Shown here: piece after piece, positions 1-64,000 of the stretch
Position numbering within the stretch: the first letter of the stretch is position 1
Layout of the letters: each line of letters starts with the position of its first letter
Source: Escherichia phage fp01
Length of the DNA stretch: 64,000 bases
Sequence record: NC_048731.1
Strand: one strand, 5' to 3'
Notes under the pieces: generated by a model
What the model was told of the DNA's origin: nothing
Seen by the model: only the letters and a program-made list of their open reading frames with translations
The model's database searches: none
Made by a program: the position numbers and the translations under genes

Positions 1-226
1 TCCAAAGAACCCTACAATACGCATGTAGAACAAGCATTCTTTGGCTGTCATATTATTTACTGCTTTTTTCTGCTTTTCATCTTTAAACTTCTGTTCTTGA
101 TCATCAATACGTAGATACTTAATAAACCATTCAGCAGAGTATTCGTCCAAATGTCTAATAATAGCTATCGCATACCCAGCACCAATTAAAAACCAAGTTG
201 TAACAAGAATTAGTAATGTAGTCATA
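1..226 (-). CDS. partial CDS (start at 226, C-terminus beyond window edge); small hydrophobic/membrane protein
   Basis: ATG at 224-226 preceded by GGAGATAAT SD-like sequence; open frame to position 1; translation MTTLLILVTTWFLIGAGYAIAII... is hydrophobic. Confidence 0.35.
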
Positions 227-335
227 TTATCTCCAGTTATGGCTAGCAGCCACCTCACCACTTACCGCACTAAGGGGCACGACTCCCTTATCCGTAACAG
301 TTGCAGGTGACGCAACTCGGTCCTACGCGAGTTCT

Positions 336-620
336 TTAAGTATTCTGCATTTCAGCTTTAAATTTTTTCATATTACGAGTCTTTCTATAAAAGAAAAACA
401 CAGATGTTGGGCCTAGAAGAATATCCACAATAAATATCATAGATCTAGCACATCTGAGTAATGTTTTATCATCAAGAGGTGGCAGATCTAACGGTCGAGT
501 TTTATGTATAACGTATAATAGTACATCTTTATTCTTAGAAATATACAGATCATCAACCAAGCTGTAAATAGCAACCACAGACCCAATGACGAACCAAAGA
601 GCAAATGGGGAGATAATCAT
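336..620 (-). CDS. hypothetical small membrane protein
   Basis: ORF track 94 aa; hydrophobic N-terminus; part of a tightly packed minus-strand gene string. Confidence 0.5.
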   Translation of the reverse strand: MIISPFALWFVIGSVVAIYSLVDDLYISKNKDVLLYVIHKTRPLDLPPLDDKTLLRCARSMIFIVDILLGPTSVFFFYRKTRNMKKFKAEMQNT

Positions 621-913
621 TTCAGATCCTTTTCATTAATTAGAATATTAGTAAACAGTGGGGTAAATCCCAGGCTCATAGTAGGTCCAAACGTATTCAT
701 GGCTACCCATAATTGCATAGTGATCATCCCATCTTTAATCTCTGGATCTTTATATTCTTCTATACGTTTTTTAGCAAAGGCAACTACATCTGGAGTACTA
801 CCGTTCTTTACAACATGATCATGCCAAAACTGAGCGTTTTCACTCCGTAAGAATGTTAAAACATCCTTAGTTGCTGGAATCTGCACTGTGCTATTGATGT
901 TTAGTCTTTTCAC
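617..913 (-). CDS. hypothetical protein
   Basis: ORF track 98 aa; 4-nt overlap with neighbour, typical operon packing. Confidence 0.5.
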   Translation of the reverse strand: MKRLNINSTVQIPATKDVLTFLRSENAQFWHDHVVKNGSTPDVVAFAKKRIEEYKDPEIKDGMITMQLWVAMNTFGPTMSLGFTPLFTNILINEKDLK

Positions 914-1310
914 GTTCTTCTCTCCGACGTTTGCGTTCTTTCATCATATGAGCTGCTACAACTTCATGGTAGTAGTCATTAATGTTATCTTCTGGCAAGA
1001 AGTGCTTAATAGTCTCTAGCTGACAAATAACTCGATGAAGATGGTTATTTGGTAGACATAATTTTATACCTGCAACAAATCCAGAGAAGCCTGGAACACT
1101 GAACATGGGTTGAGCTTCTACTCTACCTTCAGAGTTGATATTAAGCTCAATTGAGATACCCATTTTCATGCTATAAAGCTGGCAATATTCTCCATTACCA
1201 GACCTTGACCAAACAGTAAAATCCTCATCAATTTGATCTTGAATTTCTGTAATAGCAAATTTAATTCTAGGGTCTAAATTATTCATCTTCACCTTCAAAG
1301 TCGCAATCAT
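891..1310 (-). CDS. hypothetical protein
   Basis: ORF track 139 aa. Confidence 0.5.
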   Translation of the reverse strand: MIATLKVKMNNLDPRIKFAITEIQDQIDEDFTVWSRSGNGEYCQLYSMKMGISIELNINSEGRVEAQPMFSVPGFSGFVAGIKLCLPNNHLHRVICQLETIKHFLPEDNINDYYHEVVAAHMMKERKRRREEREKTKHQ

Positions 1311-1584
1311 AACGACAAGTAAAAGAACTGGAGCTATTAGTACGTTGAGTGGTTATTTCACCGCGTTTGCTAATAGTAACGGCTGGAGTAGAGAAGTTTT
1401 TATTAGTATAGATTTCTACTTTACCATTACGTTCTTTAACATCACGAACTTTACCATACTCGGTAATAATGCCGTTCTGTTGGACTTTAACATTACCATT
1501 TTTCATAGAAACTTTGGTAGATGCCAGAGAACCGAAACTAACTGCGGAGATCATCAATGTAATAATAAACTTATTCATCTTCAT
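1279..1584 (-). CDS. small secreted/lipoprotein-like protein (signal peptide), Cys-rich acidic C-terminus
   Basis: Start moved to ATG 1582-1584, which has a GGGGAGG SD immediately upstream; N-terminus MKMNKFIITLMISAVSFGSLA looks like a signal peptide; C-terminus ...CRYDCDFEGEDE. Confidence 0.5.
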   Translation of the reverse strand: MKMNKFIITLMISAVSFGSLASTKVSMKNGNVKVQQNGIITEYGKVRDVKERNGKVEIYTNKNFSTPAVTISKRGEITTQRTNSSSSFTCRYDCDFEGEDE

Positions 1585-1852
1585 CCTCCCCACTACAATC
1601 ACGACATACATCATAATCGTTGAAAGAACGTTCGTGAGCTTCACACCACCAAGAACAAGAATCGCAGAGAAACATTTCGGTTTTCTCTAGTGCTTGACCT
1701 AAAAGATCATCAGCTTCCTCAGCAGTAATCTTCAATCCGCACACATCTGCCACACGTTCTTTAATTAAACGACCTGCTTCGTGGTAAGACATACAGGTTC
1801 CCGCAACATCATGTTCAAGAACATGAACAGCACAGTCTAGACGAGTTTTCAT
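1571..1852 (-). CDS. hypothetical Cys-rich protein with acidic C-terminal tail
   Basis: ORF track 93 aa; C-terminus CDSCSWWC...CRDCSGEDEDE resembles the tail of the adjacent gene. Confidence 0.5.
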   Translation of the reverse strand: MKTRLDCAVHVLEHDVAGTCMSYHEAGRLIKERVADVCGLKITAEEADDLLGQALEKTEMFLCDSCSWWCEAHERSFNDYDVCRDCSGEDEDE

Positions 1853-1882
1853 TTCAAACCTCTCTCATCAATTTATAAACAT

Positions 1883-1911
1883 ATTATAGCAAGAAAAGAG
1901 AGGTTTAGCAA
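1883..1911 (-). promoter_or_regulatory. T5-type early promoter (-10 TATAAT / -35 TTGCTA, 17-bp spacer), minus strand
   Basis: plus-strand attata 1883-1888 and tagcaa 1906-1911; conserved flanking aatttataaa block. Confidence 0.55.
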
Positions 1912-1928
1912 ATGAATTATTTCAGAAT

Positions 1929-2276
1929 TTAGTCATAGCACCACCATAACCCACGTTTACGCATGTCATGATCGCGATTATAATCATAATTTTCTGGATC
2001 TTTCATCACGCGGTGGAGTTCTTGACGATTCCCCTGACGAACCATTTTATTAGAATGCCACTTAACATTCTTACTAATGGAATTCCAGTTATAACCATCC
2101 TTTTTCTCATTACGAATAGTTGCTTCCTTCATTTCTTTTTTGATGTCATCCCAGGATTTGGCATAAATAACACGAATCCAGTAGCCATTTTCTTTGAGGA
2201 AAGAATATTCTTGAGAGAATTGTTCTTTAGACTTCCACCACTGATCACCAGATTGTTTACGATAAGTACGGCTCAT
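1929..2276 (-). CDS. hypothetical protein (Trp/Tyr-rich)
   Basis: ORF track 115 aa. Confidence 0.5.
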   Translation of the reverse strand: MSRTYRKQSGDQWWKSKEQFSQEYSFLKENGYWIRVIYAKSWDDIKKEMKEATIRNEKKDGYNWNSISKNVKWHSNKMVRQGNRQELHRVMKDPENYDYNRDHDMRKRGLWWCYD

Positions 2277-2353
2277 ATTACCTCCATTAAGTCTTTTAAA
2301 TTAACCTAATGTGGATGAATTTTATTACACATATATTATGTACCTTTATACAG

Positions 2354-2386
2354 AAAAACCCCAGACTACTTATTCAATAGCTGGGG
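2354..2386 (-). terminator. rho-independent terminator (minus strand)
   Basis: hairpin CCCCAG...CTGGGG (2359-2386) with A-run 2354-2358 on plus = U-run after the hairpin on the minus transcript. Confidence 0.5.
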
Positions 2387-2397
2387 TTTGTTATTAA

Positions 2398-2703
2398 TTA
2401 CAGATCGGGGTGTTCATCTTCGAACGCTACGAAGCCATCAAATTCATCATTTGAAATACCACCAGTATAGGTGATGTCCGCAATCATCGCTTCCATTTTC
2501 CTGATCTCCGAGGTTTTCATACCTGCTTTACTATTCTTATAATATTTGCGAGGGTTCCCACACATCCAACAAGAACAGATGCAAGGAGTAGTAGTGATAA
2601 TACCTAACCGCTTAGGGCTTTCTTCATGTGGGAAGACTGTCCAGTACTTCTTGCGGTTGTTCTTCACACGTTGCCGGTGATGGCGTCTTAATGCTCGATC
2701 CAC
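2398..2703 (-). CDS. hypothetical Cys-containing protein
   Basis: ORF track 101 aa. Confidence 0.45.
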   Translation of the reverse strand: MDRALRRHHRQRVKNNRKKYWTVFPHEESPKRLGIITTTPCICSCWMCGNPRKYYKNSKAGMKTSEIRKMEAMIADITYTGGISNDEFDGFVAFEDEHPDL

Positions 2704-2784
2704 ACATTCCTCCTAAAACTTGGGAGATAAACGGAGTTTGCTCGACTACCTTGCGTAGCTGGGAGAAATCGTATCCAAACCCCA

Positions 2785-3153
2785 TTACATCGCCTGAGTA
2801 AATGTACGACTAATAACGTCGTTCTGTTGTTCACGAGTCAGTGCATTAAATCGAACAGCGTAGCCAGAGACACGGATGGTCAACTGAGGATATTTTTCAG
2901 GATGTTTCTGCGCATCCAAAAGCTGATCACGGCTTAACACATTGACATTTAGGTGCTGACCACCTTCGATTTGAGGGGCGACTTCCACCTTAACTTCACG
3001 GAAGGCTTCAGGATCGAATTGTGGTGTGATACCTTCTAGATCTTCAACTAGAACTTTCTGTTTAAGTTCACCATTGTCGGAGTATAGCTGAATAATCTGA
3101 TTTTCATGAACAAGGTTAATTACGCCAGATTTAAGATTTTGATATGCTTTCAT
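2785..3153 (-). CDS. autonomous glycyl-radical cofactor (GrcA/YfiD-like spare-part protein)
   Basis: 122 aa; C-terminus ...[35 protein letters not shown] carries the RVSGYAV glycyl-radical motif and GQHLNVNV block typical of GrcA and PFL C-termini. Confidence 0.8.
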
Positions 3154-3195
3154 TAGATCTCCCCGATATTAGAATTTGGCTCAGCTATTTATTCT

Positions 3196-3390
3196 TTATA
3201 CTTTTCCATAGTATACGGAAACTGTCTTACCAGTTTGGTTCATGACATATGCTACTTCATCTTCTTTTAAAAAGATGGCTTGATCTACTCCAACTATAGC
3301 CAATCTTTTATTTCTAGGATTAAAGCTTACACTTTTGCCTGTATGAATCTGTTCCCCATTCTTGGCTGACATTATTTTAATTGTTAACAT
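3196..3390 (-). CDS. hypothetical protein
   Basis: ORF track 64 aa. Confidence 0.4.
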   Translation of the reverse strand: MLTIKIMSAKNGEQIHTGKSVSFNPRNKRLAIVGVDQAIFLKEDEVAYVMNQTGKTVSVYYGKV

Positions 3391-3427
3391 AGCTGCTCCT
3401 AAATTTGGCTATCTCTAGCCCTTTTAA

Positions 3428-3503
3428 TGGTAGTTAGTAGTGGATTTGAACCACTGTAGTCGCTCCGTATGAAGGAGGTGCATAACCACTCTGCCAACTA
3501 ACT
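3428..3503 (-). tRNA. tRNA, anticodon CAT (Met/Ile2 family)
   Basis: cloverleaf read by eye: acceptor AGTTAGT/ACTAACT, T-arm AGTGG-TTCAAAT-CCACT, anticodon loop TTCATAC, encoded CCA. Confidence 0.7.
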
Positions 3504-3599
3504 ATTATGTTTTACTAGACTAAGTAAGTATTCTTTATACTCTTTAGACCAATTAGCTTTTTTAAACTTTCCTGGACGCATAGTCTTAATTCCTAAATT

Positions 3600-3676
3600 T
3601 GGTACTCCGGGAGGGATTTAAACCCCCGATCTCTCGGTTATCAGCCGAGTGCTTTAGATCGCTAAGCTACCGAAGC
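3600..3676 (-). tRNA. tRNA-Ile (anticodon GAT)
   Basis: acceptor GCTTCGG/CCGGAGT (wobbles), D-stem GCTT/AAGC, anticodon stem CTCGG/CCGAG with loop CTGATAA, CCA encoded. Confidence 0.7.
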
Positions 3677-3677
3677 A

Positions 3678-3905
3678 TTAACATTTTACAGCAGAACGTT
3701 TGCCATTTCTGGGTGCACCTGGAAGTCGTGCACGTTCTGACATTCTTCGCTTAATCTTTGAGATATTTTCTAGTGTTTGTTCTTCAGGCTTAATACCTGA
3801 AACACTACACCACTGATTACCATCCCATGCGGTAATGATCATAACACCATTACTCATGATCTTTTCTGTAAAAGTAATCCTCATTATAGCAACTCGTCTA
3901 AGCAA
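3678..3905 (-). CDS. hypothetical protein
   Basis: ORF track 75 aa. Confidence 0.4.
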   Translation of the reverse strand: MLRRVAIMRITFTEKIMSNGVMIITAWDGNQWCSVSGIKPEEQTLENISKIKRRMSERARLPGAPRNGKRSAVKC

Positions 3906-4177
3906 GAGGTATATTTAAGTTTACCATCTTTATCTACTTTGATTTCGACTTCCACTCGTGGTACTTGACGAACTACACCATGAATCATCTTATAGTTAAT
4001 AGACTTAGATGGTTCATAATCTTTTGGAAAGACTTGCTTAACCGTTACTACCTTGTACCCATCACGCGGTGTTAGTACAACTACTTGATCACCTTCTTTG
4101 ATTTTCCAAGAGCCAGGAAATTCATAAGTATAGCGTTGACCACCAGTTTGGAACACAACAGAAAGATAACGTTTCAT
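3884..4177 (-). CDS. hypothetical protein
   Basis: ORF track 97 aa; lies directly downstream of promoter 4208-4236. Confidence 0.5.
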   Translation of the reverse strand: MKRYLSVVFQTGGQRYTYEFPGSWKIKEGDQVVVLTPRDGYKVVTVKQVFPKDYEPSKSINYKMIHGVVRQVPRVEVEIKVDKDGKLKYTSCLDELL

Positions 4178-4207
4178 TTGGCTTCCCTCTCATTAATTTA
4201 TATAAAT

Positions 4208-4236
4208 ATTATAGCAATAAATAAGAGAGAAAGCAA
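4208..4236 (-). promoter_or_regulatory. T5-type early promoter (minus strand)
   Basis: plus attata 4208-4213, aagcaa 4231-4236, 17-bp spacer; flanking aatttatataaat block. Confidence 0.55.
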
Positions 4237-4244
4237 ATGAATTT

Positions 4245-4412
4245 TTAATAAAGTTTAGTCACTTCATAAACTATACTACGAGATTCTTTATTACGTTCTA
4301 TTAAATTAGCATATGCTTTTTCAGCTTCATTTTTAGTATTAAAGTCTATAACGTGGGAGGTATTCGCTCTATTTGATTGACTATACCAGATAACTACTAA
4401 CAGTTTAAACAT
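4245..4412 (-). CDS. hypothetical small protein
   Basis: ORF track 4245..4439; start trimmed to an internal Met because the upstream part overlaps the tRNA at 4427-4513. Confidence 0.3.
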   Translation of the reverse strand: MFKLLVVIWYSQSNRANTSHVIDFNTKNEAEKAYANLIERNKESRSIVYEVTKLY

Positions 4413-4426
4413 ACTAGTCCTTAAGT

Positions 4427-4513
4427 TGGTGCTGGGCACAGGATTCGAACCTGCAATGGGATTACTCCTCCTGATTACAAATCAGGTGCATTCAACCATT
4501 CTGCCAACCCAGC
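4427..4513 (-). tRNA. type II tRNA (long variable arm), anticodon loop TTTGTAA; identity uncertain
   Basis: acceptor GCTGGGT/GCCCAGC, T-arm GCAGG-TTCGAAT-CCTGT, variable arm GGA-GTAA-TCC, CCA encoded; loop position 34-36 reads TGT, which is atypical for a type II body. Confidence 0.55.
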
Positions 4514-4521
4514 AGAACCCG

Positions 4522-4686
4522 TTATTTCAACGGGATTTCTTTTTCAATAACAGGAGACTTATCAGTCATGACTGTCATTGCCATTTGTTGTAGAAATTCA
4601 AAGGTGAAGGCTACACGTTCTTCACCAATCTCTACTTCTACACGTTTCTTTTGTTTGTCGATCTTAACTTTTAGGTTATCAGCCAT
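4522..4686 (-). CDS. hypothetical small protein (54 aa)
   Basis: manual translation MADNLKVKIDKQKKRVEVEIGEERVAFTFEFLQQMAMTVMTDKSPVIEKEIPLK; below the ORF-track size cutoff. Confidence 0.3.
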   Translation of the reverse strand: MADNLKVKIDKQKKRVEVEIGEERVAFTFEFLQQMAMTVMTDKSPVIEKEIPLK

Positions 4687-4930
4687 TAGAGATTACAGTA
4701 CTGGTAGTTGGCAGTATTACAGATGAAGCAACAGTGTTTAAATGCTTTCTCCAGTCTAGGTTAAATTGTTTTCGAAAATCTTCATAAGGTTCTTCCGGAT
4801 AAAAGCTAAAACCTCCTTTTTCATCATTCAGGATAACAGAGCCGTCAGTTTGTTCGTATGCTCGGTATGTTTCTCCAATAATAATAACTCGTTTATCGGT
4901 ACTTTTATTACGAAATTCAAAAACGTGCAT
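4679..4930 (-). CDS. hypothetical protein
   Basis: ORF track 83 aa. Confidence 0.4.
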   Translation of the reverse strand: MHVFEFRNKSTDKRVIIIGETYRAYEQTDGSVILNDEKGGFSFYPEEPYEDFRKQFNLDWRKHLNTVASSVILPTTSTVISNG

Positions 4931-4946
4931 AACGTTTCCTTAAAGT

Positions 4947-5022
4947 TGGAGCGGCTAGAGGGAATCGAACCCTACTCAGCGAGGCTTGGAAGGCCTGCGA
5001 CACAACCCGTGTGCTTAACCGC
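4947..5022 (-). tRNA. tRNA-Gly (anticodon TCC)
   Basis: acceptor GCGGTTA/TAGCCGC, anticodon loop CTTCCAA, T-loop TTCGATT, CCA encoded. Confidence 0.65.
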
Positions 5023-5030
5023 TTATTGTT

Positions 5031-5108
5031 TGGCAGGGGATATTGGATTTGAACCAATGATCTCGACTTCAAAGGCCGAAGCTTTAGGCCAGGCTAAGCT
5101 AATCCCCA
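5031..5108 (-). tRNA. tRNA-Gln (anticodon TTG)
   Basis: anticodon stem TCGGC/GTCGA with loop CTTTGAA; T-arm ATTGG-TTCAAAT-CCAAT; position 1-72 unpaired; CCA encoded. Confidence 0.65.
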
Positions 5109-5114
5109 ACTGTT

Positions 5115-5190
5115 TGGCAGAAGGTAGTGGGTTCGAACCACTGATCGGGGTTTCAGAGACCCCAGCCTTAACCGACTTGGCTAACCTTCT
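5115..5190 (-). tRNA. tRNA-Gln (anticodon CTG)
   Basis: acceptor AGAAGGT/ACCTTCT, anticodon stem GGGGT/ACCCC with loop CTCTGAA, T-arm AGTGG-TTCGAAC-CCACT, CCA encoded. Confidence 0.65.
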
Positions 5191-5749
5191 TCTTAATACT
5201 TTTTGGATCTTTACCTGTTAAGGATTTATAACGTTTACGTAGTCCGTTATCAGATAACCCTAACTCTTTTGATGCTTTAACCCATGAATAGTTTATTACC
5301 CAATATTCTATTTGCTCTGCTGTAATATCAGGGCTACTCTTAGGTTTACAGTCAAAACAAGTTTTAGAGGAAGAATTTATTTGTTTATTACAGTAAGGGC
5401 ATTTATTACCACCTATTGTATGCCCCCTTTCAACTGTAGTTTTTATTCTATGCTCTTCCTTGGTCATGACCACCAGATTATCTAAGGAAAAGTTCAATTT
5501 ATTCCTATCTTTGTGATCCACTTCTAGTTCAGATTCTAGTGAAGGTAAATCTTTAAATACTCTAGCTAATAATCTATGCAATACAATAGAGACATTCTTA
5601 CCCTGCTCATAGAACGTTACAAACGGATACCCTGCACTACCTAAGTGATGTGTTAGTAATTTATTACTCTTAGTAGAGTAAACCTCCCCATATGGGGAGA
5701 TTAAGTATTTGGGATACTCCGGAATTACTTTGAAATTCTCTAATTTCAT
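5168..5749 (-). CDS. HNH homing endonuclease
   Basis: 193 aa; HNH motif VDHKDRNKLNFSLDNLVVMTKEEHRIK; Cys pairs CPYC/CFDC; 3' end overlaps the tRNA-Gln(CTG) gene by about 23 nt. Confidence 0.7.
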   Translation of the reverse strand: MKLENFKVIPEYPKYLISPYGEVYSTKSNKLLTHHLGSAGYPFVTFYEQGKNVSIVLHRLLARVFKDLPSLESELEVDHKDRNKLNFSLDNLVVMTKEEHRIKTTVERGHTIGGNKCPYCNKQINSSSKTCFDCKPKSSPDITAEQIEYWVINYSWVKASKELGLSDNGLRKRYKSLTGKDPKSIKKKVSQVG

Positions 5750-5750
5750 C

Positions 5751-5951
5751 TTACTCTACAGGAACCGTGGCGATTGGTTCTGGATCTTCTAAACGTTTGC
5801 CTTCATGATCTACTCGAATAACTCCGCATCCCTCGCAAATCACAACAGCACCGTAGCCTTCTTTAACTTCAGCTTCTGTAATCAAACCAGAAAGATCACC
5901 AGTATCTCTGCCCCACATATCAATGGAGCATTGTTTGCAGAAATCAGCCAT
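5751..5951 (-). CDS. hypothetical Cys-rich small protein
   Basis: ORF track 66 aa; CKQC ... CEGCG motifs. Confidence 0.45.
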   Translation of the reverse strand: MADFCKQCSIDMWGRDTGDLSGLITEAEVKEGYGAVVICEGCGVIRVDHEGKRLEDPEPIATVPVE

Positions 5952-5976
5952 ATTTTATTTCCTATTTAAGTTAATT

Positions 5977-6053
5977 TGGGGTGGCTAGTGGAATTCGAAT
6001 CCACATAGGCCTGATTCACAATCAGGATCATTAACCAATTATGATATAGCCAC
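5977..6053 (-). tRNA. tRNA-His (anticodon GTG)
   Basis: acceptor GTGGCTA/TAGCCAC, discriminator C, D-stem TCAT/ATGA, anticodon stem CCTGA/TCAGG with loop TTGTGAA, CCA encoded. Confidence 0.75.
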
Positions 6054-6422
6054 AATTGAAAACTCGCAGGGTTAGCGAAACCTTCCTCAATTAGCATGTT
6101 CTAGAATACTAATCAAGTTATCTCCTATTGCACGCAGCTCAAGACGAGTACGAATTTTCAATTGTGGCGGCTCTCCGAAACTCTTCTACTCTAGCCTTAG
6201 CAGCTTACTCCCGAACGCATGTCGGGAAAGTCTTACTAAGAGCATCAAATAGCACCGTTACACTTTGAGCCATAGATATATCAAGAAGCAGAAGGACTTG
6301 AACCTTCACGAGATAGACCATTTATCTCAGCCGCTTTATGAGGTATGTTGCAGGGAGTGGATGTTCCCTATAAACCTTTTAGGCAGCCCCGTCTACCGAT
6401 TCCGGCATACTTCAAGAATTTT

Positions 6423-6596
6423 TTATAAACCAGCAGAAGCCTCATTTAAAGCATCAACAATAGCTTCACGTTGGGTCATTCCGTACCCGGTGGAATCTAG
6501 GTGTGGCAAATAAGCCATCCATCCCTTATCTGTTTCATGAAGACATGCTTTAAATTTTTTACCATCCTTCATTGTTACAGTAACTGTTTTGCTCAT
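6423..6596 (-). CDS. small HicB-like (antitoxin-fold) protein, 57 aa
   Basis: manual translation MSKTVTVTMKDGKKFKACLHETDKGWMAYLPHLDSTGYGMTQREAIVDALNEASAGL; the Y-x-P-x-L-x-G-x-G-x-T-x-x-EA-x-x-A-x-x-EA pattern resembles HicB/UPF0150 N-domains. Confidence 0.4.
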   Translation of the reverse strand: MSKTVTVTMKDGKKFKACLHETDKGWMAYLPHLDSTGYGMTQREAIVDALNEASAGL

Positions 6597-6616
6597 AAGA
6601 CTTCCTTATAGTTAAT

Positions 6617-6706
6617 TGGCAGAAGATAATGGAGTCGAACCATCACCGTATCGCTACAGCGGGCTGGTTTTCAAGACCAGTTACGTACCACTACGTCCTA
6701 TCTTCT
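6617..6706 (-). tRNA. tRNA-Ser (anticodon TGA), type II
   Basis: acceptor AGAAGAT/ATCTTCT, anticodon stem CTGGT/ACCAG with loop CTTGAAA, long variable arm, CCA encoded. Confidence 0.7.
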
Positions 6707-6712
6707 ATTGTT

Positions 6713-6803
6713 TGGCGGAAGAGGAGAGATTTGAACTCTCAAGCCGTTTTACCAGTCAGCCGCTTTCCAAGCGGTTTTCGTCGCCAATTCGATTTGCTCT
6801 TCC
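6713..6803 (-). tRNA. tRNA-Ser (anticodon GGA), type II
   Basis: acceptor GGAAGAG/CTCTTCC, T-arm GAGAG-TTCAAAT-CTCTC, anticodon loop TTGGAAA, long variable arm, CCA encoded. Confidence 0.7.
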
Positions 6804-6915
6804 AATAATAAGATGATGCCTCTATCACACCAGGCAGTTACGCCTCGCTGGGATTCGAACCCATTAAAACAGCTCAACCGAGATAGTAGGTTTAATTTAC
6901 TCTGACCATCAAATT

Positions 6916-7000
6916 TGGTGGGGCTAGGGAGACTCGAACTCCCACGCATTTAAGCTACGGAATCTAAGGCCGTATTGTCTACCAGTTCCAGCATAGCCCC
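6916..7000 (-). tRNA. tRNA-Leu (anticodon TAG), type II
   Basis: acceptor GGGGCTA/TAGCCCC, anticodon stem TACGG/CCGTA with loop CTTAGAT, T-arm GGGAG-TTCGAGT-CTCCC, CCA encoded. Confidence 0.65.
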
Positions 7001-7005
7001 GAATT

Positions 7006-7079
7006 TGGTGGAGAAAGAGGGAGTTGAACCCTCGTCTTCTGCGTGCAAAGCAGATGTTCTACCATTAAACTATATCCCC
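7006..7079 (-). tRNA. tRNA-Ala (anticodon TGC)
   Basis: anticodon stem TCTGC/GCAGA with loop TTTGCAC, T-arm GAGGG-TTCAACT-CCCTC, CCA encoded. Confidence 0.65.
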
Positions 7080-7411
7080 AAATTCTTTAGTTTACTAAGG
7101 CTATTAGCTCGGCGTAACTACAGCACCTTCGCTTCGAGCGGAAGGAACTGCGTCATCTCGCAAACCCAATACACTATTCAGTTGCCACTGAATCTAGTGG
7201 ACTAATCTAGAACTTCTCCCGAATCGTAGGGATCGTGCTTTTTGGCAGCCAGTCCTAGGTCGAGCTAATACCTTAGTGAACTAAATTGATGGATACCAGA
7301 CTAATTTTGCTACGACGTTTATCCTGAGGATCTCTTTTTCGGTAGCTCTGCTAGTGTAGACGTCATACACCTGATATCTAGGCAGCTATTTTCGCATCAA
7401 TTTATATAAAT

Positions 7412-7440
7412 ATTATAACAAGAAATTAAGCATCAAGCAA
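7412..7440 (-). promoter_or_regulatory. T5-type early promoter (minus strand) firing into the ORF-free region 7080-7405
   Basis: plus attata 7412-7417, aagcaa 7435-7440, 17-bp spacer; flanking caatttatataaatatt block. Confidence 0.55.
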
Positions 7441-7458
7441 CTGCGTTTTTCTTGAAAT

Positions 7459-7537
7459 TGGTAGATCGCCTGGGACTCGAACCCAGAACCTTCCGATTAA
7501 AAGTCGGATGCTACTAAACCTATTGAGCTAGCGATCT
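7459..7537 (-). tRNA. tRNA-Lys (anticodon TTT)
   Basis: acceptor AGATCGC/GCGATCT, anticodon stem TCCGA/TCGGA with loop CTTTTAA, T-arm CTGGG-TTCGAGT-CCCAG, CCA encoded. Confidence 0.75.
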
Positions 7538-7538
7538 A

Positions 7539-7706
7539 TTAGTAACCATTATATACTTCTTTAATAGAGTGAACTTTCAAGTAAGGGTGATTAGTATTAA
7601 ATTCTACCATTACTTCATCCCAATTTTTACCATAATGAGCAAGTAAGGATTTTGATGTATTCTTACCTAATCGTTTGTCACTTACTACTAATCGAAATAC
7701 TTTCAT
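7539..7706 (-). CDS. hypothetical small protein (55 aa)
   Basis: manual translation MKVFRLVVSDKRLGKNTSKSLLAHYGKNWDEVMVEFNTNHPYLKVHSIKEVYNGY; below ORF-track cutoff. Confidence 0.3.
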   Translation of the reverse strand: MKVFRLVVSDKRLGKNTSKSLLAHYGKNWDEVMVEFNTNHPYLKVHSIKEVYNGY

Positions 7707-7726
7707 TTCGAAATCCTCTATTAAAA

Positions 7727-7804
7727 TGGAAGCGGGTGCAGGGATCGAACCTACCTCTTTCTAGCTTATGAGACTAGCGATCTCTACCAGAGATCTAACC
7801 CGCA
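7727..7804 (-). tRNA. tRNA, anticodon CAT (Met/Ile2 family)
   Basis: D-stem GATC/GATC, anticodon stem CTAGT/GCTAG with loop CTCATAA, T-arm GTAGG-TTCGATC-CCTGC, position 1-72 unpaired, CCA encoded. Confidence 0.65.
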
Positions 7805-7810
7805 ATTGTT

Positions 7811-7886
7811 TGGTCAGTGCGGCAGGACTCGAACCTGCGACCCGAAGCATCCAAGGCTCCCACGCTACCAACTGCGCTACGCACTG
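7811..7886 (-). tRNA. tRNA-Pro (anticodon TGG)
   Basis: acceptor CAGTGCG/CGCACTG, D-arm GCGC-AGTTGGTA-GCGT, anticodon loop CTTGGAT, T-arm GCAGG-TTCGAGT-CCTGC, CCA encoded. Confidence 0.75.
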
Positions 7887-7917
7887 TTAATTTTTGTTAA
7901 CTCACTTTATAAAATAC

Positions 7918-7946
7918 ATTATACAGATAATTAAGCAGAATAGCAA
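7918..7946 (-). promoter_or_regulatory. T5-type early promoter (minus strand) upstream of tRNA-Pro/tRNA-Met
   Basis: plus attata 7918-7923, tagcaa 7941-7946, 17-bp spacer. Confidence 0.5.
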
Positions 7947-8083
7947 ATGAATTTTTAATAAATTTACTTATTGTGTAGGCCACCTGGAGGCTACCAACCC
8001 CACGGCTGACAAAGAAGTTTGCGAGACCTCTCTTAAATGCCAGAATAGACCCGCCAATCTATCGGAACCTACATAATAAGTAA

Positions 8084-8207
8084 ACTTTATAGTGTCATTC
8101 TAGACAGGACTCGAACCTGCTATCACTTGTGCGGACTTACGAGAACCATTCTTTCACTCGAGTCGAACGAGCTTCTGCCCTAGCCAAGCTGGTTTCCCCA
8201 TCAACCA
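8084..8207 (-). ncRNA. elongated tRNA-like gene (about 124 nt): perfect acceptor stem, D-arm and T-arm plus a ~49-nt insertion
   Basis: minus-strand 5' ATTCTAG (plus 8201-8207) pairs perfectly with 3' CTAGAAT (plus 8088-8094); D-arm TGGT-TGATGGGGAA-ACCA; T-arm GCAGG-TTCGAGT-CCTGT; an extra internal hairpin CTCG-TTCGACT-CGAG; no canonical anticodon arm. Confidence 0.35.
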
Positions 8208-8338
8208 CGCTAGAATGTTTGATTGTTTTCAGTGCAAGAGTCCGAGTCTTGGACACGACCGCTTCGCAAGTACATAGGCAGCTTATCATGAGTCAGCACT
8301 TCCGAATTGCTAGCTCCGTGTTCTGCACTGAAATTTTG

Positions 8339-8686
8339 TTAATTTAATAGTAAAGTATTATCTACTTCACCATTAATTGTTCGGCATTCTTCTGGGATTG
8401 CTGGGGTGGCCTTGTATTCCCACCACTCAGAACCATCATATTCACCACGTTCTAACCAAGTTCCATCAGTAAACCATACGTTACCGTAAAGCAATTGTCC
8501 ACCGAAACCAGAATCATATTTAAAGTCTAGATTATTTAGAAAATCTTCAATATCTTTTTCTGTATAACCTACTGGTAATACCCAAACTTCTTTGTCCCCA
8601 TAATAACCGAATTCTATCTTAATACACTTAACTTCAGAATTAGTATTCTTTAGGGCAAGTAACAACTCTTCTTTAGCATTAATCAT
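8339..8686 (-). CDS. hypothetical protein
   Basis: ORF track 115 aa. Confidence 0.5.
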   Translation of the reverse strand: MINAKEELLLALKNTNSEVKCIKIEFGYYGDKEVWVLPVGYTEKDIEDFLNNLDFKYDSGFGGQLLYGNVWFTDGTWLERGEYDGSEWWEYKATPAIPEECRTINGEVDNTLLLN

Positions 8687-8712
8687 AGCGTATTTCTCGT
8701 ACTAGTTTAGTT

Positions 8713-8788
8713 TGGTACACCCACTAGGACTTGAACCTAGAACCCTCCGCTTAAGAGGCGGTAGCTCTAACCATTGAGCTATGGATGT
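8713..8788 (-). tRNA. tRNA-Lys (anticodon CTT)
   Basis: acceptor ACATCCA/TGGGTGT, D-arm GCTC-AATGGTTA-GAGC, anticodon loop CTCTTAA, T-arm CTAGG-TTCAAGT-CCTAG, CCA encoded. Confidence 0.7.
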
Positions 8789-8969
8789 ATATTTGAAGAA
8801 TCTCTCGTAAGAATTTCTTCAAATACCCTCTCCTGTGAAAAAGGGATTTGCTTAATTATTGTGGCTAGGGCGCGGTAAAGCAGCTTTCTAGTCGGAAGCC
8901 CCAGAGCATATCCGTCTAAAGACCATATGTGACCTCCCCTATCTTTACCTACTCTGTACCCTAATTGTT

Positions 8970-9046
8970 TGGCGCGACCGATGGGATTCGAACCCACATT
9001 CTCTCCCGTGACAGGGGAGTACCATTACCAAGCCAGCCCCGGTCGC
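8970..9046 (-). tRNA. tRNA-Asp (anticodon GTC)
   Basis: acceptor GCGACCG/CGGTCGC, anticodon stem CTCCC/GGGAG with loop CTGTCAC, T-arm GTGGG-TTCGAAT-CCCAT, CCA encoded. Confidence 0.75.
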
Positions 9047-9055
9047 ATAATTCAT

Positions 9056-9241
9056 TTACTCAGCTTTGAGTTTTTCAATAGCTGCATTAAGTTCCTTAAG
9101 AAACTCTTTTCGTACATTAAGACGATTAAGACTTACTAGTATATCATGTTTAAGTTCTTCGATGTATTTCTTCTCCACTTCAATATTGTTGATAGTGCTA
9201 TCACGATGAACTTCTAGCTGCGCAATTACATTCTTGGACAT
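9056..9241 (-). CDS. hypothetical small coiled-coil protein
   Basis: ORF track 61 aa. Confidence 0.4.
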   Translation of the reverse strand: MSKNVIAQLEVHRDSTINNIEVEKKYIEELKHDILVSLNRLNVRKEFLKELNAAIEKLKAE

Positions 9242-9343
9242 GCTTGTTTCCTCAGTTATTAATGAAAATGGTATCTGTGGCTGAATTCGATATCAGCAAT
9301 GATAGCTGGTTGGCTACCGGTTTACTTAACTCTACACAGAATT

Positions 9344-9426
9344 TGGCGGGCCGTGTAGGATTCGAACCTACGTTGTCTTTCGACATGGATTAACAGTCCA
9401 CCGCCAAACCGCTTGGCTAACGACCC
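9344..9426 (-). tRNA. tRNA with anticodon GTT (Asn by loop position) but an extended variable arm
   Basis: acceptor GGGTCGT/ACGGCCC, anticodon stem GTGGA/TCCAT with loop CTGTTAA, variable GTC-GAAA-GAC, T-arm GTAGG-TTCGAAT-CCTAC, CCA encoded. Confidence 0.55.
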
Positions 9427-9578
9427 TAAATTTATATTGCTGACTAGGATTTTCACCTAGACGGAGTTAGCACCGTAGCGTGTAGCGGCATACCTCTCCA
9501 AACCGTGCCTCATCTTTCAATTACGGAGACAGTGTTCCTACGCGTGCCTGAATTGATTTAACAATTCTTTCAGCAAAT

Positions 9579-9654
9579 TGGACGACCGCATGAGATTTAA
9601 ACTCACATAAAAAGGATTTGCAATCCTTCGCCTAAGCCATTCAGCCAACGGTCG
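9579..9654 (-). tRNA. tRNA-Cys (anticodon GCA)
   Basis: acceptor CGACCGT/GCGGTCG, anticodon stem AAGGA/TCCTT with loop TTGCAAA, T-arm GTGAG-TTTAAAT-CTCAT, CCA encoded. Confidence 0.7.
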
Positions 9655-9703
9655 ATTTATCTTGTTCTGTCATGTTGCTCCCCACAGTTCAATTTATGTA
9701 ATT

Positions 9704-9732
9704 ATTATACAGAACTTTTGGAAACTAAGCAA
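9704..9732 (-). promoter_or_regulatory. T5-type early promoter (minus strand)
   Basis: plus attata 9704-9709, aagcaa 9727-9732, 17-bp spacer; overlaps the 3' end of ORF 9725-10012. Confidence 0.45.
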
Positions 9733-10012
9733 CTACATTTTTTAAGAATTTGATGCCTTTCTTTTTCTTCTTATATTTCCACGTTAATGGATTCTGTCGA
9801 TTGTGAACGCTTGAGATCTTCGTCTCGTCAAAGTTCTTCAATATCATGTAATCACAAGATAATTGTTCTAGTGGAATGTGATCACCATCAAAAGCATATA
9901 CATAAGGCTGTTGACTAGCACGATAATGATAGACTTTGTTAATTCTACGTTTCAGCGACTTATCCGCGCAGTAAATAAAGAAGTTTTCAGGATGCATCAG
10001 CAGCTCCTTCAA
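9725..10012 (-). CDS. hypothetical protein
   Basis: ORF track 95 aa. Confidence 0.45.
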   Translation of the reverse strand: MKELLMHPENFFIYCADKSLKRRINKVYHYRASQQPYVYAFDGDHIPLEQLSCDYMILKNFDETKISSVHNRQNPLTWKYKKKKKGIKFLKNVVA

Positions 10013-10014
10013 TT

Positions 10015-10089
10015 TGGTGCACCCTGTTCGTATCGAACGAACCTCTCAAGCTCTTCAGGCAAGCGCTAATCCATCTCAGCTAAAGGTGC
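10015..10089 (-). tRNA. tRNA-like gene with atypical anticodon arm (identity unresolved; possible pseudo-tRNA)
   Basis: acceptor GCACCTT/AGGGTGC, T-arm GTTCG-TTCGATA-CGAAC and CCA are good; no clean 5-bp anticodon stem with a 7-nt loop could be drawn. Confidence 0.4.
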
Positions 10090-10095
10090 AAATTT

Positions 10096-10178
10096 TGGCA
10101 AACCTACTAGGACTCGAACCTAGACCGTACGGTTTTGGAGACCGACATGCTGTCCAGTAACACTCTAGGAATGCAGGA
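10096..10178 (-). tRNA. tRNA-like gene, candidate anticodon CCA (Trp), weak acceptor stem
   Basis: T-arm CTAGG-TTCGAGT-CCTAG, anticodon stem CGGT/ACCG with loop CTCCAAA, CCA encoded; acceptor stem has two T-T mismatches. Confidence 0.4.
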
Positions 10179-10180
10179 AT

Positions 10181-10257
10181 TGGCGTCCTGTGCGGGGATC
10201 GAACCCGCAAATCCTACCTTGAAAGGGTAGTGACTTTACCAGTTTGTCTAACAGGAC
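10181..10257 (-). tRNA. tRNA-Glu (anticodon TTC)
   Basis: acceptor GTCCTGT/ACAGGAC, anticodon stem CTACC/GGTAG with loop CTTTCAA, T-arm GCGGG-TTCGATC-CCCGC, CCA encoded. Confidence 0.75.
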
Positions 10258-10263
10258 TTAAAT

Positions 10264-10350
10264 TGGTGGGGAAAGATGGAGTCGAACCACCCGAGTCGCA
10301 ATGACAACTGATTTACAGTCAGCTCTGCTACCACTTACAGAATATTCCCC
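10264..10350 (-). tRNA. tRNA-Tyr (anticodon GTA), type II
   Basis: anticodon stem GCTGA/TCAGT with loop CTGTAAA, long variable arm, T-arm GGTGG-TTCGACT-CCATC, CCA encoded. Confidence 0.7.
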
Positions 10351-10482
10351 CATATTTAGAAGTATTCAAAAAATTCTAATTTAAACACTTTTAAATATGT
10401 TTCCAAATTAGATAACTATTATACCAAGTTTTAAGGCACTGAGCAAGTCAAATTTTAAAGAACTTGCTCAGTGCTGTATTAG

Positions 10483-10758
10483 TTAGTCGAACTTAGGAGT
10501 GACAGTTAAGGAGAATGGAAGTTCGAAAACTTCTTCACCCTCATCACTAACAGTAATTACACGACCTTTAAGTTCAGACATTGAAATATCAATATCAGCT
10601 TTTGCATCCGGAGCCATGCCAGCTTCAACACATTTAGCTTTAATTTCCGGCAGAAGTTCTACATCGTAGAAATAAAGCCATTCAATCTCACCTTCCCAGC
10701 CTTCCCAGGATTTACAGATTGCACTTTCAATACCAGCTGCTATAACACGATTTTGCAT
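10483..10758 (-). CDS. hypothetical protein
   Basis: ORF track 91 aa. Confidence 0.5.
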   Translation of the reverse strand: MQNRVIAAGIESAICKSWEGWEGEIEWLYFYDVELLPEIKAKCVEAGMAPDAKADIDISMSELKGRVITVSDEGEEVFELPFSLTVTPKFD

Positions 10759-10848
10759 TCGTTAACTCCTTCATCAATTTATATAACTATTATATCAGAA
10801 ATTTAAAGCAAAAGGCAAGTACATTTTTAAAAATTCTATTTGGAGGAG

Positions 10849-11055
10849 CTAAACTCCAGATTCTTCAGCCAAGTCTAGACTAATAAGAGATATAGCCATA
10901 ATTGCCGCTCCATGCTCTTTTTCTCCAGTCTCTTTAGCTAGAGTTATAATGTCAAGAAATTGCTTATGAAAATCTGCAACCTCTTGAGTTATACCTGCCT
11001 CAGCAATCATGCCTTTAAGCATGAAACGTTGTGCTGTAATTTCAGGATTAGCCAT
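10849..11055 (-). CDS. hypothetical protein
   Basis: ORF track 68 aa; ATG overlaps the stop of the upstream small ORF (TAATG-style coupling). Confidence 0.45.
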   Translation of the reverse strand: MANPEITAQRFMLKGMIAEAGITQEVADFHKQFLDIITLAKETGEKEHGAAIMAISLISLDLAEESGV

Positions 11056-11215
11056 GTTGTTTCTCCAGTTTCATCTTTAATAGTCTACAAATAAAATCAA
11101 TGTCTTCATCCGTGCCTAGATCTCTGTCTTCAAGAGTTGCCTTGAAGTTTTTAGTCAATTCCATGAGGATAACTTCCCTAGAACGACGTGTTGGCGGAGG
11201 TGGATGTCTATACAT
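11048..11215 (-). CDS. hypothetical small protein (55 aa), Pro-rich N-terminus
   Basis: manual translation MYRHPPPPTRRSREVILMELTKNFKATLEDRDLGTDEDIDFICRLLKMKLEKQHG; below ORF-track cutoff. Confidence 0.3.
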   Translation of the reverse strand: MYRHPPPPTRRSREVILMELTKNFKATLEDRDLGTDEDIDFICRLLKMKLEKQHG

Positions 11216-11230
11216 CTTATTTCCTTAATT

Positions 11231-11307
11231 TGGTAGGGGTGGTGGGATTCGAACCCACAAAACCTGAATTTTAAGTCCAGTACCTATGCCAATTCGATTA
11301 CACCCCC
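11231..11307 (-). tRNA. tRNA with anticodon TAA (Leu by loop position) on a short-variable-loop (type I) body
   Basis: acceptor GGGGGTG/CACCCCT, anticodon stem CTGGA/TTCAG with loop CTTAAAA, 5-nt variable loop, T-arm GTGGG-TTCGAAT-CCCAC, CCA encoded. Confidence 0.55.
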
Positions 11308-11408
11308 GTGTAATCAGTTTATTAGTTGATACATATTATAGCCTAGTGAAAACCCTACTACTAGTCCCACAAACCAACCAATATAATAATCTTTTAGTTT
11401 CACAGGTA

Positions 11409-11594
11409 TTATCCTCTTTCAATATCTAGAGAAATACCACAGTTAGGATTAATACCTGTACCCTTGCAATTTGGGCAAACCCATATATTGCAAAAAGTAT
11501 CTCCTGCTTCTGCATCAGAACTTTCACCAATTCCCCTACACTCAGGGCAGGCACACTTTTCTAGCTCTTGCTTGAGTTCTTGAAACTTGGACAT
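11409..11594 (-). CDS. small zinc-ribbon protein
   Basis: ORF track 61 aa; CACPEC...CPNC Cys pairs. Confidence 0.45.
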   Translation of the reverse strand: MSKFQELKQELEKCACPECRGIGESSDAEAGDTFCNIWVCPNCKGTGINPNCGISLDIERG

Positions 11595-11603
11595 ATAGTC
11601 TCC

Positions 11604-11792
11604 TTAGTCAATTACTTTTGAGGCTTCAAGGTAGTCGATATAGTGTACGTTTTCTACCGTAATCATATAATCTGCCACTTTATCCATAGCTTGGGCTTCA
11701 GAGGTAGCTCTGGCTAGCCTATATCCTTTTTTATATTCATCCGGGTATTCTCTATCTTGAATAAACACAACATAAACTATATACAGATCCAT
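11604..11792 (-). CDS. hypothetical protein
   Basis: ORF track 62 aa. Confidence 0.45.
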   Translation of the reverse strand: MDLYIVYVVFIQDREYPDEYKKGYRLARATSEAQAMDKVADYMITVENVHYIDYLEASKVID

Positions 11793-11810
11793 TTGTGACC
11801 TCTATTTAAT

Positions 11811-11888
11811 TGGTGGCTCCCCGAGGATTCGAACCTACGTACCTTCCGGTTATGAGCCGGGTGCTCATACCATATGAGCTTGAGAACC
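11811..11888 (-). tRNA. tRNA, anticodon CAT (Met family)
   Basis: acceptor GGTTCTC/GGGAGCC, anticodon stem CCGG/CCGG with loop CTCATAA, T-loop TTCGAAT, CCA encoded; third CAT tRNA in the array. Confidence 0.6.
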
Positions 11889-11894
11889 AAAATC

Positions 11895-11983
11895 TGGCGG
11901 AAGAAGTGGGAATCGAACCCACAAGGCTATATTTCAAACCGACAGATTAGCAATCTGCTGCAATACCGTTATGCTATTCTTCC
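11895..11983 (-). tRNA. tRNA-Ser (anticodon GCT), type II
   Basis: acceptor GGAAGAA/TTCTTCC, anticodon stem GCAGA/TCTGT with loop TTGCTAA, long variable arm, T-arm GTGGG-TTCGATT-CCCAC, CCA encoded. Confidence 0.7.
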
Positions 11984-12004
11984 GAGTTTATAAGATATAT
12001 TATA

Positions 12005-12574
12005 TTAGAAATTTAGCTTCATAGCAAGAAAATTTTTCAAGTTTTCGGTAGACATCTCATCCACATCTACGGGAGAAACAAAGCCGTTTAATTTTCTAGC
12101 AAATTTTTCACCCGCAGGATCATTATCCCCGACAGCTACCAATTTAAAGGGTAGTAATTTCAGTTGCTTTAATAACGCTTTTCCTGGAGAAGAACCCAAC
12201 ATTGCTAGGGCTGGATAACCAGCATTATGTAATGCAACTGCCTTAAATACAGATTCAGCAATCAATACTACTTTTTCATCTCCATTGAGAGTTTCTAGTC
12301 CCCATACACACTGTGTAGTGGAGTAGGTAAAATATTTAGCCTCAAAAGGGCACTTACCATGCCCTTTTGGAGCAGAAGGATTATACGTCTGATAGCCCCG
12401 CAACATCCCAGAGAAGTCATACAATGGGACTGTTAGCCATCCTTCCGGACTTAACCAGCAATGATATTTATCTGTATCAAATCCTCTAGATAAGAGGTGC
12501 TGTGTTAGCTCATCAACATTCATATCTGGTTCCTCTCTCAAATTTATAGATATATTATACAGAGAATTTAGCAT
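12005..12574 (-). CDS. hypothetical protein with Toprim-like acidic motif (LVAVGDNDPAGEKFA)
   Basis: ORF track 189 aa; DxD-containing motif resembles Toprim domains; promoter 12554-12582 immediately upstream. Confidence 0.5.
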   Translation of the reverse strand: MLNSLYNISINLREEPDMNVDELTQHLLSRGFDTDKYHCWLSPEGWLTVPLYDFSGMLRGYQTYNPSAPKGHGKCPFEAKYFTYSTTQCVWGLETLNGDEKVVLIAESVFKAVALHNAGYPALAMLGSSPGKALLKQLKLLPFKLVAVGDNDPAGEKFARKLNGFVSPVDVDEMSTENLKNFLAMKLNF

Positions 12575-12582
12575 TCAAGCAA
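12554..12582 (-). promoter_or_regulatory. T5-type early promoter (minus strand)
   Basis: plus attata 12554-12559, aagcaa 12577-12582, 17-bp spacer. Confidence 0.5.
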
Positions 12583-12698
12583 TCAAATTTTTTAACTTTT
12601 TATAGGAAAATCATAGGGCACTTAAGGGTAGCAGATAAGTGGTGAGGACCAAAATTTGTGCCCCCACTAAAAATCCGGGGGCAATTTTTAAAGACCCC

Positions 12699-12727
12699 TT
12701 GACATTTTCGCTGGGGTAGTGTAAAGT
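12699..12727 (+). promoter_or_regulatory. sigma70-like promoter (TTGACA-17-TAAAGT) for the plus-strand low-complexity cassette
   Basis: TTGACA 12699-12704, TAAAGT 12722-12727; diverges from promoter 12554-12582. Confidence 0.5.
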
Positions 12728-12789
12728 ATATGTTATGGATGAGTGATCAAAGAGACACACATTTTCTATATACTAGGAGGTGTCAAAAA

Positions 12790-13773
12790 ATGACAGAAGA
12801 AGTAGCTAAGAGTCCTGAGACCGTCGCTAGCGTTGCAGCAGAACTGCACCGTCACGAGGAATCAGATAAGAAAAAGTGGGAGAAGGTCAGAGCCTACGAA
12901 GAAAAACATCGTGAACACGATGATGAAGAAGATGATGATGAACATTGTCATAAATATGGAAAACATAAAATGCAAGAACCAGTAAACGTATTCACTAGTG
13001 GCTTCCCTGGCCTACTGGGTGGTTACCCAGCAAACGCAAGTGCTTTCGGTGGTGAAGGTATGGGACTATTCGGAGCTATCCTAATCGGTGCTCTATTAAC
13101 AGGCGGATTCGGTGGTTTCGGTGGATTCGGTGGACGTGGTGTAGTTGGTGAAGGTACCGCAGTTGATGCAGTACTTCAGAACCAAGATACCGCTAGTATT
13201 CTAGCAGCTATTAACACTACTCGTACAGAAGCTAACCAGGGTACTGGGGCTGTTTTAAGCGCAGTTAACAATGGTTTTAGCCAGACATCCCAAAACCAGA
13301 GCCGTGATACTCAGTCTGTACTAACTACGATCTATGGTACAGGTGCTAATCTGTCTAATCAGATCTGCCAGGAAACTCGCAACGTTATTCAGGGTCAGTT
13401 CGATCTTTCTCGCCAGATTGATCAATCTTTCGCAGCTAACCAGATAGCTCGTGCACAAGATAAGTTTGATTCTGCACAGATCGCTTTCCAGCAGACTTTA
13501 CAAACTAATAACCAGTTTGCCGCTGTTCAGGCTCAGATGTGTGCTAACCAGAACTCTCTGGAACGTCAGATCGCTGAATGTTGCTGTGAACTTCAGACTG
13601 CGATCGCTGGTGTAACTACTGCACGTATCCAGGATGAGTTAGACGCATGTCGCCTACGTGAAGCAATCGCTGCGGGTAGTGGTGCTAACGGTCAGGTAAT
13701 TAATCAAATCGCTTTAAGTCTTGGTGCTATCACTCAGACTCTGGCTGGTCTGCAGGCTAAACTGCCGGCTTAA
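12790..13773 (+). CDS. low-complexity protein: acidic His-rich N-terminus, Gly-zipper hydrophobic segment, Q/N/A-rich C-terminal half
   Basis: ORF track 12730..13773; start placed at ATG 12790 with AGGAGG SD upstream; GLFGAILIGALLTGGFGGFGGFGGRG segment; CCC in ...IAECCCELQ. Confidence 0.6.
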   Translation: MTEEVAKSPETVASVAAELHRHEESDKKKWEKVRAYEEKHREHDDEEDDDEHCHKYGKHKMQEPVNVFTSGFPGLLGGYPANASAFGGEGMGLFGAILIGALLTGGFGGFGGFGGRGVVGEGTAVDAVLQNQDTASILAAINTTRTEANQGTGAVLSAVNNGFSQTSQNQSRDTQSVLTTIYGTGANLSNQICQETRNVIQGQFDLSRQIDQSFAANQIARAQDKFDSAQIAFQQTLQTNNQFAAVQAQMCANQNSLERQIAECCCELQTAIAGVTTARIQDELDACRLREAIAAGSGANGQVINQIALSLGAITQTLAGLQAKLPA

Positions 13774-13794
13774 TATTAAGGGGAGGAGCCCATT

Positions 13795-14211
13795 ATGAGT
13801 AAATATGGTTTTGTAAATAACGGACTTAATCAAAGTATGGGCTCCCAGCAGCCCATTCCGGGTCTGGATAATCCCTACTTACAACAGTTGCAACAGCGTT
13901 TAGCAGAAGCGCAACAGATGCAGCAACAACTCCAGCAAAATCCTGGAAGTGTGAGTCCTATGCAAATGATGCAGCAAATGAGCGGGCAGTCGCAAATGCC
14001 TCAACAAATGCAGCAACAGATGCCACAGCAGCAAGTTCAGCAACAAACCCAACAACCGCAGGTTTCTGCGGAAGGACAGGCAGTACTAGCCCTTTTCGAA
14101 GACTTCGCAAAGACAGAGGATGGGAAGCAGCTTGTATCACTTATGGGTAAGTTTAATAGCTTCTGCCAAAGCCAAATTGCAAAAGCTCAAAATAGTGGTA
14201 ATAACTCCTAA
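13795..14211 (+). CDS. Gln-rich low-complexity protein
   Basis: ORF track 138 aa; SD GGGGAGGAG upstream; QQLQQRLAEAQQMQQQLQQ... repeats. Confidence 0.6.
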   Translation: MSKYGFVNNGLNQSMGSQQPIPGLDNPYLQQLQQRLAEAQQMQQQLQQNPGSVSPMQMMQQMSGQSQMPQQMQQQMPQQQVQQQTQQPQVSAEGQAVLALFEDFAKTEDGKQLVSLMGKFNSFCQSQIAKAQNSGNNS

Positions 14212-14220
14212 GGAGGAATT

Positions 14221-14415
14221 ATGTGTTGCAGAAAATCTGTTTCGTGCTGCCCAATGCCTGTAGCACGTTGTTGCTCTCCAGCAATGTTTACGCAAATACC
14301 GGCGTTCAATCCGTTTGCCTTTAAGCCTACTCTTATCCTGCCCCCTAGAGTAGATTTTCAGTCAAGATTGGCCTCCCGTATGGGTGGTTGCTGTAACAAG
14401 AGTATATGGTTCTAA
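14221..14415 (+). CDS. small Cys-rich protein (CC pairs)
   Basis: ORF track 64 aa; SD AAGGAGGA upstream; MCCRKSVSCCP...RCCSP...GGCCNKS. Confidence 0.5.
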   Translation: MCCRKSVSCCPMPVARCCSPAMFTQIPAFNPFAFKPTLILPPRVDFQSRLASRMGGCCNKSIWF

Positions 14416-14430
14416 AGAACCAAACAATAA

Positions 14431-14466
14431 AGCCCCTAGTCGAAAGACTTAGGGGCTTTTTCTTTT
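14431..14466 (+). terminator. rho-independent terminator (plus strand)
   Basis: hairpin AGCCCCTAGTC-GAAA-GACTTAGGGGCT followed by TTTTTCTTTTT. Confidence 0.6.
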
Positions 14467-14479
14467 TCCTTAAATACAG

Positions 14480-14510
14480 AAAAGCCCGCGCTCTCGGAGG
14501 AAACGCGGGC
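14480..14510 (-). terminator. rho-independent terminator (minus strand) after the SPFH gene
   Basis: hairpin GCCCGCGCTCTCGGAGGAAACGCGGGC with A-run 14480-14483 on plus = U-run on the minus transcript. Confidence 0.55.
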
Positions 14511-14535
14511 TTGGTTCGAAGATTACGTGTAACTA

Positions 14536-15483
14536 TTACTTGTTACGCATATCCATAATCATTTGACCATCATAGCCAGTGCCAACTACAGTCTGAGGTA
14601 CACCACCTTGATATTTCTGAGCACGAATCATCTCAACTTCCAGTTGTTTCCAACGAATCATCTCAGGAGTAATGGTACGTTGCAGTGCGGCGTTAGCTTC
14701 AGCTTCTTTCTTAGCTGCGTACAGTTTAGCATCTGCGTCACGTTCATTAGCGATAGCTTGGTTGTTGCGAGCTTCACGATCAGCTTCTGCTTGTTTAACT
14801 TTCTGCTGAGCTTCTTGTTCAACACGAGCAAGCTCAGCTTTCGCAGCATTAACTTGCTCTTCACGAACTTTGGTATTCTGTACCTGTTCCATGATTACCG
14901 GTGGCAAAGTAATATCCTGAAGGAACACCTGCTTAACTGTGTAACCATATGGGCGCGCATACTCTTCAACTTCCTGTTGAATTGCGGTTTGCAATTGAGC
15001 CTGAATTTTAGCATCAAATAAATCTTGTGCTTTAGGTACAGACTTACCAAACTCACGAATAGTAGACAGTAATTTTTCAGTTACATATTTGTCTAATGCT
15101 TGATCCTGAGTACCTGCATTAATACGGTTAATCGGTGCCTTAGAACCATCAAACTGCAACATAACAGTCAGGTCAACAGTGGATTTAAACTTATCCTGAC
15201 TAGGGACCTGAAGTTTATCTAATTTTAGAGCAATATCTTTAGTACTAAAAGTATCGAAAGAAGCAAAAGGATTTACAATATGAAAGCCGGGTAATACTGG
15301 GCTAGGGTCAACTTTACCCAGGAAAGTCTGGGTTTTAACAGTACCGTCTTGAACAACAGTGTAAGAGTTAAGAGCCAGAACTAAACCTACCAAACCAACT
15401 GCAGCCCCAATACCCCAACGTTTGATATTACGCATTAATTTTTGCTCATAAGTCAGTTCTTTAGTGTTTTTAGTAGCAAACAT
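14536..15483 (-). CDS. SPFH/band-7 (stomatin/prohibitin/HflK-C-like) membrane protein
   Basis: 315 aa; N-terminal TM helix (WGIGAAVGLVGLVLAL), SPFH-like core and C-terminal Ala/Glu/Gln-rich coiled coil (VREEQVNAAKAELARVEQEAQQKVKQAEADREARNNQAIANERDADAKLYAAKKEAEANAALQR). Confidence 0.8.
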   Translation of the reverse strand: MFATKNTKELTYEQKLMRNIKRWGIGAAVGLVGLVLALNSYTVVQDGTVKTQTFLGKVDPSPVLPGFHIVNPFASFDTFSTKDIALKLDKLQVPSQDKFKSTVDLTVMLQFDGSKAPINRINAGTQDQALDKYVTEKLLSTIREFGKSVPKAQDLFDAKIQAQLQTAIQQEVEEYARPYGYTVKQVFLQDITLPPVIMEQVQNTKVREEQVNAAKAELARVEQEAQQKVKQAEADREARNNQAIANERDADAKLYAAKKEAEANAALQRTITPEMIRWKQLEVEMIRAQKYQGGVPQTVVGTGYDGQMIMDMRNK

Positions 15484-15517
15484 ATATTTCCTTTGTTTTA
15501 GTTACAGTTAATAAAAT

Positions 15518-15592
15518 TGGCCGAGGTGACAGGATTCGAACCTGCATAAAGGAATTTAGAAGACTCCTGCCTCTCCCTTAGACTACACCCCG
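15518..15592 (-). tRNA. tRNA-Arg (anticodon TCT)
   Basis: acceptor CGGGGTG/CACCTCG, anticodon stem GGAGT/ATTCC with loop CTTCTAA, T-arm GCAGG-TTCGAAT-CCTGT, CCA encoded. Confidence 0.65.
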
Positions 15593-16094
15593 TTTAAGTA
15601 TTTTTAAGAACTCTCGTAAAAACTCTTAAAAATACAGACGATACCGGGAGAGTCATAAGTCTCACTCATTAAGTATTTCAAGACAAAATACGGTAACGTC
15701 TATTATTTTCCAGTTTAAGTCAGGGTGACTTAGTGGTTATGTCCTGCGGTATATTGAGGACTCGGTTAGGCTTGGGGTCATGACTTCCCGCCTTTTGCTG
15801 CTACTCAACAGGAATTATCGCGAATTACCTGTGCTATTGTGCACCATTAGTGACATCTCTCATGTCAGCATTTCCCACTTTGTGGATAGCTTGAAAAACT
15901 ACTCCGATATGGAGAAAGAACTTCACTATCCTAGAATACCTTCTAAAGTTCTTCTTTAGTCTGGACATAGTTAAATCGTAATAAAACTATTCAGCAGACT
16001 GGTTGGTTAGTCTGGAACCAACTACCGCGTGGTTTAGGCAGTGCGCAACTAACCTCGGAAGCTTTTACATTAAAAGCACCAGTTATCCAGTTCT

Positions 16095-16175
16095 TACCGA
16101 CCGTAGGATTCGAACCTACATCTTCCACCAGTTACGGCTTGATAATACCAATTATACTAGGACGGCAGTGTTACT
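16095..16175 (-). ncRNA. degenerate tRNA-like element (pseudo-tRNA)
   Basis: T-arm GTAGG-TTCGAAT-CCTAC and acceptor GCCGTCC/GGTCGGT are present, but the D-arm is aberrant and no anticodon stem can be drawn. Confidence 0.35.
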
Positions 16176-16389
16176 ACATAAGTGATTTCCACACCCCACT
16201 ATTTATAAATTAGAGAAGAGTTTAGGGGAGAGGTTTCAGACGCCTCATTTTACACGTTCTAGCCACTAACCGGGATTGCCGCCCCCTGTGTACTAGTTTT
16301 ACAACTAACCCACCGACTCTATTCAATGCGCTCCGGTTGGGATTCTGCACTCAGCGTAATCGGCTCGCTGTTCCCTAATTTATGAATAT

Positions 16390-16418
16390 AGTATACAGAA
16401 TTTAAAGGCATTTAGCAA
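16390..16418 (-). promoter_or_regulatory. T5-type promoter (minus strand, -10 TATACT) firing into the ORF-free region 15593-16389
   Basis: plus agtata 16390-16395, tagcaa 16413-16418, 17-bp spacer. Confidence 0.45.
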
Positions 16419-16426
16419 ATAAATTT

Positions 16427-16870
16427 TTAATTAAATTCGCCAGCAATCTGAGCAGCAGTACCACCATCATAACGCCCAGGAAATTCTTCCTTAATCGCTT
16501 TCATCAGCATACCTTTTGTAATTCCAGGGTTTAGCTTAACTAATTCTGCAAAGTATTTACGAATCTCAGTATCAGATAACTGAGGGGGCAGATACTCCTG
16601 CAACCACTTATTTAGAATGTATTCATACTGAGCAGACTGCAAGCTATAACTATCAAGATCTTGACCATGAAGTTTAGCTTTCATCTGGTTAATGCTTTTT
16701 AGTTGAGCTTTGAGATAAGACACAAACTGTTCAGAAGTGATGAAATCTTTATCAATACGCTGAAGATCCCCGATTATGGTCTGATAGCTTTTAGCGATTT
16801 CTTTATCAGAACCATTAAACTTAGAATCCTGCAAAGCTCTGCGCAAAACATCTAAAATATTTTCTTCCAT
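16427..16870 (-). CDS. GatB/YqeY-domain protein
   Basis: 147 aa; C-terminal ...GMLMKAIKEEFPGRYDGGTAAQIAGEFN resembles YqeY/GatB C-domains. Confidence 0.65.
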   Translation of the reverse strand: MEENILDVLRRALQDSKFNGSDKEIAKSYQTIIGDLQRIDKDFITSEQFVSYLKAQLKSINQMKAKLHGQDLDSYSLQSAQYEYILNKWLQEYLPPQLSDTEIRKYFAELVKLNPGITKGMLMKAIKEEFPGRYDGGTAAQIAGEFN

Positions 16871-17040
16871 TATTTCATTCCTAACGCCTGGTTAAAAGAT
16901 TGTTCTGTCATAACTGCTGAGACTTTGGCGAAATCAAACTTTTTAGGGTTTGTAGTGATTTCAGCAACGTTAGAAGTTTTAACAGTTTTCGTAGTACGAA
17001 TACCGCGGGTGTTAACACCAATAATTACAACTGATTTCAT
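16870..17040 (-). CDS. hypothetical small protein (56 aa)
   Basis: manual translation MKSVVIIGVNTRGIRTTKTVKTSNVAEITTNPKKFDFAKVSAVMTEQSFNQALGMK; stop overlaps the downstream ATG (TAATGG). Confidence 0.35.
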   Translation of the reverse strand: MKSVVIIGVNTRGIRTTKTVKTSNVAEITTNPKKFDFAKVSAVMTEQSFNQALGMK

Positions 17041-17071
17041 ATTTTGCTTCCTCTCATTAATTTATGGAAGT

Positions 17072-17100
17072 ATTATACGGAAATTTAAGTATTTAAGCAA
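17072..17100 (-). promoter_or_regulatory. T5-type early promoter (minus strand)
   Basis: plus attata 17072-17077, aagcaa 17095-17100, 17-bp spacer. Confidence 0.5.
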
Positions 17101-17108
17101 GTAAATTT

Positions 17109-17576
17109 TTAAGTTTTAGTGACAACAGGTTTATAGAATGTATGTCCCTTAATCTTAGTTGTTTTCTTAAATTTCTTTGTCCAGTAAGGTTTATCTTTAC
17201 CACTATGGAAGTATAGTGCTCCATATGTAGGATCTTGTGGTAAATCAACGTAGTATATCACTCTAGCTAAATTCTTAGCGGTTTGCCAAGCCTCATCAGT
17301 TTTATCAACTTTTGGTCTCTTAGATACCCAAGAGAACTGGTTAGACTGATATACTACTTTACAGTAGGAATCTGGGAATTTACCGGAGTTTACACGGTTT
17401 TTAGTAACATGTGCAATCGCCGTCATTCCCTTTATGCCCTCACCACGACTCTCGAAATAGATATTTTTAGCAATGCAATCTATTTCTTTTGCATCATGCG
17501 ATGCCTGACTACTAAAGCTGAAGGTAAGGGCAGCTACTAAAAGCAAAGCTGCCTTCATTCTTTTTACTCCTGCCAA
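17109..17576 (-). CDS. cell-wall hydrolase, SleB-like (Hydrolase_2 family), with signal peptide
   Basis: 155 aa; N-terminal signal peptide MKAALLLVAALTFSFSSQA; CIAKNIYFESRGEG...AIAHVTKNRV...YCKVVYQSNQFSW conserved blocks. Confidence 0.7.
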   Translation of the reverse strand: MAGVKRMKAALLLVAALTFSFSSQASHDAKEIDCIAKNIYFESRGEGIKGMTAIAHVTKNRVNSGKFPDSYCKVVYQSNQFSWVSKRPKVDKTDEAWQTAKNLARVIYYVDLPQDPTYGALYFHSGKDKPYWTKKFKKTTKIKGHTFYKPVVTKT

Positions 17577-17881
17577 TCATATTCAACACGATTGGGATTT
17601 TCTTTATACCCTAAGTCAAGCAAATCATTACGCATATTTTGCTTAGCTACTGGGTTCGAGGTTACTAGTACCACTTTCTTTGGTCTCTGCCCAAATTCTA
17701 AGAGTAAACGAAGAATTTGATAACCTTCCATACCATCTACAGCCAAGTCATTATCCATATAAACGAAATGGCCTGTGGTATCAGTTTTATTCAGAAACTC
17801 TACAGCGGCTTCTGGGGTTCGAATGATAATGTCCATTCCGTGAAGATTACGCACATCATCAATCAAAATATGAAAAGTCAT
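17564..17881 (-). CDS. hypothetical protein (receiver-like fold possible)
   Basis: ORF track 105 aa. Confidence 0.5.
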   Translation of the reverse strand: MTFHILIDDVRNLHGMDIIIRTPEAAVEFLNKTDTTGHFVYMDNDLAVDGMEGYQILRLLLEFGQRPKKVVLVTSNPVAKQNMRNDLLDLGYKENPNRVEYDWQE

Positions 17882-17911
17882 AATAGCCTCGTTTCATCAA
17901 TTTAAAAATAT

Positions 17912-17940
17912 ATTATACATATAATTTAGTAGATTAGCAA
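17912..17940 (-). promoter_or_regulatory. T5-type early promoter (minus strand)
   Basis: plus attata 17912-17917, tagcaa 17935-17940, 17-bp spacer. Confidence 0.5.
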
Positions 17941-18323
17941 ATACATTTTTAAATTGTGAAACTAGTAAACCGATAAACAGCCTAGAGGCGCCACAGGCCA
18001 TATCTTATGAGCCATGTACCTTTGATCTAGGGTTTGAATCATCAACGAATACTTTGCATCTTTTAGCTTTAGAAGTTTAGAAGTTTGAGTTCTTTAAACT
18101 TTTCAGCTTTCATACTTAAATGTTGATCTTTGAAGTTGTGTCGGTAATATCAACGACGCTTTGTTCTTACGTGTCAGCTTAAAAGGCTGGTGTAATAAAC
18201 ATAATCTCCAATAGATTATACTTTATAGTATGGTCAGCGGTCTTATTTAACCTCGTATTTCAACCGCTACTGCGAGGTAAGATGCTTGGGCTTTCGTCTA
18301 CCGATTTACTAGCTTTTAAATTA

Positions 18324-18962
18324 TTACTCTACTTCAATGAAGGTAGAGGCGTTAGACTCGGACAGAACAAAGTCAACATTTGTTGCAAAGTCCTGGTATT
18401 CCTCGTCATGCTGCTTAATCAGCTTCTCCAGTTCCAGCGGATCAATCAAGAATGGAGTATTCTTGAGTTCCAGCAGGTTGAGCTGCATTTTAACTTCATC
18501 TTCGGAAGTTTTCTTATCGCGGGTAGCCATGCTATCCTGCAAACGCTCATATTTAGCATCAAACTGTGCTTTCTGCGTATTAAACTTAACCGTAGCGGCA
18601 TGGAACTGCTTACGCATATTAGCCAGCAGTTGGGCTTTAAGTTCCATAGAACGCTTAGCTTCAATTGCTTCCGCAACAGTCATTTTACGAGAACCGATCT
18701 CAACTACTGTTTCCGCATTGCTCTTAATCAGAGCAGCTTTGATACGATCACGCTGGGACATCATATCCAGGAGAGATTGGAAATCTGCCTTAATACGAGC
18801 AGACAGATCGTCTACTTCGATTGCAGCGCCAACTACAACCTTATTTTTATCTTTACCTTCACCAACAGCGATCAGGAGTTGTTGTTCAGTAGCTTTACGG
18901 ATTTTAGCTTCCAGAGATTTGATAGTTGCCAGAGCGCGAGTTTTAGAGATACGAGTAGTCAT
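18324..18962 (-). CDS. hypothetical coiled-coil protein
   Basis: ORF track 212 aa; chosen over overlapping plus-strand ORFs because it fits the minus-strand gene string. Confidence 0.55.
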   Translation of the reverse strand: MTTRISKTRALATIKSLEAKIRKATEQQLLIAVGEGKDKNKVVVGAAIEVDDLSARIKADFQSLLDMMSQRDRIKAALIKSNAETVVEIGSRKMTVAEAIEAKRSMELKAQLLANMRKQFHAATVKFNTQKAQFDAKYERLQDSMATRDKKTSEDEVKMQLNLLELKNTPFLIDPLELEKLIKQHDEEYQDFATNVDFVLSESNASTFIEVE

Positions 18963-19015
18963 TATTTGCTTCCTTATATGAAGTTTGAGATTTGAATTTA
19001 TTTAAATTTGGTCTA

Positions 19016-19198
19016 TTACAGACCAATTGCCAGCAGAGTGCGCAGAACAGTATCATTACTGTTATCAATTTTAGGATTAGCACGATTTAGCAGATCAAAG
19101 ATTTTCTGGATACCTGATTGACGTTCAGCCATACGACGGATACCCAGATTACGAGTAGCTTTCTTACCATTTTTACGAACATTTTTAGATACTGGCAT
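19016..19198 (-). CDS. hypothetical small basic protein
   Basis: ORF track 60 aa. Confidence 0.4.
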   Translation of the reverse strand: MPVSKNVRKNGKKATRNLGIRRMAERQSGIQKIFDLLNRANPKIDNSNDTVLRTLLAIGL

Positions 19199-19238
19199 AT
19201 TTGTTTTCCTTTTATTGTTTTCTCAAATTTATGAATAT

Positions 19239-19267
19239 ATTATACAGAATTTTGGAGCCGGAAGCAA
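19239..19267 (-). promoter_or_regulatory. T5-type early promoter (minus strand)
   Basis: plus attata 19239-19244, aagcaa 19262-19267, 17-bp spacer. Confidence 0.5.
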
Positions 19268-19268
19268 A

Positions 19269-19970
19269 TCAAATTTTCATTTTTTCGATCATAGCTGCAA
19301 CACAATAGCTCTCAACTAAGGCATCAAATGCTGGGTCGTGCTTAACCGGGTAGATCCCATAACGAATAGTGTCCATCTTCTCCATTTTAGCTATTGCCCA
19401 GCTAATACCTTCGGTCTCTAGAGCCTTATAACTGTATCCAGCTTGCATCCAGAGATTACGAAGAGATCGAACATTACCCAAATTCCAGAATTTCCACGGA
19501 ACTACCTCTTCATTGGTTCCAGCATGGAATGTGTTTGCAGAGTAGATAGTCATATCAAACTCTGGGCCATTACCATAATACAAAGCATTTTCGCCTAGAG
19601 CCAACTCCATAATATTTTGAGCCATAGAGTAGGCAGCATAGTTTGAGCCTAATTTATTAGTGCAATGATGTTTACCATTTTGGAAGGCAATCAGTTTTGG
19701 ATTACGTTCCTTCATAGCTTCCATAATGTGAATAGCAGATGGGCTATGTTTAGCTTGATCCATCCAGAATGCTAGAGTAGATGCTGTAACTTTGGCACCA
19801 GAATTAAGCTGATCCTGCACATCCAAAGTAACAAATACTAGATCAGGGTCTTTATCAATTCCATGCATAGCCACAAAAGCGAATGAAGGCATTGCGATAT
19901 GAGTAGTACCACAATCTCCTGGAGTTCCCAGAGATTCGATATCTAGCATACCAAATGGTTTTACTTTCAT
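19269..19970 (-). CDS. DEDDh-type 3'-5' exonuclease (DnaQ/RNase T-like)
   Basis: 233 aa; MLDIESLGT (Exo I D-x-E) near N-terminus and HDPAFDA (Exo III) near C-terminus. Confidence 0.6.
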   Translation of the reverse strand: MKVKPFGMLDIESLGTPGDCGTTHIAMPSFAFVAMHGIDKDPDLVFVTLDVQDQLNSGAKVTASTLAFWMDQAKHSPSAIHIMEAMKERNPKLIAFQNGKHHCTNKLGSNYAAYSMAQNIMELALGENALYYGNGPEFDMTIYSANTFHAGTNEEVVPWKFWNLGNVRSLRNLWMQAGYSYKALETEGISWAIAKMEKMDTIRYGIYPVKHDPAFDALVESYCVAAMIEKMKI

Positions 19971-19998
19971 AACTTATCCTTTATTGTGTAGAAAACTA

Positions 19999-20220
19999 TT
20001 AAAGAGCTGTCTCTTTAATAGACTCCCACTTCTTGGGGTCTTTAAAACCAGGAAGCATATCCTCACTGACATCCCAGTTCTCTTCCATATAGAGGTCATC
20101 TAAGTCTAACTCATCCACTGCTAGATCCATTACCTCATGACTAGAAAGTCGTGTATAATCCCTAGCGGACTTATGAGTGCTAGCACGGTTAAAATCGTTC
20201 TTTGCTACAAAATTATGCAT
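19999..20220 (-). CDS. hypothetical protein
   Basis: ORF track 73 aa. Confidence 0.4.
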   Translation of the reverse strand: MHNFVAKNDFNRASTHKSARDYTRLSSHEVMDLAVDELDLDDLYMEENWDVSEDMLPGFKDPKKWESIKETAL

Positions 20221-20261
20221 AGTTTCTCCAAATAAGAGGGGCTTTCGCCCCCTGATTTAAA

Positions 20262-20477
20262 TCACTTGCCCAGCAGTTTAAGGATATTTTCCATAATAGT
20301 TTGGGCAGATTTTTCACTCTTGTTGGTTTCAGCCAACTTTAAAGCGAGTTCTTCCTGCTGTTTCTGAATATCAGCTGCGATTTTTTGATCAGCCTCAATA
20401 CGAGCTTGAAGCTCATCAGTGATAGTGGTAAAGGAAGCAACGATTTCAGTAACAGAACGTGGTTTCTTAGAGAACAT
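20262..20477 (-). CDS. hypothetical protein
   Basis: ORF track 71 aa. Confidence 0.4.
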   Translation of the reverse strand: MFSKKPRSVTEIVASFTTITDELQARIEADQKIAADIQKQQEELALKLAETNKSEKSAQTIMENILKLLGK

Positions 20478-20541
20478 AAAAAATATCCTTGATTAGTTAG
20501 AGAATTAGTAGATTGTAGGGGCTTCTGCCCCTATTTATCTA

Positions 20542-21057
20542 TTACTTCGCTTTACGCTTGCGAGCTGGTTTAGCAGATTTACGAGCAGAATCACCCGTGA
20601 ACTTAATGCCTACACCGTAACACAGAGCACGAACATTATCTTTAATATACTCTACGCCAAAGATATTTGGCTTAACAGAACCAAACTGTCCACGAGTATC
20701 ACGCAGTACATCTGCTGTTGGTTTACGCTTCTGGTTAACTGCCTTCTCATAGTCTTTCATAGACATACCATTACGAGGGAACAGTTCAGCCCCAGCGTTG
20801 AAGCTCAGGGAAACTGGGACAGATTTGTGGCCGTAATTTTCTACATACATAACCATTTTGTAGGATTTACGGGTGGCATTTTTAGCTTTAGGCTTCTGAC
20901 GAATCGGAGCCGGACTATTCAGTGCTTGCGCAGCCTGAGCATCGGTAGGATGCTTACGCAGGTGGCGTTCCAGACGAGCTTTGCGATTAGCCTCGGTCTG
21001 TGGGAAAGTTTTAACTGCCGGAGCTGCTTGAGTTTTTGCGTTTTTCTGCTTAGCCAT
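20542..21057 (-). CDS. hypothetical basic (Lys/Arg-rich) protein
   Basis: ORF track 171 aa; basic termini. Confidence 0.5.
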   Translation of the reverse strand: MAKQKNAKTQAAPAVKTFPQTEANRKARLERHLRKHPTDAQAAQALNSPAPIRQKPKAKNATRKSYKMVMYVENYGHKSVPVSLSFNAGAELFPRNGMSMKDYEKAVNQKRKPTADVLRDTRGQFGSVKPNIFGVEYIKDNVRALCYGVGIKFTGDSARKSAKPARKRKAK

Positions 21058-21095
21058 TATTTATTTTCCTTTTTGTTTATCAATTTATGAAGTAT

Positions 21096-21124
21096 ATTAT
21101 ACGAGAATTTGAAGCGTTTAGCAA
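21096..21124 (-). promoter_or_regulatory. T5-type early promoter (minus strand)
   Basis: plus attata 21096-21101, tagcaa 21119-21124, 17-bp spacer. Confidence 0.5.
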
Positions 21125-21140
21125 ATGAATTTTTTAAAAA

Positions 21141-21419
21141 TTATCTACCAACCATCTTAGCTTGTTCGGCATCTGAGACATATTGATACGCTCCTTTATT
21201 ATACGCCGGAGCAGTACACATTTTCTTACGCTCAATCTCTTCTTGAGCTTTTCTTTCGCGTTCAGCTAATTCTTCGTCCAGATAAACTAAACGTTGTTCT
21301 GGAGGAGGTGGAAGACGTGTTTCTGGCTCACCAATATTAGCCTCTCTTATTTGACGAGGTGATTGTGCACGTTTTCTCAATGGTTTAAATCCTAATGAAT
21401 TTGAGTTATAAATCCGCAT
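21141..21419 (-). CDS. hypothetical protein
   Basis: ORF track 92 aa. Confidence 0.45.
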   Translation of the reverse strand: MRIYNSNSLGFKPLRKRAQSPRQIREANIGEPETRLPPPPEQRLVYLDEELAERERKAQEEIERKKMCTAPAYNKGAYQYVSDAEQAKMVGR

Positions 21420-21446
21420 AAAGCCCTCCTCACTTTCAATACGAAT

Positions 21447-21475
21447 ATTATACTAAATTAGAGGGCTTTAAGCAA
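21447..21475 (-). promoter_or_regulatory. T5-type early promoter (minus strand)
   Basis: plus attata 21447-21452, aagcaa 21470-21475, 17-bp spacer. Confidence 0.5.
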
Positions 21476-21496
21476 GAAAATTTTTTAATTTATTTA

Positions 21497-21973
21497 TCAC
21501 ATCTCAGCCATTTCAGCTTCAGTAATAACTGTGTTACACAATGCATCTACGGCTTCATTACCACTAATACCAGAATGTCCTTTAACCTTAATAAAGGTGG
21601 GGTTAGTATTATGAAAGTTAATATACTGCTGTGTTAACTTAAATGCTTCTTGCCAAAGTTCTAGATTAAGAGGAACTTCACCATCTGCTTTCTTCCAGCC
21701 TTTCCTTTGCCAAGAAAACATCCAACTTTCCATGCCATTTTTGCAATAAGCAGAGTCAGTATAGATAGCAATTGGTCTATTATCTTTTTTAACAGACCAA
21801 CGTAGAGCTTCTACAATAGCTGTGAGTTCCATCTCATTATTTGTAGTTTTAGGATTATAACCAGATTTAGAACCTAAACGATCGTCGTTATCATCATAGA
21901 CAATAAAACCCCAAGAACCTGGACCTGGGTTAGACTTACAAGCACCATCTGTGTAAATGTGGAAAACGCTCAC
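21497..21973 (-). CDS. rnhA: ribonuclease HI
   Basis: 158 aa; IYTDGACKSNPGPGSWG N-terminal motif, internal NNEMEL (catalytic Glu) and TDS blocks, C-terminal HSGISGNEAVDAL. Confidence 0.85.
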   Translation of the reverse strand: MSVFHIYTDGACKSNPGPGSWGFIVYDDNDDRLGSKSGYNPKTTNNEMELTAIVEALRWSVKKDNRPIAIYTDSAYCKNGMESWMFSWQRKGWKKADGEVPLNLELWQEAFKLTQQYINFHNTNPTFIKVKGHSGISGNEAVDALCNTVITEAEMAEM

Positions 21974-22518
21974 TTATTAAGTTCCTCTACTGGTGGGTAA
22001 TAGTTGGTATAGAAATCTTCTATAACTGCTTCGCTACCATGAAGTGTTTTTCTTAGTTCATTAGCCTTTATGACCGCACTTTCTAGGTCTAAGTAGTCAA
22101 AAACACCCCCGTAAATATTTTTACCATTATTATCAATCACCTGTACTTGCCATTTCTGTAGTTGTTTGTTCCAGTGTACACCTAGATATCCAGATTTACT
22201 CGATGCGGTACAATTTCTATTATTAGACTGGCTTGTAGCTTCTCTTAGATTTATCCACCTATTATCTGACCTAATTCTATTTTTGTGGTCTATTAAATCA
22301 GGTATTGATCCTGTCATGTATAGAAAGGCTAACCTATGTGCTAAATAATCTATTTTATCTATCTTAATAGTTATATAGCCATCTTTTCTTAGGTATCCAG
22401 CGGGCGAACCTGCTTTTCCTCCCCTACCACGACTCACCTTATTAGTAAATATACCAGTATCTGGATCATAGATTAGTATTTCTTTTAATCTTTCTTGGCT
22501 AGGTAACTTTTTACTCAT
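21970..22518 (-). CDS. HNH endonuclease (homing-endonuclease-like)
   Basis: 182 aa; IDHKNRIRSDNRWINLREATSQSNNRN HNH motif. Confidence 0.75.
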   Translation of the reverse strand: MSKKLPSQERLKEILIYDPDTGIFTNKVSRGRGGKAGSPAGYLRKDGYITIKIDKIDYLAHRLAFLYMTGSIPDLIDHKNRIRSDNRWINLREATSQSNNRNCTASSKSGYLGVHWNKQLQKWQVQVIDNNGKNIYGGVFDYLDLESAVIKANELRKTLHGSEAVIEDFYTNYYPPVEELNK

Positions 22519-22894
22519 CTAACCATCCTATGTCTATACTAAGTAATGCTTTTATTCCTGTAATACCTGTACCATAAGTGTTATATCGAATAGCACTTCT
22601 GCTCTTTACTTCAAGTATATTTTCATACTCTGTATTTTCTAGAATTTCTGTAGATATACCTAAATATCCTAATTGATCTTCCTCGTCCCAACCCATATCT
22701 TCTAGAAGATTTAGACGTAACTCTACCTTCTCATCTCCATTTCCTACAGAGTAGTAGTCTTCTAAAGTCCTGAATTTAGAAGTGATAGAGTCTAGTATTA
22801 ATAATACCTGTTCCTTAGTAATAGTTTCTTTATCACCCTGCAAGTAATTGGAGTAATTCAGAAGGGCTTGTTCTAATTCAATTTCTTTACTCAT
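22511..22894 (-). CDS. hypothetical acidic protein
   Basis: ORF track 127 aa. Confidence 0.5.
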   Translation of the reverse strand: MSKEIELEQALLNYSNYLQGDKETITKEQVLLILDSITSKFRTLEDYYSVGNGDEKVELRLNLLEDMGWDEEDQLGYLGISTEILENTEYENILEVKSRSAIRYNTYGTGITGIKALLSIDIGWLDE

Positions 22895-22993
22895 TTTATT
22901 ATCCTTTTGTACTTATTGAGTATATTATATTTGAAATTGTACTCAATAAGCAAGTACAATTTCAAATATAATAGCCCCGAAGGGCTACTTAAG

Positions 22994-23833
22994 TTAAGAG
23001 GACATCTTAGCTTTAAGAGCTGGATGTGGATCATATCCTTCCAGCTTGAAAGACCAGGCCGCAGTATTATTCTCTAATAAATCATAAAGATCTACAAATT
23101 CTGGCATTACTAGAGTTGGCAAAGGACGTGGTTTACGTTTCAATTGCTCCTCTACTTGCTCTATATGATCACTATAAATATGTGTATCTCCACCACTAAA
23201 AATGAGATAACGAGGTTTTAATCCAGTCAGTTTTGCTAGGATATGTGTTAGTAAAGCATAACTAGCAATATTGAAAGGTAGACCTAGAAAACAGTCTACA
23301 GAACGTTGTGTCCATTTAAGATCTAAGTATCCATCATTACTTACGTAACATTGGAAACCATAGTGACATGGTGGTAATGCCATCTTATCCAGTTCAGCTA
23401 CGTTCCATGCAGATACTAGGTGTCTACGACCATGTGGATTATTCTTGAGACCCTCAATGAGTTCTAGGATCTGATCTCGTCCACCAAAGTTGCGCCATTG
23501 TTTACCATATACTGGCCCCAGATTACCTCTGTCATAACCCATGCTTATGGCTTGGTCTTCATAATTTGGAGTCCAGATAGTCCACTGTCCTTCGTCACGC
23601 CCAAATGTGAATACTCGTAGATCATGGAGATTTGTAGATCCAGATAAAAACCATAGGAGTTCTCCAACTACCGATTTCCAAGCTAGACGTTTAGTGGTTA
23701 CAGCTGGAAATCCTTCACGTAGGTCGAACTTAGCATAGGAATCGAAAATCGAAACTGTGCCTGTCCCCGTACGATCGTTACGTGGTTCACCTAGTAAAAT
23801 TACATCTGTTAGAATTTTTAAATATTGTTGCAT
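22994..23833 (-). CDS. thyA: thymidylate synthase
   Basis: 279 aa; ...RTGTGT..., LPPCH active-site Cys context, DLKWTQRSVDCFLGLPFNIASYALLTHILA conserved blocks. Confidence 0.95.
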   Translation of the reverse strand: MQQYLKILTDVILLGEPRNDRTGTGTVSIFDSYAKFDLREGFPAVTTKRLAWKSVVGELLWFLSGSTNLHDLRVFTFGRDEGQWTIWTPNYEDQAISMGYDRGNLGPVYGKQWRNFGGRDQILELIEGLKNNPHGRRHLVSAWNVAELDKMALPPCHYGFQCYVSNDGYLDLKWTQRSVDCFLGLPFNIASYALLTHILAKLTGLKPRYLIFSGGDTHIYSDHIEQVEEQLKRKPRPLPTLVMPEFVDLYDLLENNTAAWSFKLEGYDPHPALKAKMSS

Positions 23834-24366
23834 TAATAAGTAACCAATTCCTGTACAAATCGCAGGCTGTTATCACTGTTTGCGCCAGTTGCGTAAACTA
23901 AACGAGTAGATTCATAGTTGTAATCTAGAATCGTATTATCCAGATGTACATCTGCCTCTAGTTTTTGAGTACTAAAGATCGTGGATACAAAAGCACTTTC
24001 AATATGTCCATGAATATACATTTCGTACAGTAATGTTGCACCACCTAAAACCACTGTCTGTTGATCTTTTAAGAATGTAGGTAATGTATCCCCAATCTTT
24101 GAAATTGGGGTATAGATACCCTGTTTAATCTCATCAGGCAGAGGACGATCCGCACGAATAAAGAGGTCGGATTCTCCAATCATACGTTGCCGAACAACTT
24201 CTGGAAGTGCTAAATAAGTACCCGCACCAATGATGATGTTATCTGGGTTCAACACGTCCAGTTGAGAATAGAAAGCATCTAGTTCTTCTTTGAAGGAACC
24301 CCATGGAAGTTTACCTCGGAGGCCGAACTCCCCATTCGGCCCAACTGCATACATTGCTGTAATCAT
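23833..24366 (-). CDS. dihydrofolate reductase
   Basis: 177 aa; start overlaps thyA stop; DHFR-like N-terminus MITAMYAVGPNGEFGLRGKLPW. Confidence 0.8.
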   Translation of the reverse strand: MITAMYAVGPNGEFGLRGKLPWGSFKEELDAFYSQLDVLNPDNIIIGAGTYLALPEVVRQRMIGESDLFIRADRPLPDEIKQGIYTPISKIGDTLPTFLKDQQTVVLGGATLLYEMYIHGHIESAFVSTIFSTQKLEADVHLDNTILDYNYESTRLVYATGANSDNSLRFVQELVTY

Positions 24367-25508
24367 AAGAAATCTCCAAATTCATTACCCAGATCTTTCA
24401 GAGTATCAGTAGAGGTTTCGGTGACTTGACCTACACGATATGCTGCACCAATCTGGATTTCTTGTGGAGCAGGCTGTAAAGAAGTGGTATCCAACCAGTT
24501 CATGATCCACGGAATAGGGTTTTTGGTGATTACTGGTAAATGACTAGGCCATTCTACACCGATGTGCATAAATGCATTACGTCCCACAAAATACAGATAT
24601 TCTTCTAGAAGTTCTGCATTTAAACCAATCAGACTACGACCTTTGAAAATGAAATGACCCCACTCAATTTCAGTTTTCAGAGTTTTCAGAAGCTGTGCGG
24701 GTGCTTTAGCCAATGCTTCATCCACCAGATCTTTGTCAAACTGCTGGAACATAATCTGGATGATTGCTTTAGACATCTGAGTGTGTAGAGCTTCATCTTT
24801 AGCGATTAGTTGTAGGTTTTTAGCAATACCTTGCAGAATATCGTTCTCTGCTAATGCAAAGGTACATGCAAAGGATGCGTAAAACTGCATTGCTTCCAGA
24901 CCGTAGATTGCAAAGTAAGCATCTAATAGCTTAGCCTGAGTTTCACGTTTAACTTCAGGAAACTCGGTTTCTGGGTAAGTATTATCGCCACGATGATCAC
25001 GTACTGCTAGGAAATACTGACCTAACTGATATAGCTCATCAAATAGCTCAACAGAATCAGCGATGCGTGCGAATGCTTCCTGGTTTTTGGTTACAGAATC
25101 AATAAATTCTGCTGGATCAGTCAGCACATTACGAATAATATTACTATATGCACGGCTATGCAGATCTTCGAAGTAGCTCCACTGCTTGAGCATACCTTCC
25201 AATTCTGGACGACTTACAAGTGGCATAATAGCTGCTTCAGGAGCACGACTGATAAAGGAGTCAGTTTGGGTTTGCCATGCTAAGTTCAGGAGTGTAATTT
25301 CCTGAATTTCACGTGGGAGATTGGGCCATTGTTTCTTATCTGCTTCCAGACTGATTTCAGTTTCAGTCCAAAATTGAGAGCGTTGCAGAAGTGCCAGACG
25401 TTCTAGTTCTGGATGTGCTACACGTACATAATCTGCGATACCGAGAGAATCTCCCAGGAAAAGGTCAGCGTTAGTATGGTCCCAATTCAGGTTTAGTAAA
25501 GTAGTCAT
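24363..25508 (-). CDS. nrdB: ribonucleotide reductase class Ia small subunit
   Basis: 381 aa; di-iron ligand blocks (...EALH..., ...FKGRSLIGLNAELLEEYLYF...) and conserved C-terminal tail. Confidence 0.95.
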   Translation of the reverse strand: MTTLLNLNWDHTNADLFLGDSLGIADYVRVAHPELERLALLQRSQFWTETEISLEADKKQWPNLPREIQEITLLNLAWQTQTDSFISRAPEAAIMPLVSRPELEGMLKQWSYFEDLHSRAYSNIIRNVLTDPAEFIDSVTKNQEAFARIADSVELFDELYQLGQYFLAVRDHRGDNTYPETEFPEVKRETQAKLLDAYFAIYGLEAMQFYASFACTFALAENDILQGIAKNLQLIAKDEALHTQMSKAIIQIMFQQFDKDLVDEALAKAPAQLLKTLKTEIEWGHFIFKGRSLIGLNAELLEEYLYFVGRNAFMHIGVEWPSHLPVITKNPIPWIMNWLDTTSLQPAPQEIQIGAAYRVGQVTETSTDTLKDLGNEFGDFL

Positions 25509-25539
25509 TGATTTTCCTCTTTCTCACTATTTCAGGAAT

Positions 25540-25568
25540 ATTATAGCAAATCTGGTAGCGATTAGCAA
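25540..25568 (-). promoter_or_regulatory. T5-type promoter (minus strand) for nrdB
   Basis: plus attata 25540-25545, tagcaa 25563-25568, 17-bp spacer. Confidence 0.5.
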
Positions 25569-25580
25569 GTAAAATTTCAA

Positions 25581-25606
25581 AGAAAAAGGAGACCCGAAGA
25601 TCTCCT
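25581..25606 (-). terminator. hairpin plus U-run between nrdA and nrdB (minus strand)
   Basis: AGGAGACCCGAAGATCTCCT hairpin with flanking A-run on plus (U-run on minus transcript); sits upstream of the nrdB promoter. Confidence 0.45.
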
Positions 25607-25614
25607 TGTTTTTA

Positions 25615-27945
25615 TTAAATAGTACAACCACCGGATGCACAACCTGCTGCTTCTTCTCCAGCACCCCCACCATTTGCGGTATTGAAGTTAGCATAATACC
25701 AAGTTTTCCACCCATACTTAACAGCAGTCATGAAATCACGAACTACTACTGGGCCAGGAATAATTTCATTCTCAAACTTGGTGTAGTCATAGTACATATT
25801 CGTACTGATAGACTGACTGAAGAATTTCTGCATAGTTGCTACCCATTTGATCCACTCGATACGATCTACATCATAAGCCAATTTATAGCTCATTAACGTT
25901 TCCCAATCGGTTGCACCTGGAGCAATTGCAATTACTTTATTTACTGCACTACCTTTAATAGATACAATCTTACGAGGCGGTTCGATAGAGTTAGTAACTC
26001 CTAGCAGAACAGAAGAACTTTCTCCGGGCATCTGAGCAGTCAGAACAGAGTTACGCATACCATATTTCAGAATATCTGCACGCAGAGACTCCCAATCCAT
26101 TTCTAGACCTACGGATACCAGTTCATCAACAGTTTTCTTGTACGTGTCGATTACCAGGATTCCTTTAGATGGTTTAGTACGATCAAACCACTCACATGCA
26201 CCCTGTTCCTTAGCCAGGCGTACAGAGGCTTTATGCAGGAAGTAAGACAGTTTTTCAGCCTCACGGTGGATCCAGTTACGAGCTTCAATACCTTCGTAAG
26301 CCAGACCTTCTGCTGCCATTGCACCTGCTGCGTTCATTAGGCCAATACCAACATTACGACGTTTCTTAGCCGTATACTCCATAGTTGGGAACGGATAATC
26401 CTGAATTTCAATAATTGTATCAACGAATTTCAGAAGGATGTAGCAAGTTTTTTCCCACTCAGCTAGAGATTCCATGCGTCCAAGTACAACACCACCTAAG
26501 TTACACAGAGATACTTCACCAATATCCTCCGGCTTCATTTGATCAAGCTGCTCTTTTGTCTTATACAGCTCTGTGATATGATGGAACGGGCGTGTAGGCT
26601 GAGTAATTTCAACACAAAGGTTTGTCATGCGGATCGGATCAAGGAAGTTACCGTGACGATTAGATTCCCCGATGTGATGAGCATACATACGTCCTGTTTC
26701 CATTCGGATACGTAGCCAAGTATCTAGGATTTCTTTTGCAGAGACTTTAGGAGCTGCAGGAACTGTTTTTCCTTCGTGGTCGATCTTTGTAAGAGATGCC
26801 ACACGTTTCTCCGCTGCCACGTAGATTTCTTCAAATTTAGCCTCGTCATCACTATAAAACGCTTCATGAACTTCTGGAGCATAGAAGTATGAAATTAGCG
26901 TAATATCTTCGTTTTTAAGATAACGTTTTAACAAAAGATTGTTAAAGCTCAGAGAATAGTCCATCTTATCGATTTTATTCTCATCTGTAGCACGTTGTTG
27001 CTTAACCTGCATCAATTGAATGATTTCAGGGTCGAAGTATGGATAAGACACTGTAGCAGAACCACCACGAGTTTGCTGAGTATTGGCCTTTACTGAGCGG
27101 TCAATGTGTCGATAATATGGCAGTTTTCCGGAATGCGGGAATGCCCCATTTCGCACCGGATCAGCAATTGATCGGCTTTCAAGATGATACCCGATTCCCG
27201 CTCTGGCTGCGACCATTTTGAAGACGATGTGCTCGGCGGTGTCGATTGAATCCAACGTGTCAGTGGAATCCACGAGGCAGCAACTAGCAAATCCACGGTC
27301 ACTAGAGCGCAGACCAACCAGTGGCGGCGTAGGAACGTTAATTTTGTGGAGCGACATTGCGTTGTAGAGATCGATTGCATCTAGAATTGTCCAGTTAGGT
27401 TGAGATAGCATCGCCATTGCCATACCCATGTAGGCAAACTGCGGAGTTTCATAAATTTCACCAGTGGCTATGTTACGGCGGGAATACTTATCAAAGAACT
27501 GCTTCAGCCCACCACTAGTAAAAAGACGGTCACGATCATGGTCGATAACCTGATTCAGAGCTTCAAATTGCTCATCGGTAATCCATGCACTCATGTCTTC
27601 CCATGCACCTACGCTAACCATATGGTCATGGAAGAAGCGTAGAGAAGGTGGTTCGAAAGAATCATAAAGGCGTTTACGCATTTGCGCAAGACGTAATTCC
27701 TTTGCTGGCACATCATATGCTGGATTATCTTTAATAAGACTTTCAGCAGCTTTAATTAATGCATCCATCAGAGTGTCGGAATCTACAACCCCTTTAGGCA
27801 GAGTTTTTTGAGCAGCCATAGTAATGGCTGACCAACTTACATCAACTGTTTTGCAACCATACTCTGCCCAACCATTGATTTTTTCAGGAGCAAAGTCTTC
27901 TACAGTACCGTCACGTTTAATTACTTTTTCAATGCGATGGCTCAT
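25615..27945 (-). CDS. nrdA: ribonucleotide reductase class Ia large subunit
   Basis: ORF track 25615..28050; start moved to ATG 27943-27945 (MSHRIEKVIKRDGT..., AAGGAAAG SD upstream), giving about 776 aa; ATP-cone N-terminus and Cys-containing C-terminal tail. Confidence 0.95.
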   Translation of the reverse strand: MSHRIEKVIKRDGTVEDFAPEKINGWAEYGCKTVDVSWSAITMAAQKTLPKGVVDSDTLMDALIKAAESLIKDNPAYDVPAKELRLAQMRKRLYDSFEPPSLRFFHDHMVSVGAWEDMSAWITDEQFEALNQVIDHDRDRLFTSGGLKQFFDKYSRRNIATGEIYETPQFAYMGMAMAMLSQPNWTILDAIDLYNAMSLHKINVPTPPLVGLRSSDRGFASCCLVDSTDTLDSIDTAEHIVFKMVAARAGIGYHLESRSIADPVRNGAFPHSGKLPYYRHIDRSVKANTQQTRGGSATVSYPYFDPEIIQLMQVKQQRATDENKIDKMDYSLSFNNLLLKRYLKNEDITLISYFYAPEVHEAFYSDDEAKFEEIYVAAEKRVASLTKIDHEGKTVPAAPKVSAKEILDTWLRIRMETGRMYAHHIGESNRHGNFLDPIRMTNLCVEITQPTRPFHHITELYKTKEQLDQMKPEDIGEVSLCNLGGVVLGRMESLAEWEKTCYILLKFVDTIIEIQDYPFPTMEYTAKKRRNVGIGLMNAAGAMAAEGLAYEGIEARNWIHREAEKLSYFLHKASVRLAKEQGACEWFDRTKPSKGILVIDTYKKTVDELVSVGLEMDWESLRADILKYGMRNSVLTAQMPGESSSVLLGVTNSIEPPRKIVSIKGSAVNKVIAIAPGATDWETLMSYKLAYDVDRIEWIKWVATMQKFFSQSISTNMYYDYTKFENEIIPGPVVVRDFMTAVKYGWKTWYYANFNTANGGGAGEEAAGCASGGCTI

Positions 27946-28087
27946 TTGGCTTTCCTTTTTATAGTTATCAGGATTTAAGGAATATTCTACATTATTATTG
28001 GTCATTAGGCAAATAAAATTTTCTGATAGAAAAGGCCCGAGTATTTTCATACCCAGGCCCTGTATATTACCAGTCTAGCTTTTTAGC

Positions 28088-28308
28088 TTATTCAATTACT
28101 TTAGCTCTAGCTACTTCTTTTAATAGAATATCTATGGAGGTGCTCAGCTCGTTATAATTGAATGGTTTATTTGGATTTGAGGTTACAATTTTCCACGCTA
28201 GGGTTGTCTTAGGACTTTCTTCTCCTTCCTTACGTGTAATAATATTAGCAGCACTCAGTGAAGTACGATGTATTTTAGTTTTACGGCTCAGATGAACGAC
28301 GTTTCCCA
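28088..28308 (-). CDS. hypothetical protein
   Basis: ORF track 28088..28378 trimmed to ATG 28306-28308 (MGNVVHLS...) just after the phoH stop. Confidence 0.4.
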
Positions 28309-28310
28309 TA

Positions 28311-29063
28311 TTACACCTTCCCCATGTCTTTAAAAATATCATAGAATGCTTTAGACTCGACAGAACGAACGTTATCAATCAATTCGATCATTGAGAATGG
28401 GGCATTTTCGTATTTCTCATAGACTTCCATAAGGAGTGCTAGACCTGAGTCACCTTTAATGTCTTTCTGAGCTATATCTCCGCAGATAATTAAACGGCAG
28501 TCTTGTCCTACACGAGTTAGGAGACAAATCATTGCCTCAACGGAAATATTCTGAGCTTCATCGACAATTACATAGGAGTTGTTGAAAGTTCTGCCACGAG
28601 CATGTTCTACAGCCAAAAATTTAATTTTCTGACGTTCGACATATCCTTTATATGCATGATCGCCGATGGCCCATTTCATACCATCAGCTATTGGCTCCAA
28701 CCAAGGCTCTAGCTTTTCCGCTAGATCACCAGGAAGCATACCAAGAGACTTACCCAGAGGTTCATTAGGACGTACGAGGATCACTTGCTCAATATCTGAG
28801 TGAAGGTCTACGAGTTCCTGAGCTGCAAGAACGGACGGAATAAAGGTTTTACCAGTACCTGGCTCACCGATACCCACAGTCACTGTGTTGTTCTTGATCA
28901 TATTGATATATGATTTTTGCTCGCGGTTTTTACCTACTAGGGATTTAGCAACTGGATTAGCGTAATCATTAGAAAAATCAGCCTGAATTACGTTATTCTC
29001 ATACTTGTTGCCACGCTTTCTTGAACCATTGCGGTTCTCTCTTTTTTGACGTGCTTTTCCCAT
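28311..29063 (-). CDS. phoH: PhoH-like ATPase
   Basis: Walker A GEPGTGKTF, Walker B VIVDEAQN; start set at ATG 29061-29063 with AGGAG SD 8 nt upstream. Confidence 0.9.
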   Translation of the reverse strand: MGKARQKRENRNGSRKRGNKYENNVIQADFSNDYANPVAKSLVGKNREQKSYINMIKNNTVTVGIGEPGTGKTFIPSVLAAQELVDLHSDIEQVILVRPNEPLGKSLGMLPGDLAEKLEPWLEPIADGMKWAIGDHAYKGYVERQKIKFLAVEHARGRTFNNSYVIVDEAQNISVEAMICLLTRVGQDCRLIICGDIAQKDIKGDSGLALLMEVYEKYENAPFSMIELIDNVRSVESKAFYDIFKDMGKV

Positions 29064-29136
29064 AAATAACACTCCTATAGTGTACTTCGCTAACAGAGGA
29101 TCAACAAAAAGATCTTGTTTATCAACTTACAAATAT

Positions 29137-29165
29137 ATTATACCAATATATACAGTAAAAAGCAA
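29137..29165 (-). promoter_or_regulatory. T5-type promoter (minus strand) for phoH
   Basis: plus attata 29137-29142, aagcaa 29160-29165, 17-bp spacer. Confidence 0.5.
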
Positions 29166-29357
29166 CTACAATTTTAAATAAGCCTATGATATTGCATTTA
29201 AATAAAAAATTTGCTTGCTTTTAACGTGAGATGTGTGATACTAGATAATCATTTTATATCGCGTACACGAGTGCGTGATTATACAATTTTTAATAGAGAT
29301 TGGCAAATAAAATTTTTTGACTCAGATCATGTTACAGAACTTTATAGTAAAATATTG

Positions 29358-29386
29358 TTGACATCCGCCCTCGAATGAGTTATAAT
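29358..29386 (+). promoter_or_regulatory. consensus sigma70 promoter (TTGACA-17-TATAAT) for nrdD
   Basis: TTGACA 29358-29363, TATAAT 29381-29386; GAAGGAGAG SD before ATG 29416. Confidence 0.6.
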
Positions 29387-29415
29387 AGTAGTCTTAGTTA
29401 GAGAAGGAGAGTATA

Positions 29416-31290
29416 ATGAATCGCAATGAAGAACTAAAATATAAAGAAATGCAGGCGTTAATTAGAAACTGCAAAGAGATTATCGAAGGGTCAGCAGACG
29501 AAGAGCTGCTGTTTAATAATGCCAATAAACCCTCAGAACGTTTTCCTACACAAAGGGATATGCTTGCAGGTGAGTTGAGTAAGTATCTGATTCTAGAAGA
29601 AATGCCAATTCAGATTCGAAATGCTCATATGATTGGGGATATTCATTTCCATGATGCTGATTATGCTGCATTAGGCATGACTAACTGTTGCCTGGTAGCT
29701 CTGGAAGATATGTTAAAGAATGGTATGAAGGTTGGTAATGCTGAAATTAGCACTCCAAACTCTATCACTACTGCGGCGGCTATCACTGCTCAGATTATCA
29801 CTCAAGTTAGCTCCCATCAGTATGGTGGTACTTCTGTAGATCGCCTTGATGAAGTATTAGCCCCTTATGTTCGTAAATCATATGATAAAAATCATGCGTT
29901 TGCAAAACGTTGGACTAAGGATGAAGCCAAAGCATCCGTAATGGCTACGGAGATGACTGAAAAAGAAGTCTATGACGCTTGTCAGGGTTTAGAATATGAA
30001 ATCAATACCATGTTCAACTCTAATGGTCAGAGTCCATTTATTACCTTTGGTTTTGGTCTAGGAACTTCTTGGGAAGCACGTCTAGTACAGAAAGCAATAC
30101 TGAAAGTACGCATGGATGGTTTAGGTATCAATAAACGTACAGCTATCTTCCCGAAACTGGTATTTGTACTTCGTGATGGCGTAAATATGAAACCAGGAGA
30201 TGTTAATTATGACATCAAGAAGTTAGCTATGAAATGTACTGCTGAACGTATGTATCCAGATTATATCAGCTATGACAAGGTTGTAGAAGTTACTGGAGAC
30301 TACAAAGTTTCTATGGGCTGCCGTTCATTCCTAGCTGCTACAGAAGATGGTGAAACTGCCGGCCGTAATAACTTAGGTGTTGTTTCTGTAAACTTGCCTA
30401 GAATTGCTATCGAAGCTGAGGGAAATATTGACCTATTCTTTGATTTGCTTGAGCTACGTGTGGATACAGCGTTAAAAGCATTGGAGTGGAGAGTTGATCG
30501 CTTAAAATACATTCAAGCTAAAGCTGCACCTATCCTCTATATGTCAGGAGCCTTTGGGTTACGCTTGGAGCCTGATGAGTATGTATTCGATCATTTCTAT
30601 AACCGTGCTTCTGTATCTCTAGGGTATATTGGTTGCCATGAAATGCTACAGTTTATGTTTGGCAAAGATGTAGACACAATGTCCGAGACCTGCATCAAGT
30701 TTGTTCAGCGTGTATTGCAGTACATGCGGGATAGAGTCGATCAGAAGAAGGAAGAAACTAAGTTAGGTTATAGCCTGTATGCTACACCATCAGAATCCCT
30801 ATGTGACCGTTTTTGTCGTCTAGACCGTGAATATTTCCCAGAGCATGAAGATATTCTGTCCAAAGGATACTACACTAACTCGCACCACCTTGATGTAGAA
30901 CGTAAAGTTGCTCCCAATGTGAAATTTGATTATGAATCTAACTTTACTCCGATTGCTTCTGGTGGGTGCATTTCCTATGTAGAACTACCGGATATGAAAC
31001 GATTCCCAGATGCACTGGAATGGGTTATTAATTATGCTGCTAGTAAGGTTCATTACTTCGGTATTAATACCCCAGTGGATTCTTGTGGTAAATGTGGATT
31101 CTTAGGTGAAACAATAGCATCCGAAGATGGATTTAAGTGCCCTATCTGTGGTAATCATGACCCCGAAACTCTTGAAGTAACTCGTCGAGTTTGTGGGTAT
31201 CTTGGAAATCCGGGTGCTCGTCCATTTAACCCCGGCAAACAGCACGAGGTTATGGGCAGAGTGAAACATCAGGATATTCGAGCTAAATAA
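29416..31290 (+). CDS. nrdD: anaerobic ribonucleoside-triphosphate reductase (class III)
   Basis: 624 aa; C-terminal Zn-ribbon CGKCGF...CPICG followed by glycyl-radical motif TRRVCGYLG. Confidence 0.95.
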   Translation: MNRNEELKYKEMQALIRNCKEIIEGSADEELLFNNANKPSERFPTQRDMLAGELSKYLILEEMPIQIRNAHMIGDIHFHDADYAALGMTNCCLVALEDMLKNGMKVGNAEISTPNSITTAAAITAQIITQVSSHQYGGTSVDRLDEVLAPYVRKSYDKNHAFAKRWTKDEAKASVMATEMTEKEVYDACQGLEYEINTMFNSNGQSPFITFGFGLGTSWEARLVQKAILKVRMDGLGINKRTAIFPKLVFVLRDGVNMKPGDVNYDIKKLAMKCTAERMYPDYISYDKVVEVTGDYKVSMGCRSFLAATEDGETAGRNNLGVVSVNLPRIAIEAEGNIDLFFDLLELRVDTALKALEWRVDRLKYIQAKAAPILYMSGAFGLRLEPDEYVFDHFYNRASVSLGYIGCHEMLQFMFGKDVDTMSETCIKFVQRVLQYMRDRVDQKKEETKLGYSLYATPSESLCDRFCRLDREYFPEHEDILSKGYYTNSHHLDVERKVAPNVKFDYESNFTPIASGGCISYVELPDMKRFPDALEWVINYAASKVHYFGINTPVDSCGKCGFLGETIASEDGFKCPICGNHDPETLEVTRRVCGYLGNPGARPFNPGKQHEVMGRVKHQDIRAK

Positions 31291-31295
31291 GCTAA

Positions 31296-31330
31296 TCAGC
31301 CGGGTTGCTAGTCGACCTGGCTTTTATTTT
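31296..31330 (+). terminator. terminator-like hairpin plus T-run after nrdD
   Basis: AGCCGGGTTGCTAGTCGACCTGGCT hairpin followed by TTTTATTTTATTT. Confidence 0.45.
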
Positions 31331-31332
31331 AT

Positions 31333-31361
31333 TTGCTTTCAGCCAAAAATTTATATATAAT
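31333..31361 (+). promoter_or_regulatory. T5-type early promoter (plus strand)
   Basis: TTGCTT 31333-31338, TATAAT 31356-31361, 17-bp spacer; downstream AGATTTATAAATTTGAGAGGAG block. Confidence 0.55.
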
Positions 31362-31389
31362 AGATTTATAAATTTGAGAGGAGAAAGAT

Positions 31390-31770
31390 ATGGAATTAAA
31401 ACCCTATATAGTTGAATCTACATGTGGTAGTTTCCATCTGGGTGTGGATGATATTGCTGAGGCTGTCTTTGCTGCCACAGGTGATTACTCGCATATAGAG
31501 GGTGTTGCATACCCTACCATTATTGGCGATTGGGTGGGAACAAATCTAGATGTATCGCCTTATAACCCATATTGCTTGTTTGATGAAGATAGAGATGAAG
31601 TAAAATGTAATCTTGAATTTGTGTATAATAGAGTGTTAAAAGTATACCAACGTAGCCCCAATGGGTACGAAGATATTACTTGGAGTATTAAACAGTATCT
31701 TAAAGATATATACTCTAGTTTTTCTGACGAAGACCTAGAAACAGTTGCAGTGGAGTTTAATAATGACTAA
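31390..31770 (+). CDS. hypothetical protein
   Basis: ORF track 126 aa; no radical-SAM CxxxCxxC motif, so not an NrdG-type activase. Confidence 0.5.
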   Translation: MELKPYIVESTCGSFHLGVDDIAEAVFAATGDYSHIEGVAYPTIIGDWVGTNLDVSPYNPYCLFDEDRDEVKCNLEFVYNRVLKVYQRSPNGYEDITWSIKQYLKDIYSSFSDEDLETVAVEFNND

Positions 31771-31969
31771 GAATGTGAAACATCTTAAATATCGCTTAAT
31801 TTACAATGGACGTATGGAAACAGAAGATCTGGCCCAATTAGCTATTAATTCTAATGAGGTTACAGTGCGTGCGCTGGCAATTGAAAAGTTGCGTGCCTCT
31901 TATGAAAATCGTGTTATGGAACTAGAGGAGAAACTTTATGGCATTCTCGAAGCCGATGCTACCAGATAA
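31745..31969 (+). CDS. hypothetical protein
   Basis: ORF track 74 aa. Confidence 0.4.
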   Translation: MQWSLIMTKNVKHLKYRLIYNGRMETEDLAQLAINSNEVTVRALAIEKLRASYENRVMELEEKLYGILEADATR

Positions 31970-32159
31970 GGGTTTAAACGCTGCTTTGGAAAACGCATTA
32001 ATGCAGCACTGGGAAACTGGCTATAAGGATGGTGTTGAATCCTGTGCTACTATGCTAGAAGTTATTGCTAATACCTTAATGGAGAAAGGCAATAAAGAAT
32101 TAGCTGAGCTATTAGACAGTATTGGGCAAAATTTCAGAGAACAGGTGAAAAATGCGTAG
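31938..32159 (+). CDS. hypothetical protein
   Basis: ORF track 73 aa. Confidence 0.4.
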   Translation: MAFSKPMLPDKGLNAALENALMQHWETGYKDGVESCATMLEVIANTLMEKGNKELAELLDSIGQNFREQVKNA

Positions 32160-32988
32160 ATTAATTATTATTAGCGGTGCGGGTTTGAGTGTTGAAAGTG
32201 GTGTACGAGCTTTTCGTACTGATACTGCTAGTGGTAAAGCATTGTGGGATGATTATGATCTAGAAGAAGTATGTAATATTCATGCCTTTCGTGGTAACTT
32301 CTATCATAAAACCCATATGTTTTACAACAAGCGTCGTGAAGAGCTAAAAACTGTTGAACCCAATCTTGCGCATTTGCGTATTGGTGAATGGTATAAACAA
32401 TATCCAGGTCAGGTAGTAAACTTGACTACCAACGTTGATGACCTTATTGAGCGTGCTGGCGTTCCAAATAGTGACATTCTGCACATTCACGGATATTTAA
32501 AAGAGGTTGTTGTAGCTGATAGCTACAATAGTAGCAATAAACGGATTATTGATGTAGGATACAATTCTATTGATCCAGATGATTATAAATGGGTTAAACC
32601 TAATGTAATCTTCTTTGGGGAGCATGCTCCAGCGTATGCAGAAATGTACAATGTTTTTGATGGTATTACCAGTCAAGATATGATCATTGTGGTTGGTTGC
32701 TCTAACCAAGTAATTAACTTCTACTGGGAATTATTTCCTGTTCTTAATTTGAATGCTGCCAAACTAATGGTAGTTAACTACTATGATAGTGCCCTCGCAG
32801 CGGAACCGGGCTATCAAGGTATGACTCGTAGTGAGATGTACCAACTGGAAGAACGTGGTATCCCTTACTGGAGTAAAGGTGCGGTAGATGCTTTTAGTGA
32901 CCCTGATTTTATTGCTCGTGTAGAAGCTCATTTAGAGGGTAGACCTTATGTGTCGAGAAGCAAGGGAAACAGATATGTCCATAGTTAA
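32152..32988 (+). CDS. Sir2-family (sirtuin-like) NAD-binding protein
   Basis: 278 aa; GAGLSVESGVRAFR N-terminal motif, TTNVDDL block and HIHGYL (catalytic His); no CxxC...CxxC zinc-binding cluster. Confidence 0.7.
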   Translation: MRRLIIISGAGLSVESGVRAFRTDTASGKALWDDYDLEEVCNIHAFRGNFYHKTHMFYNKRREELKTVEPNLAHLRIGEWYKQYPGQVVNLTTNVDDLIERAGVPNSDILHIHGYLKEVVVADSYNSSNKRIIDVGYNSIDPDDYKWVKPNVIFFGEHAPAYAEMYNVFDGITSQDMIIVVGCSNQVINFYWELFPVLNLNAAKLMVVNYYDSALAAEPGYQGMTRSEMYQLEERGIPYWSKGAVDAFSDPDFIARVEAHLEGRPYVSRSKGNRYVHS

Positions 32989-33157
32989 ACCTGTGTATAC
33001 ACATCCTGATGATATATTTGTATGGGCGGACGGTAGTTGGTGCTATCGCTGTGAGCTGTGGGAAATGGATTATAAATCCGATGACTATGGTGTTATATAT
33101 GTTGATACGGTTGAGTATGATACGTTCTTAGAAAGGAACAAAAATGGAAATAAGTAA
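32948..33157 (+). CDS. hypothetical protein
   Basis: ORF track 69 aa. Confidence 0.35.
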   Translation: MCREARETDMSIVKPVYTHPDDIFVWADGSWCYRCELWEMDYKSDDYGVIYVDTVEYDTFLERNKNGNK

Positions 33158-33650
33158 TACTCCAATTATTTTTCTAGACATTGATGGGGTGCTCAATTCG
33201 AGCATCTCCCACCATCATGCACCTGATAATGAAAAGATTTTCTTTGGAAGTGACTGGGTTTTCAAACCCCTTCTCAAGGCTTTTCAGGATTTTATTCGTC
33301 CTTCTCCGATAATGATTGTTGGAGTATCCTCATGGTTCTCTGTCAGGAATGAGATGGAGAACGTTCAGATTATGACCGGATTAGGTCTTATCGATCGTTT
33401 TCTTGGTACAACGGATTTTACTGGGGGTGGATTATCTAGAGGTAATTCTGTTCTTCGTTTCGTTGAAAAGCATAAGCTCAAACATTGGTGTGTGCTTGAT
33501 GATGCTGGTGCTATGATGTATCAGTATCCAACGGTTATAGTCAACGGTAGGACTGGGATAAATCTTCAAGATTTAAAAGCTGTTAGCTATATGCTAGAAT
33601 TTAGCCCAGATCTTGAAATGTGTAAATCCTTACAACAATTTAAGGTGTAA
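33144..33650 (+). CDS. HAD-superfamily phosphatase-like protein
   Basis: 168 aa; HAD motif I IFLDIDGVLN near N-terminus, later VLDDAG acidic motif. Confidence 0.6.
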   Translation: MEISNTPIIFLDIDGVLNSSISHHHAPDNEKIFFGSDWVFKPLLKAFQDFIRPSPIMIVGVSSWFSVRNEMENVQIMTGLGLIDRFLGTTDFTGGGLSRGNSVLRFVEKHKLKHWCVLDDAGAMMYQYPTVIVNGRTGINLQDLKAVSYMLEFSPDLEMCKSLQQFKV

Positions 33651-33652
33651 AT

Positions 33653-34081
33653 ATGTTCAATAATGTATTCTCTAAAGAAGCTAACCCAATTTTGGTTAAC
33701 TTTTGGCGTACCCTCCCGGCTAGCCTGTATAATGAGGCTATTAACTCTTTGAAAATATGGTGTGAGAATAACGAAATCTCCTTTGCTTTTAAAGATGATA
33801 TTGATGAGGCCCCTTGTATTGGTTTAATTGTTCAGGTAGAGGAGGGTCTTGAAGAGATTGTCGGCTGGAAAGAGTTAGATGAAATGGGCTTAGTTTTTGC
33901 ATTAAACTATAAGCTGTTTATGCCTGCTAAGCATCGCCTCGTTGTTAACTATAAAACTAGTGAATCTCCTGGTTTTCAGGTTAATGAACGTTATGGTTGG
34001 TCTTACTCACCGGAAGAAGTAAATGAGGGGATTCAGAAACTTCGACGTTTCGGGTATATGATCCCAGGTTTAACTGCTTAA
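33653..34081 (+). CDS. hypothetical protein (paralog A)
   Basis: 142 aa; shares PCIG...W.EL..MGL..ALN..LF.P...PG motifs with the next gene. Confidence 0.5.
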   Translation: MFNNVFSKEANPILVNFWRTLPASLYNEAINSLKIWCENNEISFAFKDDIDEAPCIGLIVQVEEGLEEIVGWKELDEMGLVFALNYKLFMPAKHRLVVNYKTSESPGFQVNERYGWSYSPEEVNEGIQKLRRFGYMIPGLTA

Positions 34082-34090
34082 GGAGGCAAA

Positions 34091-34483
34091 ATGGAACAAG
34101 TATATTGGCGTCAGATTGACCCTAGTTTGGTAAAGCGTGCGGAAAAGCTGCTACAACGTTGGTTGGGAGTAAGACAAGCCTCCTTCACTTTTCCGGAGCA
34201 GCAAACGGATGATCCCTGCATTGGCGTTTTCCTGTCTGGGTATGCCGGGGAATGGGAGATGGACTGGAATGAATTGTCCGCTATGGGTTTAATTGTTGCC
34301 CTAAATTTCTCTTTGTTCCATCCACGTGGTTTTGCCATATGTCGTGTGCCGGATGATGGCTGTTCGCCACATCTTTTACAGGTGGAAGACGATATTTGGG
34401 AGTACACTCCAGGTATTCTCAAAGAAGCTAAAGAACAGTTAAACAGTGTTGGGATCTATGTTCCGGGATTAAATGATGAATAA
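34091..34483 (+). CDS. hypothetical protein (paralog B)
   Basis: 130 aa; tandem paralog of 33653-34081; GGAGG SD upstream. Confidence 0.5.
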   Translation: MEQVYWRQIDPSLVKRAEKLLQRWLGVRQASFTFPEQQTDDPCIGVFLSGYAGEWEMDWNELSAMGLIVALNFSLFHPRGFAICRVPDDGCSPHLLQVEDDIWEYTPGILKEAKEQLNSVGIYVPGLNDE

Positions 34484-34667
34484 AGAATATTGGGTATGTT
34501 ATGGTAAAATTAAAAAGTGGAATAAGGGTCAACTTTCAGCTAAGCAAGTAAAATTTATGGCAAGATATTTGACTGATCCCACTTTCGATATTAAAAAGTT
34601 AAGTAGCTCAAACCGCGCTATTATACTTAAATTTGCTAGTACTATTCGTGGTCTTTTTTATGATTAA
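34473..34667 (+). CDS. hypothetical protein
   Basis: ORF track 64 aa. Confidence 0.4.
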   Translation: MMNKEYWVCYGKIKKWNKGQLSAKQVKFMARYLTDPTFDIKKLSSSNRAIILKFASTIRGLFYD

Positions 34668-34743
34668 TCCGTATAACCGAGTCATTTTGACTCGGTTTTC
34701 TCTATGCTCAAAGACACTGATAGCACCTTTGGGAAAAATTTAC

Positions 34744-34772
34744 TTGCATGATGCCCAAAATCTTGATATAAT
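34744..34772 (+). promoter_or_regulatory. T5-type early promoter (plus strand)
   Basis: TTGCAT 34744-34749, TATAAT 34767-34772 with TG extension; downstream ATTTATATTGAATTGAGAG block. Confidence 0.55.
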
Positions 34773-35073
34773 ATTTATATTGAATTGAGAGACATTAGTA
34801 AAAATTGATTTTGCTAATTTTTCTTGTTTACAATCCGCGATACGGAACAGTTAGGCTGCCCCATTAAGGGTTGTTTTAACTGTTACGTGTTAGTTTTTAA
34901 ACAAATAGTTAATAGAATACTTAGCGATCTGCGTCCCATAGGAACCCTGGTAAGGCCTCGAAGCAACCTAGTATGAGGTGGTTGTGAAGTGAGATGGGAG
35001 GAGTGAAAAACTACCGAGACGTGATTCTGTAAGTTATATTGCATCTAGTATGAGCTAGTACATGAAGCATTAG

Positions 35074-38061
35074 GTGAGCAAATCTGGCTTAGCGGCCATC
35101 CTCAAGGATTTGTGCGGTATAATGAGGCAGCAGCGCAGCGTGAAAGTGGAAGTTGCCACCCCACTTCAGTATTTGCGATTAATTGTTGAGAAATTGACAG
35201 TAACAGTTGTTCTATTCTTTCTGAATAGTCCTAAAGAAAACTTATTTCATTTCCAACACAGGAGTATTGTTGTGTTCTCAATCCTACAAGGTCATGCAGG
35301 ATTTCATCGCGATTTAGCCACTGGCATTTGGCGAGAAGTTAAAGCAGAAGACTATCTTTTTGCTAAAAGATTTTCCTCAAAGCATCCTGAAGGTAAACCA
35401 GCTTCAATGCCCTTCAAGTTTGATGTAATTGATGAAATTGATCCTCAAACCCTAGTAGAAATGCTCCCCCTTATGAGACGTTTAACGTCTGACCCTCATA
35501 TCGTTGCGGTACGAGGACGATGTCTTGCACCCAAAAATAATGTGCGACGTAAGAAGGGCAACTTTAATGTATCTAACCCAAGTCATATAATTGCAATGGA
35601 CGTGGATGGTATTGTAGATACAGGTGGTTGTAACAAGTTTGATCTTGTTGGCATGGCTCGACATATTATTAGGATGTTAAATAGTATTAGTGAGGATATG
35701 TTTCCTCTTGATGCAGGGTTTATTGCTCATGCATCGTCTTCGGCTGGGCTAAAACCAGGTATCCGAATGCACTTAATACTAGAATCTAATGTTAAAGTAA
35801 CTCAGGGTCAAATCAAATTCTTATTTACATCTATCAACGAAAGTAGTAGACAAAAGTATGGCTTTGATATTGCCGACTTAGCTTATTACTCTTCCGTACA
35901 GCTCCATTATTTTGCAGATCCGTTGTTTACCGATGGTATAGTAGATCCGTTTAAAGCGGAGGGTGCTTCACGTCTGGTATTTGTTAAGGGTTCTAAAGTA
36001 AATTTACCCAATAATCTGGTTGACTATGAAACAACTAGAGGTGAGTTTAAAGAAGAGTTCTACTCTTTACTCGACCAAATTAAGGGTAAAAAAGCTGCCT
36101 CTGATAAAGTAGAAGAAACTATCAGCGAACTAGAAGAAGCTGAGGATGGAGTGTATCTACGTATTATTCCTAAACTCTATCACAGGGCTTTGGAGGATGG
36201 TGTTGATTTTGCATGGTTAGAAAAAGAAATCCGTCCAGCCTTATCAGAATATATTGCAACTAAAGATAATAGTCGTAATATTCAAGACTACTTTAATAAT
36301 GGTCGTAAACAGGCTCTAAAAGCGTTTGTTAATAATTCTAAACGTGATATACCGGATGTTTTAAAAGGTATTCCACTTAAAAAGCTAGAAACTAACTCTT
36401 TAGAGACTGATAACTTCTTGAAATTAAATACTGTACCACCAGAAGGTTATATGACTTTTGTAAAAGCAAGTTTAGGTACAGGTAAAACTACAGCGGTTGT
36501 GCGTTGGTTAGATTCAGGAGTTATTAAAGGTAATTTCTTAGCAATTACCAATACTCGAGCACTGGTATCTTCAAATGCTAAGAAATTTAGTGCAGGACAA
36601 TATGATAAGTCTGTAGATATGCTTAATTTTAAGCGTGGTGCTATTGACCGTATGTCCACAACTATTCACTCTTTGCATAAGTTCAAGAGTTTTATTGGTC
36701 AAATCGATGCAATCTTTATCGATGAATGTGATGCTGTAATGAATGACCTATTGTTCGCCCCTGTTGTTAAACAACGTCGTGAATGTATTCAGGTTCTTCG
36801 GGATATTCTTGCAACTGCAAAAATCATTATATTATCTGATGGTGATATTAGTGCAGAAACAATTGAAGCATATGGTTCTTTGATTGAGTTTGATAAACCG
36901 GTTGCATTTTATAATCATCACCGTAAAATGCTGTCAAAAGCTCATGCTTACGAGTTCCCTGACGAATCCAGTATTTGGGTTGCACTTCAGACTTCTCTAG
37001 AGATGGGTGAGAAATCTATTCTGGTATCTGACTGTGGGCCGGATGAACTGAATGAGAAGGGCATGGCGTTGCGTCGTAATACGGGTGCATTAGTTAAGGA
37101 AATCCACTCAAACTCTACGTCTGATGTAGATATTAGACGTATTCTGGATTACACAACTAATGAGCTAATTGACCAACAAATTGATTGCTTATTATGTAGT
37201 CCATCCGTAACGAGTGGTGTTGACTTTAACTATTTTGATAACGTATTCGTTATCACTAGAACTAGTAACCAAGCGCCAAACATGCGTTTCCAAGCAATCA
37301 GGCGCGACCGTGGTGCTCAGAACATTTATTATTTTATTGATAAATCTACGAGTGGATTCTCCGCAGGTTCTGAGCAATATAACATTGATGAAGGTTGGCT
37401 GGAGTTAGCACAGCAATTATACGCACGTCGAAGAGAGCTGGAATCTAGGAACTATACTAGTACTTTACGTTATTATTTGCTTGATCAAGGTGCAACTATT
37501 GATATTTTCAGTGAAAGCTGGGGAACTATCGAAGGTGCAGGAAAAGAGTATACGGAAGAGCGAATCAAAGCTATATTGTATTCAACTCCTGATTATTGTG
37601 CTCCACGTCATGCAGATGCGTATGAAGCTAAACTACTTCTTGTTCGCTATTATCATCTTGAATCTATTAAAGATGTAACAGTTGAGCATGTTGAACAATA
37701 TATCAAGGATAAACCGAATGATCGAGCAGCATTCTTCCATAAAATGCACGAGATGTTCTGGGAAGATATTAAGAAGTGTTCAAATGTCACTATCAAACCA
37801 TTCATAGAAGCTCTGAAAGGTAAGAAGAAAGATTTCTTCCTTAAAACAGGTCAGAGTGCTAACCCAAAATATGCCAGAATGTATCTTGGTATGATGGGTA
37901 TTGGTAAGGATATGAACACGGAGAATATTGTAGACTGGTACAGAACTTATTGTAAAATCGAGTGTATGCCAATCCCGTATAAGTTTATGACTGATGAGGA
38001 GAAACATATGCATGATGAAGCAATGGCAGAGCTAGGTGCTAGAAATGACAGTGAAGAATAA
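35074..38061 (+). CDS. large P-loop NTPase (helicase/origin-binding-like replication protein)
   Basis: 995 aa; Walker A ASLGTGKTTAV and Walker B IFIDECDAV; ORF-track start is GTG and the true start is uncertain. Confidence 0.65.
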   Translation: MSKSGLAAILKDLCGIMRQQRSVKVEVATPLQYLRLIVEKLTVTVVLFFLNSPKENLFHFQHRSIVVFSILQGHAGFHRDLATGIWREVKAEDYLFAKRFSSKHPEGKPASMPFKFDVIDEIDPQTLVEMLPLMRRLTSDPHIVAVRGRCLAPKNNVRRKKGNFNVSNPSHIIAMDVDGIVDTGGCNKFDLVGMARHIIRMLNSISEDMFPLDAGFIAHASSSAGLKPGIRMHLILESNVKVTQGQIKFLFTSINESSRQKYGFDIADLAYYSSVQLHYFADPLFTDGIVDPFKAEGASRLVFVKGSKVNLPNNLVDYETTRGEFKEEFYSLLDQIKGKKAASDKVEETISELEEAEDGVYLRIIPKLYHRALEDGVDFAWLEKEIRPALSEYIATKDNSRNIQDYFNNGRKQALKAFVNNSKRDIPDVLKGIPLKKLETNSLETDNFLKLNTVPPEGYMTFVKASLGTGKTTAVVRWLDSGVIKGNFLAITNTRALVSSNAKKFSAGQYDKSVDMLNFKRGAIDRMSTTIHSLHKFKSFIGQIDAIFIDECDAVMNDLLFAPVVKQRRECIQVLRDILATAKIIILSDGDISAETIEAYGSLIEFDKPVAFYNHHRKMLSKAHAYEFPDESSIWVALQTSLEMGEKSILVSDCGPDELNEKGMALRRNTGALVKEIHSNSTSDVDIRRILDYTTNELIDQQIDCLLCSPSVTSGVDFNYFDNVFVITRTSNQAPNMRFQAIRRDRGAQNIYYFIDKSTSGFSAGSEQYNIDEGWLELAQQLYARRRELESRNYTSTLRYYLLDQGATIDIFSESWGTIEGAGKEYTEERIKAILYSTPDYCAPRHADAYEAKLLLVRYYHLESIKDVTVEHVEQYIKDKPNDRAAFFHKMHEMFWEDIKKCSNVTIKPFIEALKGKKKDFFLKTGQSANPKYARMYLGMMGIGKDMNTENIVDWYRTYCKIECMPIPYKFMTDEEKHMHDEAMAELGARNDSEE

Positions 38062-38278
38062 AAAATGGGAAACAAGGAAGTTCCCAGTAAAAGAACGTAA
38101 AGTTCCTGTTTACGACACTTCGGAAAAGCTATGTAGGGTGGTACCACATAGATTAGCTGGCATCCCTAACATATCCGAGTGGTTACTTAAACAACGGAAA
38201 ACAAACGTGTCTCTTCGCATCGGCTTTGAGTTAGATAAAGTCTATGCTGAACTTGCTTCTTTGCTCAAGGAATCGTAA
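38036..38278 (+). CDS. hypothetical protein
   Basis: ORF track 80 aa. Confidence 0.35.
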   Translation: MLEMTVKNKKWETRKFPVKERKVPVYDTSEKLCRVVPHRLAGIPNISEWLLKQRKTNVSLRIGFELDKVYAELASLLKES

Positions 38279-38286
38279 AAATTTAT

Positions 38287-38315
38287 TTGCATAGTGCAAA
38301 AAATTTCTGTATAAT
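38287..38315 (+). promoter_or_regulatory. T5-type early promoter (plus strand)
   Basis: TTGCAT 38287-38292, TATAAT 38310-38315; downstream AGATTCATAAATTTGAGAGAGGAG block. Confidence 0.55.
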
Positions 38316-38346
38316 AGATTCATAAATTTGAGAGAGGAGTTTAAAT

Positions 38347-39051
38347 ATGGCTGGTTCTCGTAGAAAGAAACATATCCATGAAATCCCTGATGAAGTCTTT
38401 AAAAAGGTTATAGAGCATCTGGGGAACGGTGGTACTAAGAAAGCAGCATGTGAAATGCTCGGCGTATCATCTAATCCAACTATGGAAAGGATGATTGAAG
38501 AATGGCAAGACCGCCAGATTCAAGTTGCCGAAATGAAGAAAAAGAAACGTGGCACACTTATTGAAGGCATCGAGCTAGCTAACGTTATTGAGCAGTATTT
38601 GTCTGGTGATTCTTTTGAAGAGATTGCCGATCGTAATTATCGCTCTGTAGCAATGGTTAAATCTGTTCTGGAACGATATGGTGCTCTACTTCGTTTGAAC
38701 GATATTGTAGATCCATTGAATCCTCCGATTATTCCTGATGATGCTGTAGCAGAAGAATTTGCAGTTGGTGAGCTTGTTTGGGTTCCTGGATACCAGTGTA
38801 TCGGTGAAATCAAAAAAGCAATGGATAATCCTGTTGGTTGCTACCGTGTATGGCTTCTATCAGAAGGCAAACAACAGAACGTCCATTATATGAATTACGA
38901 GCTGGCCTCTGTTAAACATCTGGAAAAGCTAGGGGTTGACGTAAAGTCTCTGGGATATAAATGGACTCGTGAAGAAATTATTACGTTGATTAACGAAGCT
39001 GTTAAGGCTGCCCTGAAACTTGATAAAGAAAAAGGAAAACGCCGTGAGTAA
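38347..39051 (+). CDS. putative DNA-binding protein with N-terminal HTH
   Basis: 234 aa; TKKAACEMLGVSSNPTMERMIEEW helix-turn-helix-like segment. Confidence 0.5.
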   Translation: MAGSRRKKHIHEIPDEVFKKVIEHLGNGGTKKAACEMLGVSSNPTMERMIEEWQDRQIQVAEMKKKKRGTLIEGIELANVIEQYLSGDSFEEIADRNYRSVAMVKSVLERYGALLRLNDIVDPLNPPIIPDDAVAEEFAVGELVWVPGYQCIGEIKKAMDNPVGCYRVWLLSEGKQQNVHYMNYELASVKHLEKLGVDVKSLGYKWTREEIITLINEAVKAALKLDKEKGKRRE

Positions 39052-39295
39052 GCTAACTGATTTGCTTAAAGATGGGGAAGTAAAAACTCTGTACCGTAGA
39101 AGCTGGGATAATGATAATAATGGCTTAGTATTACTAACTCTAGATGCTGATTTGGATGTAGTTACCCAACATACCTGGGTAGCTGGTAACTATCCGTATA
39201 GCGAGGTTGTAGCATTAACAGTATGCGAAGCTATTGCGGACGATTGGGAGGTTTCCAGCATCGATGATATGCTCGCTGTTGGCCTAGTGGAGTAA
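39020..39295 (+). CDS. hypothetical protein
   Basis: ORF track 91 aa. Confidence 0.4.
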   Translation: MIKKKENAVSKLTDLLKDGEVKTLYRRSWDNDNNGLVLLTLDADLDVVTQHTWVAGNYPYSEVVALTVCEAIADDWEVSSIDDMLAVGLVE

Positions 39296-39312
39296 CTACT
39301 GAAAAATTTCAG

Positions 39313-39341
39313 TTGCTTAATCCTATAATTCTTGATATAAT
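39313..39341 (+). promoter_or_regulatory. T5-type early promoter (plus strand)
   Basis: TTGCTT 39313-39318, TATAAT 39336-39341, 17-bp spacer. Confidence 0.5.
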
Positions 39342-39398
39342 ATTCTCATAGTTTGAAAGAACTATTCTGTTTAATTCTTAATTAAGGAAATATAAAAT

Positions 39399-39809
39399 AT
39401 GACTACTCCAACTCAGTGGACTGATGAACTGTTCGAAAAAATGTCTTCCGAATACGTTGCTCGTATGGAGCAATTCCCAGAGGATGAACGTCCGGGTGTT
39501 AGCATGGAAATTGTTAGCGAAATTGCCCAAGAAAATGGTGTAACTCCGAACGGTTTTCGTATGAAGCTGACTAAAGCAGGTTTGTATATCAAGAAAGCTG
39601 CTGGCTCTGCTTCTAAATCTAGCGCATCTACAGGAGAAAAAGCTTCTGGTGGTTCTCGTACTTCCAAAGCCCAAGCTCATGCCGACCTTCGTTCAGCATT
39701 CTCTGATGCTGGCCTAGCACCAGATTTTCTGGATGATGCAATTATCGACAAACTGACCGGTAAAGCGGCTGCTCATCTGGCAGAAGCAATCCGAGCTATC
39801 ACTAAGTAA
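39399..39809 (+). CDS. hypothetical protein
   Basis: ORF track 136 aa; AAGGAAATATAAAAT ATG context. Confidence 0.5.
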   Translation: MTTPTQWTDELFEKMSSEYVARMEQFPEDERPGVSMEIVSEIAQENGVTPNGFRMKLTKAGLYIKKAAGSASKSSASTGEKASGGSRTSKAQAHADLRSAFSDAGLAPDFLDDAIIDKLTGKAAAHLAEAIRAITK

Positions 39810-39823
39810 TAAGGAGATTATAC

Positions 39824-40114
39824 ATGAACAAGCAAGAAATTATCTCCGCATGTGAAGCTCATAACGAGTTCTATCTTCATTACGAGAAATTACGCCAAAA
39901 AGGTACTACGTACCTTCAAGGTACTATGGATTTTTCTGATAAGTACCTTAGTAAACGATTTGCCCAGGAGCGTATTCGTCAACCAAAAGACGACGAGATT
40001 CTAGTATTTAGTCGTACTAATGATAGCTTCCGTTTTATTCCTGTAAATAAGGTGAAACGTATTACTTCATTGTCTAGTGAACTCGATAGAGCTACGCCAG
40101 TAGGCAAAAAATAA
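39824..40114 (+). CDS. hypothetical protein
   Basis: ORF track 96 aa; AAGGAG SD upstream. Confidence 0.45.
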   Translation: MNKQEIISACEAHNEFYLHYEKLRQKGTTYLQGTMDFSDKYLSKRFAQERIRQPKDDEILVFSRTNDSFRFIPVNKVKRITSLSSELDRATPVGKK

Positions 40115-40161
40115 TAAAGAAAAGGAGAGCTTCGGCTCTCCTTTGTTGTATATGGGTTATA

Positions 40162-40827
40162 GTGAAAAAGTTAACAGCAAAGCAAATAAATAAAGAATTA
40201 GAGCCGCGAGGTTTTAGTATAGTAAGTGAGTGGATTAATATAAGGACACCCGCCATATTTAAGTGCTCAAAAGGTCACCAATGGAGGGCATACCTAAACA
40301 ACATAAGAAAAGGTAGTGGTTGTCCACACTGTAGTAATAAAGCTAAGCTTACTATAGAGCAAATAAATCAACAATTAGCCAATAGAGGTATAAAACTTGT
40401 ATCCACGTATATCAATGCCCATAGTCAAGCAGTATTCGAGTGCGAAGAAGGACATAGGTGGACTAGTAGCGTGGATAAGATTAAAAATGCAGGAAGATCT
40501 TGTCCTATCTGTATAGCTACAAGCTATTTGTATATATTTTATAGCCAGCAGCTTGGAACAAAAATAGGAACATCTAAAAGTCCAGAGAGAAGACTTTTAG
40601 AGATCAAAAAAGATTCTAATCTAGAGGACTTGAGTGCATATGGAGTATACTCTTGTGAGGGGTCAGCATATAATCTAGAAAATAAAGCACATAGATTCTT
40701 TAGTGCTACACAGATATTTACAGAATCAATATTTGACGGTTCTACTGAGTTTTTCAATATTCAACCAGAGGAGGCAGAGGAATATCTCCTAAGTCAGGGA
40801 GCAATAAAATGTCAGGAGATAATGTAA
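40162..40827 (+). CDS. putative endonuclease with tandem zinc-ribbon repeats and GIY-YIG-like segment (homing-endonuclease-like)
   Basis: 221 aa; duplicated CSKGHQW...CPHC / CEEGHRW...CPIC modules, then YLYIFYSQQLGTKIGTSKSPERRLLEI; GTG start in ORF track. Confidence 0.45.
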   Translation: MKKLTAKQINKELEPRGFSIVSEWINIRTPAIFKCSKGHQWRAYLNNIRKGSGCPHCSNKAKLTIEQINQQLANRGIKLVSTYINAHSQAVFECEEGHRWTSSVDKIKNAGRSCPICIATSYLYIFYSQQLGTKIGTSKSPERRLLEIKKDSNLEDLSAYGVYSCEGSAYNLENKAHRFFSATQIFTESIFDGSTEFFNIQPEEAEEYLLSQGAIKCQEIM

Positions 40828-41120
40828 ATCAGGATTATGTTGGACATGTAGATGATCAGTCCATAGTTATCTGGGAAAGAGAAGATGGCCAACAGGTTAG
40901 GCTAACTGTATCTGAGTTTAGGGGGAATCTATACTTAGGAATTAGGTACTGGCTCCAAGATATAGAAGGTGAATGGTTTCCAACAAAAAGTGGATTCAGT
41001 ATGCCCTACACTCTAGAAACAACATCTCATTTATTTAAGGCATTTACTAAAATATTATCTAATAGTGAGGTTTTATTAGAAGTAGAAAAAGAAGCTAAAC
41101 GCCTGGCGGAAAAAGAATAA
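40809..41120 (+). CDS. PC4/Sub1-like ssDNA-binding domain protein
   Basis: 103 aa; QVRLTVSEFRGNLYLGIRYW...WFPTKSGFSMP resembles PC4-family domains. Confidence 0.45.
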   Translation: MSGDNVNQDYVGHVDDQSIVIWEREDGQQVRLTVSEFRGNLYLGIRYWLQDIEGEWFPTKSGFSMPYTLETTSHLFKAFTKILSNSEVLLEVEKEAKRLAEKE

Positions 41121-41126
41121 ATGTAT

Positions 41127-41155
41127 TTGCTTTCAACTCAGTTTTGTTATATAAT
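41127..41155 (+). promoter_or_regulatory. T5-type early promoter (plus strand) for ligase A
   Basis: TTGCTT 41127-41132, TATAAT 41150-41155; downstream ATTTATATAAATTGATGAGAG block. Confidence 0.55.
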
Positions 41156-41186
41156 ATTTATATAAATTGATGAGAGATACAAATAA

Positions 41187-42158
41187 ATGACTAATGTAAA
41201 AGACTTTATTAAACGTTGTCAAGAAGCATATTACCAGGGAATGTCTTTAATCTCTGACGAAGAATATGATCGTCTGATTAAAAGATTTCCGTTAGAAGAA
41301 GAGATCGGGCCTAAGGGTGATATTCCACATCTGTATCGTATGTATTCTTTACAGAAAGTTTATTATAATCGTGGAGATAAACCCCCATTTAACCCGTTAG
41401 GTCAGGTAGAAACTGATAAGTTAGATGGTTGTGCGATTTCTCTGTTATATATTAATGGCGAATTTGTTCAAGCACTAACTCGTGGCAATGGTATTCTAGG
41501 GAATGATGTCACAAGCAACGTAAGATTGCTGAACATCCCCAAAAAGATTTCCCAAAAAGTACCTACTCAAATCACTGGTGAAGTTCTAATTACAAAAGAA
41601 GTAGAAAATAAACGTAACTTTGCCTCTGGTGCTATTAACCTCAAAGATAGCGATGATTTCGTACAACGTATCGGAGAAGGTGGTTTAATCTTCGTTGCAT
41701 ATGGTATCCAGTGTTCTGCTGAATCTGTAGGTATTACAGAAACGTATTTAAAAGATATGCTTTGGCTAGAGAATGAGAACTTCTTAACAGTTGTTAATGT
41801 GCGTTCCTTCTTTAAATGGATTCCGACGGATGGTAAAGTTGTTCGTATTAATGACAACAACAAATTCTTCCGAGAAGGCTGGACTAATAAATTCCCTCGT
41901 GGAGCATTCGCTATTAAAGAGGATGAAGAAGGCGAGATTACAACTCTTACTAAAGTTGAATGGCAGGTAGGGGCTTCTGGTAAAGTAACTCCAGTTGGTT
42001 ATTTCGAACCGGTAATTATTGATGATGCTACAATTGTTAAGGCGACTCTTAATAACGTTGATTATATTAACTCTCTTGATCTAGAGATCGGTTGCCAGAT
42101 TCGAGTGATTCGTGCCGGTGGTGTAATCCCGTGCATAGTAGAGCGAGTATACGATTAA
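41187..42158 (+). CDS. NAD-dependent DNA ligase, adenylation/OB-fold subunit (ligase part A)
   Basis: 323 aa; adenylation motif KLDGCAI with TRGNG block. Confidence 0.8.
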   Translation: MTNVKDFIKRCQEAYYQGMSLISDEEYDRLIKRFPLEEEIGPKGDIPHLYRMYSLQKVYYNRGDKPPFNPLGQVETDKLDGCAISLLYINGEFVQALTRGNGILGNDVTSNVRLLNIPKKISQKVPTQITGEVLITKEVENKRNFASGAINLKDSDDFVQRIGEGGLIFVAYGIQCSAESVGITETYLKDMLWLENENFLTVVNVRSFFKWIPTDGKVVRINDNNKFFREGWTNKFPRGAFAIKEDEEGEITTLTKVEWQVGASGKVTPVGYFEPVIIDDATIVKATLNNVDYINSLDLEIGCQIRVIRAGGVIPCIVERVYD

Positions 42159-42301
42159 TACATAACCCTTTGCTACCCATCCACCATATCGGAATTATAA
42201 AGTGGTTATTGACATTTTCGCCGCTTAGGTATATACTATTATCATTCAGTTGAGGGATAGAAAGTTATGGCGAGGGTAAGCAAAGTTAGTTAAAATTGTA
42301 G

Positions 42302-42330
42302 TTGCTAAATGCTTAAATACTTGCTATAAT
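42302..42330 (+). promoter_or_regulatory. T5-type early promoter (plus strand) in the ligase A/B spacer
   Basis: TTGCTA 42302-42307, TATAAT 42325-42330; downstream ATTTATATAAATTGATAAGGAAG block. Confidence 0.55.
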
Positions 42331-42357
42331 ATTTATATAAATTGATAAGGAAGAAAT

Positions 42358-43140
42358 TTGATGAAAATCGAAATTCCAACACAATGTCCCTCTTGTGGTT
42401 CTAAGCTAGATCTTGTCAACGGACAATTATTCTGTCGGAATAAGTCCAACTGTCCAGCGCAATCAAGTAAGTTAATTGAGAACTTCTGTACAAAAATGAA
42501 GTTAAAGGGCTTTGGCCCAAAAACTATTGAGAAGCTGGAGCTGACGAAGATTTCAGAACTATTTTACCTAACCGAAGAAGATTTGGTTAGAGCCGTGGGT
42601 AGCAAGGTTGCCGCTAAGTTAATTAGCGAATTAAATACTAAAGTTCGCGGAGACATTGACTTTGGTTCAGTTCTCGGTTCTTTAGGAATCCCTCTAATAG
42701 GAGAGGTTGCAGCAAAGAAATTATCCCAAAATTGCACTAGCTTCCACGATGTGAAGGCTGACGGCAAGGCTGGAGAAAATTATAAAGCCTGGCTAAATTC
42801 CCCACAAGGCAGGGATGTTATCGAACTACCGTGGAAATTTTCAACCGGTATTAAGGGCACTAAAGCTAATATCATCATTACAGATGAATTAGTTGCCCAG
42901 CCAAATGGAATCGCGGTATGTATTACCGGATCTTTGCAAGATTTTGCAAATAGAACGGATGCAACAAACTATTTAGAAGGTCTAGGATATACGGTTAAGA
43001 AATCCGTTACCAAAGACGTCAAATACCTGATCTGTGAGGATGAATCAAAACGTTCTTCCTCATCTTATAAGAAAGCCGAAACGAATGGGATAGAAATCCT
43101 GTCGATTAAAGAACTATTGGAGAAAAATAATAATGTCTAA
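42358..43140 (+). CDS. NAD-dependent DNA ligase, Zn-finger/HhH/BRCT subunit (ligase part B)
   Basis: 260 aa; CPSCGSKLDLVNGQLFCRNKSNCPAQ zinc finger; C-terminal BRCT-like region. Confidence 0.8.
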   Translation: MMKIEIPTQCPSCGSKLDLVNGQLFCRNKSNCPAQSSKLIENFCTKMKLKGFGPKTIEKLELTKISELFYLTEEDLVRAVGSKVAAKLISELNTKVRGDIDFGSVLGSLGIPLIGEVAAKKLSQNCTSFHDVKADGKAGENYKAWLNSPQGRDVIELPWKFSTGIKGTKANIIITDELVAQPNGIAVCITGSLQDFANRTDATNYLEGLGYTVKKSVTKDVKYLICEDESKRSSSSYKKAETNGIEILSIKELLEKNNNV

Positions 43141-43900
43141 ACTGAACTGGAACGTAGAAGGTGTAACCGAGTCTCTGAAAGCAAAAGCCACTGCTCTGGG
43201 TGTTTCTGTAATCTCTCAAGAACAAGTAGCTGCTATCGCTGCTGAACTGGCTGCTGAAACTGGCAAAGATGTTACTGCCCGCTCTGTTGGCTCTAAACTG
43301 CGTAAAGAAGGTTTTGAAGTACAGAAAGCTAACGAAGTACAGAAATCCCCGTGGACTCCTGAGCAGGAAGCTGAACTGGTTGATTTCCTGAACGCTCATG
43401 CTGGTCAGTATACCTATGCTGAAATCGCTGCTGCTGTAGCTGGTGGCCAGTTCGGTGCTAAACAGGTACAGGGTAAGATTCTGAGCCTGGAAATGACCGC
43501 TTCTGTTAAGCCAACCGAAAAAGCTGCTGCTGTTCGTTCCTTCACTCCGGATGAAGAAACTGATTTTGTTAATCAGGTTGTTGCTGGTGCTACTATTGAA
43601 GCTATCGCTGCTCACTTCGGTCGTAATATCAAGCAGATCCGTGGTAAAGCTCTGAGCCTGCTTCGTGAAGGTCGTATCGCGGCTATGCCGGTACAGGAAA
43701 CTTCAAGTGCTAAAACTCGTGAAGATCTGTTAGAAGGTCTGGATCTGGTTAACATGACTGTTGCTGAGATCGCTGAGAAAACTGGTAAATCTGAGCGCGG
43801 TGTTAAATCTATGCTGTCTCGTCGTGGTCTGGTTGCTAAGGACTATGATGGTGCCGCTAAGCGTGCTAAACTGGATGCAAAAGCTGCGGCTGTTGAATAA
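43133..43900 (+). CDS. abundant-type repeat protein (four ~55-aa HTH-like repeats), E. coli-optimal codon usage
   Basis: 255 aa; repeated ...EIA...G......K.LSL... modules; strong CTG/GCT/CGT/GGT codon preference unlike neighbouring genes. Confidence 0.6.
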   Translation: MSKLNWNVEGVTESLKAKATALGVSVISQEQVAAIAAELAAETGKDVTARSVGSKLRKEGFEVQKANEVQKSPWTPEQEAELVDFLNAHAGQYTYAEIAAAVAGGQFGAKQVQGKILSLEMTASVKPTEKAAAVRSFTPDEETDFVNQVVAGATIEAIAAHFGRNIKQIRGKALSLLREGRIAAMPVQETSSAKTREDLLEGLDLVNMTVAEIAEKTGKSERGVKSMLSRRGLVAKDYDGAAKRAKLDAKAAAVE

Positions 43901-43917
43901 TCTGGTAAATTAAACCT

Positions 43918-43950
43918 AAGGGGAGGGGGCTATGCTCCTTCCCCTTTTTG
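43918..43950 (+). terminator. terminator-like hairpin plus T-run after the repeat protein gene
   Basis: AAGGGGAGGGGG...CTCCTTCCCC hairpin followed by TTTTTG. Confidence 0.45.
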
Positions 43951-43982
43951 CATTTAGAAGGCACGAAAGCGTGCAAAGGAGA

Positions 43983-45455
43983 ATGACCTTGTTTAACGTG
44001 CAAGCTGTAGTGTTGAAGATGCTTCTAGCTTCCGAACAGAAGCAAATAGCATTGGAAACATTCTCAAAACTGCATAAAGATCATTTTAATGACGCTTTCT
44101 CCTCAATTTACCAAGCCGTCCAGAATTATTATAAAAAATATAACACAATGCCGTCCATTGACGCACTTATGCTTGAAGCTAATAGGAACGCCCGCCTTTC
44201 TCAAGCTCTAGTCGTCTTAGCTAACACTCAAATTCCAGAAGTGAGCATGGAACAGGCACTTGAAGTCCTAGAAGCCGAGTATACGCAGGATTTATTCTTG
44301 AAGCTTCTAGAAACAGACGTGCTTCAAGATTTAACAATGCTGGATCAGGGAGAAATTCTCAACCGAGTTGCCTCCCTTCACTTAAAATTAGAAGAGAAAG
44401 TAACGAATACTGGAAAAGTATTCAACGCAGATAACATGCGTATTTTCCAGAGAGAAGAAGATACCAAACTGAACTTAATCGCTCTTGGTATTTGTAATGA
44501 GTTCGACGCTCAAATTGGTTTAGCTCGCACAGAAACGTTACTGCTTGGTGGTTGGCGTGGTACTGGTAAATCCATTATCTGTTCAAACATACAGGTTCAG
44601 CAATATTTGAATGGAGATATTGCTCCATACTTCTCAATTGAGATGAAAGAACATGAAGTATTTAGACGTAATCTAGCCATGTTAGCTGGTGTATCAGCAC
44701 TAGCAATGCGTAATAATACTCTAGAAGGTGCAGCTCTGTTGAGATTAGCCAGAACTAGAGCTAGAATGTTTAATGGTGGTGAAGAGCTTTTCGATAACTT
44801 CGTTAAACAGTATACAATGGCTAAGATGAGTGATTTCTACGATATGGAGAGTAAGCTAATAGAAGGGTATGAACTACATACTCCTATGATTATTGTTTAT
44901 GATCCTGAACTGTCCATTACAACAGTTGACGTAGAATTAAATAAGTTAGTTGCTAGATATGGTGATAAAGTTACAGTAGCTTTACTTGATTATATTAACC
45001 AAACCCGACTTCCAGACTCTAAAACCATTGATATGTATGACTGGAAAGAACAGATGGTTGTTAGCTCGTCTTTCAAATCTATCTGTCAGAAACATAACGT
45101 GGCTGGCGTAGCTCCTTACCAGATCGATCAAGATGGTAGAACACGTATGTCAAAGGGGATTCTTGATTCCGCAGACATGGCTGCTAATCTTAATGCTGCA
45201 AAAGCTGATAATGGTCAAGGTGCTATTATGTTTGACTTCGTTAAGACTCGTTCTTCTGATAGCGTGAAGTTTATGCCTAAAATGAACTGGGAAACCCTGC
45301 GGATGGATAACACTACCAATCTAGCAATGGAAGATATATCTCAAATGGAAGCTGAGTTCGTTATCCCTATTGAGAAGGATAAGCCGGCTCAACCTAAACG
45401 TGCTAAGAAAGACAAAACTGAAAATTCAACAGGTGAACAGGCCAGCGATATATGA
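43983..45455 (+). CDS. DnaB-like replicative helicase
   Basis: ORF track 43932..45455; start moved to ATG 43983 (MTLFNVQ...) after AAGGAGA SD and downstream of the hairpin; Walker A GGWRGTGKS. Confidence 0.75.
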   Translation: MTLFNVQAVVLKMLLASEQKQIALETFSKLHKDHFNDAFSSIYQAVQNYYKKYNTMPSIDALMLEANRNARLSQALVVLANTQIPEVSMEQALEVLEAEYTQDLFLKLLETDVLQDLTMLDQGEILNRVASLHLKLEEKVTNTGKVFNADNMRIFQREEDTKLNLIALGICNEFDAQIGLARTETLLLGGWRGTGKSIICSNIQVQQYLNGDIAPYFSIEMKEHEVFRRNLAMLAGVSALAMRNNTLEGAALLRLARTRARMFNGGEELFDNFVKQYTMAKMSDFYDMESKLIEGYELHTPMIIVYDPELSITTVDVELNKLVARYGDKVTVALLDYINQTRLPDSKTIDMYDWKEQMVVSSSFKSICQKHNVAGVAPYQIDQDGRTRMSKGILDSADMAANLNAAKADNGQGAIMFDFVKTRSSDSVKFMPKMNWETLRMDNTTNLAMEDISQMEAEFVIPIEKDKPAQPKRAKKDKTENSTGEQASDI

Positions 45456-46342
45456 GTAGAATAACAGAACTACTTGATCTGAAAGGCATTGAATATAAAG
45501 ACACAGGTGGGGACATCCTCATCTGTTGTCTCAATCCAGATCATGACGATAAACACCCAAGTTTGCGTATTGATCCTGAAACAGGTATTATGCACTGCTT
45601 GAGTTGTGGCTTCGGTAAAGGTATACCGAGCATTTACCATTATTTTAATGAGACTCAGTACCGACAGTCTCCAAGACTATCGCAGGTACGTAAAAAGATT
45701 TCAGAGATTAGGAATGGATCTACGAATCTTGCAATTCCTGAATCTGCTTACCTTTTCGAAGGTGATTTCCGAGGTATAAGTTCTAAGACCTTGAAGAAAT
45801 ATTTTGCTTTCCAACACCAAGCAGACTGGGAAGGCAGAATTGTATTCCCAATCACAGATGCTGTTGGACGCAATATCCTATTTTTGGGTCGTTCTATAAA
45901 CAGTTCTGCCCCTCCTAAATACTTAGTAAAACCAAAACAAGTTTCACCACCGATTTTCCCTGTACGATATAATACTCCAGTTCTTATTCTAGTTGAAGGT
46001 ATCTTTGATATGCTGAACCTAGAGGATAATGGTATAGACTATGCTTCTTGCTGCTTTGGCACACATCAGTTCACCTCAGATAACATTGCAGATAAGTTCA
46101 GTCCTTATATTATTGCTGGTGTTAAAGTTGTTGTTATCTTACTAGATAATGATGCTTCTGGTAATAAGGCTGCACAAGCATTGGCCAAATTAATTCGTAC
46201 AAAAACGCGTTTAACACCTGTAGTTGCTAACTTTCTTCTACCAGAAGGCAAAGATCCAGGTGACTTAAACAAAGATGAAATTGATATGTTAGCAAAACGT
46301 ATTGAAATTTTAGTTGCTGAATCGCTTAAAGATTTGGTATAA
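45452..46342 (+). CDS. DNA primase (DnaG-like: CHC2 zinc finger plus Toprim)
   Basis: 296 aa; CCLNPDHDDKHPSLRI...HCLSCG zinc finger; Toprim EGIFDMLNL...LLDNDASGNKAA. Confidence 0.85.
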   Translation: MSRITELLDLKGIEYKDTGGDILICCLNPDHDDKHPSLRIDPETGIMHCLSCGFGKGIPSIYHYFNETQYRQSPRLSQVRKKISEIRNGSTNLAIPESAYLFEGDFRGISSKTLKKYFAFQHQADWEGRIVFPITDAVGRNILFLGRSINSSAPPKYLVKPKQVSPPIFPVRYNTPVLILVEGIFDMLNLEDNGIDYASCCFGTHQFTSDNIADKFSPYIIAGVKVVVILLDNDASGNKAAQALAKLIRTKTRLTPVVANFLLPEGKDPGDLNKDEIDMLAKRIEILVAESLKDLV

Positions 46343-46404
46343 TATATTGGTAAGTTAGAGAAGAAACACTGAAGTTATACTTACTTACCAAGAGGAGATT
46401 AAAT

Positions 46405-48972
46405 TTGAAAATCGCAGTAGTTGATAAAGCTCTAAATAACACTCGTTACGATAAACATTTCCAGCTATACGGCGAGGAAGTTGATGTATTCCATATGTGT
46501 AACGAGAAGTTATCTGGTCGTTTGCTTAAAAAGCACATTACTATTGGAACACCAGAAAACCCATTTGATCCGAATGATTATGATTTTGTTATACTAGTAG
46601 GTGCTGAACCTTTCCTGTATTTCGCAGGTAAGAAAGGCATTGGTGACTATACTGGTAAACGTGTAGAGTATAATGGATATGCTAACTGGATTGCGAGTAT
46701 CAGCCCAGCCCAGTTACACTTTAAGCCTGAAATGAAACCAGTTTTCGATGCAACAGTAGAAAATATCCACGATATTATCAATGGTCGTGAGAAGATTGCA
46801 AAAGCTGGTGATTACCGTCCTATTACTGACCCTGATGAGGCGGAAGAATATATCAAGATGGTGTATAATATGGTTATCGGACCTGTCGCATTCGACTCCG
46901 AAACCTCAGCACTATACTGTCGAGATGGTTATCTGCTAGGTGTTTCTATATCTCACCAAGAGTATCAGGGTGTATATATCGATTCTGATTGTCTCACAGA
47001 GGTTGCAGTATATTATCTCCAGAAAATTCTGGATAGTGAAAACCACACTATTGTTTTTCACAACTTGAAGTTTGATATGCACTTTTATAAGTACCATCTG
47101 GGACTTACTTTTGATAAAGCACATAAAGAACGCAGGCTCCATGATACTATGTTGCAGCATTATGTTCTAGATGAGCGTCGTGGTACTCATGGCTTGAAAT
47201 CTCTAGCAATGAAGTATACCGATATGGGTGACTATGACTTTGAACTAGATAAGTTCAAGGAGGATTACTGCAAAGCACATAAAATCAAGAAAGAAGATTT
47301 CACCTATGATTTAATTCCGTTTGATATTATGTGGCCTTACGCTGCGAAAGATACTGATGCCACCCTACGTTTGCACAACTTCTTCTTACCAAAAATTGAG
47401 AAGAATGAAAAACTTTGCAGCCTGTATTATGATGTCCTAATGCCTGGTTGTGTATTTCTCCAGCGTGTTGAGGATCGTGGTGTACCTATTTCTATTGATC
47501 GTTTAAAAGAAGCACAGTACCAGTTAACCCATAATCTGAATAAAGCTCGTGAGAAGCTGTATACTTATCCAGAAGTAGTTCAGCTAGAGAAAGATCAGAA
47601 TGAAGCGTTTAACCCAAACTCTGTTAAACAACTCCGTGTTCTTCTGTTTGACTATGTTGGCTTAACTCCAACAGGTAAATTGACGGATACTGGAGCAGAC
47701 TCTACAGATGCAGAAGCTCTGAACGAATTGTCTACGCAGCATCCAATTGCTAAGACTCTACTAGAGATTCGTAAGCTGACTAAGCTGATCTCTACTTACG
47801 TTGAGAAAATTCTTCTGAGTATTGATGCAGATGGTTGCATTCGTACTGGCTTCCACGAACACATGACTACTTCTGGTCGCCTGAGTTCTTCTGGTAAACT
47901 GAACCTGCAACAGTTACCTCGTGATGAATCTATTATCAAGGGCTGTGTAGTAGCTCCTCCCGGGTATCGTGTAATCGCATGGGACTTAACAACTGCGGAA
48001 GTTTATTATGCTGCTGTTCTATCTGGCGATAGAAATATGCAACAAGTATTTATCAACATGAGAAATGAACCAGATAAATACCCGGACTTCCACTCTAACA
48101 TCGCACACATGGTATTTAAGCTCCAATGCGAACCTCGTGATGTTAAAAAGTTATTCCCAGCTCTGCGTCAAGCAGCTAAAGCAATCACCTTTGGTATTCT
48201 ATATGGTTCTGGCCCAGCTAAAGTAGCTCATTCTGTTAACGAAGCTCTTCTGGAGCAGGCTGCTAAGACAGGCGAACCGTTTGTAGAATGTACGGTTGCA
48301 GATGCTAAAGAGTATATCGAAACTTACTTCGGTCAGTTCCCGCAGCTTAAGCGTTGGATTGATAAGTGCCACGATCAGATCAAGAATCATGGATTTATCT
48401 ATAGTCACTTTGGTCGTAAGCGTCGTCTGCACAATATCCACTCCGAAGACCGTGGTGTTCAGGGTGAGGAAATCCGTTCTGGATTTAACGCAATCATTCA
48501 GTCTGCTTCTTCTGATAGTCTCCTTTTAGGTGCTGTAGATGCAGATAATGAGATCATTTCTCTTGGCCTAGAACAAGAGATGAAGATTGTTATGCTGGTT
48601 CATGACTCCGTAGTTGCTATTGTTCGTGAGGATTTGATCGACCAATACAATGAAATCCTGATTCGTAATATTCAGAAAGACCGTGGTATCAGTATTCCTG
48701 GCTGTCCGATTGGTATTGATTCAGATTCTGAAGCTGGAGGTTCTCGTGACTACTCTTGTGGTAAGATGAAGAAGCAGCATCCATCAATCGCTTGTATTGA
48801 TGATGATGAATATACCCGCTATGTCAAAAGTGTGTTACTTGATGCAGATTTCGAGTATAAGAAACTAGCTGCAATGGATAAAGAGCATCCAGATCACAGC
48901 AAATACAAGGATGATAAGTTTATTGCTGTATGTAAAGATTTGGATAACGTGAGAAGGATTCTCGGTGCTTGA
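46405..48972 (+). CDS. family-A DNA polymerase with 3'-5' exonuclease domain (T5-type Pol)
   Basis: 855 aa; FDSETSAL exo motif, KAITFGILYGSG motif B, LVHDSVV motif C; TTG start after GAGGAG SD. Confidence 0.95.
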   Translation: MKIAVVDKALNNTRYDKHFQLYGEEVDVFHMCNEKLSGRLLKKHITIGTPENPFDPNDYDFVILVGAEPFLYFAGKKGIGDYTGKRVEYNGYANWIASISPAQLHFKPEMKPVFDATVENIHDIINGREKIAKAGDYRPITDPDEAEEYIKMVYNMVIGPVAFDSETSALYCRDGYLLGVSISHQEYQGVYIDSDCLTEVAVYYLQKILDSENHTIVFHNLKFDMHFYKYHLGLTFDKAHKERRLHDTMLQHYVLDERRGTHGLKSLAMKYTDMGDYDFELDKFKEDYCKAHKIKKEDFTYDLIPFDIMWPYAAKDTDATLRLHNFFLPKIEKNEKLCSLYYDVLMPGCVFLQRVEDRGVPISIDRLKEAQYQLTHNLNKAREKLYTYPEVVQLEKDQNEAFNPNSVKQLRVLLFDYVGLTPTGKLTDTGADSTDAEALNELSTQHPIAKTLLEIRKLTKLISTYVEKILLSIDADGCIRTGFHEHMTTSGRLSSSGKLNLQQLPRDESIIKGCVVAPPGYRVIAWDLTTAEVYYAAVLSGDRNMQQVFINMRNEPDKYPDFHSNIAHMVFKLQCEPRDVKKLFPALRQAAKAITFGILYGSGPAKVAHSVNEALLEQAAKTGEPFVECTVADAKEYIETYFGQFPQLKRWIDKCHDQIKNHGFIYSHFGRKRRLHNIHSEDRGVQGEEIRSGFNAIIQSASSDSLLLGAVDADNEIISLGLEQEMKIVMLVHDSVVAIVREDLIDQYNEILIRNIQKDRGISIPGCPIGIDSDSEAGGSRDYSCGKMKKQHPSIACIDDDEYTRYVKSVLLDADFEYKKLAAMDKEHPDHSKYKDDKFIAVCKDLDNVRRILGA

Positions 48973-49462
48973 TTTCAAATTGCCCGTATATGCTTTACGG
49001 GCGTTTGTATCAATTGAGCAAGAGGGTGATTATTCCGTAATTACAACAAGGTATAATAAATATGTGCTAGATAACAGGAAGTTGCCTGGCACGTTTTCTC
49101 AACGTAGGCTTATTCTATTTGAGAAACGGAAAGAATTACCCTACAAGCTCTACCCTATTAGAGGTAGAATATCAATGTTGTCTCAATTAGTTGGGTCAAA
49201 GCGTAGCCAATTTATAGATTCTGATGGAAATCTTATTAACTGGAAGAAAACTACATTCTATGATGTTGTCACCTCTAAAGTTTTGCATTCAGCTAGAATT
49301 TATAATGGAAAATACCAATGCTATGTAGCTAAAGTTCCATACCCATTTGTATTATCCTATGTTCCAGCTTATATAAGCTATATTCTGGTAAATAATAGCC
49401 CTGTTATTTACCAAGTCCATCAAGAGGAGCCTGAAATTCCTAGACTTAGAATAAAATTATGA
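48965..49462 (+). CDS. hypothetical protein
   Basis: ORF track 165 aa. Confidence 0.45.
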   Translation: MLDFKLPVYALRAFVSIEQEGDYSVITTRYNKYVLDNRKLPGTFSQRRLILFEKRKELPYKLYPIRGRISMLSQLVGSKRSQFIDSDGNLINWKKTTFYDVVTSKVLHSARIYNGKYQCYVAKVPYPFVLSYVPAYISYILVNNSPVIYQVHQEEPEIPRLRIKL

Positions 49463-50811
49463 AAGTTGTTATATCTAATAAAGCCTATTTCAAGCCCGAT
49501 GATGAACTTTGGGATTATTGTAGTAAGCAAACCACTTATCACATAGAGACAATGACTAGTAAATACCCTATTATGTATAAGAATAGTGGTGTTGTTGCCA
49601 AAGAGATTAAGTGGATTCCTATCACTCGTCTAGATTTATTAGATGCTAAAGGAGTAAAATACGAATTAGTCGATAAACGCACATTAGCTCCGGCAGATAT
49701 ACCAAAACCTAAGTTCAAGCTGCGTGAAGAAGATCAGCTTCCAATATACGAAGAATGCGATGATACCTGTATTATTAATGGTAAGCCTGGATTTGGTAAA
49801 ACTATCCTAGCCCTTGCACTTGCGTATAAATTTGGCCAAAAAACTCTGGTAATATGTACGAATACATCCATTCGTGAGATGTGGGCAGCAGAAGTTCGTA
49901 AATGGTTTGGGTTTGAACCGGGTATCATAGGTTCTGGGAAATACAATATTGATCCACCAATTGTAGTCAGTAATATTCAAACAGTGAATAAACATGCGAA
50001 TAATCTTTCTAAAGTATTCGGTACTGTTATAGTTGATGAAGTTCACCATTGTGTGGCTACAACTTTCACTAACTTCCTAGAAATATCATGTGCTCGCTAT
50101 AAGATTGGACTATCCGGTACATTAAAAAGAAAAGATGGTCTACAAGTTATGTTCAAAGATTTCTTTGGATATAAGATTTTTAGCCCACCGGTTAATAATA
50201 CTGTTGCACCTACAATCCATAGGTACTCTGTACCTGTTGAGTTATCAGGAAATCAGAATGTGCCATGGGCATTACGTGCTAATGATGTGTACAATCATCC
50301 TGAGTATCGAGAAACTATTATAAACCTAGCACATTTATATGTGAATATGGGGCATAAAGTACTCATTGTAAGCGATAGAACAGAGTTAATCCAAACAGTA
50401 CTAGAAGCTCTTGCACAGCGTGGTGTTACAACTTATGAAATTATAGGGGCAACCCACTTAGATGACCGATTAAAAATCCAGGAAGATATAGCAAAAGGTG
50501 GACCTTGTGTACTTGCAGCAGCTCAGAGTATCTTCTCTGAAGGTATTTCCCTTAATGAGCTATCTTGTTTAATAATGGGAAGTCTTATTAATAATGAATC
50601 TCTCATTGAACAGCTTGCAGGACGTGTTCAACGTATTGTCGATGGTAAACTCGACCCTATTGTTGTAGATCTAATCATGAAAGGTGGTACTGGGCTAAGA
50701 CAGGCTTCTGGACGTATGGCAGTATATCGTAACAACGGGTGGAAAACTATTACCACGACTCCGGAGAAAGCAGTTCAATTAGCTAAAATTGCATTTGGCA
50801 ACAGCTCATAA
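49459..50811 (+). CDS. SF2 DNA helicase (DExH-box)
   Basis: 450 aa; Walker A GKPGFGKT, DExH VIVDEVHH. Confidence 0.85.
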   Translation: MKVVISNKAYFKPDDELWDYCSKQTTYHIETMTSKYPIMYKNSGVVAKEIKWIPITRLDLLDAKGVKYELVDKRTLAPADIPKPKFKLREEDQLPIYEECDDTCIINGKPGFGKTILALALAYKFGQKTLVICTNTSIREMWAAEVRKWFGFEPGIIGSGKYNIDPPIVVSNIQTVNKHANNLSKVFGTVIVDEVHHCVATTFTNFLEISCARYKIGLSGTLKRKDGLQVMFKDFFGYKIFSPPVNNTVAPTIHRYSVPVELSGNQNVPWALRANDVYNHPEYRETIINLAHLYVNMGHKVLIVSDRTELIQTVLEALAQRGVTTYEIIGATHLDDRLKIQEDIAKGGPCVLAAAQSIFSEGISLNELSCLIMGSLINNESLIEQLAGRVQRIVDGKLDPIVVDLIMKGGTGLRQASGRMAVYRNNGWKTITTTPEKAVQLAKIAFGNSS

Positions 50812-50823
50812 ATGATGTATAAT
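50795..50823 (+). promoter_or_regulatory. T5-type promoter (TTGGCA-17-TATAAT) overlapping the helicase stop
   Basis: TTGGCA 50795-50800, TATAAT 50818-50823; downstream ATATATACATAAATTTGAGAGAG block. Confidence 0.5.
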
Positions 50824-50894
50824 ATATACATAAATTTGAGAGAGAAAGTTTCGGATTGATAAGAAAGTCCGAAGCAGAAAAATAAAAATTTTAG

Positions 50895-50924
50895 TTGCTA
50901 AATTCTCTCGAAATCTAGTATAAT
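50895..50924 (+). promoter_or_regulatory. T5-type promoter (TTGCTA-18-TATAAT), second of a tandem pair
   Basis: TTGCTA 50895-50900, TATAAT 50919-50924; downstream ATATACATAAATTCGAGGAG block. Confidence 0.5.
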
Positions 50925-51031
50925 ATATACATAAATTCGAGGAGAAAACAAAAATTAAATTCTTCGATTATGAAAAGCTATACTTACTAGCTAGAGGAAA
51001 TTCCGACCTAATTATTAAGCTATTCAAAAGA

Positions 51032-51316
51032 ATGCTTACAGAGCCTGATGCTCACCAACTATTGGTCGGTTCCTCATTCATTTTGAATGAATCAACTATT
51101 GTTGATAATCCAAATAAATTGTCTAATAGACAACTGGCAGAATATCTAGGAATTTTAAGTCTACGAAATTATGCCGAATACAAGTTTACAAACGATCCTA
51201 GTTTGGACATGCAATATGTTCCAGTATGGATACCACGTTTAGTAATCGACACTAACCCACTAATCGCAATTAACAAATCGAAATTAATCTTTAAAGAGGA
51301 AATAAAATATGGCTAA
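51032..51316 (+). CDS. hypothetical protein
   Basis: ORF track 94 aa. Confidence 0.4.
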   Translation: MLTEPDAHQLLVGSSFILNESTIVDNPNKLSNRQLAEYLGILSLRNYAEYKFTNDPSLDMQYVPVWIPRLVIDTNPLIAINKSKLIFKEEIKYG

Positions 51317-52082
51317 GTCTTGGGGCGAAACTACTGGCGGTTCTAACGATAAAATCGAATTCCTGAAGTTCAACAACGGTATCACTCGTGTTCGTATCGT
51401 TTCTGGTGTTCTTCCACGTTATGTCTATTGGCTGACTAATAAAGAGGGTAACGTAGCTCCTTTTGAATGTCTCCGTTTTAACCGTGACAAAGAGAGCTTT
51501 GTTCGTGGTAAAGCTGATCCAGTTCATGAGATGGGCTTCTTCGAGAAAGAGCTGGATAAAGATGGTAATCGTGTTCCGCTGAAACCGAAGAAAAACTATA
51601 TCGCTTTTGTTATTGACCGTTCTGATAACAAACTGAAAGTAATGGAAGTCAAGGCTACTATTCTGAAAGGCATCCAGTCTATCATGAAGCAGCTGAGCCT
51701 GGCAACTCCGTTTGATATTGATATTTCTATCGAGAAAAAAGGTAAAGGTTTCGATACTGAGTATGATGTACAGCAGATTGCTGCTATGCAGTTCCAGATT
51801 AAGCTGCAAGATCCTAACAGTGCGGAATCTAAGCAATATGCTGCGGATGTCGATCTGATCGGTGAAGCTATGTGTGATGAAGATGGCGACATCATTAAGT
51901 TCGAAAAAGTTCCTTCTCTGGAACAAACCTATCCGGTTCCTACCTATGAAGAGCAGAAAGAAGCAATTCAAGCCTTCATGGAGGGTCGTGAGAATAAAGA
52001 TGATGATGCCAAATCTGGTAATAGCAATGCAGGCTCCCAGAAAGGTATTGACTCAGAAGCTGCAAGCGATCTGGACGACTAA
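51309..52082 (+). CDS. putative ssDNA-binding protein with acidic C-terminal tail
   Basis: 257 aa; C-terminus ...AASDLDD; optimal codon usage; sits among replication genes. Confidence 0.5.
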   Translation: MAKSWGETTGGSNDKIEFLKFNNGITRVRIVSGVLPRYVYWLTNKEGNVAPFECLRFNRDKESFVRGKADPVHEMGFFEKELDKDGNRVPLKPKKNYIAFVIDRSDNKLKVMEVKATILKGIQSIMKQLSLATPFDIDISIEKKGKGFDTEYDVQQIAAMQFQIKLQDPNSAESKQYAADVDLIGEAMCDEDGDIIKFEKVPSLEQTYPVPTYEEQKEAIQAFMEGRENKDDDAKSGNSNAGSQKGIDSEAASDLDD

Positions 52083-52087
52083 TAAAT

Positions 52088-52113
52088 AGAGGGGCTTCGG
52101 CCCCTTTCTTTTT
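52088..52113 (+). terminator. rho-independent terminator (plus strand)
   Basis: AGGGGCTTCGGCCCCT hairpin followed by TTCTTTTT. Confidence 0.6.
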
Positions 52114-52118
52114 AACCA

Positions 52119-53096
52119 ATGAGAATATTATTTAGTGCTGATCATCATATCAAACTAGGACAAGATAAAGTTCCAAAGGAATGGCAGAAGCGTCGCTTCC
52201 TGATGCTAGGAGAACGGTTAAATGATATATTCCATAATCATAACTGTGATCTTCATATTGCTGGTGGTGATATACTTGATGTTGCCGACCCGTCGTCAGA
52301 AGAAATAGAACTGCTTGAACAGTTCATGTCAAGACTTGACCATCCAGGCAAAATCTTTACTGGAAATCATGAAATGTTAACTAAAACCATTTCATGTCTA
52401 TATCATTATGCAGGAGTTATTAATAAAGTAACGAGCGGGAAGTGGGAAGTAATTACCAAACCATATCGTTCCCCTGAATTTGATATTGTTCCATATGACG
52501 AAATCCATAAATCTAAGTGGAAACCATCTGAATCAAAACTATGTTTCACGCATGTTCGTGGTGAAATCCCTCCACATGTAAAACCAGAAATTGATCTAAC
52601 TAAGTATAACTGTTATGATACTGTAATTGCTGGCGATTTACATTCTTATACTAATAGCCAGACTATCGGATCTACTAGACTTCTCTACCCAGGGTCTCCA
52701 TTAACTACATCGTTCCATAGAGAACGCACAAAAGGTACAAATGGTTGTTTTATCGTTGATACCGACACATTAAAAGTAGAATGGATTGAACTCGGTGATT
52801 TACCACAACTGATTCGTAAAACAATCGGAGCCGGTGAAGAGATGGAACCTAGTGATTATGATCGTGTAGTATATGAAGTTACTGGTGACGTTGTTCAATT
52901 AAAGTCAATCAAAGACTCTGATTTATTAGATAAGAAGATTAACCATCGAGTTACTAAAGACGCTAAGTTAAATCTTGTCGATCTTGATATGTTAGGTGAA
53001 CTTGAACTTTACTTCCGTGAAGTCGAGAAGCTATCTCAAGGCGACATTGATAGAATCTTGGCTAGAGCTGCGAAATATGTCAAAGATTACAATTAA
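52119..53096 (+). CDS. SbcD/Mre11-family nuclease
   Basis: 325 aa; calcineurin-like phosphoesterase motifs DHH, GGD, GNHE. Confidence 0.9.
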   Translation: MRILFSADHHIKLGQDKVPKEWQKRRFLMLGERLNDIFHNHNCDLHIAGGDILDVADPSSEEIELLEQFMSRLDHPGKIFTGNHEMLTKTISCLYHYAGVINKVTSGKWEVITKPYRSPEFDIVPYDEIHKSKWKPSESKLCFTHVRGEIPPHVKPEIDLTKYNCYDTVIAGDLHSYTNSQTIGSTRLLYPGSPLTTSFHRERTKGTNGCFIVDTDTLKVEWIELGDLPQLIRKTIGAGEEMEPSDYDRVVYEVTGDVVQLKSIKDSDLLDKKINHRVTKDAKLNLVDLDMLGELELYFREVEKLSQGDIDRILARAAKYVKDYN

Positions 53097-54915
53097 GACA
53101 CTAAAATTTAGTAACGTTATGTCTTACGGTAAGGACATCGTAATTCATTTCGATAAGAATCCAGTTACTCAACTAATTGGTGGCAATGGGCTAGGGAAAT
53201 CCACTATTGCTACTGTTATTGAAGAATTGTTTTATAACAAGAACTCACGGGGTATTAAGAAGGACGCCCTGTTCTCTTGGTCTACTCCGAAAAAAGAGTA
53301 TGATATGCACGCTTACTTCTCGAAAGATGAAGATGAGTATGAATTGCATAAAGTAGTTAAATCAACTGCTAAAGTAACTCTTATTAAGAATGGAGAAGAT
53401 ATTAGTGGCCACACGGCAACTCAAACATACAAGATGATTGAAGAGATTATGGGTGGTGACTTCCAAACATTCACCAAACTAATTTATCAATCAGTGGGTT
53501 CCAATCTAGACTTTCTAAAAGCAACAGATGCAACACGTAAGGCTTTTCTTGTCAACTTGTTCAATCAAGAACAGTATAAAGAAATGTCAGAAACTATTAA
53601 GGCTGACCGTAAAGAAATAGCAAATACCTTAAATAATTTGCAGGGCCAAATGGCTGTAATTACGAAGATCCTTAATGGAAAGAATAATCTGGGAACTTTG
53701 CAGGAACCTGTAGAAGTACCGGAGTTTGATGAAGAGCCATTAGCACAAGAACTTACTGAATCGAAAATTAAGGCGGCATTAGCCAAGTCTCAAGAGGCTA
53801 ATATTACTAAATTGCGTAATTTGGACAAAGCTGTACAAGTTGCCGAACAATCTTTCGAACCTTTCAAAAATTTGCCCGCGCCTACTGACCAAAACGAAGA
53901 GATCTCAAGTGTTACGCGTGACCTAACGATTGTGACCTCACGTGCGGGAGAAGTTAAGAAACGTTATCAGAAGTTCAAGCAAGAGGCTTCAAATACTGAA
54001 TGTCCTACTTGTGGTACTCATCTGGATACAACTGCTGCTCAAAAAGCAATGGATATGGCTAGAATAGAATATGACCCTCTGTTCAAAGAGAAGCAATCTC
54101 TTGAAGCTAAGCTAGAACAGTTGAAGAAAGAACAACTTGAGTACGTTGCGTATACTAGAGCAAAGGATGCTTTGGATAAAGCAGTGGCAGCTAGAGACGA
54201 GTTCAAAAATTCAATGAGTGACGCCTCTTTTGAAGAACTCAATGTGCAAAACCTACAGGTGCAAATCCGACAACTAGAACAGGAAATAGCTGATGGCCGT
54301 TCTAAGGTTGCAATTGCCAAAGAGCATAATGCAAATGTCGAATTAGCCAATGCAAAATATAAAGCGAAACTAGAACAGATTGAGAAAGCTGAGGCAGAAA
54401 TGTCTGAGATTACTTCCAAACTGGATGAAGTATCAGAAGCTGTTTCTGATCTAGATATTCTGATTGCTGCATTGAAAAATCTGGTAGGGTATAAACTAGA
54501 ACATAGCGTGAAAGTATTTGAAGAGCTTATCAATAAATACCTTTCCATTATGACTGGCGGTAAGTTCGCACTTGGATTTGAACTTGATGAAACAAAATTA
54601 CAAGTAGTAATCTTCAATGATGGAAACCGTACTAGTATGGAGAATTGCTCTACTGGTCAGCAAAGTCGAATCAACCTAGCAACTCTGTTAGCTATTCGAA
54701 TGCTACTAACATCTATTAGTAAAGTTAATATTAATCTTCTATTCCTTGATGAAGTAATTAGCTTTATTGATACGAAAGGACTTGACACCCTTGTTGAATT
54801 ATTAAATGAGGAAGAAAGTCTAAATTCTATCATTGTTTCTCATGGGCATACGCATCCATTGGCCCATAAGATTACTGTCAAAAAAGATGCAGAAGGATTT
54901 TCCTACTTAGAATAA
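53077..54915 (+). CDS. SbcC/Rad50-family ATPase
   Basis: ORF track 52996..54915; start placed at ATG 53077 (MSKITIKTLKF...); Walker A GGNGLGKST, zinc-hook CPTCG, Walker B LFLDEVISFID; 20-nt overlap with the SbcD-like gene. Confidence 0.9.
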   Translation: MSKITIKTLKFSNVMSYGKDIVIHFDKNPVTQLIGGNGLGKSTIATVIEELFYNKNSRGIKKDALFSWSTPKKEYDMHAYFSKDEDEYELHKVVKSTAKVTLIKNGEDISGHTATQTYKMIEEIMGGDFQTFTKLIYQSVGSNLDFLKATDATRKAFLVNLFNQEQYKEMSETIKADRKEIANTLNNLQGQMAVITKILNGKNNLGTLQEPVEVPEFDEEPLAQELTESKIKAALAKSQEANITKLRNLDKAVQVAEQSFEPFKNLPAPTDQNEEISSVTRDLTIVTSRAGEVKKRYQKFKQEASNTECPTCGTHLDTTAAQKAMDMARIEYDPLFKEKQSLEAKLEQLKKEQLEYVAYTRAKDALDKAVAARDEFKNSMSDASFEELNVQNLQVQIRQLEQEIADGRSKVAIAKEHNANVELANAKYKAKLEQIEKAEAEMSEITSKLDEVSEAVSDLDILIAALKNLVGYKLEHSVKVFEELINKYLSIMTGGKFALGFELDETKLQVVIFNDGNRTSMENCSTGQQSRINLATLLAIRMLLTSISKVNINLLFLDEVISFIDTKGLDTLVELLNEEESLNSIIVSHGHTHPLAHKITVKKDAEGFSYLE

Positions 54916-54918
54916 AAC

Positions 54919-55401
54919 ATGGCTGTAGATAGTAGAGAGAAAGGTAAACGTGGTGAATATCAGGTAAGAGATATTCTACGTGAGCGTACAGGTCTTGAGT
55001 GGGAACGTGTTCCTGGCTCTGGTGCTTTTGGCCAGAGCCACGGACTAAAAGGTGACATCTACCTTCCACCACAAAGCGGACACATTAGTAGATACTGCTT
55101 CGAAGTTAAGTGGTATAAAGATGATAATATATCAAGTAATTTATTTAATGTTGGTGAATCCACTCTAGAGAAGTGGTGGCAGCAGTGCTCACGTGAAGGT
55201 GAGCAAATGAACTCCAAACCTGCATTAATATTCAAAAAAGACAGAGGACAGTGGTTAATAGCTTTGGATAGCTCAGACCCGATGGTTGACAACTTAATGA
55301 GTCGTACCCATATGGTGTTAAATAAGAAAGACATGGAAATCGTAATTGGTTTATTTGAGCCGTGGCTACATCATGCATCTGTTGAGGACTTAATTAAATA
55401 A
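54919..55401 (+). CDS. Holliday-junction resolvase-like PD-(D/E)xK nuclease (Hjc-like)
   Basis: 160 aa; KGKRGEYQVRDIL...RVPGSG...DIY...EVK pattern. Confidence 0.55.
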   Translation: MAVDSREKGKRGEYQVRDILRERTGLEWERVPGSGAFGQSHGLKGDIYLPPQSGHISRYCFEVKWYKDDNISSNLFNVGESTLEKWWQQCSREGEQMNSKPALIFKKDRGQWLIALDSSDPMVDNLMSRTHMVLNKKDMEIVIGLFEPWLHHASVEDLIK

Positions 55402-56276
55402 TGAGTAAATCCTGGGGAAAATTTATTGAAGAAGAGGAAGCTGAAATGGCTTCCCGTCGTAACCTAATGATTGTCGATGGAACTAACTTAGGCTTTCGCT
55501 TCAAGCATAACAATAGTAAAAAACCATTTGCCTCAAGTTATGTTTCCACTATTCAGTCTCTTGCAAAATCTTATTCTGCTAGAACTACAATAGTTTTAGG
55601 AGATAAGGGGAAGTCTGCATTCCGCTTAGAGCATTTACCTGAGTATAAGGGTAATCGAGATGAGAAATACTCTCAGCGTACGGAAGAGGAGAAAGCGTTA
55701 GATGAGCAGTTCTTCGAGTATTTGAAAGATGCTTTCGAATTATGTGAAACTACGTTCCCAACTTTCACTATTCGTGGTGTAGAAGCAGACGACATGGCAG
55801 CTTATATTGTTAAGCTCATCGGGCATCTATATGATCATATTTGGCTAATTTCTACCGATGGTGACTGGGATACTTTATTAACTGATAAAGTATCTCGCTT
55901 CTCTTTCACAACACGTCGTGAATATCATCTTCGTGATATGTATGAGCATCATAATGTTGACGATGTAGAGCAGTTTATCTCCCTGAAAGCAATTATGGGT
56001 GATTTAGGGGATAATATCCGAGGTGTTGAAGGTATTGGGGCAAAGCGTGGGTATAATATTATTCGTGAATTTGGTAACGTTCTGGATATTATTGATCAGC
56101 TTCCACTGCCTGGAAAACAGAAATATATACAGAATTTAAATGCTTCGGAAGAATTGCTTTATCGAAACCTAATTCTGGTTGATTTACCTACCTACTGTGT
56201 GGATGCTATTGCTGCTGTAGGTCAAGATGTATTAGATAAATTTACAAAAGATATTTTGGAGATTGCAGAACAATGA
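55401..56276 (+). CDS. 5'-3' exonuclease / flap endonuclease
   Basis: 291 aa; MIVDGTNLGFRF N-terminal motif, EADDMAAY, helix-hairpin-helix region. Confidence 0.9.
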   Translation: MSKSWGKFIEEEEAEMASRRNLMIVDGTNLGFRFKHNNSKKPFASSYVSTIQSLAKSYSARTTIVLGDKGKSAFRLEHLPEYKGNRDEKYSQRTEEEKALDEQFFEYLKDAFELCETTFPTFTIRGVEADDMAAYIVKLIGHLYDHIWLISTDGDWDTLLTDKVSRFSFTTRREYHLRDMYEHHNVDDVEQFISLKAIMGDLGDNIRGVEGIGAKRGYNIIREFGNVLDIIDQLPLPGKQKYIQNLNASEELLYRNLILVDLPTYCVDAIAAVGQDVLDKFTKDILEIAEQ

Positions 56277-56719
56277 TTAAAATTAAATTAACTCATCCAG
56301 ATTGTATGCCTAAGATTGGTTCCGAAGATGCTGCAGGTATGGATCTGCGAGCATTCTTTGGTACTAACCCTGCTGCAGATTTACGTGCTATTGCACCAGG
56401 CAAATCCCTAATGATTGACACCGGTGTCGCGGTGGAAATTCCGCGAGGTTGGTTCGGTTTGGTAGTTCCTCGTAGCTCTTTAGGTAAGCGTCATTTGATG
56501 ATTGCAAATACCGCGGGAGTGATTGACTCAGACTATCGTGGAACTATTAAGATGAACCTGTTCAACTACGGTTCTGAAATTCAAACTCTGGAAAATTTTG
56601 AAAGACTTTGTCAGCTGGTAGTAGTACCACACTACTCAACTCATAATTTTGAAATTGTTGACGAACTAGGGGAGACTGATCGTGGAGAGGGTGGCTTTGG
56701 AAGTTCGGGAAGTAAATAA
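56273..56719 (+). CDS. dut: dUTP pyrophosphatase
   Basis: 148 aa; AAGMDLRA, PRSSLGK, GVIDSDYRG, C-terminal RGEGGFGSSG motifs. Confidence 0.95.
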   Translation: MIKIKLTHPDCMPKIGSEDAAGMDLRAFFGTNPAADLRAIAPGKSLMIDTGVAVEIPRGWFGLVVPRSSLGKRHLMIANTAGVIDSDYRGTIKMNLFNYGSEIQTLENFERLCQLVVVPHYSTHNFEIVDELGETDRGEGGFGSSGSK

Positions 56720-56740
56720 TCTACATATCAAATAAATAAT

Positions 56741-56776
56741 AAACCCCAGAGGGATATCCCTCTGGGGTTTTCTTTT
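56741..56776. terminator. bidirectional rho-independent terminator between convergent dut and tail-fibre genes
   Basis: perfect hairpin CCCCAGAGGG-ATAT-CCCTCTGGGG flanked by A-run and T-run. Confidence 0.7.
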
Positions 56777-58904
56777 ATTGAGGTACTATCTGTACCTTTA
56801 ATTGCTTGAGTTCTTCTTCTAAGTCTTCAATCCTTTTAATAAGATCTTGAACAACATGCATAGTATCAAGAAGCATTGGAGTTGTATCAAGTTCTTTTTG
56901 TTCCTGTTCTGCCCCATTGTTATCATAGAATTTTCTAGTTTTAACATAAAGCGGTTCTATAACTTCTGTTTCCTGAGCGATAACACCTCGTCTTATACGT
57001 TGAAGATTATCGTTATTATATATGAATGTCACAAAGTTTAGATTTTTGATGTTTTCTAAAGCTTTTTCAACAGTTGTATTTTCTATAGAATGTTTAAGGC
57101 GCCTATCTGAAGTTGCATTCTTTTGTAAAGTGTATGTTTCTTCTGATCCTGGTTGCCATTTGTGGAAAAAAATATCGGAATTTAATGGTTGAATACCGAC
57201 ACGAACTCCATAAGCGTTATTAGCATCGCCAGCAATATGCCATACGGATTGTGCAAAAGATGTTCCGTTGTGATGAATCATCCCCCAGTGACACGAAGTC
57301 TTATAACCACCTTGACTAGATTGGGCACCACTAAGAAGACTATTAAAAGCGTAATTTGCTCCAATAGCCTGGTCTTCCGCGCTAAATGTACCTTTAGTAA
57401 AACCTGTTTCACTCCAAGCCATCATAGTCCCATATCTTGCTCTATATCGATCGCTACTCAGCGTACCTGTGTCATCAAAGGCAAGGTCTTTTGTCACCCC
57501 TTTTGTCTTGTTGTATACAGACAGAATCGCATAATAAAGGCCATCCATGTATGCATCGCATCGCAATCCTGCATCCGCTTCAACAACGGTGCCGATTTTG
57601 TATTGGGCCTTTACCTGTCCTGACAATGCCTTTACGCCAGAGCCTGGGCGGACAGCATCAGCATTCATTACACTCCAAGACGTATTCGCGGCAACAAAGC
57701 CACCAGAGGCACGAATCACCCAAACGCCGACAAAGTTGCGCGGAACGATTTCTGCTGCTGAACGACCATAAACAGGACTGCAGCGAGAAGCGTCAAAGTT
57801 GGTTTGTATGTACCTTGAACCAGAGCCAACCGCAGCAGGAGCGTCCCCCGAAGTTATCGACTGAAAAGCACCGTTAGTTGCCACTTGGCTTGCTAAAGAA
57901 GCCAATGTCACCATTGTGTGCGGCGCTGCGTAAGTTATATTTGGAGCGCCTGATTCAGACACAACCCCGTTGGACGATGAATTCCCGCCGTCACCCCTGC
58001 CAAATAAGGCCTGTATGGAACCAGTTTGAACACCGTTCCTGTCAGGCACTCGAAACGTTGTTGTTCCGTTACCCAAAGAATATTTACCACGCTTTGATGC
58101 GTCAGCAAGCCATTCCGCATCTGAAATCGGCGTAAGCATTTGCGCATATGCCCAAAGCTCAGGCCAGTCAGCCCTGTTAAGAAGCTGCCCATCAGAAACC
58201 ACCTCATACGGTTGAATATACGCACGGCTATCTCGAAGATGGAAATCACCGACACCGTAGTTCATCACGCCATTCATTGTGGGTCCTACTGTGCCAGTAT
58301 TAATTTTGTTCTCCACCCAACGCTTAGTTACAGCATCATAATCATTAACGGGGTCTCCCGCAAGGGGGGTAGATCCAATAGGACGAACATTTAACCACGC
58401 AGCTGCGCGATCTGCTAAATCTGATAAATTATTTTCAGTCAATAGGCTTTCGTCTTTTGTTGGCACATTATAACTTTGTCTAAAAGCTTCTTTTGATACT
58501 ACTCCAGTACCCCCTTGTTCTATAGAAAGTGCAGTGGTTAAACCTGTTAAAGATTTAATAGTTGAGTTGGCACCATCCATGTCTATACTAGCAAATCTTG
58601 ACCATGCAGTCCATGAACTGTAAAAAGATCTACTATATATCTCATTACTATTATAAGGTAAGTAAATTTGAGTACAAGAAGTTGCTAAATTGCTTGCATT
58701 ATTTTTTAAAACTAGTAATGTACCTGCAGCCGCAACAGGATAGTTAAGAGAAGTAGGAGAGTTAGCATTTTCAGATTGCCAATACTTTCCATACACACTC
58801 CCATCAAGTGTATTTAAATTTGTTCCTGTAGTAATTAAACCATATACAGGTAAAGCGGCTACATCAGTAGCCTTTAAGTTAATTTTATCAATTCTAAGAG
58901 CCAT
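56775..58904 (-). CDS. tail-fibre protein with C-terminal intramolecular chaperone (peptidase S74-like) domain
   Basis: 709 aa; C-terminal ...SDRRLKHSIENTTVEKALENIKNLNFVTFIY...QDLIKRIEDLEEELKQLK typical of auto-cleaving chaperone domains of phage fibres. Confidence 0.75.
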   Translation of the reverse strand: MALRIDKINLKATDVAALPVYGLITTGTNLNTLDGSVYGKYWQSENANSPTSLNYPVAAAGTLLVLKNNASNLATSCTQIYLPYNSNEIYSRSFYSSWTAWSRFASIDMDGANSTIKSLTGLTTALSIEQGGTGVVSKEAFRQSYNVPTKDESLLTENNLSDLADRAAAWLNVRPIGSTPLAGDPVNDYDAVTKRWVENKINTGTVGPTMNGVMNYGVGDFHLRDSRAYIQPYEVVSDGQLLNRADWPELWAYAQMLTPISDAEWLADASKRGKYSLGNGTTTFRVPDRNGVQTGSIQALFGRGDGGNSSSNGVVSESGAPNITYAAPHTMVTLASLASQVATNGAFQSITSGDAPAAVGSGSRYIQTNFDASRCSPVYGRSAAEIVPRNFVGVWVIRASGGFVAANTSWSVMNADAVRPGSGVKALSGQVKAQYKIGTVVEADAGLRCDAYMDGLYYAILSVYNKTKGVTKDLAFDDTGTLSSDRYRARYGTMMAWSETGFTKGTFSAEDQAIGANYAFNSLLSGAQSSQGGYKTSCHWGMIHHNGTSFAQSVWHIAGDANNAYGVRVGIQPLNSDIFFHKWQPGSEETYTLQKNATSDRRLKHSIENTTVEKALENIKNLNFVTFIYNNDNLQRIRRGVIAQETEVIEPLYVKTRKFYDNNGAEQEQKELDTTPMLLDTMHVVQDLIKRIEDLEEELKQLKVQIVPQ

Positions 58905-58913
58905 TTTAACTCC

Positions 58914-59219
58914 TTATGCCCACATGCGAACAGGTGTTTCTGGGTTTACTATAAATTTATCTAGTATAGAGAGATCAAAATCATCAATATTCATAATACG
59001 CAGATTAACGTGATATCCTTCTTGCACTACATACTCAATATCTTCTATATTTTGATACTCTGTTAAGGGTTTTGCAGGCTGACTGATAATACCGATAAAA
59101 TCAATACTGACATTTTCACAATATAAACTACCTGTTTCTTCATCTAAACTAAAGCCAAATTTTATCAAATTAATTTTCATTTCATCAGCATTAGTAAATT
59201 TTAGATATAAATCTTTCAT
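58914..59219 (-). CDS. hypothetical protein
   Basis: ORF track 101 aa. Confidence 0.45.
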   Translation of the reverse strand: MKDLYLKFTNADEMKINLIKFGFSLDEETGSLYCENVSIDFIGIISQPAKPLTEYQNIEDIEYVVQEGYHVNLRIMNIDDFDLSILDKFIVNPETPVRMWA

Positions 59220-59265
59220 TATAGAATCCTTAATTTTATGGGAACATTATATAATATTCCTGTAC

Positions 59266-61169
59266 TTACCGTAAGCCATTAATTTGATCATTATTTAAAG
59301 CCCTATACCATACTCGGAAATTCTTAATATGATATACAAATTTAGAAGGGGTAGGAGATGGTGATGCACCTAACCTAGACGGAATACCTGTCAAACTCAC
59401 GGGAGTACTAGTAGATTTAGCAGTTTTACCATTAAAGAAATTACTAATCTCATTCCCTGTTATTTTTTGAGCATAGGTCATAGGAGGTAGACTTTCTATA
59501 TCTGGAATAGCTAAGGTTGGCCCTGTACTAGATCTATATGTTCTTATAGTGGCATTATCAGCGCTATCACAGCGGCAGATAATGTCATACTTAGAACCTC
59601 TTACTTGCATAACTTCTACATAACTAGTATAAGGTCGTACTTTACAATTAAATTCAAAAGATACTGTGCGCTCAAAGTAGTCCGCCAGGGTTCTATAGCC
59701 GGCATTATCTGGTATACACCACCATTCATCTGCTGTTCTAGTAGTGGTGGTATCAGTGCTATTACGGATGTAAGAAGTTGGAGCTATGCCTTCCTCAACC
59801 TGTATACCCCAAATGTAGAAACCAGAAACACCATCCCCCTGGTAGACAGTAGTATTGGTATTTTTAGCCATCTGGAGTCTAAATATAGTGCTTCGACTTT
59901 CAGTGGCTGCAAAAGAAACCCAAATTCTATATATACCTCCAGTTAATCTCTCATACCCCCCTCTAATATTACTAGCAGAACCACTTGTAGCAACAGTTTC
60001 ATTTTTAATATCAAAAAACATACCAACAGTTGTACCGGAAGCTACACGTAGATATACTAAACGGTTAGCGGTATCATCTTTAACATAAGCAGAATAGCAA
60101 TAAAAAGTATCAGCAGTCAAAGATATCCATTTATCGTTGCAGTAATGCTCGCCGTCATTGGTATTCTCGGTAAACTTAGTCATCAACATTTCGCCAGTCG
60201 GGCACGCCGAAGCATTAGGAGTTGTAATAACTAGACTACCTCCAGTAATTGCTTCTGAATTAGTATATAAATTAGTGCACTGAGACTCCATTAATAAACC
60301 TTGCTTTTCAAATCTAGGTTCATTAATATCTGCAAAACACATTTTACCACTTTTATCTATATAACTGGCGGTAGTTGAGCGAGTAAAATTTGCAGATTTT
60401 GTTGGCAATTCCAGAGTTACATCATTAATTGTTGCTAAATCGTAGGGGGCCATACCAGATAATAATCTCATATCATCAGTTAAAGGTACCCAAACATCCG
60501 GATAAGGGACAGGTTCATACATAATAATACTAGCAGCAGAAGCAGCGGCGGCAGCTTCAGAAGCTTTAGCATTAATTTCAGAAGCTTTAGCGTTAGTCTC
60601 TGAAGCTTTAGCATTAGTCTCAGAAGNNNNNNNNNNNNNNNNNNNNNNNNNNNNNNNNNNNNNNNNNTTTTACTTGCTAATGCATTAGTTTCGCTAGTAG
60701 CAGCATTAGTTTCCGAGGTTTTAGCTTTGGTTTCACTAGATTTTGCATTAGTTTCTGATGCTTTTGCATTAGTCTCGGATGTTTTAGCCTTAGTTTCACT
60801 AGCTTTCGCATTAGTCTCAGATACTTTAGCTGCTGCGGCTGATGCTGCAGATCTATCCGCTGATGCAGCAGATTGAGTAGCAGATGTAGCGGACTGAGTG
60901 GCAGAGGCTTCAGAAGCTCCAGCAGAAATAGCAGCTTCCTGTTCAGAATCCTTAGCATTAAGTTCTGAAGTCTTAGCAGCTATCTCAGAAGCTTTTGCAG
61001 CTGCAGCAGATTTAGCCGTAGCCTCAATAGAGGATACTAATTCACTTGCAGTAATAGAGCTAATAGAATTACCTAGAGTTACAGTATATCTAGGAAATTT
61101 ACTAGCAGTAGCTTTAGTATCATCAATATTTAATATCTGTTGTACAATAATCTTAGTAGTTACTGCCAT
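59266..61169 (-). CDS. tail-fibre protein with N-terminal S-E-T-N-A-K-A heptad repeats, interrupted by an assembly gap
   Basis: ORF track splits it (59266..60522 and 60480..61169); the frame of the downstream ORF stays open upstream through SETNAKASETNAKASEINAKASEAAAAAS to the N run, matching the repeat in the upstream ORF. Confidence 0.55.
60627..60667. other. assembly gap (41 N) inside a repetitive coding region
   Basis: run of n characters flanked by near-identical 21-nt repeats (aagctttagcattagtctcag...). Confidence 0.95.
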
Positions 61170-61591
61170 TATTTAGTTACCCCATCACTGATAAATACTT
61201 TACCCTCCATTATGCGAAAGGAGCTAATTGCAGATCCTACAACATCTCTAGTCATGATTATATCATAGTATCCTGCTAATCGCTGACGGGGGTTATACTT
61301 ATCTCTATCTTTAGATGCTTTAGCTCCTAGATTTTCCACGGATTCTACTGGCAAACTTATAGCCACAGCCCCCTGGGCAGCATCAATAATATTAGTAGTA
61401 AAGGATGCTAGGGTTTCTGCGTTCTCTTCTAGACTACTTTTTATAACACCTCTTAGAGAATACCCCGTTAAATTAACAGGGGTATTTGTAGGTGGGTAAG
61501 TACTATCATCAACATCTAAGAACTGCATCATTAAACCATATGGTACTTTCTCATCTATTACTAAGTCTATAACTCTATTTTCAGTACTCAT
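61169..61591 (-). CDS. hypothetical tail-associated protein
   Basis: ORF track 140 aa; start overlaps neighbour stop. Confidence 0.45.
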
Positions 61592-61594
61592 TAT

Positions 61595-63652
61595 TTACCT
61601 TATATGGATGTACCCGTTTTGCAGGTCTATCTTCATTCTGTAATAGGCTTCCGGGTTGGAGGATAGTGCTGCTGCACGATCATATATAATATTTACACCG
61701 ATTTGGGATAGGAAAGCATTACCAGCAACTATTTTACTAGCAGTTACAGTACCATTAACTATCATATCACCGTGTAAGACCATAGCAGGGCTAACCCATG
61801 CCGAGCCATTCCATTGTCTAGTAAATGCTGTTTGCGGAGCATTACTATTAAACTCAGTTAATACATCGTATTTAACAGGCGGGGAACCAAAATTACTTTG
61901 GAAGAAGGAGTTAGCACGACTATCGTCCCATCCTCCTAATCCGGCCACTCCAAGAGAATACATGCCCGGACCTCTCTGGCCATCCGCACCAATAGTACCT
62001 TCAGTACCACTCCACTGAACAACATCCGCCCAACTAGTACCTTCCAATAATTTATTTGTAACAGGGTCTAGAGTACCAGTTGTAGCATAAATATTCTGAG
62101 TCATATCAGTACGGTTAGGTGGTGTTTTAGACCATCCAGGAGGCGGATAATCTTGCTCCAATGGTTTTGCTGGCAAACTTTTACCAAGTTTATAAACAAA
62201 TACTGTTTGTTTACCCTGCATCCCAGTACCAATATCTACGTCTCCATTAGGAGTACCAATAACAACTCCACTAGAAATACGAAGAGTATCGCCATCATAG
62301 CGTATCCACTGAGTAGCATTACCTATATCTAACTTTGGCTTAGCAGAAGTGTTATCCATTCCCATCCAGATACCAGATTTTGTATCTCCCCAAGTTTTAC
62401 CTTGAGTATAGATTGCCGGGTTATCTTGGCCAGTTAGATTAGTCATTACAAAGTTAGCAGCATTGATAGTTTTAGTTATAATACTACCATCAACGTTAAC
62501 TATCTTTTTAATAGGGTCGAAAGATATTGGTGCTTTTCCTTCTGCATCTAGGAGGCCTATATTAATAGCACCAGTAGCAGCATCGATTAAAAATGTTTGC
62601 TTCCACGTGGAGCCATCTTTGATCTTACCTTTAATATACGCATAGTTTACTTCTATACCAGTTTCATTAACAAAGCTATTATCAAGATGGGTGTCCTCAT
62701 TTAGTATAAAAGTCTGTACTGCAGAATCTGTAACATCTTGAGCATTTGGCCCCCACGCTATAGAGGAGACCTTAAATTTATGCTCAATTTTCCACGGAAA
62801 CGATATAATAGTTGCCGCTTGTGCAGCACCTACGTTAATTTTTTGGGCCTTAGTCCATCCAGTTCTTGCAAATTCTGTGGAATCTATATAAGAAACGACA
62901 AATTCCCGAACATTGGCTCCAGATCCCCTATTCCACTCCCACTGTACACGAAGGTCATATCTCTCTTTACCATCTGCAATTCTTGCAGCCTTGAAGGTAA
63001 TATTGCTAGGAGCAGTGGGCGGTACAAAGTTATACTCTACAGTAAGAACTTTAGAAAATTCAAAGTATCCAGAGGAGTCTACCGTTACACCATCAGGCAT
63101 AGTAACTTGCCCTGATATGCGTACTTTATAATCACCAATAGGGACACCACCAAATCTAATAGTGGGGGATAACGGACCTACATAATATTTTACCCACGTA
63201 CTATTTGAAGGTTGAGTACTTTTTAACTCAATAGTACAGTAGCTTGCTTCACCAGTTGTTTCTACGACAACTATCGGTGCACCTACCCCAACATCCACAG
63301 GTTCTGATTCAGATCTTGCTGCAACAATTGTTGGCTTCTCTTTTGTCCTAAAGTTAGTCTCATTAGAGAGATTGATACCAATCTTAGCCTCTAACAGTTC
63401 AGAATCAATAATAGAGTCGTAAAAAGCCCCTTGAATCTCATAAGAGGTTGAAGGGGTCAGATTATTAATCATTACGAAGAAAGTATCTATACCAGTATAA
63501 TCACGTCTATCTATACTTTCTCCTGTCTTTAACCAAAAAGATCTGCCAATAACGTCATAGTCAGTATATATAGAATGCTGGACATATGCCATTGTATATC
63601 CAGTCATTATACTATTTAAGACCATTTTGGCTGGTGCATTATTCGAAATCAT
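61595..63652 (-). CDS. tail/baseplate structural protein (beta-rich, fibre-like)
   Basis: ORF track 61595..63667; likely start is ATG 63650-63652 (MISNN...) overlapping the upstream stop as TAATG; Gly/Thr/Ser-rich with no enzymatic motifs. Confidence 0.55.
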   Translation of the reverse strand: MISNNAPAKMVLNSIMTGYTMAYVQHSIYTDYDVIGRSFWLKTGESIDRRDYTGIDTFFVMINNLTPSTSYEIQGAFYDSIIDSELLEAKIGINLSNETNFRTKEKPTIVAARSESEPVDVGVGAPIVVVETTGEASYCTIELKSTQPSNSTWVKYYVGPLSPTIRFGGVPIGDYKVRISGQVTMPDGVTVDSSGYFEFSKVLTVEYNFVPPTAPSNITFKAARIADGKERYDLRVQWEWNRGSGANVREFVVSYIDSTEFARTGWTKAQKINVGAAQAATIISFPWKIEHKFKVSSIAWGPNAQDVTDSAVQTFILNEDTHLDNSFVNETGIEVNYAYIKGKIKDGSTWKQTFLIDAATGAINIGLLDAEGKAPISFDPIKKIVNVDGSIITKTINAANFVMTNLTGQDNPAIYTQGKTWGDTKSGIWMGMDNTSAKPKLDIGNATQWIRYDGDTLRISSGVVIGTPNGDVDIGTGMQGKQTVFVYKLGKSLPAKPLEQDYPPPGWSKTPPNRTDMTQNIYATTGTLDPVTNKLLEGTSWADVVQWSGTEGTIGADGQRGPGMYSLGVAGLGGWDDSRANSFFQSNFGSPPVKYDVLTEFNSNAPQTAFTRQWNGSAWVSPAMVLHGDMIVNGTVTASKIVAGNAFLSQIGVNIIYDRAAALSSNPEAYYRMKIDLQNGYIHIR

Positions 63653-64000
63653 TAAATGGATGCCCACTCCACAGACTGTTCTCCATCATCTCCTTCCGCT
63701 CTAATACGAAAATATAGTTTTCTATTGATTCCTAGAGCATCACTATTATGAAGAGCAAAATCTGCCTTATTATACATTAATAAATAGTCATAAGTATACT
63801 GATTTTCAATACGTACACTTCTTAGCATTCTATTCTGGGAATCATAGATTTCCAGAGTATAGAATATACTTTCTATTATATCTTCTTCTGGTATCCTATC
63901 CCAAGCTAGTTTTACATCTGGGCCTACAAATTCAGTTACATCCCCAGAAGCCGTATTAGTTACCCTAAAATTAGATACTACGCTTAGGTTTTTAGCAGAG
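63652..64000 (-). CDS. partial CDS (C-terminal part; N-terminus beyond window end), probable tail structural protein
   Basis: open minus-strand frame from the window edge to stop at 63652-63654 (...EWASI*). Confidence 0.4.
   Translation of the reverse strand, partial: SAKNLSVVSNFRVTNTASGDVTEFVGPDVKLAWDRIPEEDIIESIFYTLEIYDSQNRMLRSVRIENQYTYDYLLMYNKADFALHNSDALGINRKLYFRIRAEGDDGEQSVEWASI

Follow-up and report, generated by a model that had tools for sequence, protein, structure and literature searches.

Early promoter sites in the window

The analysed window is a stretch of 64,000 nucleotides from Escherichia phage fp01 (NC_048731.1), a T5-like phage (Tequintavirus) with ~76-97% identity to T5 in aligned blocks. 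A promoter motif recurs in it before replication, nucleotide-metabolism and tRNA genes. The initial annotation had described about 25 copies on both strands between positions 1883 and 50924. Curation against T5 orthology and a leave-one-out weight matrix gave 28 sites, 19 on the minus strand (1883-29306) and nine on the plus strand (31333-50924), with the first member (1883-1911, minus) and the last (50895-50924, plus) lying exactly at the ends of that range. No convincing further member turned up when the window was scanned beyond 1883-50924 and for degenerate -10 elements. The strand of the site matched that of the local genes in every case. The minus-strand sites are as follows, "block" denoting the ATAAATT element downstream of the -10 and percentages giving identity to the T5 counterpart.

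1883-1911, minus: promoter core (-35 to -10), TTGCTA/17/TATAAT, exact block; 94% to T5 promoter 26722-26796; ATG 30 nt after the -10, ORF 1571-1852
4208-4236, minus: ortholog of T5 P11, TTGCTT/17/TATAAT, exact block; 98%; ATG 30 nt downstream, ORF 3884-4177
7412-7440, minus: ortholog of T5 P13b, exact block; ORF-free stretch (332 nt to tRNA-Ala, where T5 annotates the stable RNA "RNA2H"), then tRNA-Ala and tRNA-Leu
7918-7946, minus: ortholog of T5 P13a, ATAAAGT after a 7-nt discriminator; tRNA-Pro 31 nt downstream, tRNA-Met
9704-9732, minus: ortholog of T5 P14b, exact block; 98.5%; tRNA-Cys 49 nt after the -10
10418-10446, minus: ortholog of T5 P14a, TTGCTC/17/TATAAT, variant block CTAATTT; 98.6%; tRNA-Tyr/Glu/Trp/Phe cluster, tRNA-Tyr 67 nt downstream
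10789-10818, minus: ortholog of T5 P15c, TTGCCT/18/TATAAT, exact block; 98.7%; ATG 30 nt downstream, ORF 10483-10758
11999-12027, minus: ortholog of T5 P15b, ATAAACT after a 7-nt discriminator; tRNA-Ser 15 nt after the -10
12554-12582, minus: ortholog of T5 P15a, exact block; 96%; ATG 30 nt downstream
16390-16418, minus: ortholog of T5 P16-17, TTGCTA/17/TATACT, exact block; ORF-free stretch (stable RNA "RNAX" in T5; Rfam tRNA-like match at 16095-16166), then tRNA-Arg
17072-17100, minus: ortholog of T5 P-D/E33, exact block; 94.7%; ATG 31 nt downstream
17912-17940, minus: family promoter, block TTAAATT; T5 promoter 43067-43141; ATG 30 nt downstream, ORF 17564-17881
19239-19267, minus: family promoter, exact block; T5 promoter 44393-44467; ATG 40 nt downstream
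21096-21124, minus: ortholog of T5 P-H207, exact block after a 7-nt discriminator; 100% over 75 nt; ATG 38 nt downstream
21447-21475, minus: family core with upstream A-tract, ATTGAAA and no ATAAATT; T5 promoter 46337-46411; ATG 27 nt downstream
22924-22953, minus: family promoter, TTGCTT/18/TATAAT, weak block AATAAGT; T5 promoter 46937-47011; ATG 29 nt downstream
25540-25568, minus: family core, no block, just downstream of a terminator hairpin (25586-25607); T5 promoter 50061-50135; ATG 31 nt downstream, ORF 24363-25508 (381 aa), probably nrdB by its position relative to the T5 record
29137-29165, minus: family promoter, block GTAAGTT; 100% to T5 promoter 53638-53712; start codon of a PhoH-like gene 73 nt downstream
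29278-29306, minus: TTGCCA/17/TATAAT with upstream A-tract, no block, in tandem upstream of the 29137 promoter; positional counterpart of T5 promoter 53776-53850

The plus-strand sites are:

31333-31361, plus: family promoter, exact block, terminator (31298-31322) immediately upstream; T5 promoter 55708-55782; ATG 28 nt downstream
34744-34772, plus: family promoter, TTGCAT/17/TATAAT, variant block ATTGAAT, terminator (34675-34697) upstream; T5 promoter 58999-59073; ~490-nt leader, then the origin-binding-protein gene
38287-38315, plus: ortholog of T5 P-N25; ATG of the D2 gene 31 nt downstream
39313-39341, plus: ortholog of T5 P-N26, variant block ATAGTTT; 97%; ATG of the D3 gene 57 nt downstream
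41127-41155, plus: family promoter before ligA, exact block; T5 promoter 65284-65358; ATG 31 nt downstream
42302-42330, plus: ortholog of T5 P-K28a before ligB, exact block; 100% over 75 nt; start codon 27-30 nt downstream
46314-46343, plus: promoter before the DNA polymerase gene, TTGCTG/18/TATAAT, block GTAAGTT; 100% identical to T5 promoter 70987-71061; start codon 61 nt downstream
50796-50823, plus: ortholog of T5 P31A, TGGCAA at 16 bp or TTGGCA at 17 bp, exact block; 100%
50895-50924, plus: ortholog of T5 P31B, in tandem with the P31A ortholog, TTGCTA/18/TATAAT, exact block; 100%; ORF 51032-51316 next

The proposed core architecture, TTGC(T/A)(T/A) and TATAAT separated by 17 bp, was borne out by a motif search. 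TTGCWW-N17-TATAAT with at most one mismatch gave 27 matches against 3.82 +/- 1.89 expected, a count reached by none of 100 shuffles. When spacers of 16-18 bp were allowed, 35 matches were obtained, the 28 family sites and seven chance matches devoid of the flanking features (at 749, 2515, 29877, 36902, 40156, 46774 and 59605). The spacer measures 17 bp in 23 sites, 18 bp in four, and 16 or 17 bp in the P31A ortholog, which is also the one site out of 28 without TTGC (TGGC or TTGG); TATAAT is likewise present in all sites except one, the P16-17 ortholog (TATACT). Scans of the window with generic sigma-70 consensus patterns were not enriched over shuffles (37 vs 51, 58 vs 57 and 68 vs 61), and the excess is thus specific to the TTGC/TATAAT signature; we rejected the generic scan as a family discriminator for this reason. 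A looser filter (two mismatches, A/T-rich upstream, block within 13 nt) returned 48 candidates, mostly noise, and was dropped. An extended -10 (TGn) is not claimed here, the frequent TG abutting TATAAT (TGTATAAT) being one position off the canonical TGnTATAAT.

Family sites also lie between tRNA genes, as had been noted, and six of them lead directly into tRNA or stable-RNA stretches. The P13a ortholog drives tRNA-Pro directly because the small ORF T5.066 of T5 is absent. The initial annotation further held that the promoters define transcription units and pinpoint transcribed ORF-free stretches. The latter holds for some sites, which lead into the counterparts of RNA2H and RNAX, but the promoters by themselves do not delimit the units: there are ~9 strong terminators to 28 promoters, which implies that many of the transcripts are nested. 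For the ~490-nt leader after the 34744 promoter, a search for a structured or known RNA gave no Rfam match, a fold z-score of -1.67 and weak repeats only.

Anatomy of the promoter cassette

Both an AT-rich upstream region and a conserved downstream region, as had been proposed, are present. In the position-wise profile, AAAAATTTA occupies positions -10 to -2 counted from the -35, TTGC and TATAAT are invariant, and A-T-A-T-T-n and ATAAATT follow. The upstream tract, directly before the -35, carries 0.6-1.45 bits per position and is as conserved as the downstream block. After the -10, the layout runs from TATAAT through a 6-nt A/T discriminator (ATATTC) and ATAAATT to GA(T)GAGAGG. The discriminator consensus, at the six positions after the -10, scores positively in 27 of the 28 sites.

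The downstream block was found in 25 of the 28 sites with a leave-one-out matrix spanning 20 nt after the -10 (median 14.1), while the median for the remaining 66 copies of TATAAT is -17.2 on the downstream matrix (p = 4e-12). Similarly, TATAAT-N6-ATAAATT with at most one mismatch occurs 18 times against 0.62 expected (0/100 shuffles reach the count), and 16 of these matches fall on family sites. The block itself is thus real, but the 19-mer by which it had been described, ATTTATAWAATTKAKGAGR, fails as a literal search string because one A is missing, and gives five matches at up to three mismatches; the actual sequence reads ...ATATAAATT... or ...CATAAATT.... Nor does the block lie merely "within ~15 nt" of the -10: it starts directly after it, with ATAAATT beginning at the 7th nucleotide, or at the 8th in the P13a, P15b and P-H207 orthologs. 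Three members, at 21447, 25540 and 29278, are devoid of the block, which is consequently not obligatory. At 21447 the downstream sub-scores are around zero or negative; at 29278 they are strongly negative in all three sub-regions, the lowest of the family.

As the discriminator of N25 measures 6 bp (PMC12464699), its +1 is the A of ATAAATT, and the block comprises the initial transcribed sequence and, after it, the ribosome-binding site. The ortholog at 38287 is identical to N25 from -10 to +26 (TATAAT AGATTC ATAAATTTGAGAGAGGAGTT) and matches the T5 feature at 100% over its positions 38-75. From the alignment of the sites, we infer that all 28 would fire in vivo at the corresponding +1.

In 17 of the 28 sites, the start codon lies 27-40 nt after the -10, behind GAGAGG or AGGAG, and the +8 to +14 part of the block scores higher at promoters of coding genes, its purine/Shine-Dalgarno part being weaker at RNA-gene promoters. 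Such a pattern would be expected if the block were a 5' untranslated region and ribosome-binding cassette acting at the RNA level, selected for translation and not for transcription. We consider this explanation very unlikely, as the +1 to +7 ATAAATT is kept at five of six RNA-gene promoters, which have no ORF (exact in P13b, P14b and P16-17, and with one mismatch and a 1-nt shift in P13a and P15b), and changes in the initial transcribed sequence alter transcription in vitro (PMC12464699).

Relation to T5 and to other promoters

The early promoters of phage T5 are already listed in its GenBank record, AY543070. T5 early promoters, N25 foremost, have served for ~40 years as models of strong promoters and as parts of cloning vectors, and were reportedly studied by Gentz and Bujard in 1985 and by the Hsu laboratory. 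The match to them that had been proposed for the motif is upheld by alignment: 27 of the 28 sites align (blastn) to 75-bp "promoter" features of AY543070 at 87-100%, and the 28th (29278) corresponds by position. The matched features include P-N25, P-N26, P-H207, P-D/E33, P-K28a, P31A/B and, in the tRNA region, P11 and P13a/b to P16-17. In both sets an A-tract precedes the -35, the core is TTGC(T)(W)/17/TATAAT, an A/T discriminator is followed by ATAAATT at +1, and the initial transcribed sequence is rich in purines; the differences are point changes only, such as the -35 of the N25 ortholog, TTGCAT here vs TTGCTT in T5. N25 has been described as combining TTGctt/17/TATAAT with a UP element, a spacer UP element and a discriminator of 6 bp, its initial transcribed sequence having "evolved" for escape (PMC12464699). 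For T5 early promoters generally, an AT-rich upstream and a conserved downstream region have been described, with an ATATT discriminator on all of them (PMC7472727). Promoter names differ between sources, "P11" being pre-early in PMC7472727 and in the tRNA region in AY543070.

Not every promoter of the region belongs to the family. P10a, P12, the nrdD promoter and P-K28b of T5 are annotated in the same early region, yet all four lack the ATAAATT block and the TTGC signature: the -35 is of the TTGACA type in P12, P-K28b and the nrdD promoter, the last being a perfect 12/12 consensus, and P10a has no TTGC -35.

The A/T tract before the -35 resembles the proximal UP subsite of E. coli UP-element promoters of the rrnB P1 type; Estrem et al. 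reportedly gave the UP consensus in 1999 as AAAAAARNR at -46 to -38. In N25, the tract has been termed a canonical UP element (PMC12464699). The rrn P1 promoters differ in having a G+C-rich discriminator and short-lived open complexes, whereas the discriminator of the T5 family is A/T and N25 complexes are very stable, escape being the limiting step (PMC12464699). Lambda PR shares with N25 a near-consensus -35/17/-10, a UP element and a 6-bp discriminator (PMC12464699), but is a single regulated promoter with operators, while the T5 family is a cassette of ~28 copies with a conserved initial transcribed sequence.

The same signature was found at the same gene junctions in Demerecviridae of Klebsiella, Enterobacter and, in two phages, Vibrio. 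TTGC-N19-TATAAT gave seven matches against 0.16 expected in each Vibrio locus (0/100 shuffles reach the count), and sites of the relatives picked by their -35 and -10 alone score high on the downstream matrix of the window (p 1e-3 to 5e-6).

Since the genome has a G+C content of 39% and shuffled sequence contains generic sigma-70-like hexamer pairs just as often, one might take the sites for chance matches in A/T-rich DNA, or for an inert dispersed repeat devoid of promoter function. The probability of this is negligible: it is refuted by the shuffles, none of which reaches the observed counts, by the perfect coupling of strand and position to gene starts, by the orthology to experimentally used promoters such as N25 and by the synteny of the promoter positions in distant relatives.

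Function of the conserved block

The recurring motif is the T5-type strong early promoter family, already known and read by the host RNA polymerase. With a probability of roughly 0.93, a T5-like phage uses these sites as sigma-70-dependent early promoters, in the form of ~28 near-identical "expression cassettes" to which the unmodified host RNA polymerase is recruited very efficiently. The anatomy, statistics, orthology to annotated T5 promoters, orientation and conservation across the phage family come from the present analysis; the literature supplies sigma-70 dependence, the start site (+1) of N25, the effect of the initial transcribed sequence on escape and the early kinetics of two members. 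A search of the accessible literature for a genome-wide start-site map or transcriptome of T5 found none. Of 19 in-vitro promoters of T5, only 11 yielded primer-extension products in vivo; by this method, Ppol and P15A both showed early kinetics (PMC7472727). The 46314 promoter is probably this Ppol, and the P15a ortholog at 12554 probably corresponds to P15A; for this early class, which comes on after second-step DNA transfer and goes off before the late genes, kinetics are published for only two orthologs of the sites in the window.

In the proposed mechanism, the A-tract AAAAATTTA abutting the -35 would act like a proximal UP element contacted by the alpha C-terminal domain, next to a -35, TTGC(T)(W), that is deliberately non-consensus. 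The -35 is followed by an A/T-rich spacer of 17 bp, in which an AAATT tract lies near -20, and then by a perfect TATAAT and a 6-nt A/T discriminator of the ATATTC type. Transcription would begin at the A of ATAAATT, which would make the conserved block the initial transcribed sequence, with A/T-rich nucleotides giving way to purines on the non-template strand. The corresponding sequence of N25 determines how fast RNA polymerase escapes from that promoter (PMC12464699). From ~+10, the block merges into the GAGAGG Shine-Dalgarno, and 27-40 nt separate the -10 from the start codon.

The conservation of ATAAATT from Vibrio to E. coli hosts is position-specific and stronger than a purely compositional need for escape predicts. 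One alternative is that ATATT...ATAAATT is mainly a class-specific recognition element, with escape secondary, for a phage factor that shuts early promoters off at the early-to-late transition, candidates being the D5 DNA-binding protein or an RNA-polymerase-binding protein such as gpT5.026. What distinguishes early from late T5 promoters is mainly the discriminator, and contact of RNA polymerase with the -5/+2 region is weakened by gpT5.026 (PMC7472727); according to the T5 record, D5 binds DNA and takes part in early-gene shut-off. However, the initial transcribed sequence of N25 strongly affects escape with pure RNA polymerase (PMC12464699), gpT5.026 had no strong effect in vitro (PMC7472727) and three family members do without the block, and we regard this alternative as unlikely. 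That ATATTC-ATAAATT might serve family-wide as the recognition element of a conserved RNA polymerase- or DNA-bound phage factor timing early shut-off, and not escape only, is quite improbable too; the idea stems from the retention of the block at syntenic promoters from E. coli to Vibrio phages, even where no protein is encoded.

For the sites as early promoters of the T5 type, the scientific gain is small. In annotation, the motif is a reliable marker of the starts of early transcription units in T5-like phages, and helps to spot ORF-free stretches that are transcribed, among them the stable RNAs of the tRNA region. The one modest addition is the conservation of the entire cassette, +1 block included, in sequence and position across Demerecviridae of different hosts, also at promoters driving tRNA genes. 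This family-wide conservation leaves room for a regulatory role of the block beyond promoter escape.

A recurrent family of T5-type early promoters

Using a motif search for TTGCWW-N17-TATAAT with at most one mismatch, we found 27 matches in the window (39% G+C), compared with 3.8 ± 1.9 expected, and widening the spacer to 16-18 bp raised the number to 35. The 28 matches with conserved flanks constitute the family; the remaining seven are located within ORFs or have no such flanks. A generic sigma-70 consensus scan of the window showed no enrichment over shuffled sequence, so the over-representation is specific to the TTGC family signature and not to promoter-like hexamers in general. The recurrent family proposed in the initial annotation is thus real, and its coordinate span was exact:

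1883-1911, minus strand: first family member (motif search)
50895-50924, plus strand: last family member (motif search)

The minus-strand members (19) occupy the part up to 29.3 kb and the plus-strand members (nine) the part from 31.3 kb on, with every promoter oriented as its genes. The genes run leftwards to ~29.3 kb and rightwards at ~29.4-56.7 kb, followed by tail genes on the minus strand, and the T5 early region has the same leftward-then-rightward layout. Hundreds of T5-like phages (Tequintavirus) match the window at up to ~97% identity. The window is collinear with ~24.7-88.9 kb of T5 (AY543070), with blocks of 76-97% identity.

For the corresponding part of T5, the GenBank record lists 35 promoter features, 31 of which have a window counterpart by blastn. 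These counterparts include 27 of the 28 family sites; the remaining one, 29278 (sites are named by their start coordinate), corresponds by position to T5 feature 53776-53850, which bears out the earlier identification as T5 early promoters. The named orthologs are P11, P13b, P13a, P14b, P14a, P15c, P15b, P15a, P16-17, P-D/E33, P-H207, P-N25, P-N26, P-K28a, P31A and P31B. P-H207, P-K28a, P31A/B and the pol promoter are 100% identical to T5 over 75 nt, and the N25 ortholog equals T5 N25 from -10 through +26 (TATAAT AGATTC ATAAATTTGAGAGAGGAGTT). The promoter family is not new, and the reference genome already carries its annotation. The named T5 promoters reportedly originate from Gentz and Bujard in 1985, who are said to have described, even then, similarities beyond -35/-10, among them one around +7. 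Their paper is reference 38 in PMC7472727.

Two layers of the downstream block

The literal 19-mer initially given for the downstream block matched only five times, even with up to three mismatches, because it is one A short. An alignment anchored on the -10 reads TATAAT, then A-T-A-T-T-n, ATAAATT and G/T-A-(T)-G-A-G-A-G. TATAAT-N6-ATAAATT with at most one mismatch occurs 18 times in the window compared with 0.62 expected, and 16 of the matches coincide with family sites. When the 20 nt following the -10 were scored by leave-one-out, 25 of the 28 members were positive (median 14.1), versus a median of -17.2 for the 66 other TATAAT occurrences (p = 4e-12); the members without the block are 21447, 25540 and 29278. 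The upstream sequence previously described as AT-rich is a conserved AAAAATTTA tract directly adjoining the -35, with 0.6-1.45 bits per position in the family alignment, as conserved as the downstream block. The family spacer carries an AAATT tract near -20.

The sigma-70 promoter N25 has a canonical UP element, a second 'spacer UP element' centred at -19, a TTGctt/17 bp/TATAAT layout and a 6-bp discriminator (Hsu & Han 2025, PMC12464699). Its open complexes are extremely stable and rate-limited at promoter escape, and its native purine-rich initial transcribed sequence 'evolved' to speed escape (PMC12464699). A 6-bp discriminator places +1 on the A of ATAAATT, so that, by alignment with N25, the family's downstream block would be the initial transcribed sequence. 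The ATATT discriminator is common to all known T5 early promoters and sets them apart from late ones, and in primer extension Ppol and P15A of T5 had early kinetics (Klimuk et al. 2020, PMC7472727); by name and position, these two probably correspond to sites 46314 and 12554. Position by position, the +1 heptamer is retained across phages of different hosts, and a conserved phage factor might recognise the discriminator and +1 region. We consider this improbable. The function that is documented is RNA-polymerase escape.

The proposed initial transcribed sequence comprises two layers. At 17 of the 28 sites a start codon lies 27-40 nt past the -10, behind GAGAGG or AGGAG, which identifies the 3' half of the block as a Shine-Dalgarno region. 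Six sites (P13b, P13a, P14b, P14a, P15b and P16-17) lead straight into tRNAs or into stable-RNA stretches devoid of ORFs; tRNA-Ser begins 15 nt past the -10 of P15b. These six retain ATAAATT at +1 to +7 (three exact, two with one mismatch and a 7-nt discriminator, one variant), while their purine/Shine-Dalgarno part is mostly lost. The 5' half therefore belongs to the level of transcription, as a DNA feature, and is not a translation signal.

Transcription units and promoters outside the family

The window contains about nine strong intrinsic terminators:

14482-14512
20237-20252
25586-25607
31298-31322
34675-34697
40121-40144
43918-43946
52088-52107
56741-56770

For 28 family promoters these are few, so many transcripts must be nested and end together. 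The earlier claim that the motif defines transcription units therefore holds only in part, but it does flag transcribed ORF-free stretches:

7080-7411: after P13b, T5 'RNA2H'
15593-16389: after P16-17, T5 'RNAX'
34780-35272, plus strand: ORF-free leader of ~490 nt, from promoter 34744 to the 'replication origin binding protein' gene

The middle part of the leader (34887-35198) gave no megablast alignment to T5, and the leader had no Rfam match and no significantly stable fold (z = -1.67). A similar non-coding gap precedes this gene in Klebsiella, Enterobacter and Vibrio relatives.

All 23-25 tRNA genes of the window are encoded by the minus strand. The Rfam tRNA model detected two loci missed by ARAGORN:

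11814-11888, minus strand: tRNA-like locus, counterpart of T5 tRNA-Ile2 (CAU)
16095-16166, minus strand: tRNA-like locus (35.5 bits) within the 'RNAX' equivalent, downstream of P16-17

In T5 (32593-32831), the small ORF T5.066 lies between P13a and tRNA-Pro; at window 7886-7946 (minus strand) this ORF is absent and tRNA-Pro begins 31 nt past the P13a -10. By sequence comparison, this is one case of an insertion/deletion mosaic in the tRNA region relative to T5. Homing-endonuclease genes of the region also differ between fp01 and T5.

Four annotated T5 promoters in the window lie outside the family, and all lack the ATAAATT block:

2297-2370, minus strand: P10a, no TTGACA -35
12680-12754, plus strand: P12, TTGACA-type -35
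29358-29386, plus strand: nrdD promoter, before nrdD, perfect 12/12 sigma-70 consensus (TTGACA-17-TATAAT)
42189-42263, plus strand: P-K28b, TTGACA-type -35

Judged by their motifs, P12, the nrdD promoter and P-K28b represent a second promoter type of the region, which has TTGACA as its -35 and lacks the ATAAATT block. The nrdD promoter is divergent from the tandem family promoters 29137 and 29278 (minus strand). In the late (tail gene) region, a TATAAT at 59246-59251 (minus strand), ~27 nt before ORF 58914-59219, is followed 6 nt on by ATAAAAT and has no recognisable -35; it may be a late-class promoter.

Conservation of the cassette in relatives

The comparison covered ~42 kb surrounding the DNA polymerase gene in four relatives, all Demerecviridae:

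Klebsiella phage VAC35: polymerase 78% identical
Enterobacter phage KKP_3711: polymerase 71% identical
Vibrio phage VPG01: polymerase 58% identical
Vibrio phage D51: polymerase 49% identical

All four share the cassette with the window, complete with the upstream A-tract and with ATAAA(T/G)T 7 nt after TATAAT. Each Vibrio locus contains seven TTGC-N19-TATAAT matches, compared with 0.16 expected. Sites chosen in the relatives by -35 and -10 only, then scored on the window-derived downstream matrix, outscored other TATAAT occurrences of the same loci by far (p 1e-3 to 5e-6). All four also have family promoters at matching gene junctions: pol, ligB and the D2/helicase gene are each preceded by one, and another follows the D10 helicase. 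They are kept even though the rest of the intergenic DNA around them cannot be aligned. In the literature that we searched, no paper describes family-wide conservation of the cassette. This conservation extends the known facts about these promoters and does not constitute a new kind of element.

Follow-up and report, generated by a model that had tools for sequence, protein, structure and literature searches.

The GrcA-like locus and the phage genome that carries it

The window analysed here, that is, the whole stretch of 64,000 nucleotides from Escherichia phage fp01 (NC_048731.1), carries a gene for a GrcA-like autonomous glycyl-radical protein on the minus strand and, on the plus strand, a gene for NrdD, the class III ribonucleotide reductase (RNR). 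Both are listed in Table 1 together with their predicted radical sites and with a small ORF that lies next to the first of them. The GrcA-like ORF is read from 3153 to 2785, with its ATG at 3153-3151 and the stop codon included at 2785, and the plus-strand translation of the same interval contains many stops throughout. A promoter and terminator scan of positions 1800-3800 returned 8 and 3 candidates, respectively, as compared with 5.9 +/- 2.2 and 1.2 +/- 1.1 in shuffled sequences; these counts were not clearly over those of the shuffles, and no transcription unit was definable in that interval.

Table 1. Features of the window discussed in the text, with their coordinates and the evidence used.
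Feature	Position	Strand	Evidence
GrcA-like autonomous glycyl-radical protein, CDS, 122 aa	2785..3153	minus	ORF list, Pfam, PDB matches, identities, dN/dS
Codon of Gly97, predicted radical site in RVSGYAV (residues 94-100)	2863..2865	minus	computed motif position
Shine-Dalgarno-like GGGGAG, 5 nt upstream of the GrcA-like ATG	3159..3164	minus	direct sequence reading
Cys-cluster ORF, 101 aa, GTG start, AGGAGG Shine-Dalgarno	2398..2703	minus	motif scan; directly downstream of the GrcA-like gene
NrdD, class III (anaerobic) RNR, formate type, no ATP-cone	29416..31290	plus	Pfam, NCBIfam, active-site residues
Codon of Gly594, predicted NrdD radical site in RVCGYLG (residues 591-597)	31195..31197	plus	motif position

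The window is that of a T5-like phage (Tequintavirus, Demerecviridae). Its closest relative, Escherichia phage Lindwurm, belongs to the same genus and family and has a complete genome of 110 kb; the two are 97.5% identical over the 2.5 kb that surround the GrcA-like gene. This part of the window matches 447 phage records, nearly all from the T5-like phages of Salmonella or Escherichia, and the nrdD region gives the same pattern of T5-like matches. Over most of its length the window aligns with Lindwurm in collinear blocks of 96-98% identity, with lower values toward the right end, and its 23 tRNA genes are all on the minus strand, like those of T5-type genomes. The stretch between 56777 and 60859, which corresponds by its Lindwurm position to the tail-fibre or receptor-binding region, has little or no alignment to that phage apart from a 301-nt block of 92.7% identity, and identity is 86% from 60859 onwards. 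The segment at about 5041-5784 has no counterpart at that site in Lindwurm and holds a 193-aa ORF (5168-5749, minus strand) for a homing-type endonuclease with HNH_3 and NUMOD4 domains, the 3' end of which overlaps a tRNA-Gln gene (5115-5190). A 1.3-kb segment (39810-41117) is likewise absent from Lindwurm. It encloses the plus-strand ORF (40162-40827) of a 221-aa protein that combines a DUF4379 treble-clef zinc finger with CapR and MUG113/T5orf172 domains and that, given this absence, is probably one more mobile insertion of the endonuclease-like kind.

The GrcA-like gene has been retained over hundreds of genomes and four phage lineages. In tblastn searches its product matched 1584 phage records, about 430 of them at an amino-acid identity of at least 80%, and about 1000 T4-like and other phages matched at about 52% over the full length. 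The names under which it has been deposited include pyruvate formate-lyase, 2-ketobutyrate formate-lyase, acetyltransferase-related protein, autonomous glycyl radical cofactor and ribonucleotide reductase subunit, and the first, third and last of these are misleading as GenBank names for this protein. Its presence in T5-like phages is already known, identical or nearly identical proteins being annotated in hundreds of their genomes, and phage members of the family have been on record since 2001, so that the novelty implied by an earlier note on this DNA was overrated. Our literature search found no experimental paper on a T5-type GrcA.

The glycyl-radical domain and the N-terminal half of the GrcA-like protein

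The earlier note had proposed a GrcA-like glycyl-radical protein at this locus, and the profile search bears this out for the 122-aa product of the minus strand. The Pfam family Gly_radical (PF01228) matched residues 62-103 with an E value of 3.7e-18 (66 bits, cut-off 22), which was the sole Pfam match of the protein, and in PHROGs the protein was assigned to phrog_1209. The RVSGYAV motif, with which the protein had been said to end, is indeed present, but it lies 22 residues before the C-terminus. The best matches among PDB sequences were YfiD (6OWR, 1.4e-30) and PFL (1H16, 5e-27). In agreement with this, the C-terminal 62 residues are 80% identical to PflB 700-760 (over 61 residues), and the C-terminal 74 residues are 74% identical to residues 54-127 of E. 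coli GrcA/YfiD, which was the top match by both sequence and fold. A stretch of 12 residues around Gly97 is the same as in PflB and invariant in an alignment of 29 family members, and all the columns that are invariant in that alignment (39/39) are kept in the phage protein. Its C-terminus, TFTQAM, is like that of PflB (TFTQSM) and unlike that of GrcA (TFTESL). The likeness to PflB is confined to residues 699-760 of the latter, and the 700-residue catalytic barrel with Cys418/Cys419 is missing; therefore, the GrcA-like protein cannot be an enzyme by itself.

In an AlphaFold (AF2) model built on 29 homologues the C-terminal domain is predicted with fair confidence and shows the glycyl-radical fold, that is, a helix, a beta-hairpin tipped by the glycine and a second helix. 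The block-mean pLDDT was 71-84 over residues 71-120 (74-84 but for one block of 10 residues at 71), with predicted helices at 75-83 and 107-117 and a hairpin of strands 92-95 and 98-101, at the tip of which Gly97 is placed. This domain of the model superimposes on PFL (2PFL) with an rmsd of 0.8 A over 43 columns, and its top Foldseek match was YfiD (6OWR). For the beta-strands predicted in the N-terminal part the pLDDT was 54-70.

E. coli GrcA/YfiD resembles the phage protein in size and in its layout of a variable N-terminus followed by a glycyl-radical domain, and differs from it in the N-terminal 50-60 residues, residues 1-50 of the phage protein not being recognisably similar. What the two N-terminal regions share is a loose pattern with a nearly invariant Q5, and the T5-like proteins bear an insertion there, which in the fp01 protein amounts to 12 residues that other family members do not have. 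This divergence is reflected in the score against the NCBIfam GrcA equivalog (TIGR04365), which was 121 bits and thus under the cut-off of 170 because residues 1-50 do not match. The vs.6 protein of T4-like phages (155.7) and the GrcA of Vibrio phage KIT04 (138.3) also scored under the cut-off, whereas E. coli GrcA reached 234. Since the three phage versions fall below it and E. coli GrcA above, the cut-off separates bacterial from phage proteins and is no test of function.

Both halves of the protein are under purifying selection. In the comparison with the Epseptimavirus PHZ191, dN/dS was 0.17 for the whole gene; residues 1-60 gave 0.18 and residues 61-122 gave 0.09, and these low values in the N- and C-terminal parts indicate that both are constrained. 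A comparison with Salmonella phage GE_vB_N8 (MG969413.1) was discarded because the record is labelled UNVERIFIED and frameshifted; the GrcA-like gene is broken by frameshifts in it, most likely through sequencing error and not as a real pseudogene.

The closest parallel among well-studied phages is found in the T4 group. In the T4-like phage RB14 the GrcA homologue is vs.6, and T4 encodes there a 120-aa protein that is 98% identical to RB14 vs.6 and which we take to be the protein known as Y06I. The T4 and RB14 proteins share with the fp01 protein 52-53% identity over the full length, 52.7% in the case of T4, and the MKAYQ start; like it, the T4 protein is a stand-alone phage protein of about 14 kDa with the same glycyl-radical domain, and T4 also encodes NrdD. 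According to PMC8683613, which relays the work of Wagner et al. (2001), host PFL-AE installs the radical in T4 Y06I, and oxygen-cleaved PFL is thereby restored. Of the spare-part proteins, two have been validated biochemically, namely T4 Y06I and the YfiD of E. coli (PMC8683613; review PMC13450708), and the N-terminal region of YfiD influences the efficiency of radical installation (PMC13450708).

At the DNA level the T4 and fp01 genes are different. Over its 3' 185 nt, T4 vs.6 is 98.4% identical to grcA of E. coli K-12, whereas the fp01 gene is just 75-77% identical to grcA or pflB and would be an older, diverged copy. T4 vs.6 (KJ477684.1, 63546-63909) is in fact a mosaic, with a host grcA-like 3' part and a phage-specific 5' half, which implies that the phage gene has recently recombined with host grcA. 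Since the radical domain of T4 vs.6 is thus essentially that of the host, the transfer of its function to the T5-type protein is likely without being automatic.

NrdD, the Cys-cluster ORF and the search for an activase

The second gene had been described as an NrdD with an RVCGYLG motif, and this holds in full. Pfam NRDD matched it with an E value of 2.7e-172 (574.8 bits), Gly_radical matched it too, and the NCBIfam model NF006732 scored 844 bits, above its cut-off of 657, over profile positions 87-706 of 712. The protein is a clear orthologue of the NrdD of E. coli, T4 and KIT04 (54%, 48-49% and 53% identity, respectively). Its residues C91, M300, C302 and G594 align with C175, M382, C384 and G681 of E. 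coli, and it has a zinc ribbon of the form CGKC...CPIC; the conservation of this Met-Gly-Cys active site and of the ribbon assigns it to the formate-dependent type. Formate is the electron donor for the NrdD of both E. coli and T4 (PMC4390871). The start of the match at profile position 87 implies that there is no N-terminal ATP-cone and, therefore, that the enzyme lacks the dATP/ATP activity switch of its E. coli counterpart; T4 NrdD can likewise be aligned only from E. coli residue 92 onwards. The radical segment of 31 residues is identical to that of E. coli at 25 positions, as compared with 18/31 for T4 NrdD (Fisher p 0.10), and over about 80 residues of the C-terminus the figures are 48/78 and 38/80 (p 0.08). 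A mimicry of the host NrdD C-terminus is, at most, suggested by these counts, the difference from T4 not being significant. The ORFs flanking nrdD encode PhoH, NrdA, Sir2, HAD_SAK_2 and DUF7415 proteins, and a 126-aa ORF without Pfam family or Cys motif lies directly downstream of it (31390-31770, plus strand).

The two glycyl-radical proteins were said in the earlier note to be unaccompanied by an activase, no radical-SAM protein like NrdG or PflA (CxxxCxxC) having been seen among the ORFs of this window. The lack of an activase stands: tblastn with E. coli NrdG, E. coli PflA and T4 NrdG as queries found no NrdG or PflA homologue in the window (best E value, 0.4), and the Pfam scan of the ORFs flanking nrdD revealed no radical-SAM domain. 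The whole-genome search that had been recommended was run on Lindwurm, and the same three queries found no homologue in its complete sequence either (best E value, 0.4); as the window covers about 64 of about 110 kb, the absence of an activase from the remaining 46 kb or so rests on this relative of 96-97% identity. The E. coli NrdG query was sensitive enough, since it retrieved 2273 phage records and detected KIT04 at 4e-60. Thus, the lack of a phage activase for the GrcA-like protein and NrdD is confirmed as far as homology can tell. It is, moreover, a recognized condition, since T5-type phages with nrdD and without nrdG were reported in 2013 in a published HMM survey in which many phages, T5, EPS7 and SPC35 by name, carried nrdD and nrdAB only (PMC3653736); on this count, too, the implied novelty was too great.

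The nrdG gene is not foreign to the family. KIT04, which belongs to the Ermolyevavirinae of the Demerecviridae, has its own NrdG, 57% identical to that of E. coli, and therefore nrdG does occur in the Demerecviridae, its lack being specific to the T5-like lineage of enterobacterial phages. T4, too, has an NrdG of its own and differs in this from the T5-like phages. In KIT04 (LC487410.1, 38000-80000) the GrcA gene lies in the tRNA region, and those for NrdD and NrdG lie beside nrdAB.

The part of the claim that concerned the motif did not hold. An exhaustive scan for CxxxCxxC detected it in one real ORF, the 101-aa one immediately 3' of the GrcA-like gene, where C41, C45 and C48 form the pattern CX3CX2C within CICSCWMC; the remaining matches were in off-frame stop-to-stop ORFs of 31-91 codons. 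The 101-aa protein has an Arg/His-rich N-terminus (RALRRHHRQR), belongs to phrog_4499 and matches T5 ORF053/T5.055, and its homologues, which are also found in Erwinia, Xanthomonas, Rhizobium and Psychrobacter phages, share the invariant pattern RA.RRHHR...TPC.CSC.MC..PR. The motif itself, the position just behind the GrcA-like gene on a shared strand, where no terminator-like site separates the two, and weak NCBIfam radical-SAM matches (E values of 0.011 and 0.084) could be taken to mean that this ORF is a miniature phage activase or an Fe-S partner of the GrcA-like protein. We reject this idea, to which we give next to no credence. The radical-SAM matches are far under the cut-offs and at chance level, no Pfam family matched at E<=1 and the PDB profile search was empty. 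The 92 homologues measure 55-104 aa and none is longer, as against 246 aa for PflA and 154 for NrdG; C41 is replaced by Ala in one of them, CxCxxC being the invariant part, and the AF2 model is a low-confidence, all-helical one without a beta/alpha core. The distribution of the two genes is also decoupled, since the ORF occurs without a GrcA-like neighbour in two Erwinia phages, the T5-like KEY and the jumbo phage RAY, and does not accompany the GrcA-like genes of KIT04 and of T4-like phages. Judged from its sequence, model and distribution, the 101-aa protein is a neighbour of the GrcA-like gene and not a partner, and not a radical-SAM protein; it may bind metal or nucleic acid.

A probable phage spare part for host pyruvate formate-lyase

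With no activase detected in the phage, the GrcA-like protein and NrdD would depend on host activases, as the earlier note had anticipated, namely on PflA and NrdG; pflA, pflB, grcA, nrdG and nrdD are all in E. coli K-12. We believe that the GrcA-like protein probably serves host PFL as a phage-encoded spare part and receives its radical from host PflA, and that NrdD would receive its own from host NrdG. By analogy with T4 Y06I and E. coli YfiD, it is likely that PflA activates the GrcA-like protein and that PFL is thereby rescued. For NrdD, we infer both the use of host NrdG and the link to formate, and our literature search found no experimental paper on a phage NrdD activated by a heterologous host NrdG. 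The patching of oxygen-damaged PFL had been put forward in the earlier note, and it gains support from its match with the biochemistry of Y06I as outlined in PMC8683613. The observation and main interpretation of that note are correct, and the arrangement they concern is one already described for phages T4 and T5.

Both T5 and T4 destroy the host chromosome. Host grcA should therefore not be inducible after infection, which would be the reason for a phage copy. The GrcA-like protein would be made in such a cell, with its chromosome degraded by the phage, and host PflA, a radical-SAM enzyme that the phage does not encode, would remove a hydrogen from the RVSGYAV loop at Gly97. The radical-bearing domain would then dock on host PFL shorn of its C-terminal domain by oxygen at Gly734, and this docking would restore the conversion of pyruvate to acetyl-CoA and formate under microaerobic conditions. 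In parallel, host NrdG would radicalise phage NrdD, and anaerobic dNTPs would be produced with formate as the reductant.

These two activities could be joined even more closely, the GrcA-like protein sustaining host PFL after oxygen damage and the formate from PFL feeding the formate-type NrdD, so that both would form one anaerobic dNTP-supply module run wholly on host radical-SAM activases. We regard this extension as tentative and rather doubtful. The GrcA-like and class III RNR genes occur together in T5-like phages, T4-like phages and KIT04, and the same may apply to jumbo phages of about 350 kb, among which GrcA-like and NrdG turned up in separate records. The NrdD radical segment of the T5 lineage, which lacks nrdG, is also closer to that of the host than the T4 segment is, though not significantly so. 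In Erwinia phage KEY (MZ616364.1), whose host is a plant pathogen, both the GrcA-like gene and nrdD are absent at the syntenic slots. The first slot, with its flanking genes kept, is between a 63-aa ORF and the Cys-cluster ORF (within 75625-81843), and the second is between the Sir2 cluster and phoH (within 40000-66000). This co-occurrence, which is uncorrected for phylogeny, covers four lineages plus one negative case, KEY, judged by its syntenic slots only, and large enterobacterial phages often have a class III RNR in any event.

It is improbable that the same spare-part chemistry serves another target, such as the host 2-ketobutyrate formate-lyase TdcE or an intact but radical-less PFL. 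Several depositors have called the GrcA-like protein a 2-ketobutyrate formate-lyase or a pyruvate formate-lyase, but the C-terminus, as compared with those of PflB and GrcA, is closer to that of PflB. Even less probable is the other suggestion of the earlier note, a decoy or inhibitor that would soak up host PflA or bind PFL unproductively and so shut host fermentation. The protein has the exact PflA recognition loop and must, therefore, compete with PFL for the activase, and its N-terminal half is unlike that of host GrcA. However, a decoy would need the loop alone and not the whole docking domain, and the phage protein keeps all the residues that are invariant in GrcA and in the C-termini of PFL, including the C-terminal helix that packs into PFL. 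The purifying selection seen in both halves, and most of all the dN/dS of 0.09 in the C-terminal one, also speaks against a decoy, as does the ability of the T4 homologue to restore PFL activity in vitro, reported in PMC8683613; we found no support for this idea. That the gene is a captured 3' end of pflB that no longer has a function, which would explain why the resemblance is limited to the last 62 residues of PflB, is scarcely credible for an intact ORF with a Shine-Dalgarno sequence, a dN/dS of 0.17-0.18 even in the half that does not resemble PFL, and so wide a retention among phages.

The T5-type phages thus have a pair of glycyl-radical proteins without an activase of their own, so that their anaerobic metabolism would depend on host PflA and NrdG. 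The T5-type protein represents, in addition, a GrcA that has diverged in nature and whose N-terminal half, though unlike that of the host protein, is kept by selection. The dependency on PflA and NrdG could affect the performance of these phages in the gut or in phage therapy.

What the first reader, a model, noticed from the sequence alone, without database searches (positions are those of the whole stretch)
3428..11983. tRNA array with three CAT tRNAs and several non-canonical members
About 26 tRNA or tRNA-like genes lie on the minus strand, nearly all with encoded CCA. Three carry anticodon CAT (3428-3503, 7727-7804, 11811-11888), consistent with initiator, elongator Met and Ile2 types. Oddities: a type II body with loop TTTGTAA (4427-4513); anticodon GTT on a body with an extended variable arm (9344-9426); anticodon TAA on a type I body (11231-11307); two with position 1-72 unpaired (5031-5108, 7727-7804); and two adjacent tRNA-like genes with good T-arms and CCA but poor anticodon or acceptor arms (10015-10089, 10096-10178). 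These may decode unusually or act in non-translational roles.
Basis: partly seen in the sequence, partly recalled or inferred. Interest (0 to 1): 0.5.

Follow-up and report, generated by a model that had tools for sequence, protein, structure and literature searches.

The report
T5-type phage tRNA cluster, body-swapped members
This is the well-known block of transfer-RNA genes of a T5-like bacteriophage, but its Thr and Asn tRNAs carry an extra arm and one Leu tRNA lacks it, a design found across many phages and not in the cellular genomes searched, which may let the virus keep translating when the host destroys its own tRNAs.

Summary
The minus strand of 3428-11983 holds 23 tRNA genes that pass Rfam's curated threshold, plus three sub-threshold tRNA-like genes, and all 25 tRNA genes have an encoded CCA. 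The window is a T5-like phage (Demerecviridae). The array is collinear with the annotated phage T5 tRNA region, including T5's stable RNAs.

The three CAT tRNAs match T5 tRNA-Met, tRNA-fMet and tRNA-Ile2. The two 1-72 mismatches sit in the Gln and initiator-like tRNAs, where a weak 1-72 pair is expected. The "poor" pair are the T5 tRNA-Phe orthologue and a tRNA-Trp allele. All anticodons are standard and match the host synthetase identity elements, so unusual decoding is not supported.

Three members are structurally non-canonical: class II tRNA-Thr(UGU), long-variable-arm tRNA-Asn(GUU), and class I tRNA-Leu(UAA). Each recurs in hundreds of phage records from several families. The extra arm covaries. 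I found none in E. coli genomes and almost none in 185,579 species genomes.

Thr(UGU) and Asn(GUU) are the tRNAs cut by the PARIS and P2-OLD defence nucleases. Phage Bas33, which carries the same class II Thr, needs only T5 tRNA-Lys to escape PARIS.

Best reading: functional replacement tRNAs. That the changed body itself gives nuclease resistance is inferred, not shown.

The parts
3428..3503 (-). tRNA-Met(CAU), elongator type; Ser-like D arm; U4-A69 and A5-U68 as in E. coli tRNA-Met
   Evidence: ARAGORN; Rfam 51.5 bits; 76/76 identical to T5 tRNAM(CAU)
3600..3676 (-). tRNA-Ile(GAU)
   Evidence: 76/77 identical to T5 tRNAI1
4427..4513 (-). Class II (long variable arm) tRNA-Thr(UGU), 87 nt. It has a tRNA-Ser-type D arm, a GGA-GUAA-UCC variable hairpin, the ThrRS identity set, and a host-identical anticodon stem (36-41 UAAUCA).
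   Evidence: (58.9 bits); 86/87 identical to the tRNA-Thr of phage Bas33
4245..4439 (-). Small ORF (64 aa, PHROG 15108, unknown function) that travels with the class II Thr. Window 4249-4514 replaces T5 28664-28744.
4947..5022 (-). tRNA-Gly(UCC), below detection thresholds
   Evidence: Rfam sub-threshold hit; 76/76 identical to T5 tRNAG1, which the T5 record notes can be converted to an effective amber suppressor
5031..5108 (-). tRNA-Gln(UUG) with U1.U72, G2-C71, G3-C70, G73, G10
   Evidence: (77/78 to T5 Q1)
5115..5190 (-). tRNA-Gln(CUG)
5168..5749 (-). HNH/NUMOD4 homing endonuclease (T5 hegD orthologue) inside the array
   Evidence: Pfam HNH_3 and NUMOD4; 95% identical to hegD
5977..6053 (-). 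tRNA-His(GUG)
6055..6416 (-). Equivalents of T5 stable RNAs RNAIII (6055-6160), RNAI (6165-6271) and tRNA-like RNA1 (6272-6416)
   Evidence: blastn to T5 features, 99%, 92% and 86%; Rfam 25.2 bits for 6283-6414
6617..6706 (-). tRNA-Ser(UGA), class II
6713..6803 (-). tRNA-Ser(GGA)-like, non-canonical D region, below threshold
   Evidence: 24 bits; partial match to T5 tRNAS2; fold
6916..7000 (-). tRNA-Leu(UAG), class II. Bas32 and Bas33 carry a 77-nt class I Leu(UAG) at the same slot.
   Evidence: (85/85 to T5)
7006..7079 (-). tRNA-Ala(UGC), an allele different from T5's
7099..7270 (-). Equivalent of T5 stable RNA2H
   Evidence: 98% over 172 nt
7459..7537 (-). tRNA-Lys(UUU), 79 nt, enlarged D loop; an allele different from T5's; 36-41 UAAUCG
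7727..7804 (-). Initiator-like tRNA-Met(CAU): U1xU72, A11:U24, G2-C71, C3-G70, G4-C69. It lacks the three G-C pairs of the anticodon stem and has U73.
   Evidence: (T5 'initiator tRNA fMet')
7811..7886 (-). tRNA-Pro(UGG), an allele different from T5's
7972..8217 (-). Equivalents of T5 stable RNAs RNAIV (7972-8074) and tRNA-like RNA2 (8093-8217)
   Evidence: 97% and 96%
8713..8788 (-). tRNA-Lys(CUU), absent from T5
8970..9046 (-). tRNA-Asp(GUC)
9269..9341 (-). Equivalent of T5 RNA3 (putative tRNA-like RNA; acceptor-like and T-like helices, ends in CCA)
   Evidence: 99%; fold z-score -3.2
9344..9426 (-). tRNA-Asn(GUU) with a 13-nt variable arm (GUC-GAAA-GAC plus AAC), G73, lysT-like acceptor stem, host-identical 36-41 UAAUCC
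   Evidence: (59 bits)
9579..9654 (-). tRNA-Cys(GCA)
10015..10089 (-). tRNA-Phe(GAA) with two U.U mismatches in the anticodon stem and G37
   Evidence: (42.4 bits); 73/75 identical to T5 tRNA-Phe, a published PheRS substrate
10096..10172 (-). tRNA-Trp(CCA) allele with U2.U71 and U3.U70; keeps A1-U72, G73, A9 and CCA; the weakest member
   Evidence: 36.3 bits; z +0.31
10181..10257 (-). tRNA-Glu(UUC)
10264..10350 (-). tRNA-Tyr(GUA), class II
11231..11307 (-). Class I tRNA-Leu(UAA), 77 nt: Leu-type D arm (3-bp stem, 11-nt loop), 5-nt variable loop, A73
   Evidence: (57.4 bits)
11811..11888 (-). tRNA-Ile2-type (CAU), T stem with a bulge
   Evidence: Rfam 40.3 bits, missed by ARAGORN; 76/78 identical to T5 tRNAI2, with a compensatory 30-40 change
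11895..11983 (-). tRNA-Ser(GCU), class II
   Evidence: 89/89 identical to T5
11999..12027 (-). Strong sigma-70-like promoter heading the array. Similar ones lie at 10789-10818 and 7918-7946.
   Evidence: 10 of 12 consensus matches each; T5 promoters are annotated at the equivalent places
15518..15592 (-). tRNA-Arg(UCU), outlying member of the same set
   Evidence: 75/75 identical to T5
15593..16222 (-). Equivalent of T5 stable RNAX, containing a CCA-less tRNA-like element at 16095-16166
   Evidence: (35.5 bits)

Best explanation
The region is the early-gene tRNA cluster of a T5-like phage (Demerecviridae). Host RNA polymerase transcribes it from several strong promoters. It yields about 25 tRNAs with ready-made CCA ends, plus the T5-type stable RNAs.

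All members, the odd ones included, are ordinary decoders. Host synthetases charge them according to their anticodon. They serve the phage in two ways that do not exclude each other:
(i) They raise the supply of tRNAs for the A/U-ending codons that the AT-rich phage uses far more than the host does.
(ii) They stand in for host tRNAs that defence nucleases destroy during infection. Examples are PARIS AriB (Lys-UUU, Thr-UGU, Asn-GUU), P2 OLD (Thr-UGU) and retron Eco7 PtuAB (Tyr).

This phage carries a different allele set from T5 at the slots those nucleases target. T5's Lys, Thr and Asn are class I tRNAs with a substitution at nucleotide 39 and a weakened anticodon stem. This phage keeps the host's U36-A-A-U-C stem and instead changes the body: a Ser-type D arm plus a variable hairpin in Thr, a variable hairpin in Asn, and an enlarged D loop in Lys.

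Shown here: identity of the locus; standard anticodons and identity elements; conservation, covariation and phage restriction of the extra arm; cassette-like allele replacement; codon bias.

Taken from papers: the nuclease targets, the rescue by T5 tRNAs, and the fact that Bas33 needs only tRNA-Lys.

Inferred: that these alleles are expressed and charged in this phage (very likely), and that the altered body is what makes them poor nuclease substrates (about 35% likely).
For: Locus identity:
- 96-97% identical over more than 85% of the query to Tequintavirus genomes; 1180 phage records match.
- Collinear with T5 28.0-38.0 kb, including RNAIII, RNAI, RNA1, RNA2H, RNAIV, RNA2, RNA3 and RNAX.
- 16 tRNAs are at least 93% identical to T5 tRNAs. 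The T5 record carries functional (amber-suppressor) notes for many of them.

Standard decoding:
-.
- The identity sets from PMC9976931 are met by Thr, Asn, Leu, Gln and the initiator-like Met, checked against verified MG1655 tRNAs.
- C2-G71 and A73 in the class II Thr are anti-SerRS features.

Functional constraint on the extra arms:
- Asn: 24 distinct variable hairpins. On a 21-sequence alignment all 4 variable-stem pairs change on both sides and 95.5% of cells are paired. The whole structure is 97.4% paired against 68.6% in shuffles.
- Thr: three lineages with stems GGA/UCC, CC/GG and GAC/GUC, all keeping G1-C72, C2-G71, A73 and UGU.

Spread across phages:
- Class II Thr in 113 phage records, including Aeromonas T4-like phages.
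- Long-arm Asn in 559 records, including T4-like, Vequintavirinae and Erwinia phages.
- Class I Leu(UAA) in 386 records, including Pseudomonas, Aeromonas and Vibrio phages.

Restriction to phages:
- No blastn match in 5,426 E. coli genomes.
- The 185,579-species scan gave 39 hits, against roughly 95 expected by chance. Only 4 are tRNA-Asn genes, and 2 of those sit in dense tRNA arrays.
- The same pattern gave 59 hits in viral contigs, almost all of them tRNA-Asn genes.

Codon bias, phage/host ratio: AGA 7.8, AUA 4.35, CUA 4.1, ACA 2.6, AAU 2.4, GGA 2.2, UUA 2.2.

Defence link:
- AriB cuts Lys-UUU, Thr-UGU and Asn-GUU between nucleotides 40 and 41, and T5 Lys+Thr+Asn restore infection (PMC12409363).
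- P2-OLD kills by destroying tRNA-ThrU, and phage Thr(UGU) tRNAs rescue (PMC12445682).
- Bas33 (HildyBeyeler) has the same class II Thr (86/87), a long-arm Asn and no Lys-UUU. It is rescued from PARIS by T5 tRNA-Lys alone, whereas tRNA-less T7 needs Lys plus Thr.
Against: - There are no expression, processing or charging data for this phage or for these alleles.
- The Bas33 argument is indirect. The paper did not test its Thr gene, and rescue requirements varied among phages in ways its authors could not explain.
- The class II Thr keeps the AriB site U36AAUC|A41 and the P2-OLD C28-N-G30 and C40-N-G42 motifs unchanged, with a fully paired stem. By the determinants mapped so far it should be cleavable.
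- ThrRS and AsnRS are class II synthetases that face the variable-loop side of tRNA (my knowledge of the crystal structures, not tested here). An extra arm could therefore hinder charging.
- Single-sequence folding gives the cloverleaf for Asn, fMet, Ile2 and Phe, but not for Thr, Leu(UAA), Met or Trp.
- Trp (two U.U mismatches in the acceptor stem, z +0.31) and Ser(GGA) may be crippled.
- Codon compensation alone could explain why the genes are kept.
Confidence: 0.75

Rival explanations
1. Codon-usage compensation only. The array exists to supply tRNAs for codons that are rare in the host. The unusual bodies have no bearing on function or defence.
For: The U34-type tRNAs of the array read exactly the A-ending codons enriched in the phage: AGA 7.8x, AUA 4.35x, CUA 4.1x, ACA 2.6x, GGA 2.2x, UUA 2.2x. 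This is the classical view, cited for T5-like phages in PMC10644984.
Against: - It does not explain tRNAs for codons that are not enriched: Trp 0.99, Glu 1.0, Tyr UAC 0.98, Asn AAC 0.77.
- It does not explain why alleles are swapped as cassettes at the nuclease-target slots.
- Published rescue experiments show a defence role for T5 Lys, Thr, Asn and Tyr.
Confidence: 0.3
2. The body-plan changes are neutral historical baggage. The class II Thr is a mosaic or recruit built on a tRNA-Ser scaffold, the Asn arm is an old insertion, and the class I Leu is an old deletion. All are tolerated because the relevant synthetases ignore the variable region.
For: - The Thr D arm (TGGCAGARTGGTTGAATGCA) is the canonical tRNA-Ser D arm. 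About 95 of 106 viral tRNAs with that motif are Ser.
- After its own lineage, the nearest relatives of the class II Thr are class II Trp, long-arm Asn and Ser(UGA).
- E. coli LeuRS does not need the long arm, and Asn identity transplants onto a Lys body using only GUU plus G73.
- The window's Asn has a lysT-like acceptor stem.
Against: - The variable hairpin is maintained by many compensatory changes across at least 24 sequence variants and several phage families. This argues for selection on the arm itself.
- The design is essentially absent from cellular genomes.
- It is concentrated in a few isoacceptors: Asn, Thr-UGU, Trp and Cys.
Confidence: 0.3
3. The odd members decode unusually (mischarging, for example Ser or Leu at ACA) or act outside translation.
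For: - SerRS and LeuRS ignore the anticodon, so a class II body with a Thr anticodon could in principle be mischarged.
- A73 is a Leu determinant.
- The T5 record lists tRNA-like RNAs of unknown function next to the tRNAs.
Against: - The class II Thr has all four ThrRS acceptor-stem determinants plus G35 and U36.
- It lacks G2-C71 and G73, which SerRS needs, and carries C2-G71, a listed SerRS antideterminant.
- Its variable stem is only 3 bp.
- Its D loop is Ser-type, not Leu-type.
- All three class II Thr lineages conserve the Thr elements.
- No member has a stop or otherwise irregular anticodon.
Confidence: 0.05
4. Some odd members are decaying pseudogenes carried along in the array: the Trp allele, Ser(GGA), and perhaps Phe.
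For: - Trp scores 36.3 bits, has two U.U mismatches in the acceptor stem, and does not fold better than shuffles.
- Ser(GGA) is below threshold and diverged from T5 S2.
- The T5 record flags Gln(CUG) as a pseudogene.
Against: - The Trp allele is identical in 8 viral contigs and in Bas32 and Bas33, and keeps A1-U72, G73, A9 and CCA.
- T5 tRNA-Phe, with the same two U.U mismatches, is a documented PheRS substrate.
- All these genes keep an encoded CCA.
Confidence: 0.25

Closest known systems
Phage T5 tRNA gene region (NC_005859, 28.0-41.6 kb; 24-25 tRNAs plus stable RNAs)
   Same: Same gene order, promoters, HNH endonuclease and stable RNAs. 16 tRNAs are at least 93% identical, including Met, fMet, Ile2, Gly, both Gln, Phe, Tyr and Arg.
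   Different: Thr, Asn, Lys(UUU), Trp, Ala and Pro are non-orthologous alleles. Lys(CUU) and Leu(UAA) are extra. Val(UAC) is missing. T5's Thr and Asn are class I tRNAs (75 and 78 nt) with substitutions in the anticodon stem.
Phage tRNAs that neutralise tRNA-cleaving defence systems (T5 Lys/Thr/Asn against PARIS AriB; phage Thr-UGU against P2 OLD; T5 Tyr against retron Eco7)
   Same: Same isoacceptors and same genomic slots. Bas33, used in the PARIS study, carries the same class II Thr allele.
   Different: The resistance described so far rests on substitutions in the anticodon stem-loop and D loop. [quoted passage not shown] The word 'variable' does not occur in PMC12409363, PMC12445682 or PMC10264068.
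Canonical class II tRNAs (bacterial Leu, Ser, Tyr)
   Same: The Thr gene has a 3-bp D stem, a Ser-type D loop, a variable hairpin and a 7/5 acceptor/T configuration.
   Different: The anticodon and acceptor identity are Thr. The variable stem is short (3 bp). The Asn gene has a normal 4-bp D stem with only the added hairpin. [quoted passage not shown]
Non-canonical long-arm tRNAs: allo-tRNAs and selC* tRNA-Cys (PMC5389517); V-arm-containing tRNAs of eukaryotes (Hamashima 2016, seen only as a reference)
   Same: A long variable arm on tRNAs with non-Leu/Ser/Tyr anticodons. Some were reported from phages.
   Different: Those have 8/4 or 9/3 acceptor/T branches and Ser identity (G73 or U73), and are proposed as missense suppressors. 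The tRNAs here are 7/5, with identity elements that match the anticodon.
tRNA gene recruitment by anticodon change (Saks, Sampson and Abelson 1998; my recollection, not checked here)
   Same: A tRNA body of one family serving another codon family. The Thr gene has a Ser-type D arm, and Ser UGA to Thr UGU is a single base change.
   Different: Here the acceptor stem has also been rebuilt to the Thr identity set. Alternatively the gene is a Thr/Ser mosaic: a class I phage Thr with the same acceptor start and anticodon arm exists (L169).

Membership tests
T5-type (Demerecviridae) tRNA gene cluster | High nucleotide identity and collinearity with the T5 early region that holds the tRNAs | tested here: met
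   96-97% identical to Tequintavirus genomes; collinear blocks with T5 28038-37974
T5-type (Demerecviridae) tRNA gene cluster | T5-specific stable RNAs (RNAI, RNAIII, RNA1, RNA2H, RNAIV, RNA2, RNA3, RNAX) interspersed with the tRNAs | tested here: met
   All eight map at 86-99% identity
T5-type (Demerecviridae) tRNA gene cluster | Expression as early genes and processing to mature tRNAs | not testable with these tools
   Only consensus promoters and an encoded CCA in 26 of 26 genes, the 25 of the array plus the outlying Arg(UCU)
Class II (long variable arm) tRNA | Variable region of 10 nt or more forming a hairpin, supported by covariation | tested here: met
   Thr: 15 nt with a 3-bp stem; three lineages have different complementary stems. 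Asn: 13 nt; 24 variants; all 4 pairs covary.
E. coli tRNA-Thr identity set (ThrRS) | G1-C72, C2-G71, G4-C69, G5-C68, G35, U36 (PMC9976931) | tested here: met
   All are present in 4427-4513. G1-C72, C2-G71 and UGU are kept in all three class II lineages. Charging itself was not tested.
E. coli tRNA-Ser identity set (SerRS), considered for the class II Thr | G73, G2-C71, C11-G24, large variable arm | tested here: not met
   The gene has A73 and C2-G71 (a listed SerRS antideterminant). Only the Ser-type D arm and a short arm are present.
E. coli tRNA-Asn identity set (AsnRS) | G73, G34, U35, U36, A37 | tested here: met
   9344-9426 has GUU, A37 and G73. G73 is kept in every sequence of the 21-row alignment, 20 phage alleles plus E. 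coli asnT.
E. coli tRNA-Leu identity set (LeuRS) | A73, A15/U48 Levitt pair, G18G19 register, A20a; the long arm is dispensable | tested here: met
   11231-11307 has A73, an 11-nt D loop GAAUUGGCAUA in the same register as leuZ (GAAUCGGUAGA), and a variable loop ending in U.
Bacterial initiator tRNA | 1x72 mismatch and purine11:pyrimidine24 (formyltransferase elements) | tested here: met
   U1xU72 and A11:U24. G2-C71, C3-G70 and G4-C69 match metZ. The mismatch is kept in diverged homologues.
Bacterial initiator tRNA | Three consecutive G-C pairs (29-41, 30-40, 31-39) in the anticodon stem; A73 | tested here: not met
   The stem is C-G, U-A, A-U, G-C, U.G and the discriminator is U73. I therefore file it as 'initiator-like', following the T5 annotation, not as a proven initiator.
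tRNA-Ile2 (lysidine-dependent, CAU) | TilS recognition (C4-G69 and C5-G68 in E. coli, my recollection of Ikeuchi 2005) and IleRS charging | tested here: inconclusive
   11811-11888 has U4-A69 and C5-G68. 3428-3503 has U4-A69 and A5-U68, like E. coli tRNA-Met. The assignment rests on the T5 annotation.
E. coli tRNA-Trp identity set | G73, A1-U72, G2-C71, G3-C70, A9, CCA | tested here: inconclusive
   G73, A1-U72, A9 and CCA are present. Positions 2-71 and 3-70 are U.U.
allo-tRNA / tRNA-Sec-like | 8/4 or 9/3 (or 8/5) acceptor/T branch | tested here: not met
   All members are 7/5. The Rfam tRNA-Sec hits score 24-40 bits against a gathering score of 47.
Nuclease-resistant phage tRNA (anti-PARIS / anti-OLD) | Not cleaved by AriB or P2-OLD while supporting decoding | not testable with these tools
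   Indirect only: the Bas33 genotype combined with its published rescue by tRNA-Lys alone. The anticodon-stem motifs are host-like.

The most novel reading that the evidence does not exclude
Phages have repeatedly rebuilt the body plan of particular tRNAs. They add a variable hairpin to Thr(UGU), Asn(GUU), Trp and Cys, and remove it from Leu. This creates virus-specific tRNA architectures that host synthetases and ribosomes still accept, but that shape-reading host tRNA nucleases such as PARIS AriB and P2 OLD do not. If so, it is a second route of immune evasion, distinct from the published anticodon-stem point mutations. It would also mean the rule 'class II = Leu/Ser/Tyr' does not hold for the virosphere.
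Probability: 0.3. Interest if true: 0.75.

Novelty: new variant of a known kind. Interest (0 to 1): 0.5.

Why it matters
The array itself is textbook T5 biology. What is new is that the same genomic slots hold two kinds of allele for the tRNAs that defence nucleases attack. One kind is T5-type, with a mutated anticodon stem. The other keeps the host's anticodon arm and carries a foreign body plan. The second kind occurs across unrelated phage families, shows covariation that preserves the extra arm, and is essentially absent from cellular genomes.

This gives a direct, cheap test of what AriB and OLD-type Toprim nucleases read outside the anticodon stem, a question the PARIS authors state is open. 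It also supplies natural class-switched substrates for ThrRS, AsnRS and LeuRS. And it warns annotators that phage tRNAs break the 'long arm = Leu/Ser/Tyr' rule in both directions.

If the arm proves neutral, the finding reduces to a curiosity of tRNA evolution by mosaicism.

Tried and rejected
- D-arm motif scan. I scanned viral contigs for relatives of the class II Thr using its D-arm motif. The motif turned out to be the ordinary tRNA-Ser D arm: about 95 of 106 hits were Ser. That was useful for the question of origin but poor as a census.
- Species-genome scan. Only 4 are tRNAs. The pattern also demands G44 and the enterobacterial anticodon arm, so it is not a general census.
- Single-sequence folding. 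It was uninformative for Thr, Leu, Met and Trp, because the minimum-energy fold is not the cloverleaf.
- tRNA-Sec, allo-tRNA and suppressor readings. Rejected: the Rfam Sec hits are below the gathering score, all members have 7/5 geometry, and no member has a stop anticodon.
- Supplementary tables of the PARIS and OLD papers (allele sequences, the 245-tRNA library). Not held.
- Identifying Bas34. I failed: MZ501076 is Bas28, MZ501073 is Bas58, and MZ501077 is a short record.
- Locus L186. It has the length of Bas33 but different tRNA content, so I did not rely on it.
- Literature. Searches for phage tRNAs with long variable arms or class I Leu found nothing relevant. The review of non-canonical tRNAs does not mention phages. 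The library lacks most subscription journals and the older Russian T5 literature, so absence there is weak evidence.

Full report

Yes. ARAGORN tRNA genes on the minus strand between 3428 and 11983, and one more at 15518-15592. The extra one is 11814-11888. It also finds two genes outside the range, at 15521-15592 and 16095-16166.

A permissive Rfam scan adds three sub-threshold tRNA-like hits at 4950-5023, 6717-6803 and 6283-6414. All 26 tRNA genes (the 25 of the array plus the outlying Arg(UCU)) end in an encoded CCA.

The one exception is the second gene of the "poor" pair, which is 10096-10172 rather than 10096-10178.

**2. What is the locus?**

The 8.8-kb stretch is 96-97% identical to Tequintavirus genomes, such as Citrobacter phage Cit2 and Salmonella phage S124. 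It matches 1180 phage records.

The reference T5 record (NC_005859) annotates the homologous region in detail. It lists 25 tRNAs with notes on whether each can be turned into an amber suppressor. It also lists promoters P11-P15, HNH endonucleases, and eight "stable RNAs", three of them described as tRNA-like.

All eight stable RNAs map to the window at 86-99% identity:

| T5 stable RNA | Window coordinates |
|---|---|
| RNAIII | 6055-6160 |
| RNAI | 6165-6271 |
| RNA1 | 6272-6416 |
| RNA2H | 7099-7270 |
| RNAIV | 7972-8074 |
| RNA2 | 8093-8217 |
| RNA3 | 9269-9341 |
| RNAX | 15593-16222 |

Sixteen window tRNAs are at least 93% identical to T5 tRNAs. The region is therefore the known T5-type early tRNA cluster. 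Strong sigma-70-like promoters lie where T5 has them.

**3. The oddities that turn out to be ordinary for this family**

*The three CAT genes.* They are 76/76, 77/78 and 76/78 identical to T5 tRNAM(CAU), tRNAfM(CAU) ("initiator") and tRNAI2(CAU).

*The middle CAT gene (7727-7804).* It has the formyltransferase elements named in PMC9976931: a 1x72 mismatch (U.U) and a purine11:pyrimidine24 pair (A11:U24). Its G2-C71, C3-G70 and G4-C69 pairs are identical to E. coli metZ. The mismatch persists in diverged homologues in which another acceptor pair has changed on both sides. It lacks the three G-C pairs of the anticodon stem and has U73, so "initiator-like" is the safe label.

*The first CAT gene.* It has U4-A69 and A5-U68, as E. 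coli tRNA-Met does.

*The third CAT gene.* It differs from T5's by a compensatory 30-40 change.

*The other 1-72 mismatch.* It is in tRNA-Gln(UUG), which keeps G73, G2-C71, G3-C70 and G10. GlnRS is known to open the weak U1-A72 pair (my knowledge, not tested here).

*The two adjacent "poor" genes.* One is the orthologue of T5 tRNA-Phe (73/75 identical, with the same two U.U mismatches). T5 tRNA-Phe is a published E. coli PheRS substrate. A diverged homologue has a fully paired stem but the same CUGAAGA loop. The other is a tRNA-Trp allele that keeps A1-U72, G73, A9 and CCA but has U.U at positions 2-71 and 3-70. It is identical in eight viral contigs and in phages Bas32 and Bas33. It does not fold better than shuffled sequence. 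It is the least convincing member.

**4. The oddities that are structurally non-canonical**

Against T5, six slots hold non-orthologous alleles: Thr, Asn, Lys(UUU), Trp, Ala and Pro. Lys(CUU) and Leu(UAA) are extra, and Val is missing.

The replacements are cassette-like:
- Window 4249-4514 (a small ORF plus the 87-nt Thr) replaces T5 28664-28744 (the 75-nt Thr), between collinear flanks.
- The Asn breakpoint lies inside the 3' part of the tRNA gene.
- Leu(UAA) and two small ORFs sit where T5 has the hegA endonuclease.

*(a) tRNA-Thr(UGU), 4427-4513.* It has a 3-bp D stem, a D arm identical to the canonical tRNA-Ser D arm, and a 15-nt variable region with a GGA-GUAA-UCC hairpin. It carries every bacterial ThrRS determinant listed in PMC9976931: G1-C72, C2-G71, G4-C69, G5-C68, G35 and U36. 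It lacks the Ser set of G73 and G2-C71. C2-G71 is itself a listed SerRS antideterminant.

The allele occurs in 113 phage records. Three lineages exist, in T5-like phages, in the Aeromonas T4-like phage PX29, and in an uncultivated viral contig. Their variable stems are different but complementary (GGA/UCC, CC/GG, GAC/GUC), and all keep the Thr elements. The T5-type class I allele is found at 90% identity or more in about 310 records. The class II allele is found at 93% or more in about 98.

*(b) tRNA-Asn(GUU), 9344-9426.* It has a normal 4-bp D stem, a 13-nt variable arm (GUC-GAAA-GAC plus AAC), G73, and an acceptor stem like that of E. coli lysT. This fits the published finding that Asn identity transplants onto a Lys body with only GUU plus G73.

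Long-arm Asn genes occur in 559 phage records, including T4-like Klebsiella and Enterobacter phages, Erwinia phages and Vequintavirinae. A pattern scan of viral contigs returned 59 loci with 24 distinct variable regions. All of them form hairpins of 2-4 bp, mostly with GAAA-type loops and a 3-nt tail.

On a 21-sequence alignment, all four variable-stem pairs change on both sides and 95.5% of cells are paired. The whole cloverleaf is 97.4% paired, against 68.6% in shuffles and 33-44% when the 3' partners are slid by 1-3 columns.

*(c) tRNA-Leu(UAA), 11231-11307.* It has the Leu-type D arm: a 3-bp stem and an 11-nt loop in the same register as leuZ, with A15, G18G19 and A20a. It also has A73 and a 5-nt variable loop ending in U48. 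E. coli LeuRS does not need the long arm.

The allele occurs in 386 phage records, including Pseudomonas, Aeromonas and Vibrio phages. Bas32 and Bas33 carry a class I Leu(UAG) where this window has a class II Leu(UAG). The two designs are therefore interchangeable at one slot.

*Sample of phage tRNAs.* I tabulated 1025 phage tRNAs from the fetched loci. This sample is biased by how the loci were chosen:

| Isoacceptor | Result |
|---|---|
| Leu(UAA) + Leu(UAG) | 31 of 71 are class I |
| Thr(UGU) | 6 of 45 have a long arm |
| Trp | 4 of 31 have a long arm |
| Cys | 6 of 26 have a long arm |
| Most other isoacceptors | none, or isolated cases |

**5. Are these designs phage-specific?**

Neither the Thr nor the Asn allele has any blastn match in 5,426 complete E. 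coli genomes.

The long-arm Asn pattern hit 39 places in 185,579 species genomes, which is at or below my chance estimate of about 95. Only four are tRNA-Asn genes, and two of those sit in dense 10- and 21-tRNA arrays typical of phages.

The pattern is narrow, so this is an indication and not a census.

[quoted passage not shown] A review of non-canonical tRNAs does not mention phages. Three recent papers on phage tRNAs and defence never use the word "variable".

**6. How it most likely works**

*Codon supply.* The phage uses A/U-ending codons much more than the host does. The phage/host ratios are AGA 7.8, AUA 4.35, CUA 4.1, ACA 2.6, AAU 2.4, GGA 2.2 and UUA 2.2. These come from 64 phage ORFs compared with 42 E. 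coli genes. The array's U34-type tRNAs read exactly those codons.

*Defence.*
- PARIS AriB cuts E. coli Lys(UUU), Thr(UGU) and Asn(GUU) between nucleotides 40 and 41, at U36AAUC|A/C. T5 Lys+Thr+Asn restore infection.
- P2-OLD kills by cutting tRNA-ThrU at C28-N-G30 and C40-N-G42, and phage Thr(UGU) tRNAs rescue.
- T5 tRNA-Tyr counters retron Eco7.

*The allele contrast.* T5's Lys, Thr and Asn all have a substitution at nucleotide 39 and a weakened stem. The window's alleles keep the host motif: Thr 36-41 is UAAUCA, identical to thrU, and Asn is UAAUCC, identical to asnT. They change the body instead.

*The Bas33 evidence.* Bas33 (HildyBeyeler) carries the same class II Thr (86/87 identical), a long-arm Asn and no Lys(UUU). 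In PMC12409363 it is rescued from PARIS by T5 tRNA-Lys alone. T7, which has no tRNAs, needs Lys plus Thr. T4, which has its own Thr(UGU), needs only Lys. The simplest reading is that the class II Thr works in vivo while host tRNA-ThrU is being destroyed.

*What remains inference.* That the extra arm or the Ser-type D arm is the reason for this is my inference. AriB is modelled to contact both the 40/41 site and the D loop, and its authors note undefined distal contacts. The variable arm emerges three nucleotides from the cut site.

**7. Caveats**

- No expression or charging data exist for these alleles.
- The Bas33 argument is indirect.
- ThrRS and AsnRS are class II enzymes that face the variable-loop side of tRNA (my knowledge, not tested here), so the arm could cost charging efficiency.
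- The body changes could be neutral legacies of mosaic evolution. The Thr's nearest non-Thr relatives are class II Trp, long-arm Asn and Ser(UGA). A class I phage Thr with the same acceptor start and anticodon arm also exists.
- Trp and Ser(GGA) may be defective.

**8. Verdict**

The array is already known.

The three class-switched members are real, conserved and covarying. As far as I could test, they are restricted to viruses, and the literature I could search does not discuss them. They involve the isoacceptors that Toprim defence nucleases attack.

I rate this a new variant of a known kind, with interest 0.5.

Noticed in passing
window 16427-16870 (-): A 147-aa ORF, the T5.081 orthologue. 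It matches PHROG 1460 'tRNA amidotransferase' (1e-46) and, just below Pfam's cut-off, the YqeY/GatB-tail domain, a tRNA-binding module. It is a possible phage tRNA-binding factor encoded next to RNAX and the tRNA cluster.
   Followed up: partly
window 12005-12574 (-): A 189-aa Toprim-domain protein (Pfam Toprim_2, 24.9 bits, above its cut-off; PHROG 'DNA primase' fragment; T5.076 orthologue), encoded directly upstream of the array. It is about the size of a stand-alone Toprim enzyme. I did not examine whether it acts on DNA or on the phage's stable RNAs.
   Followed up: no
window 4245-4439 (-) and 4249-4514: The class II Thr allele comes with a 64-aa ORF of unknown function (PHROG 15108). T5 lacks it. 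The pair replaces T5's class I Thr as one cassette with collinear flanks.
   Followed up: partly
window 9344-9368 and 11238-11790: The Asn allele boundary against T5 falls inside the 3' part of the tRNA gene. Leu(UAA) plus two small ORFs occupy the place of T5's hegA homing endonuclease. This suggests recombination at conserved tRNA segments and endonuclease-linked turnover.
   Followed up: no
window 16095-16166 (-), inside 15593-16222: A tRNA-like element (Rfam 35.5 bits) with no CCA and G1.U72 lies within the equivalent of T5 'RNAX'. It is annotated as a 72-nt 'tRNA-Ser-CGA' in Salmonella phage S124, which would be a class I Ser if real.
   Followed up: partly
L005 (Erwinia phage pEp_SNUABM_01) 2992-3078, 4255-4341, 4404-4489: One Vequintavirinae array holds an 87-nt class II tRNA-Trp (G73, A1-U72) and an 86-nt long-arm Asn. 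It also holds an annotated 87-nt tRNA-Lys whose extra length lies in the D region, which ARAGORN does not call.
   Followed up: partly
IMG/VR loci L049, L087, L094, L136: Class II tRNA-Cys(GCA) genes of 84-89 nt. Three of the four carry the Ser-type D-arm motif (L136 only a related one), and the three whose 3' end was recovered have U73. They occur in uncultivated viral contigs.
   Followed up: no
window 7459-7537 (-): The tRNA-Lys(UUU) allele has a 79-nt body with an enlarged D loop and G41 in place of the host's A41. It keeps U39-C40, unlike T5's PARIS-resistant Lys. Its sensitivity to AriB cannot be predicted.
   Followed up: partly
window 10015-10089 (-): The Phe tRNA family keeps G37 (loop CUGAAGA) even in a diverged homologue with a fully paired stem. 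E. coli tRNA-Phe has a modified A37 (my knowledge). This implies a different position-37 modification state.
   Followed up: no
window 2785-3153 (-) and 14536-15483 (-): A glycyl-radical 'spare part' protein (GrcA-like, Pfam Gly_radical 3.7e-18) and an SPFH/Band-7 protein flank the tRNA region.
   Followed up: no
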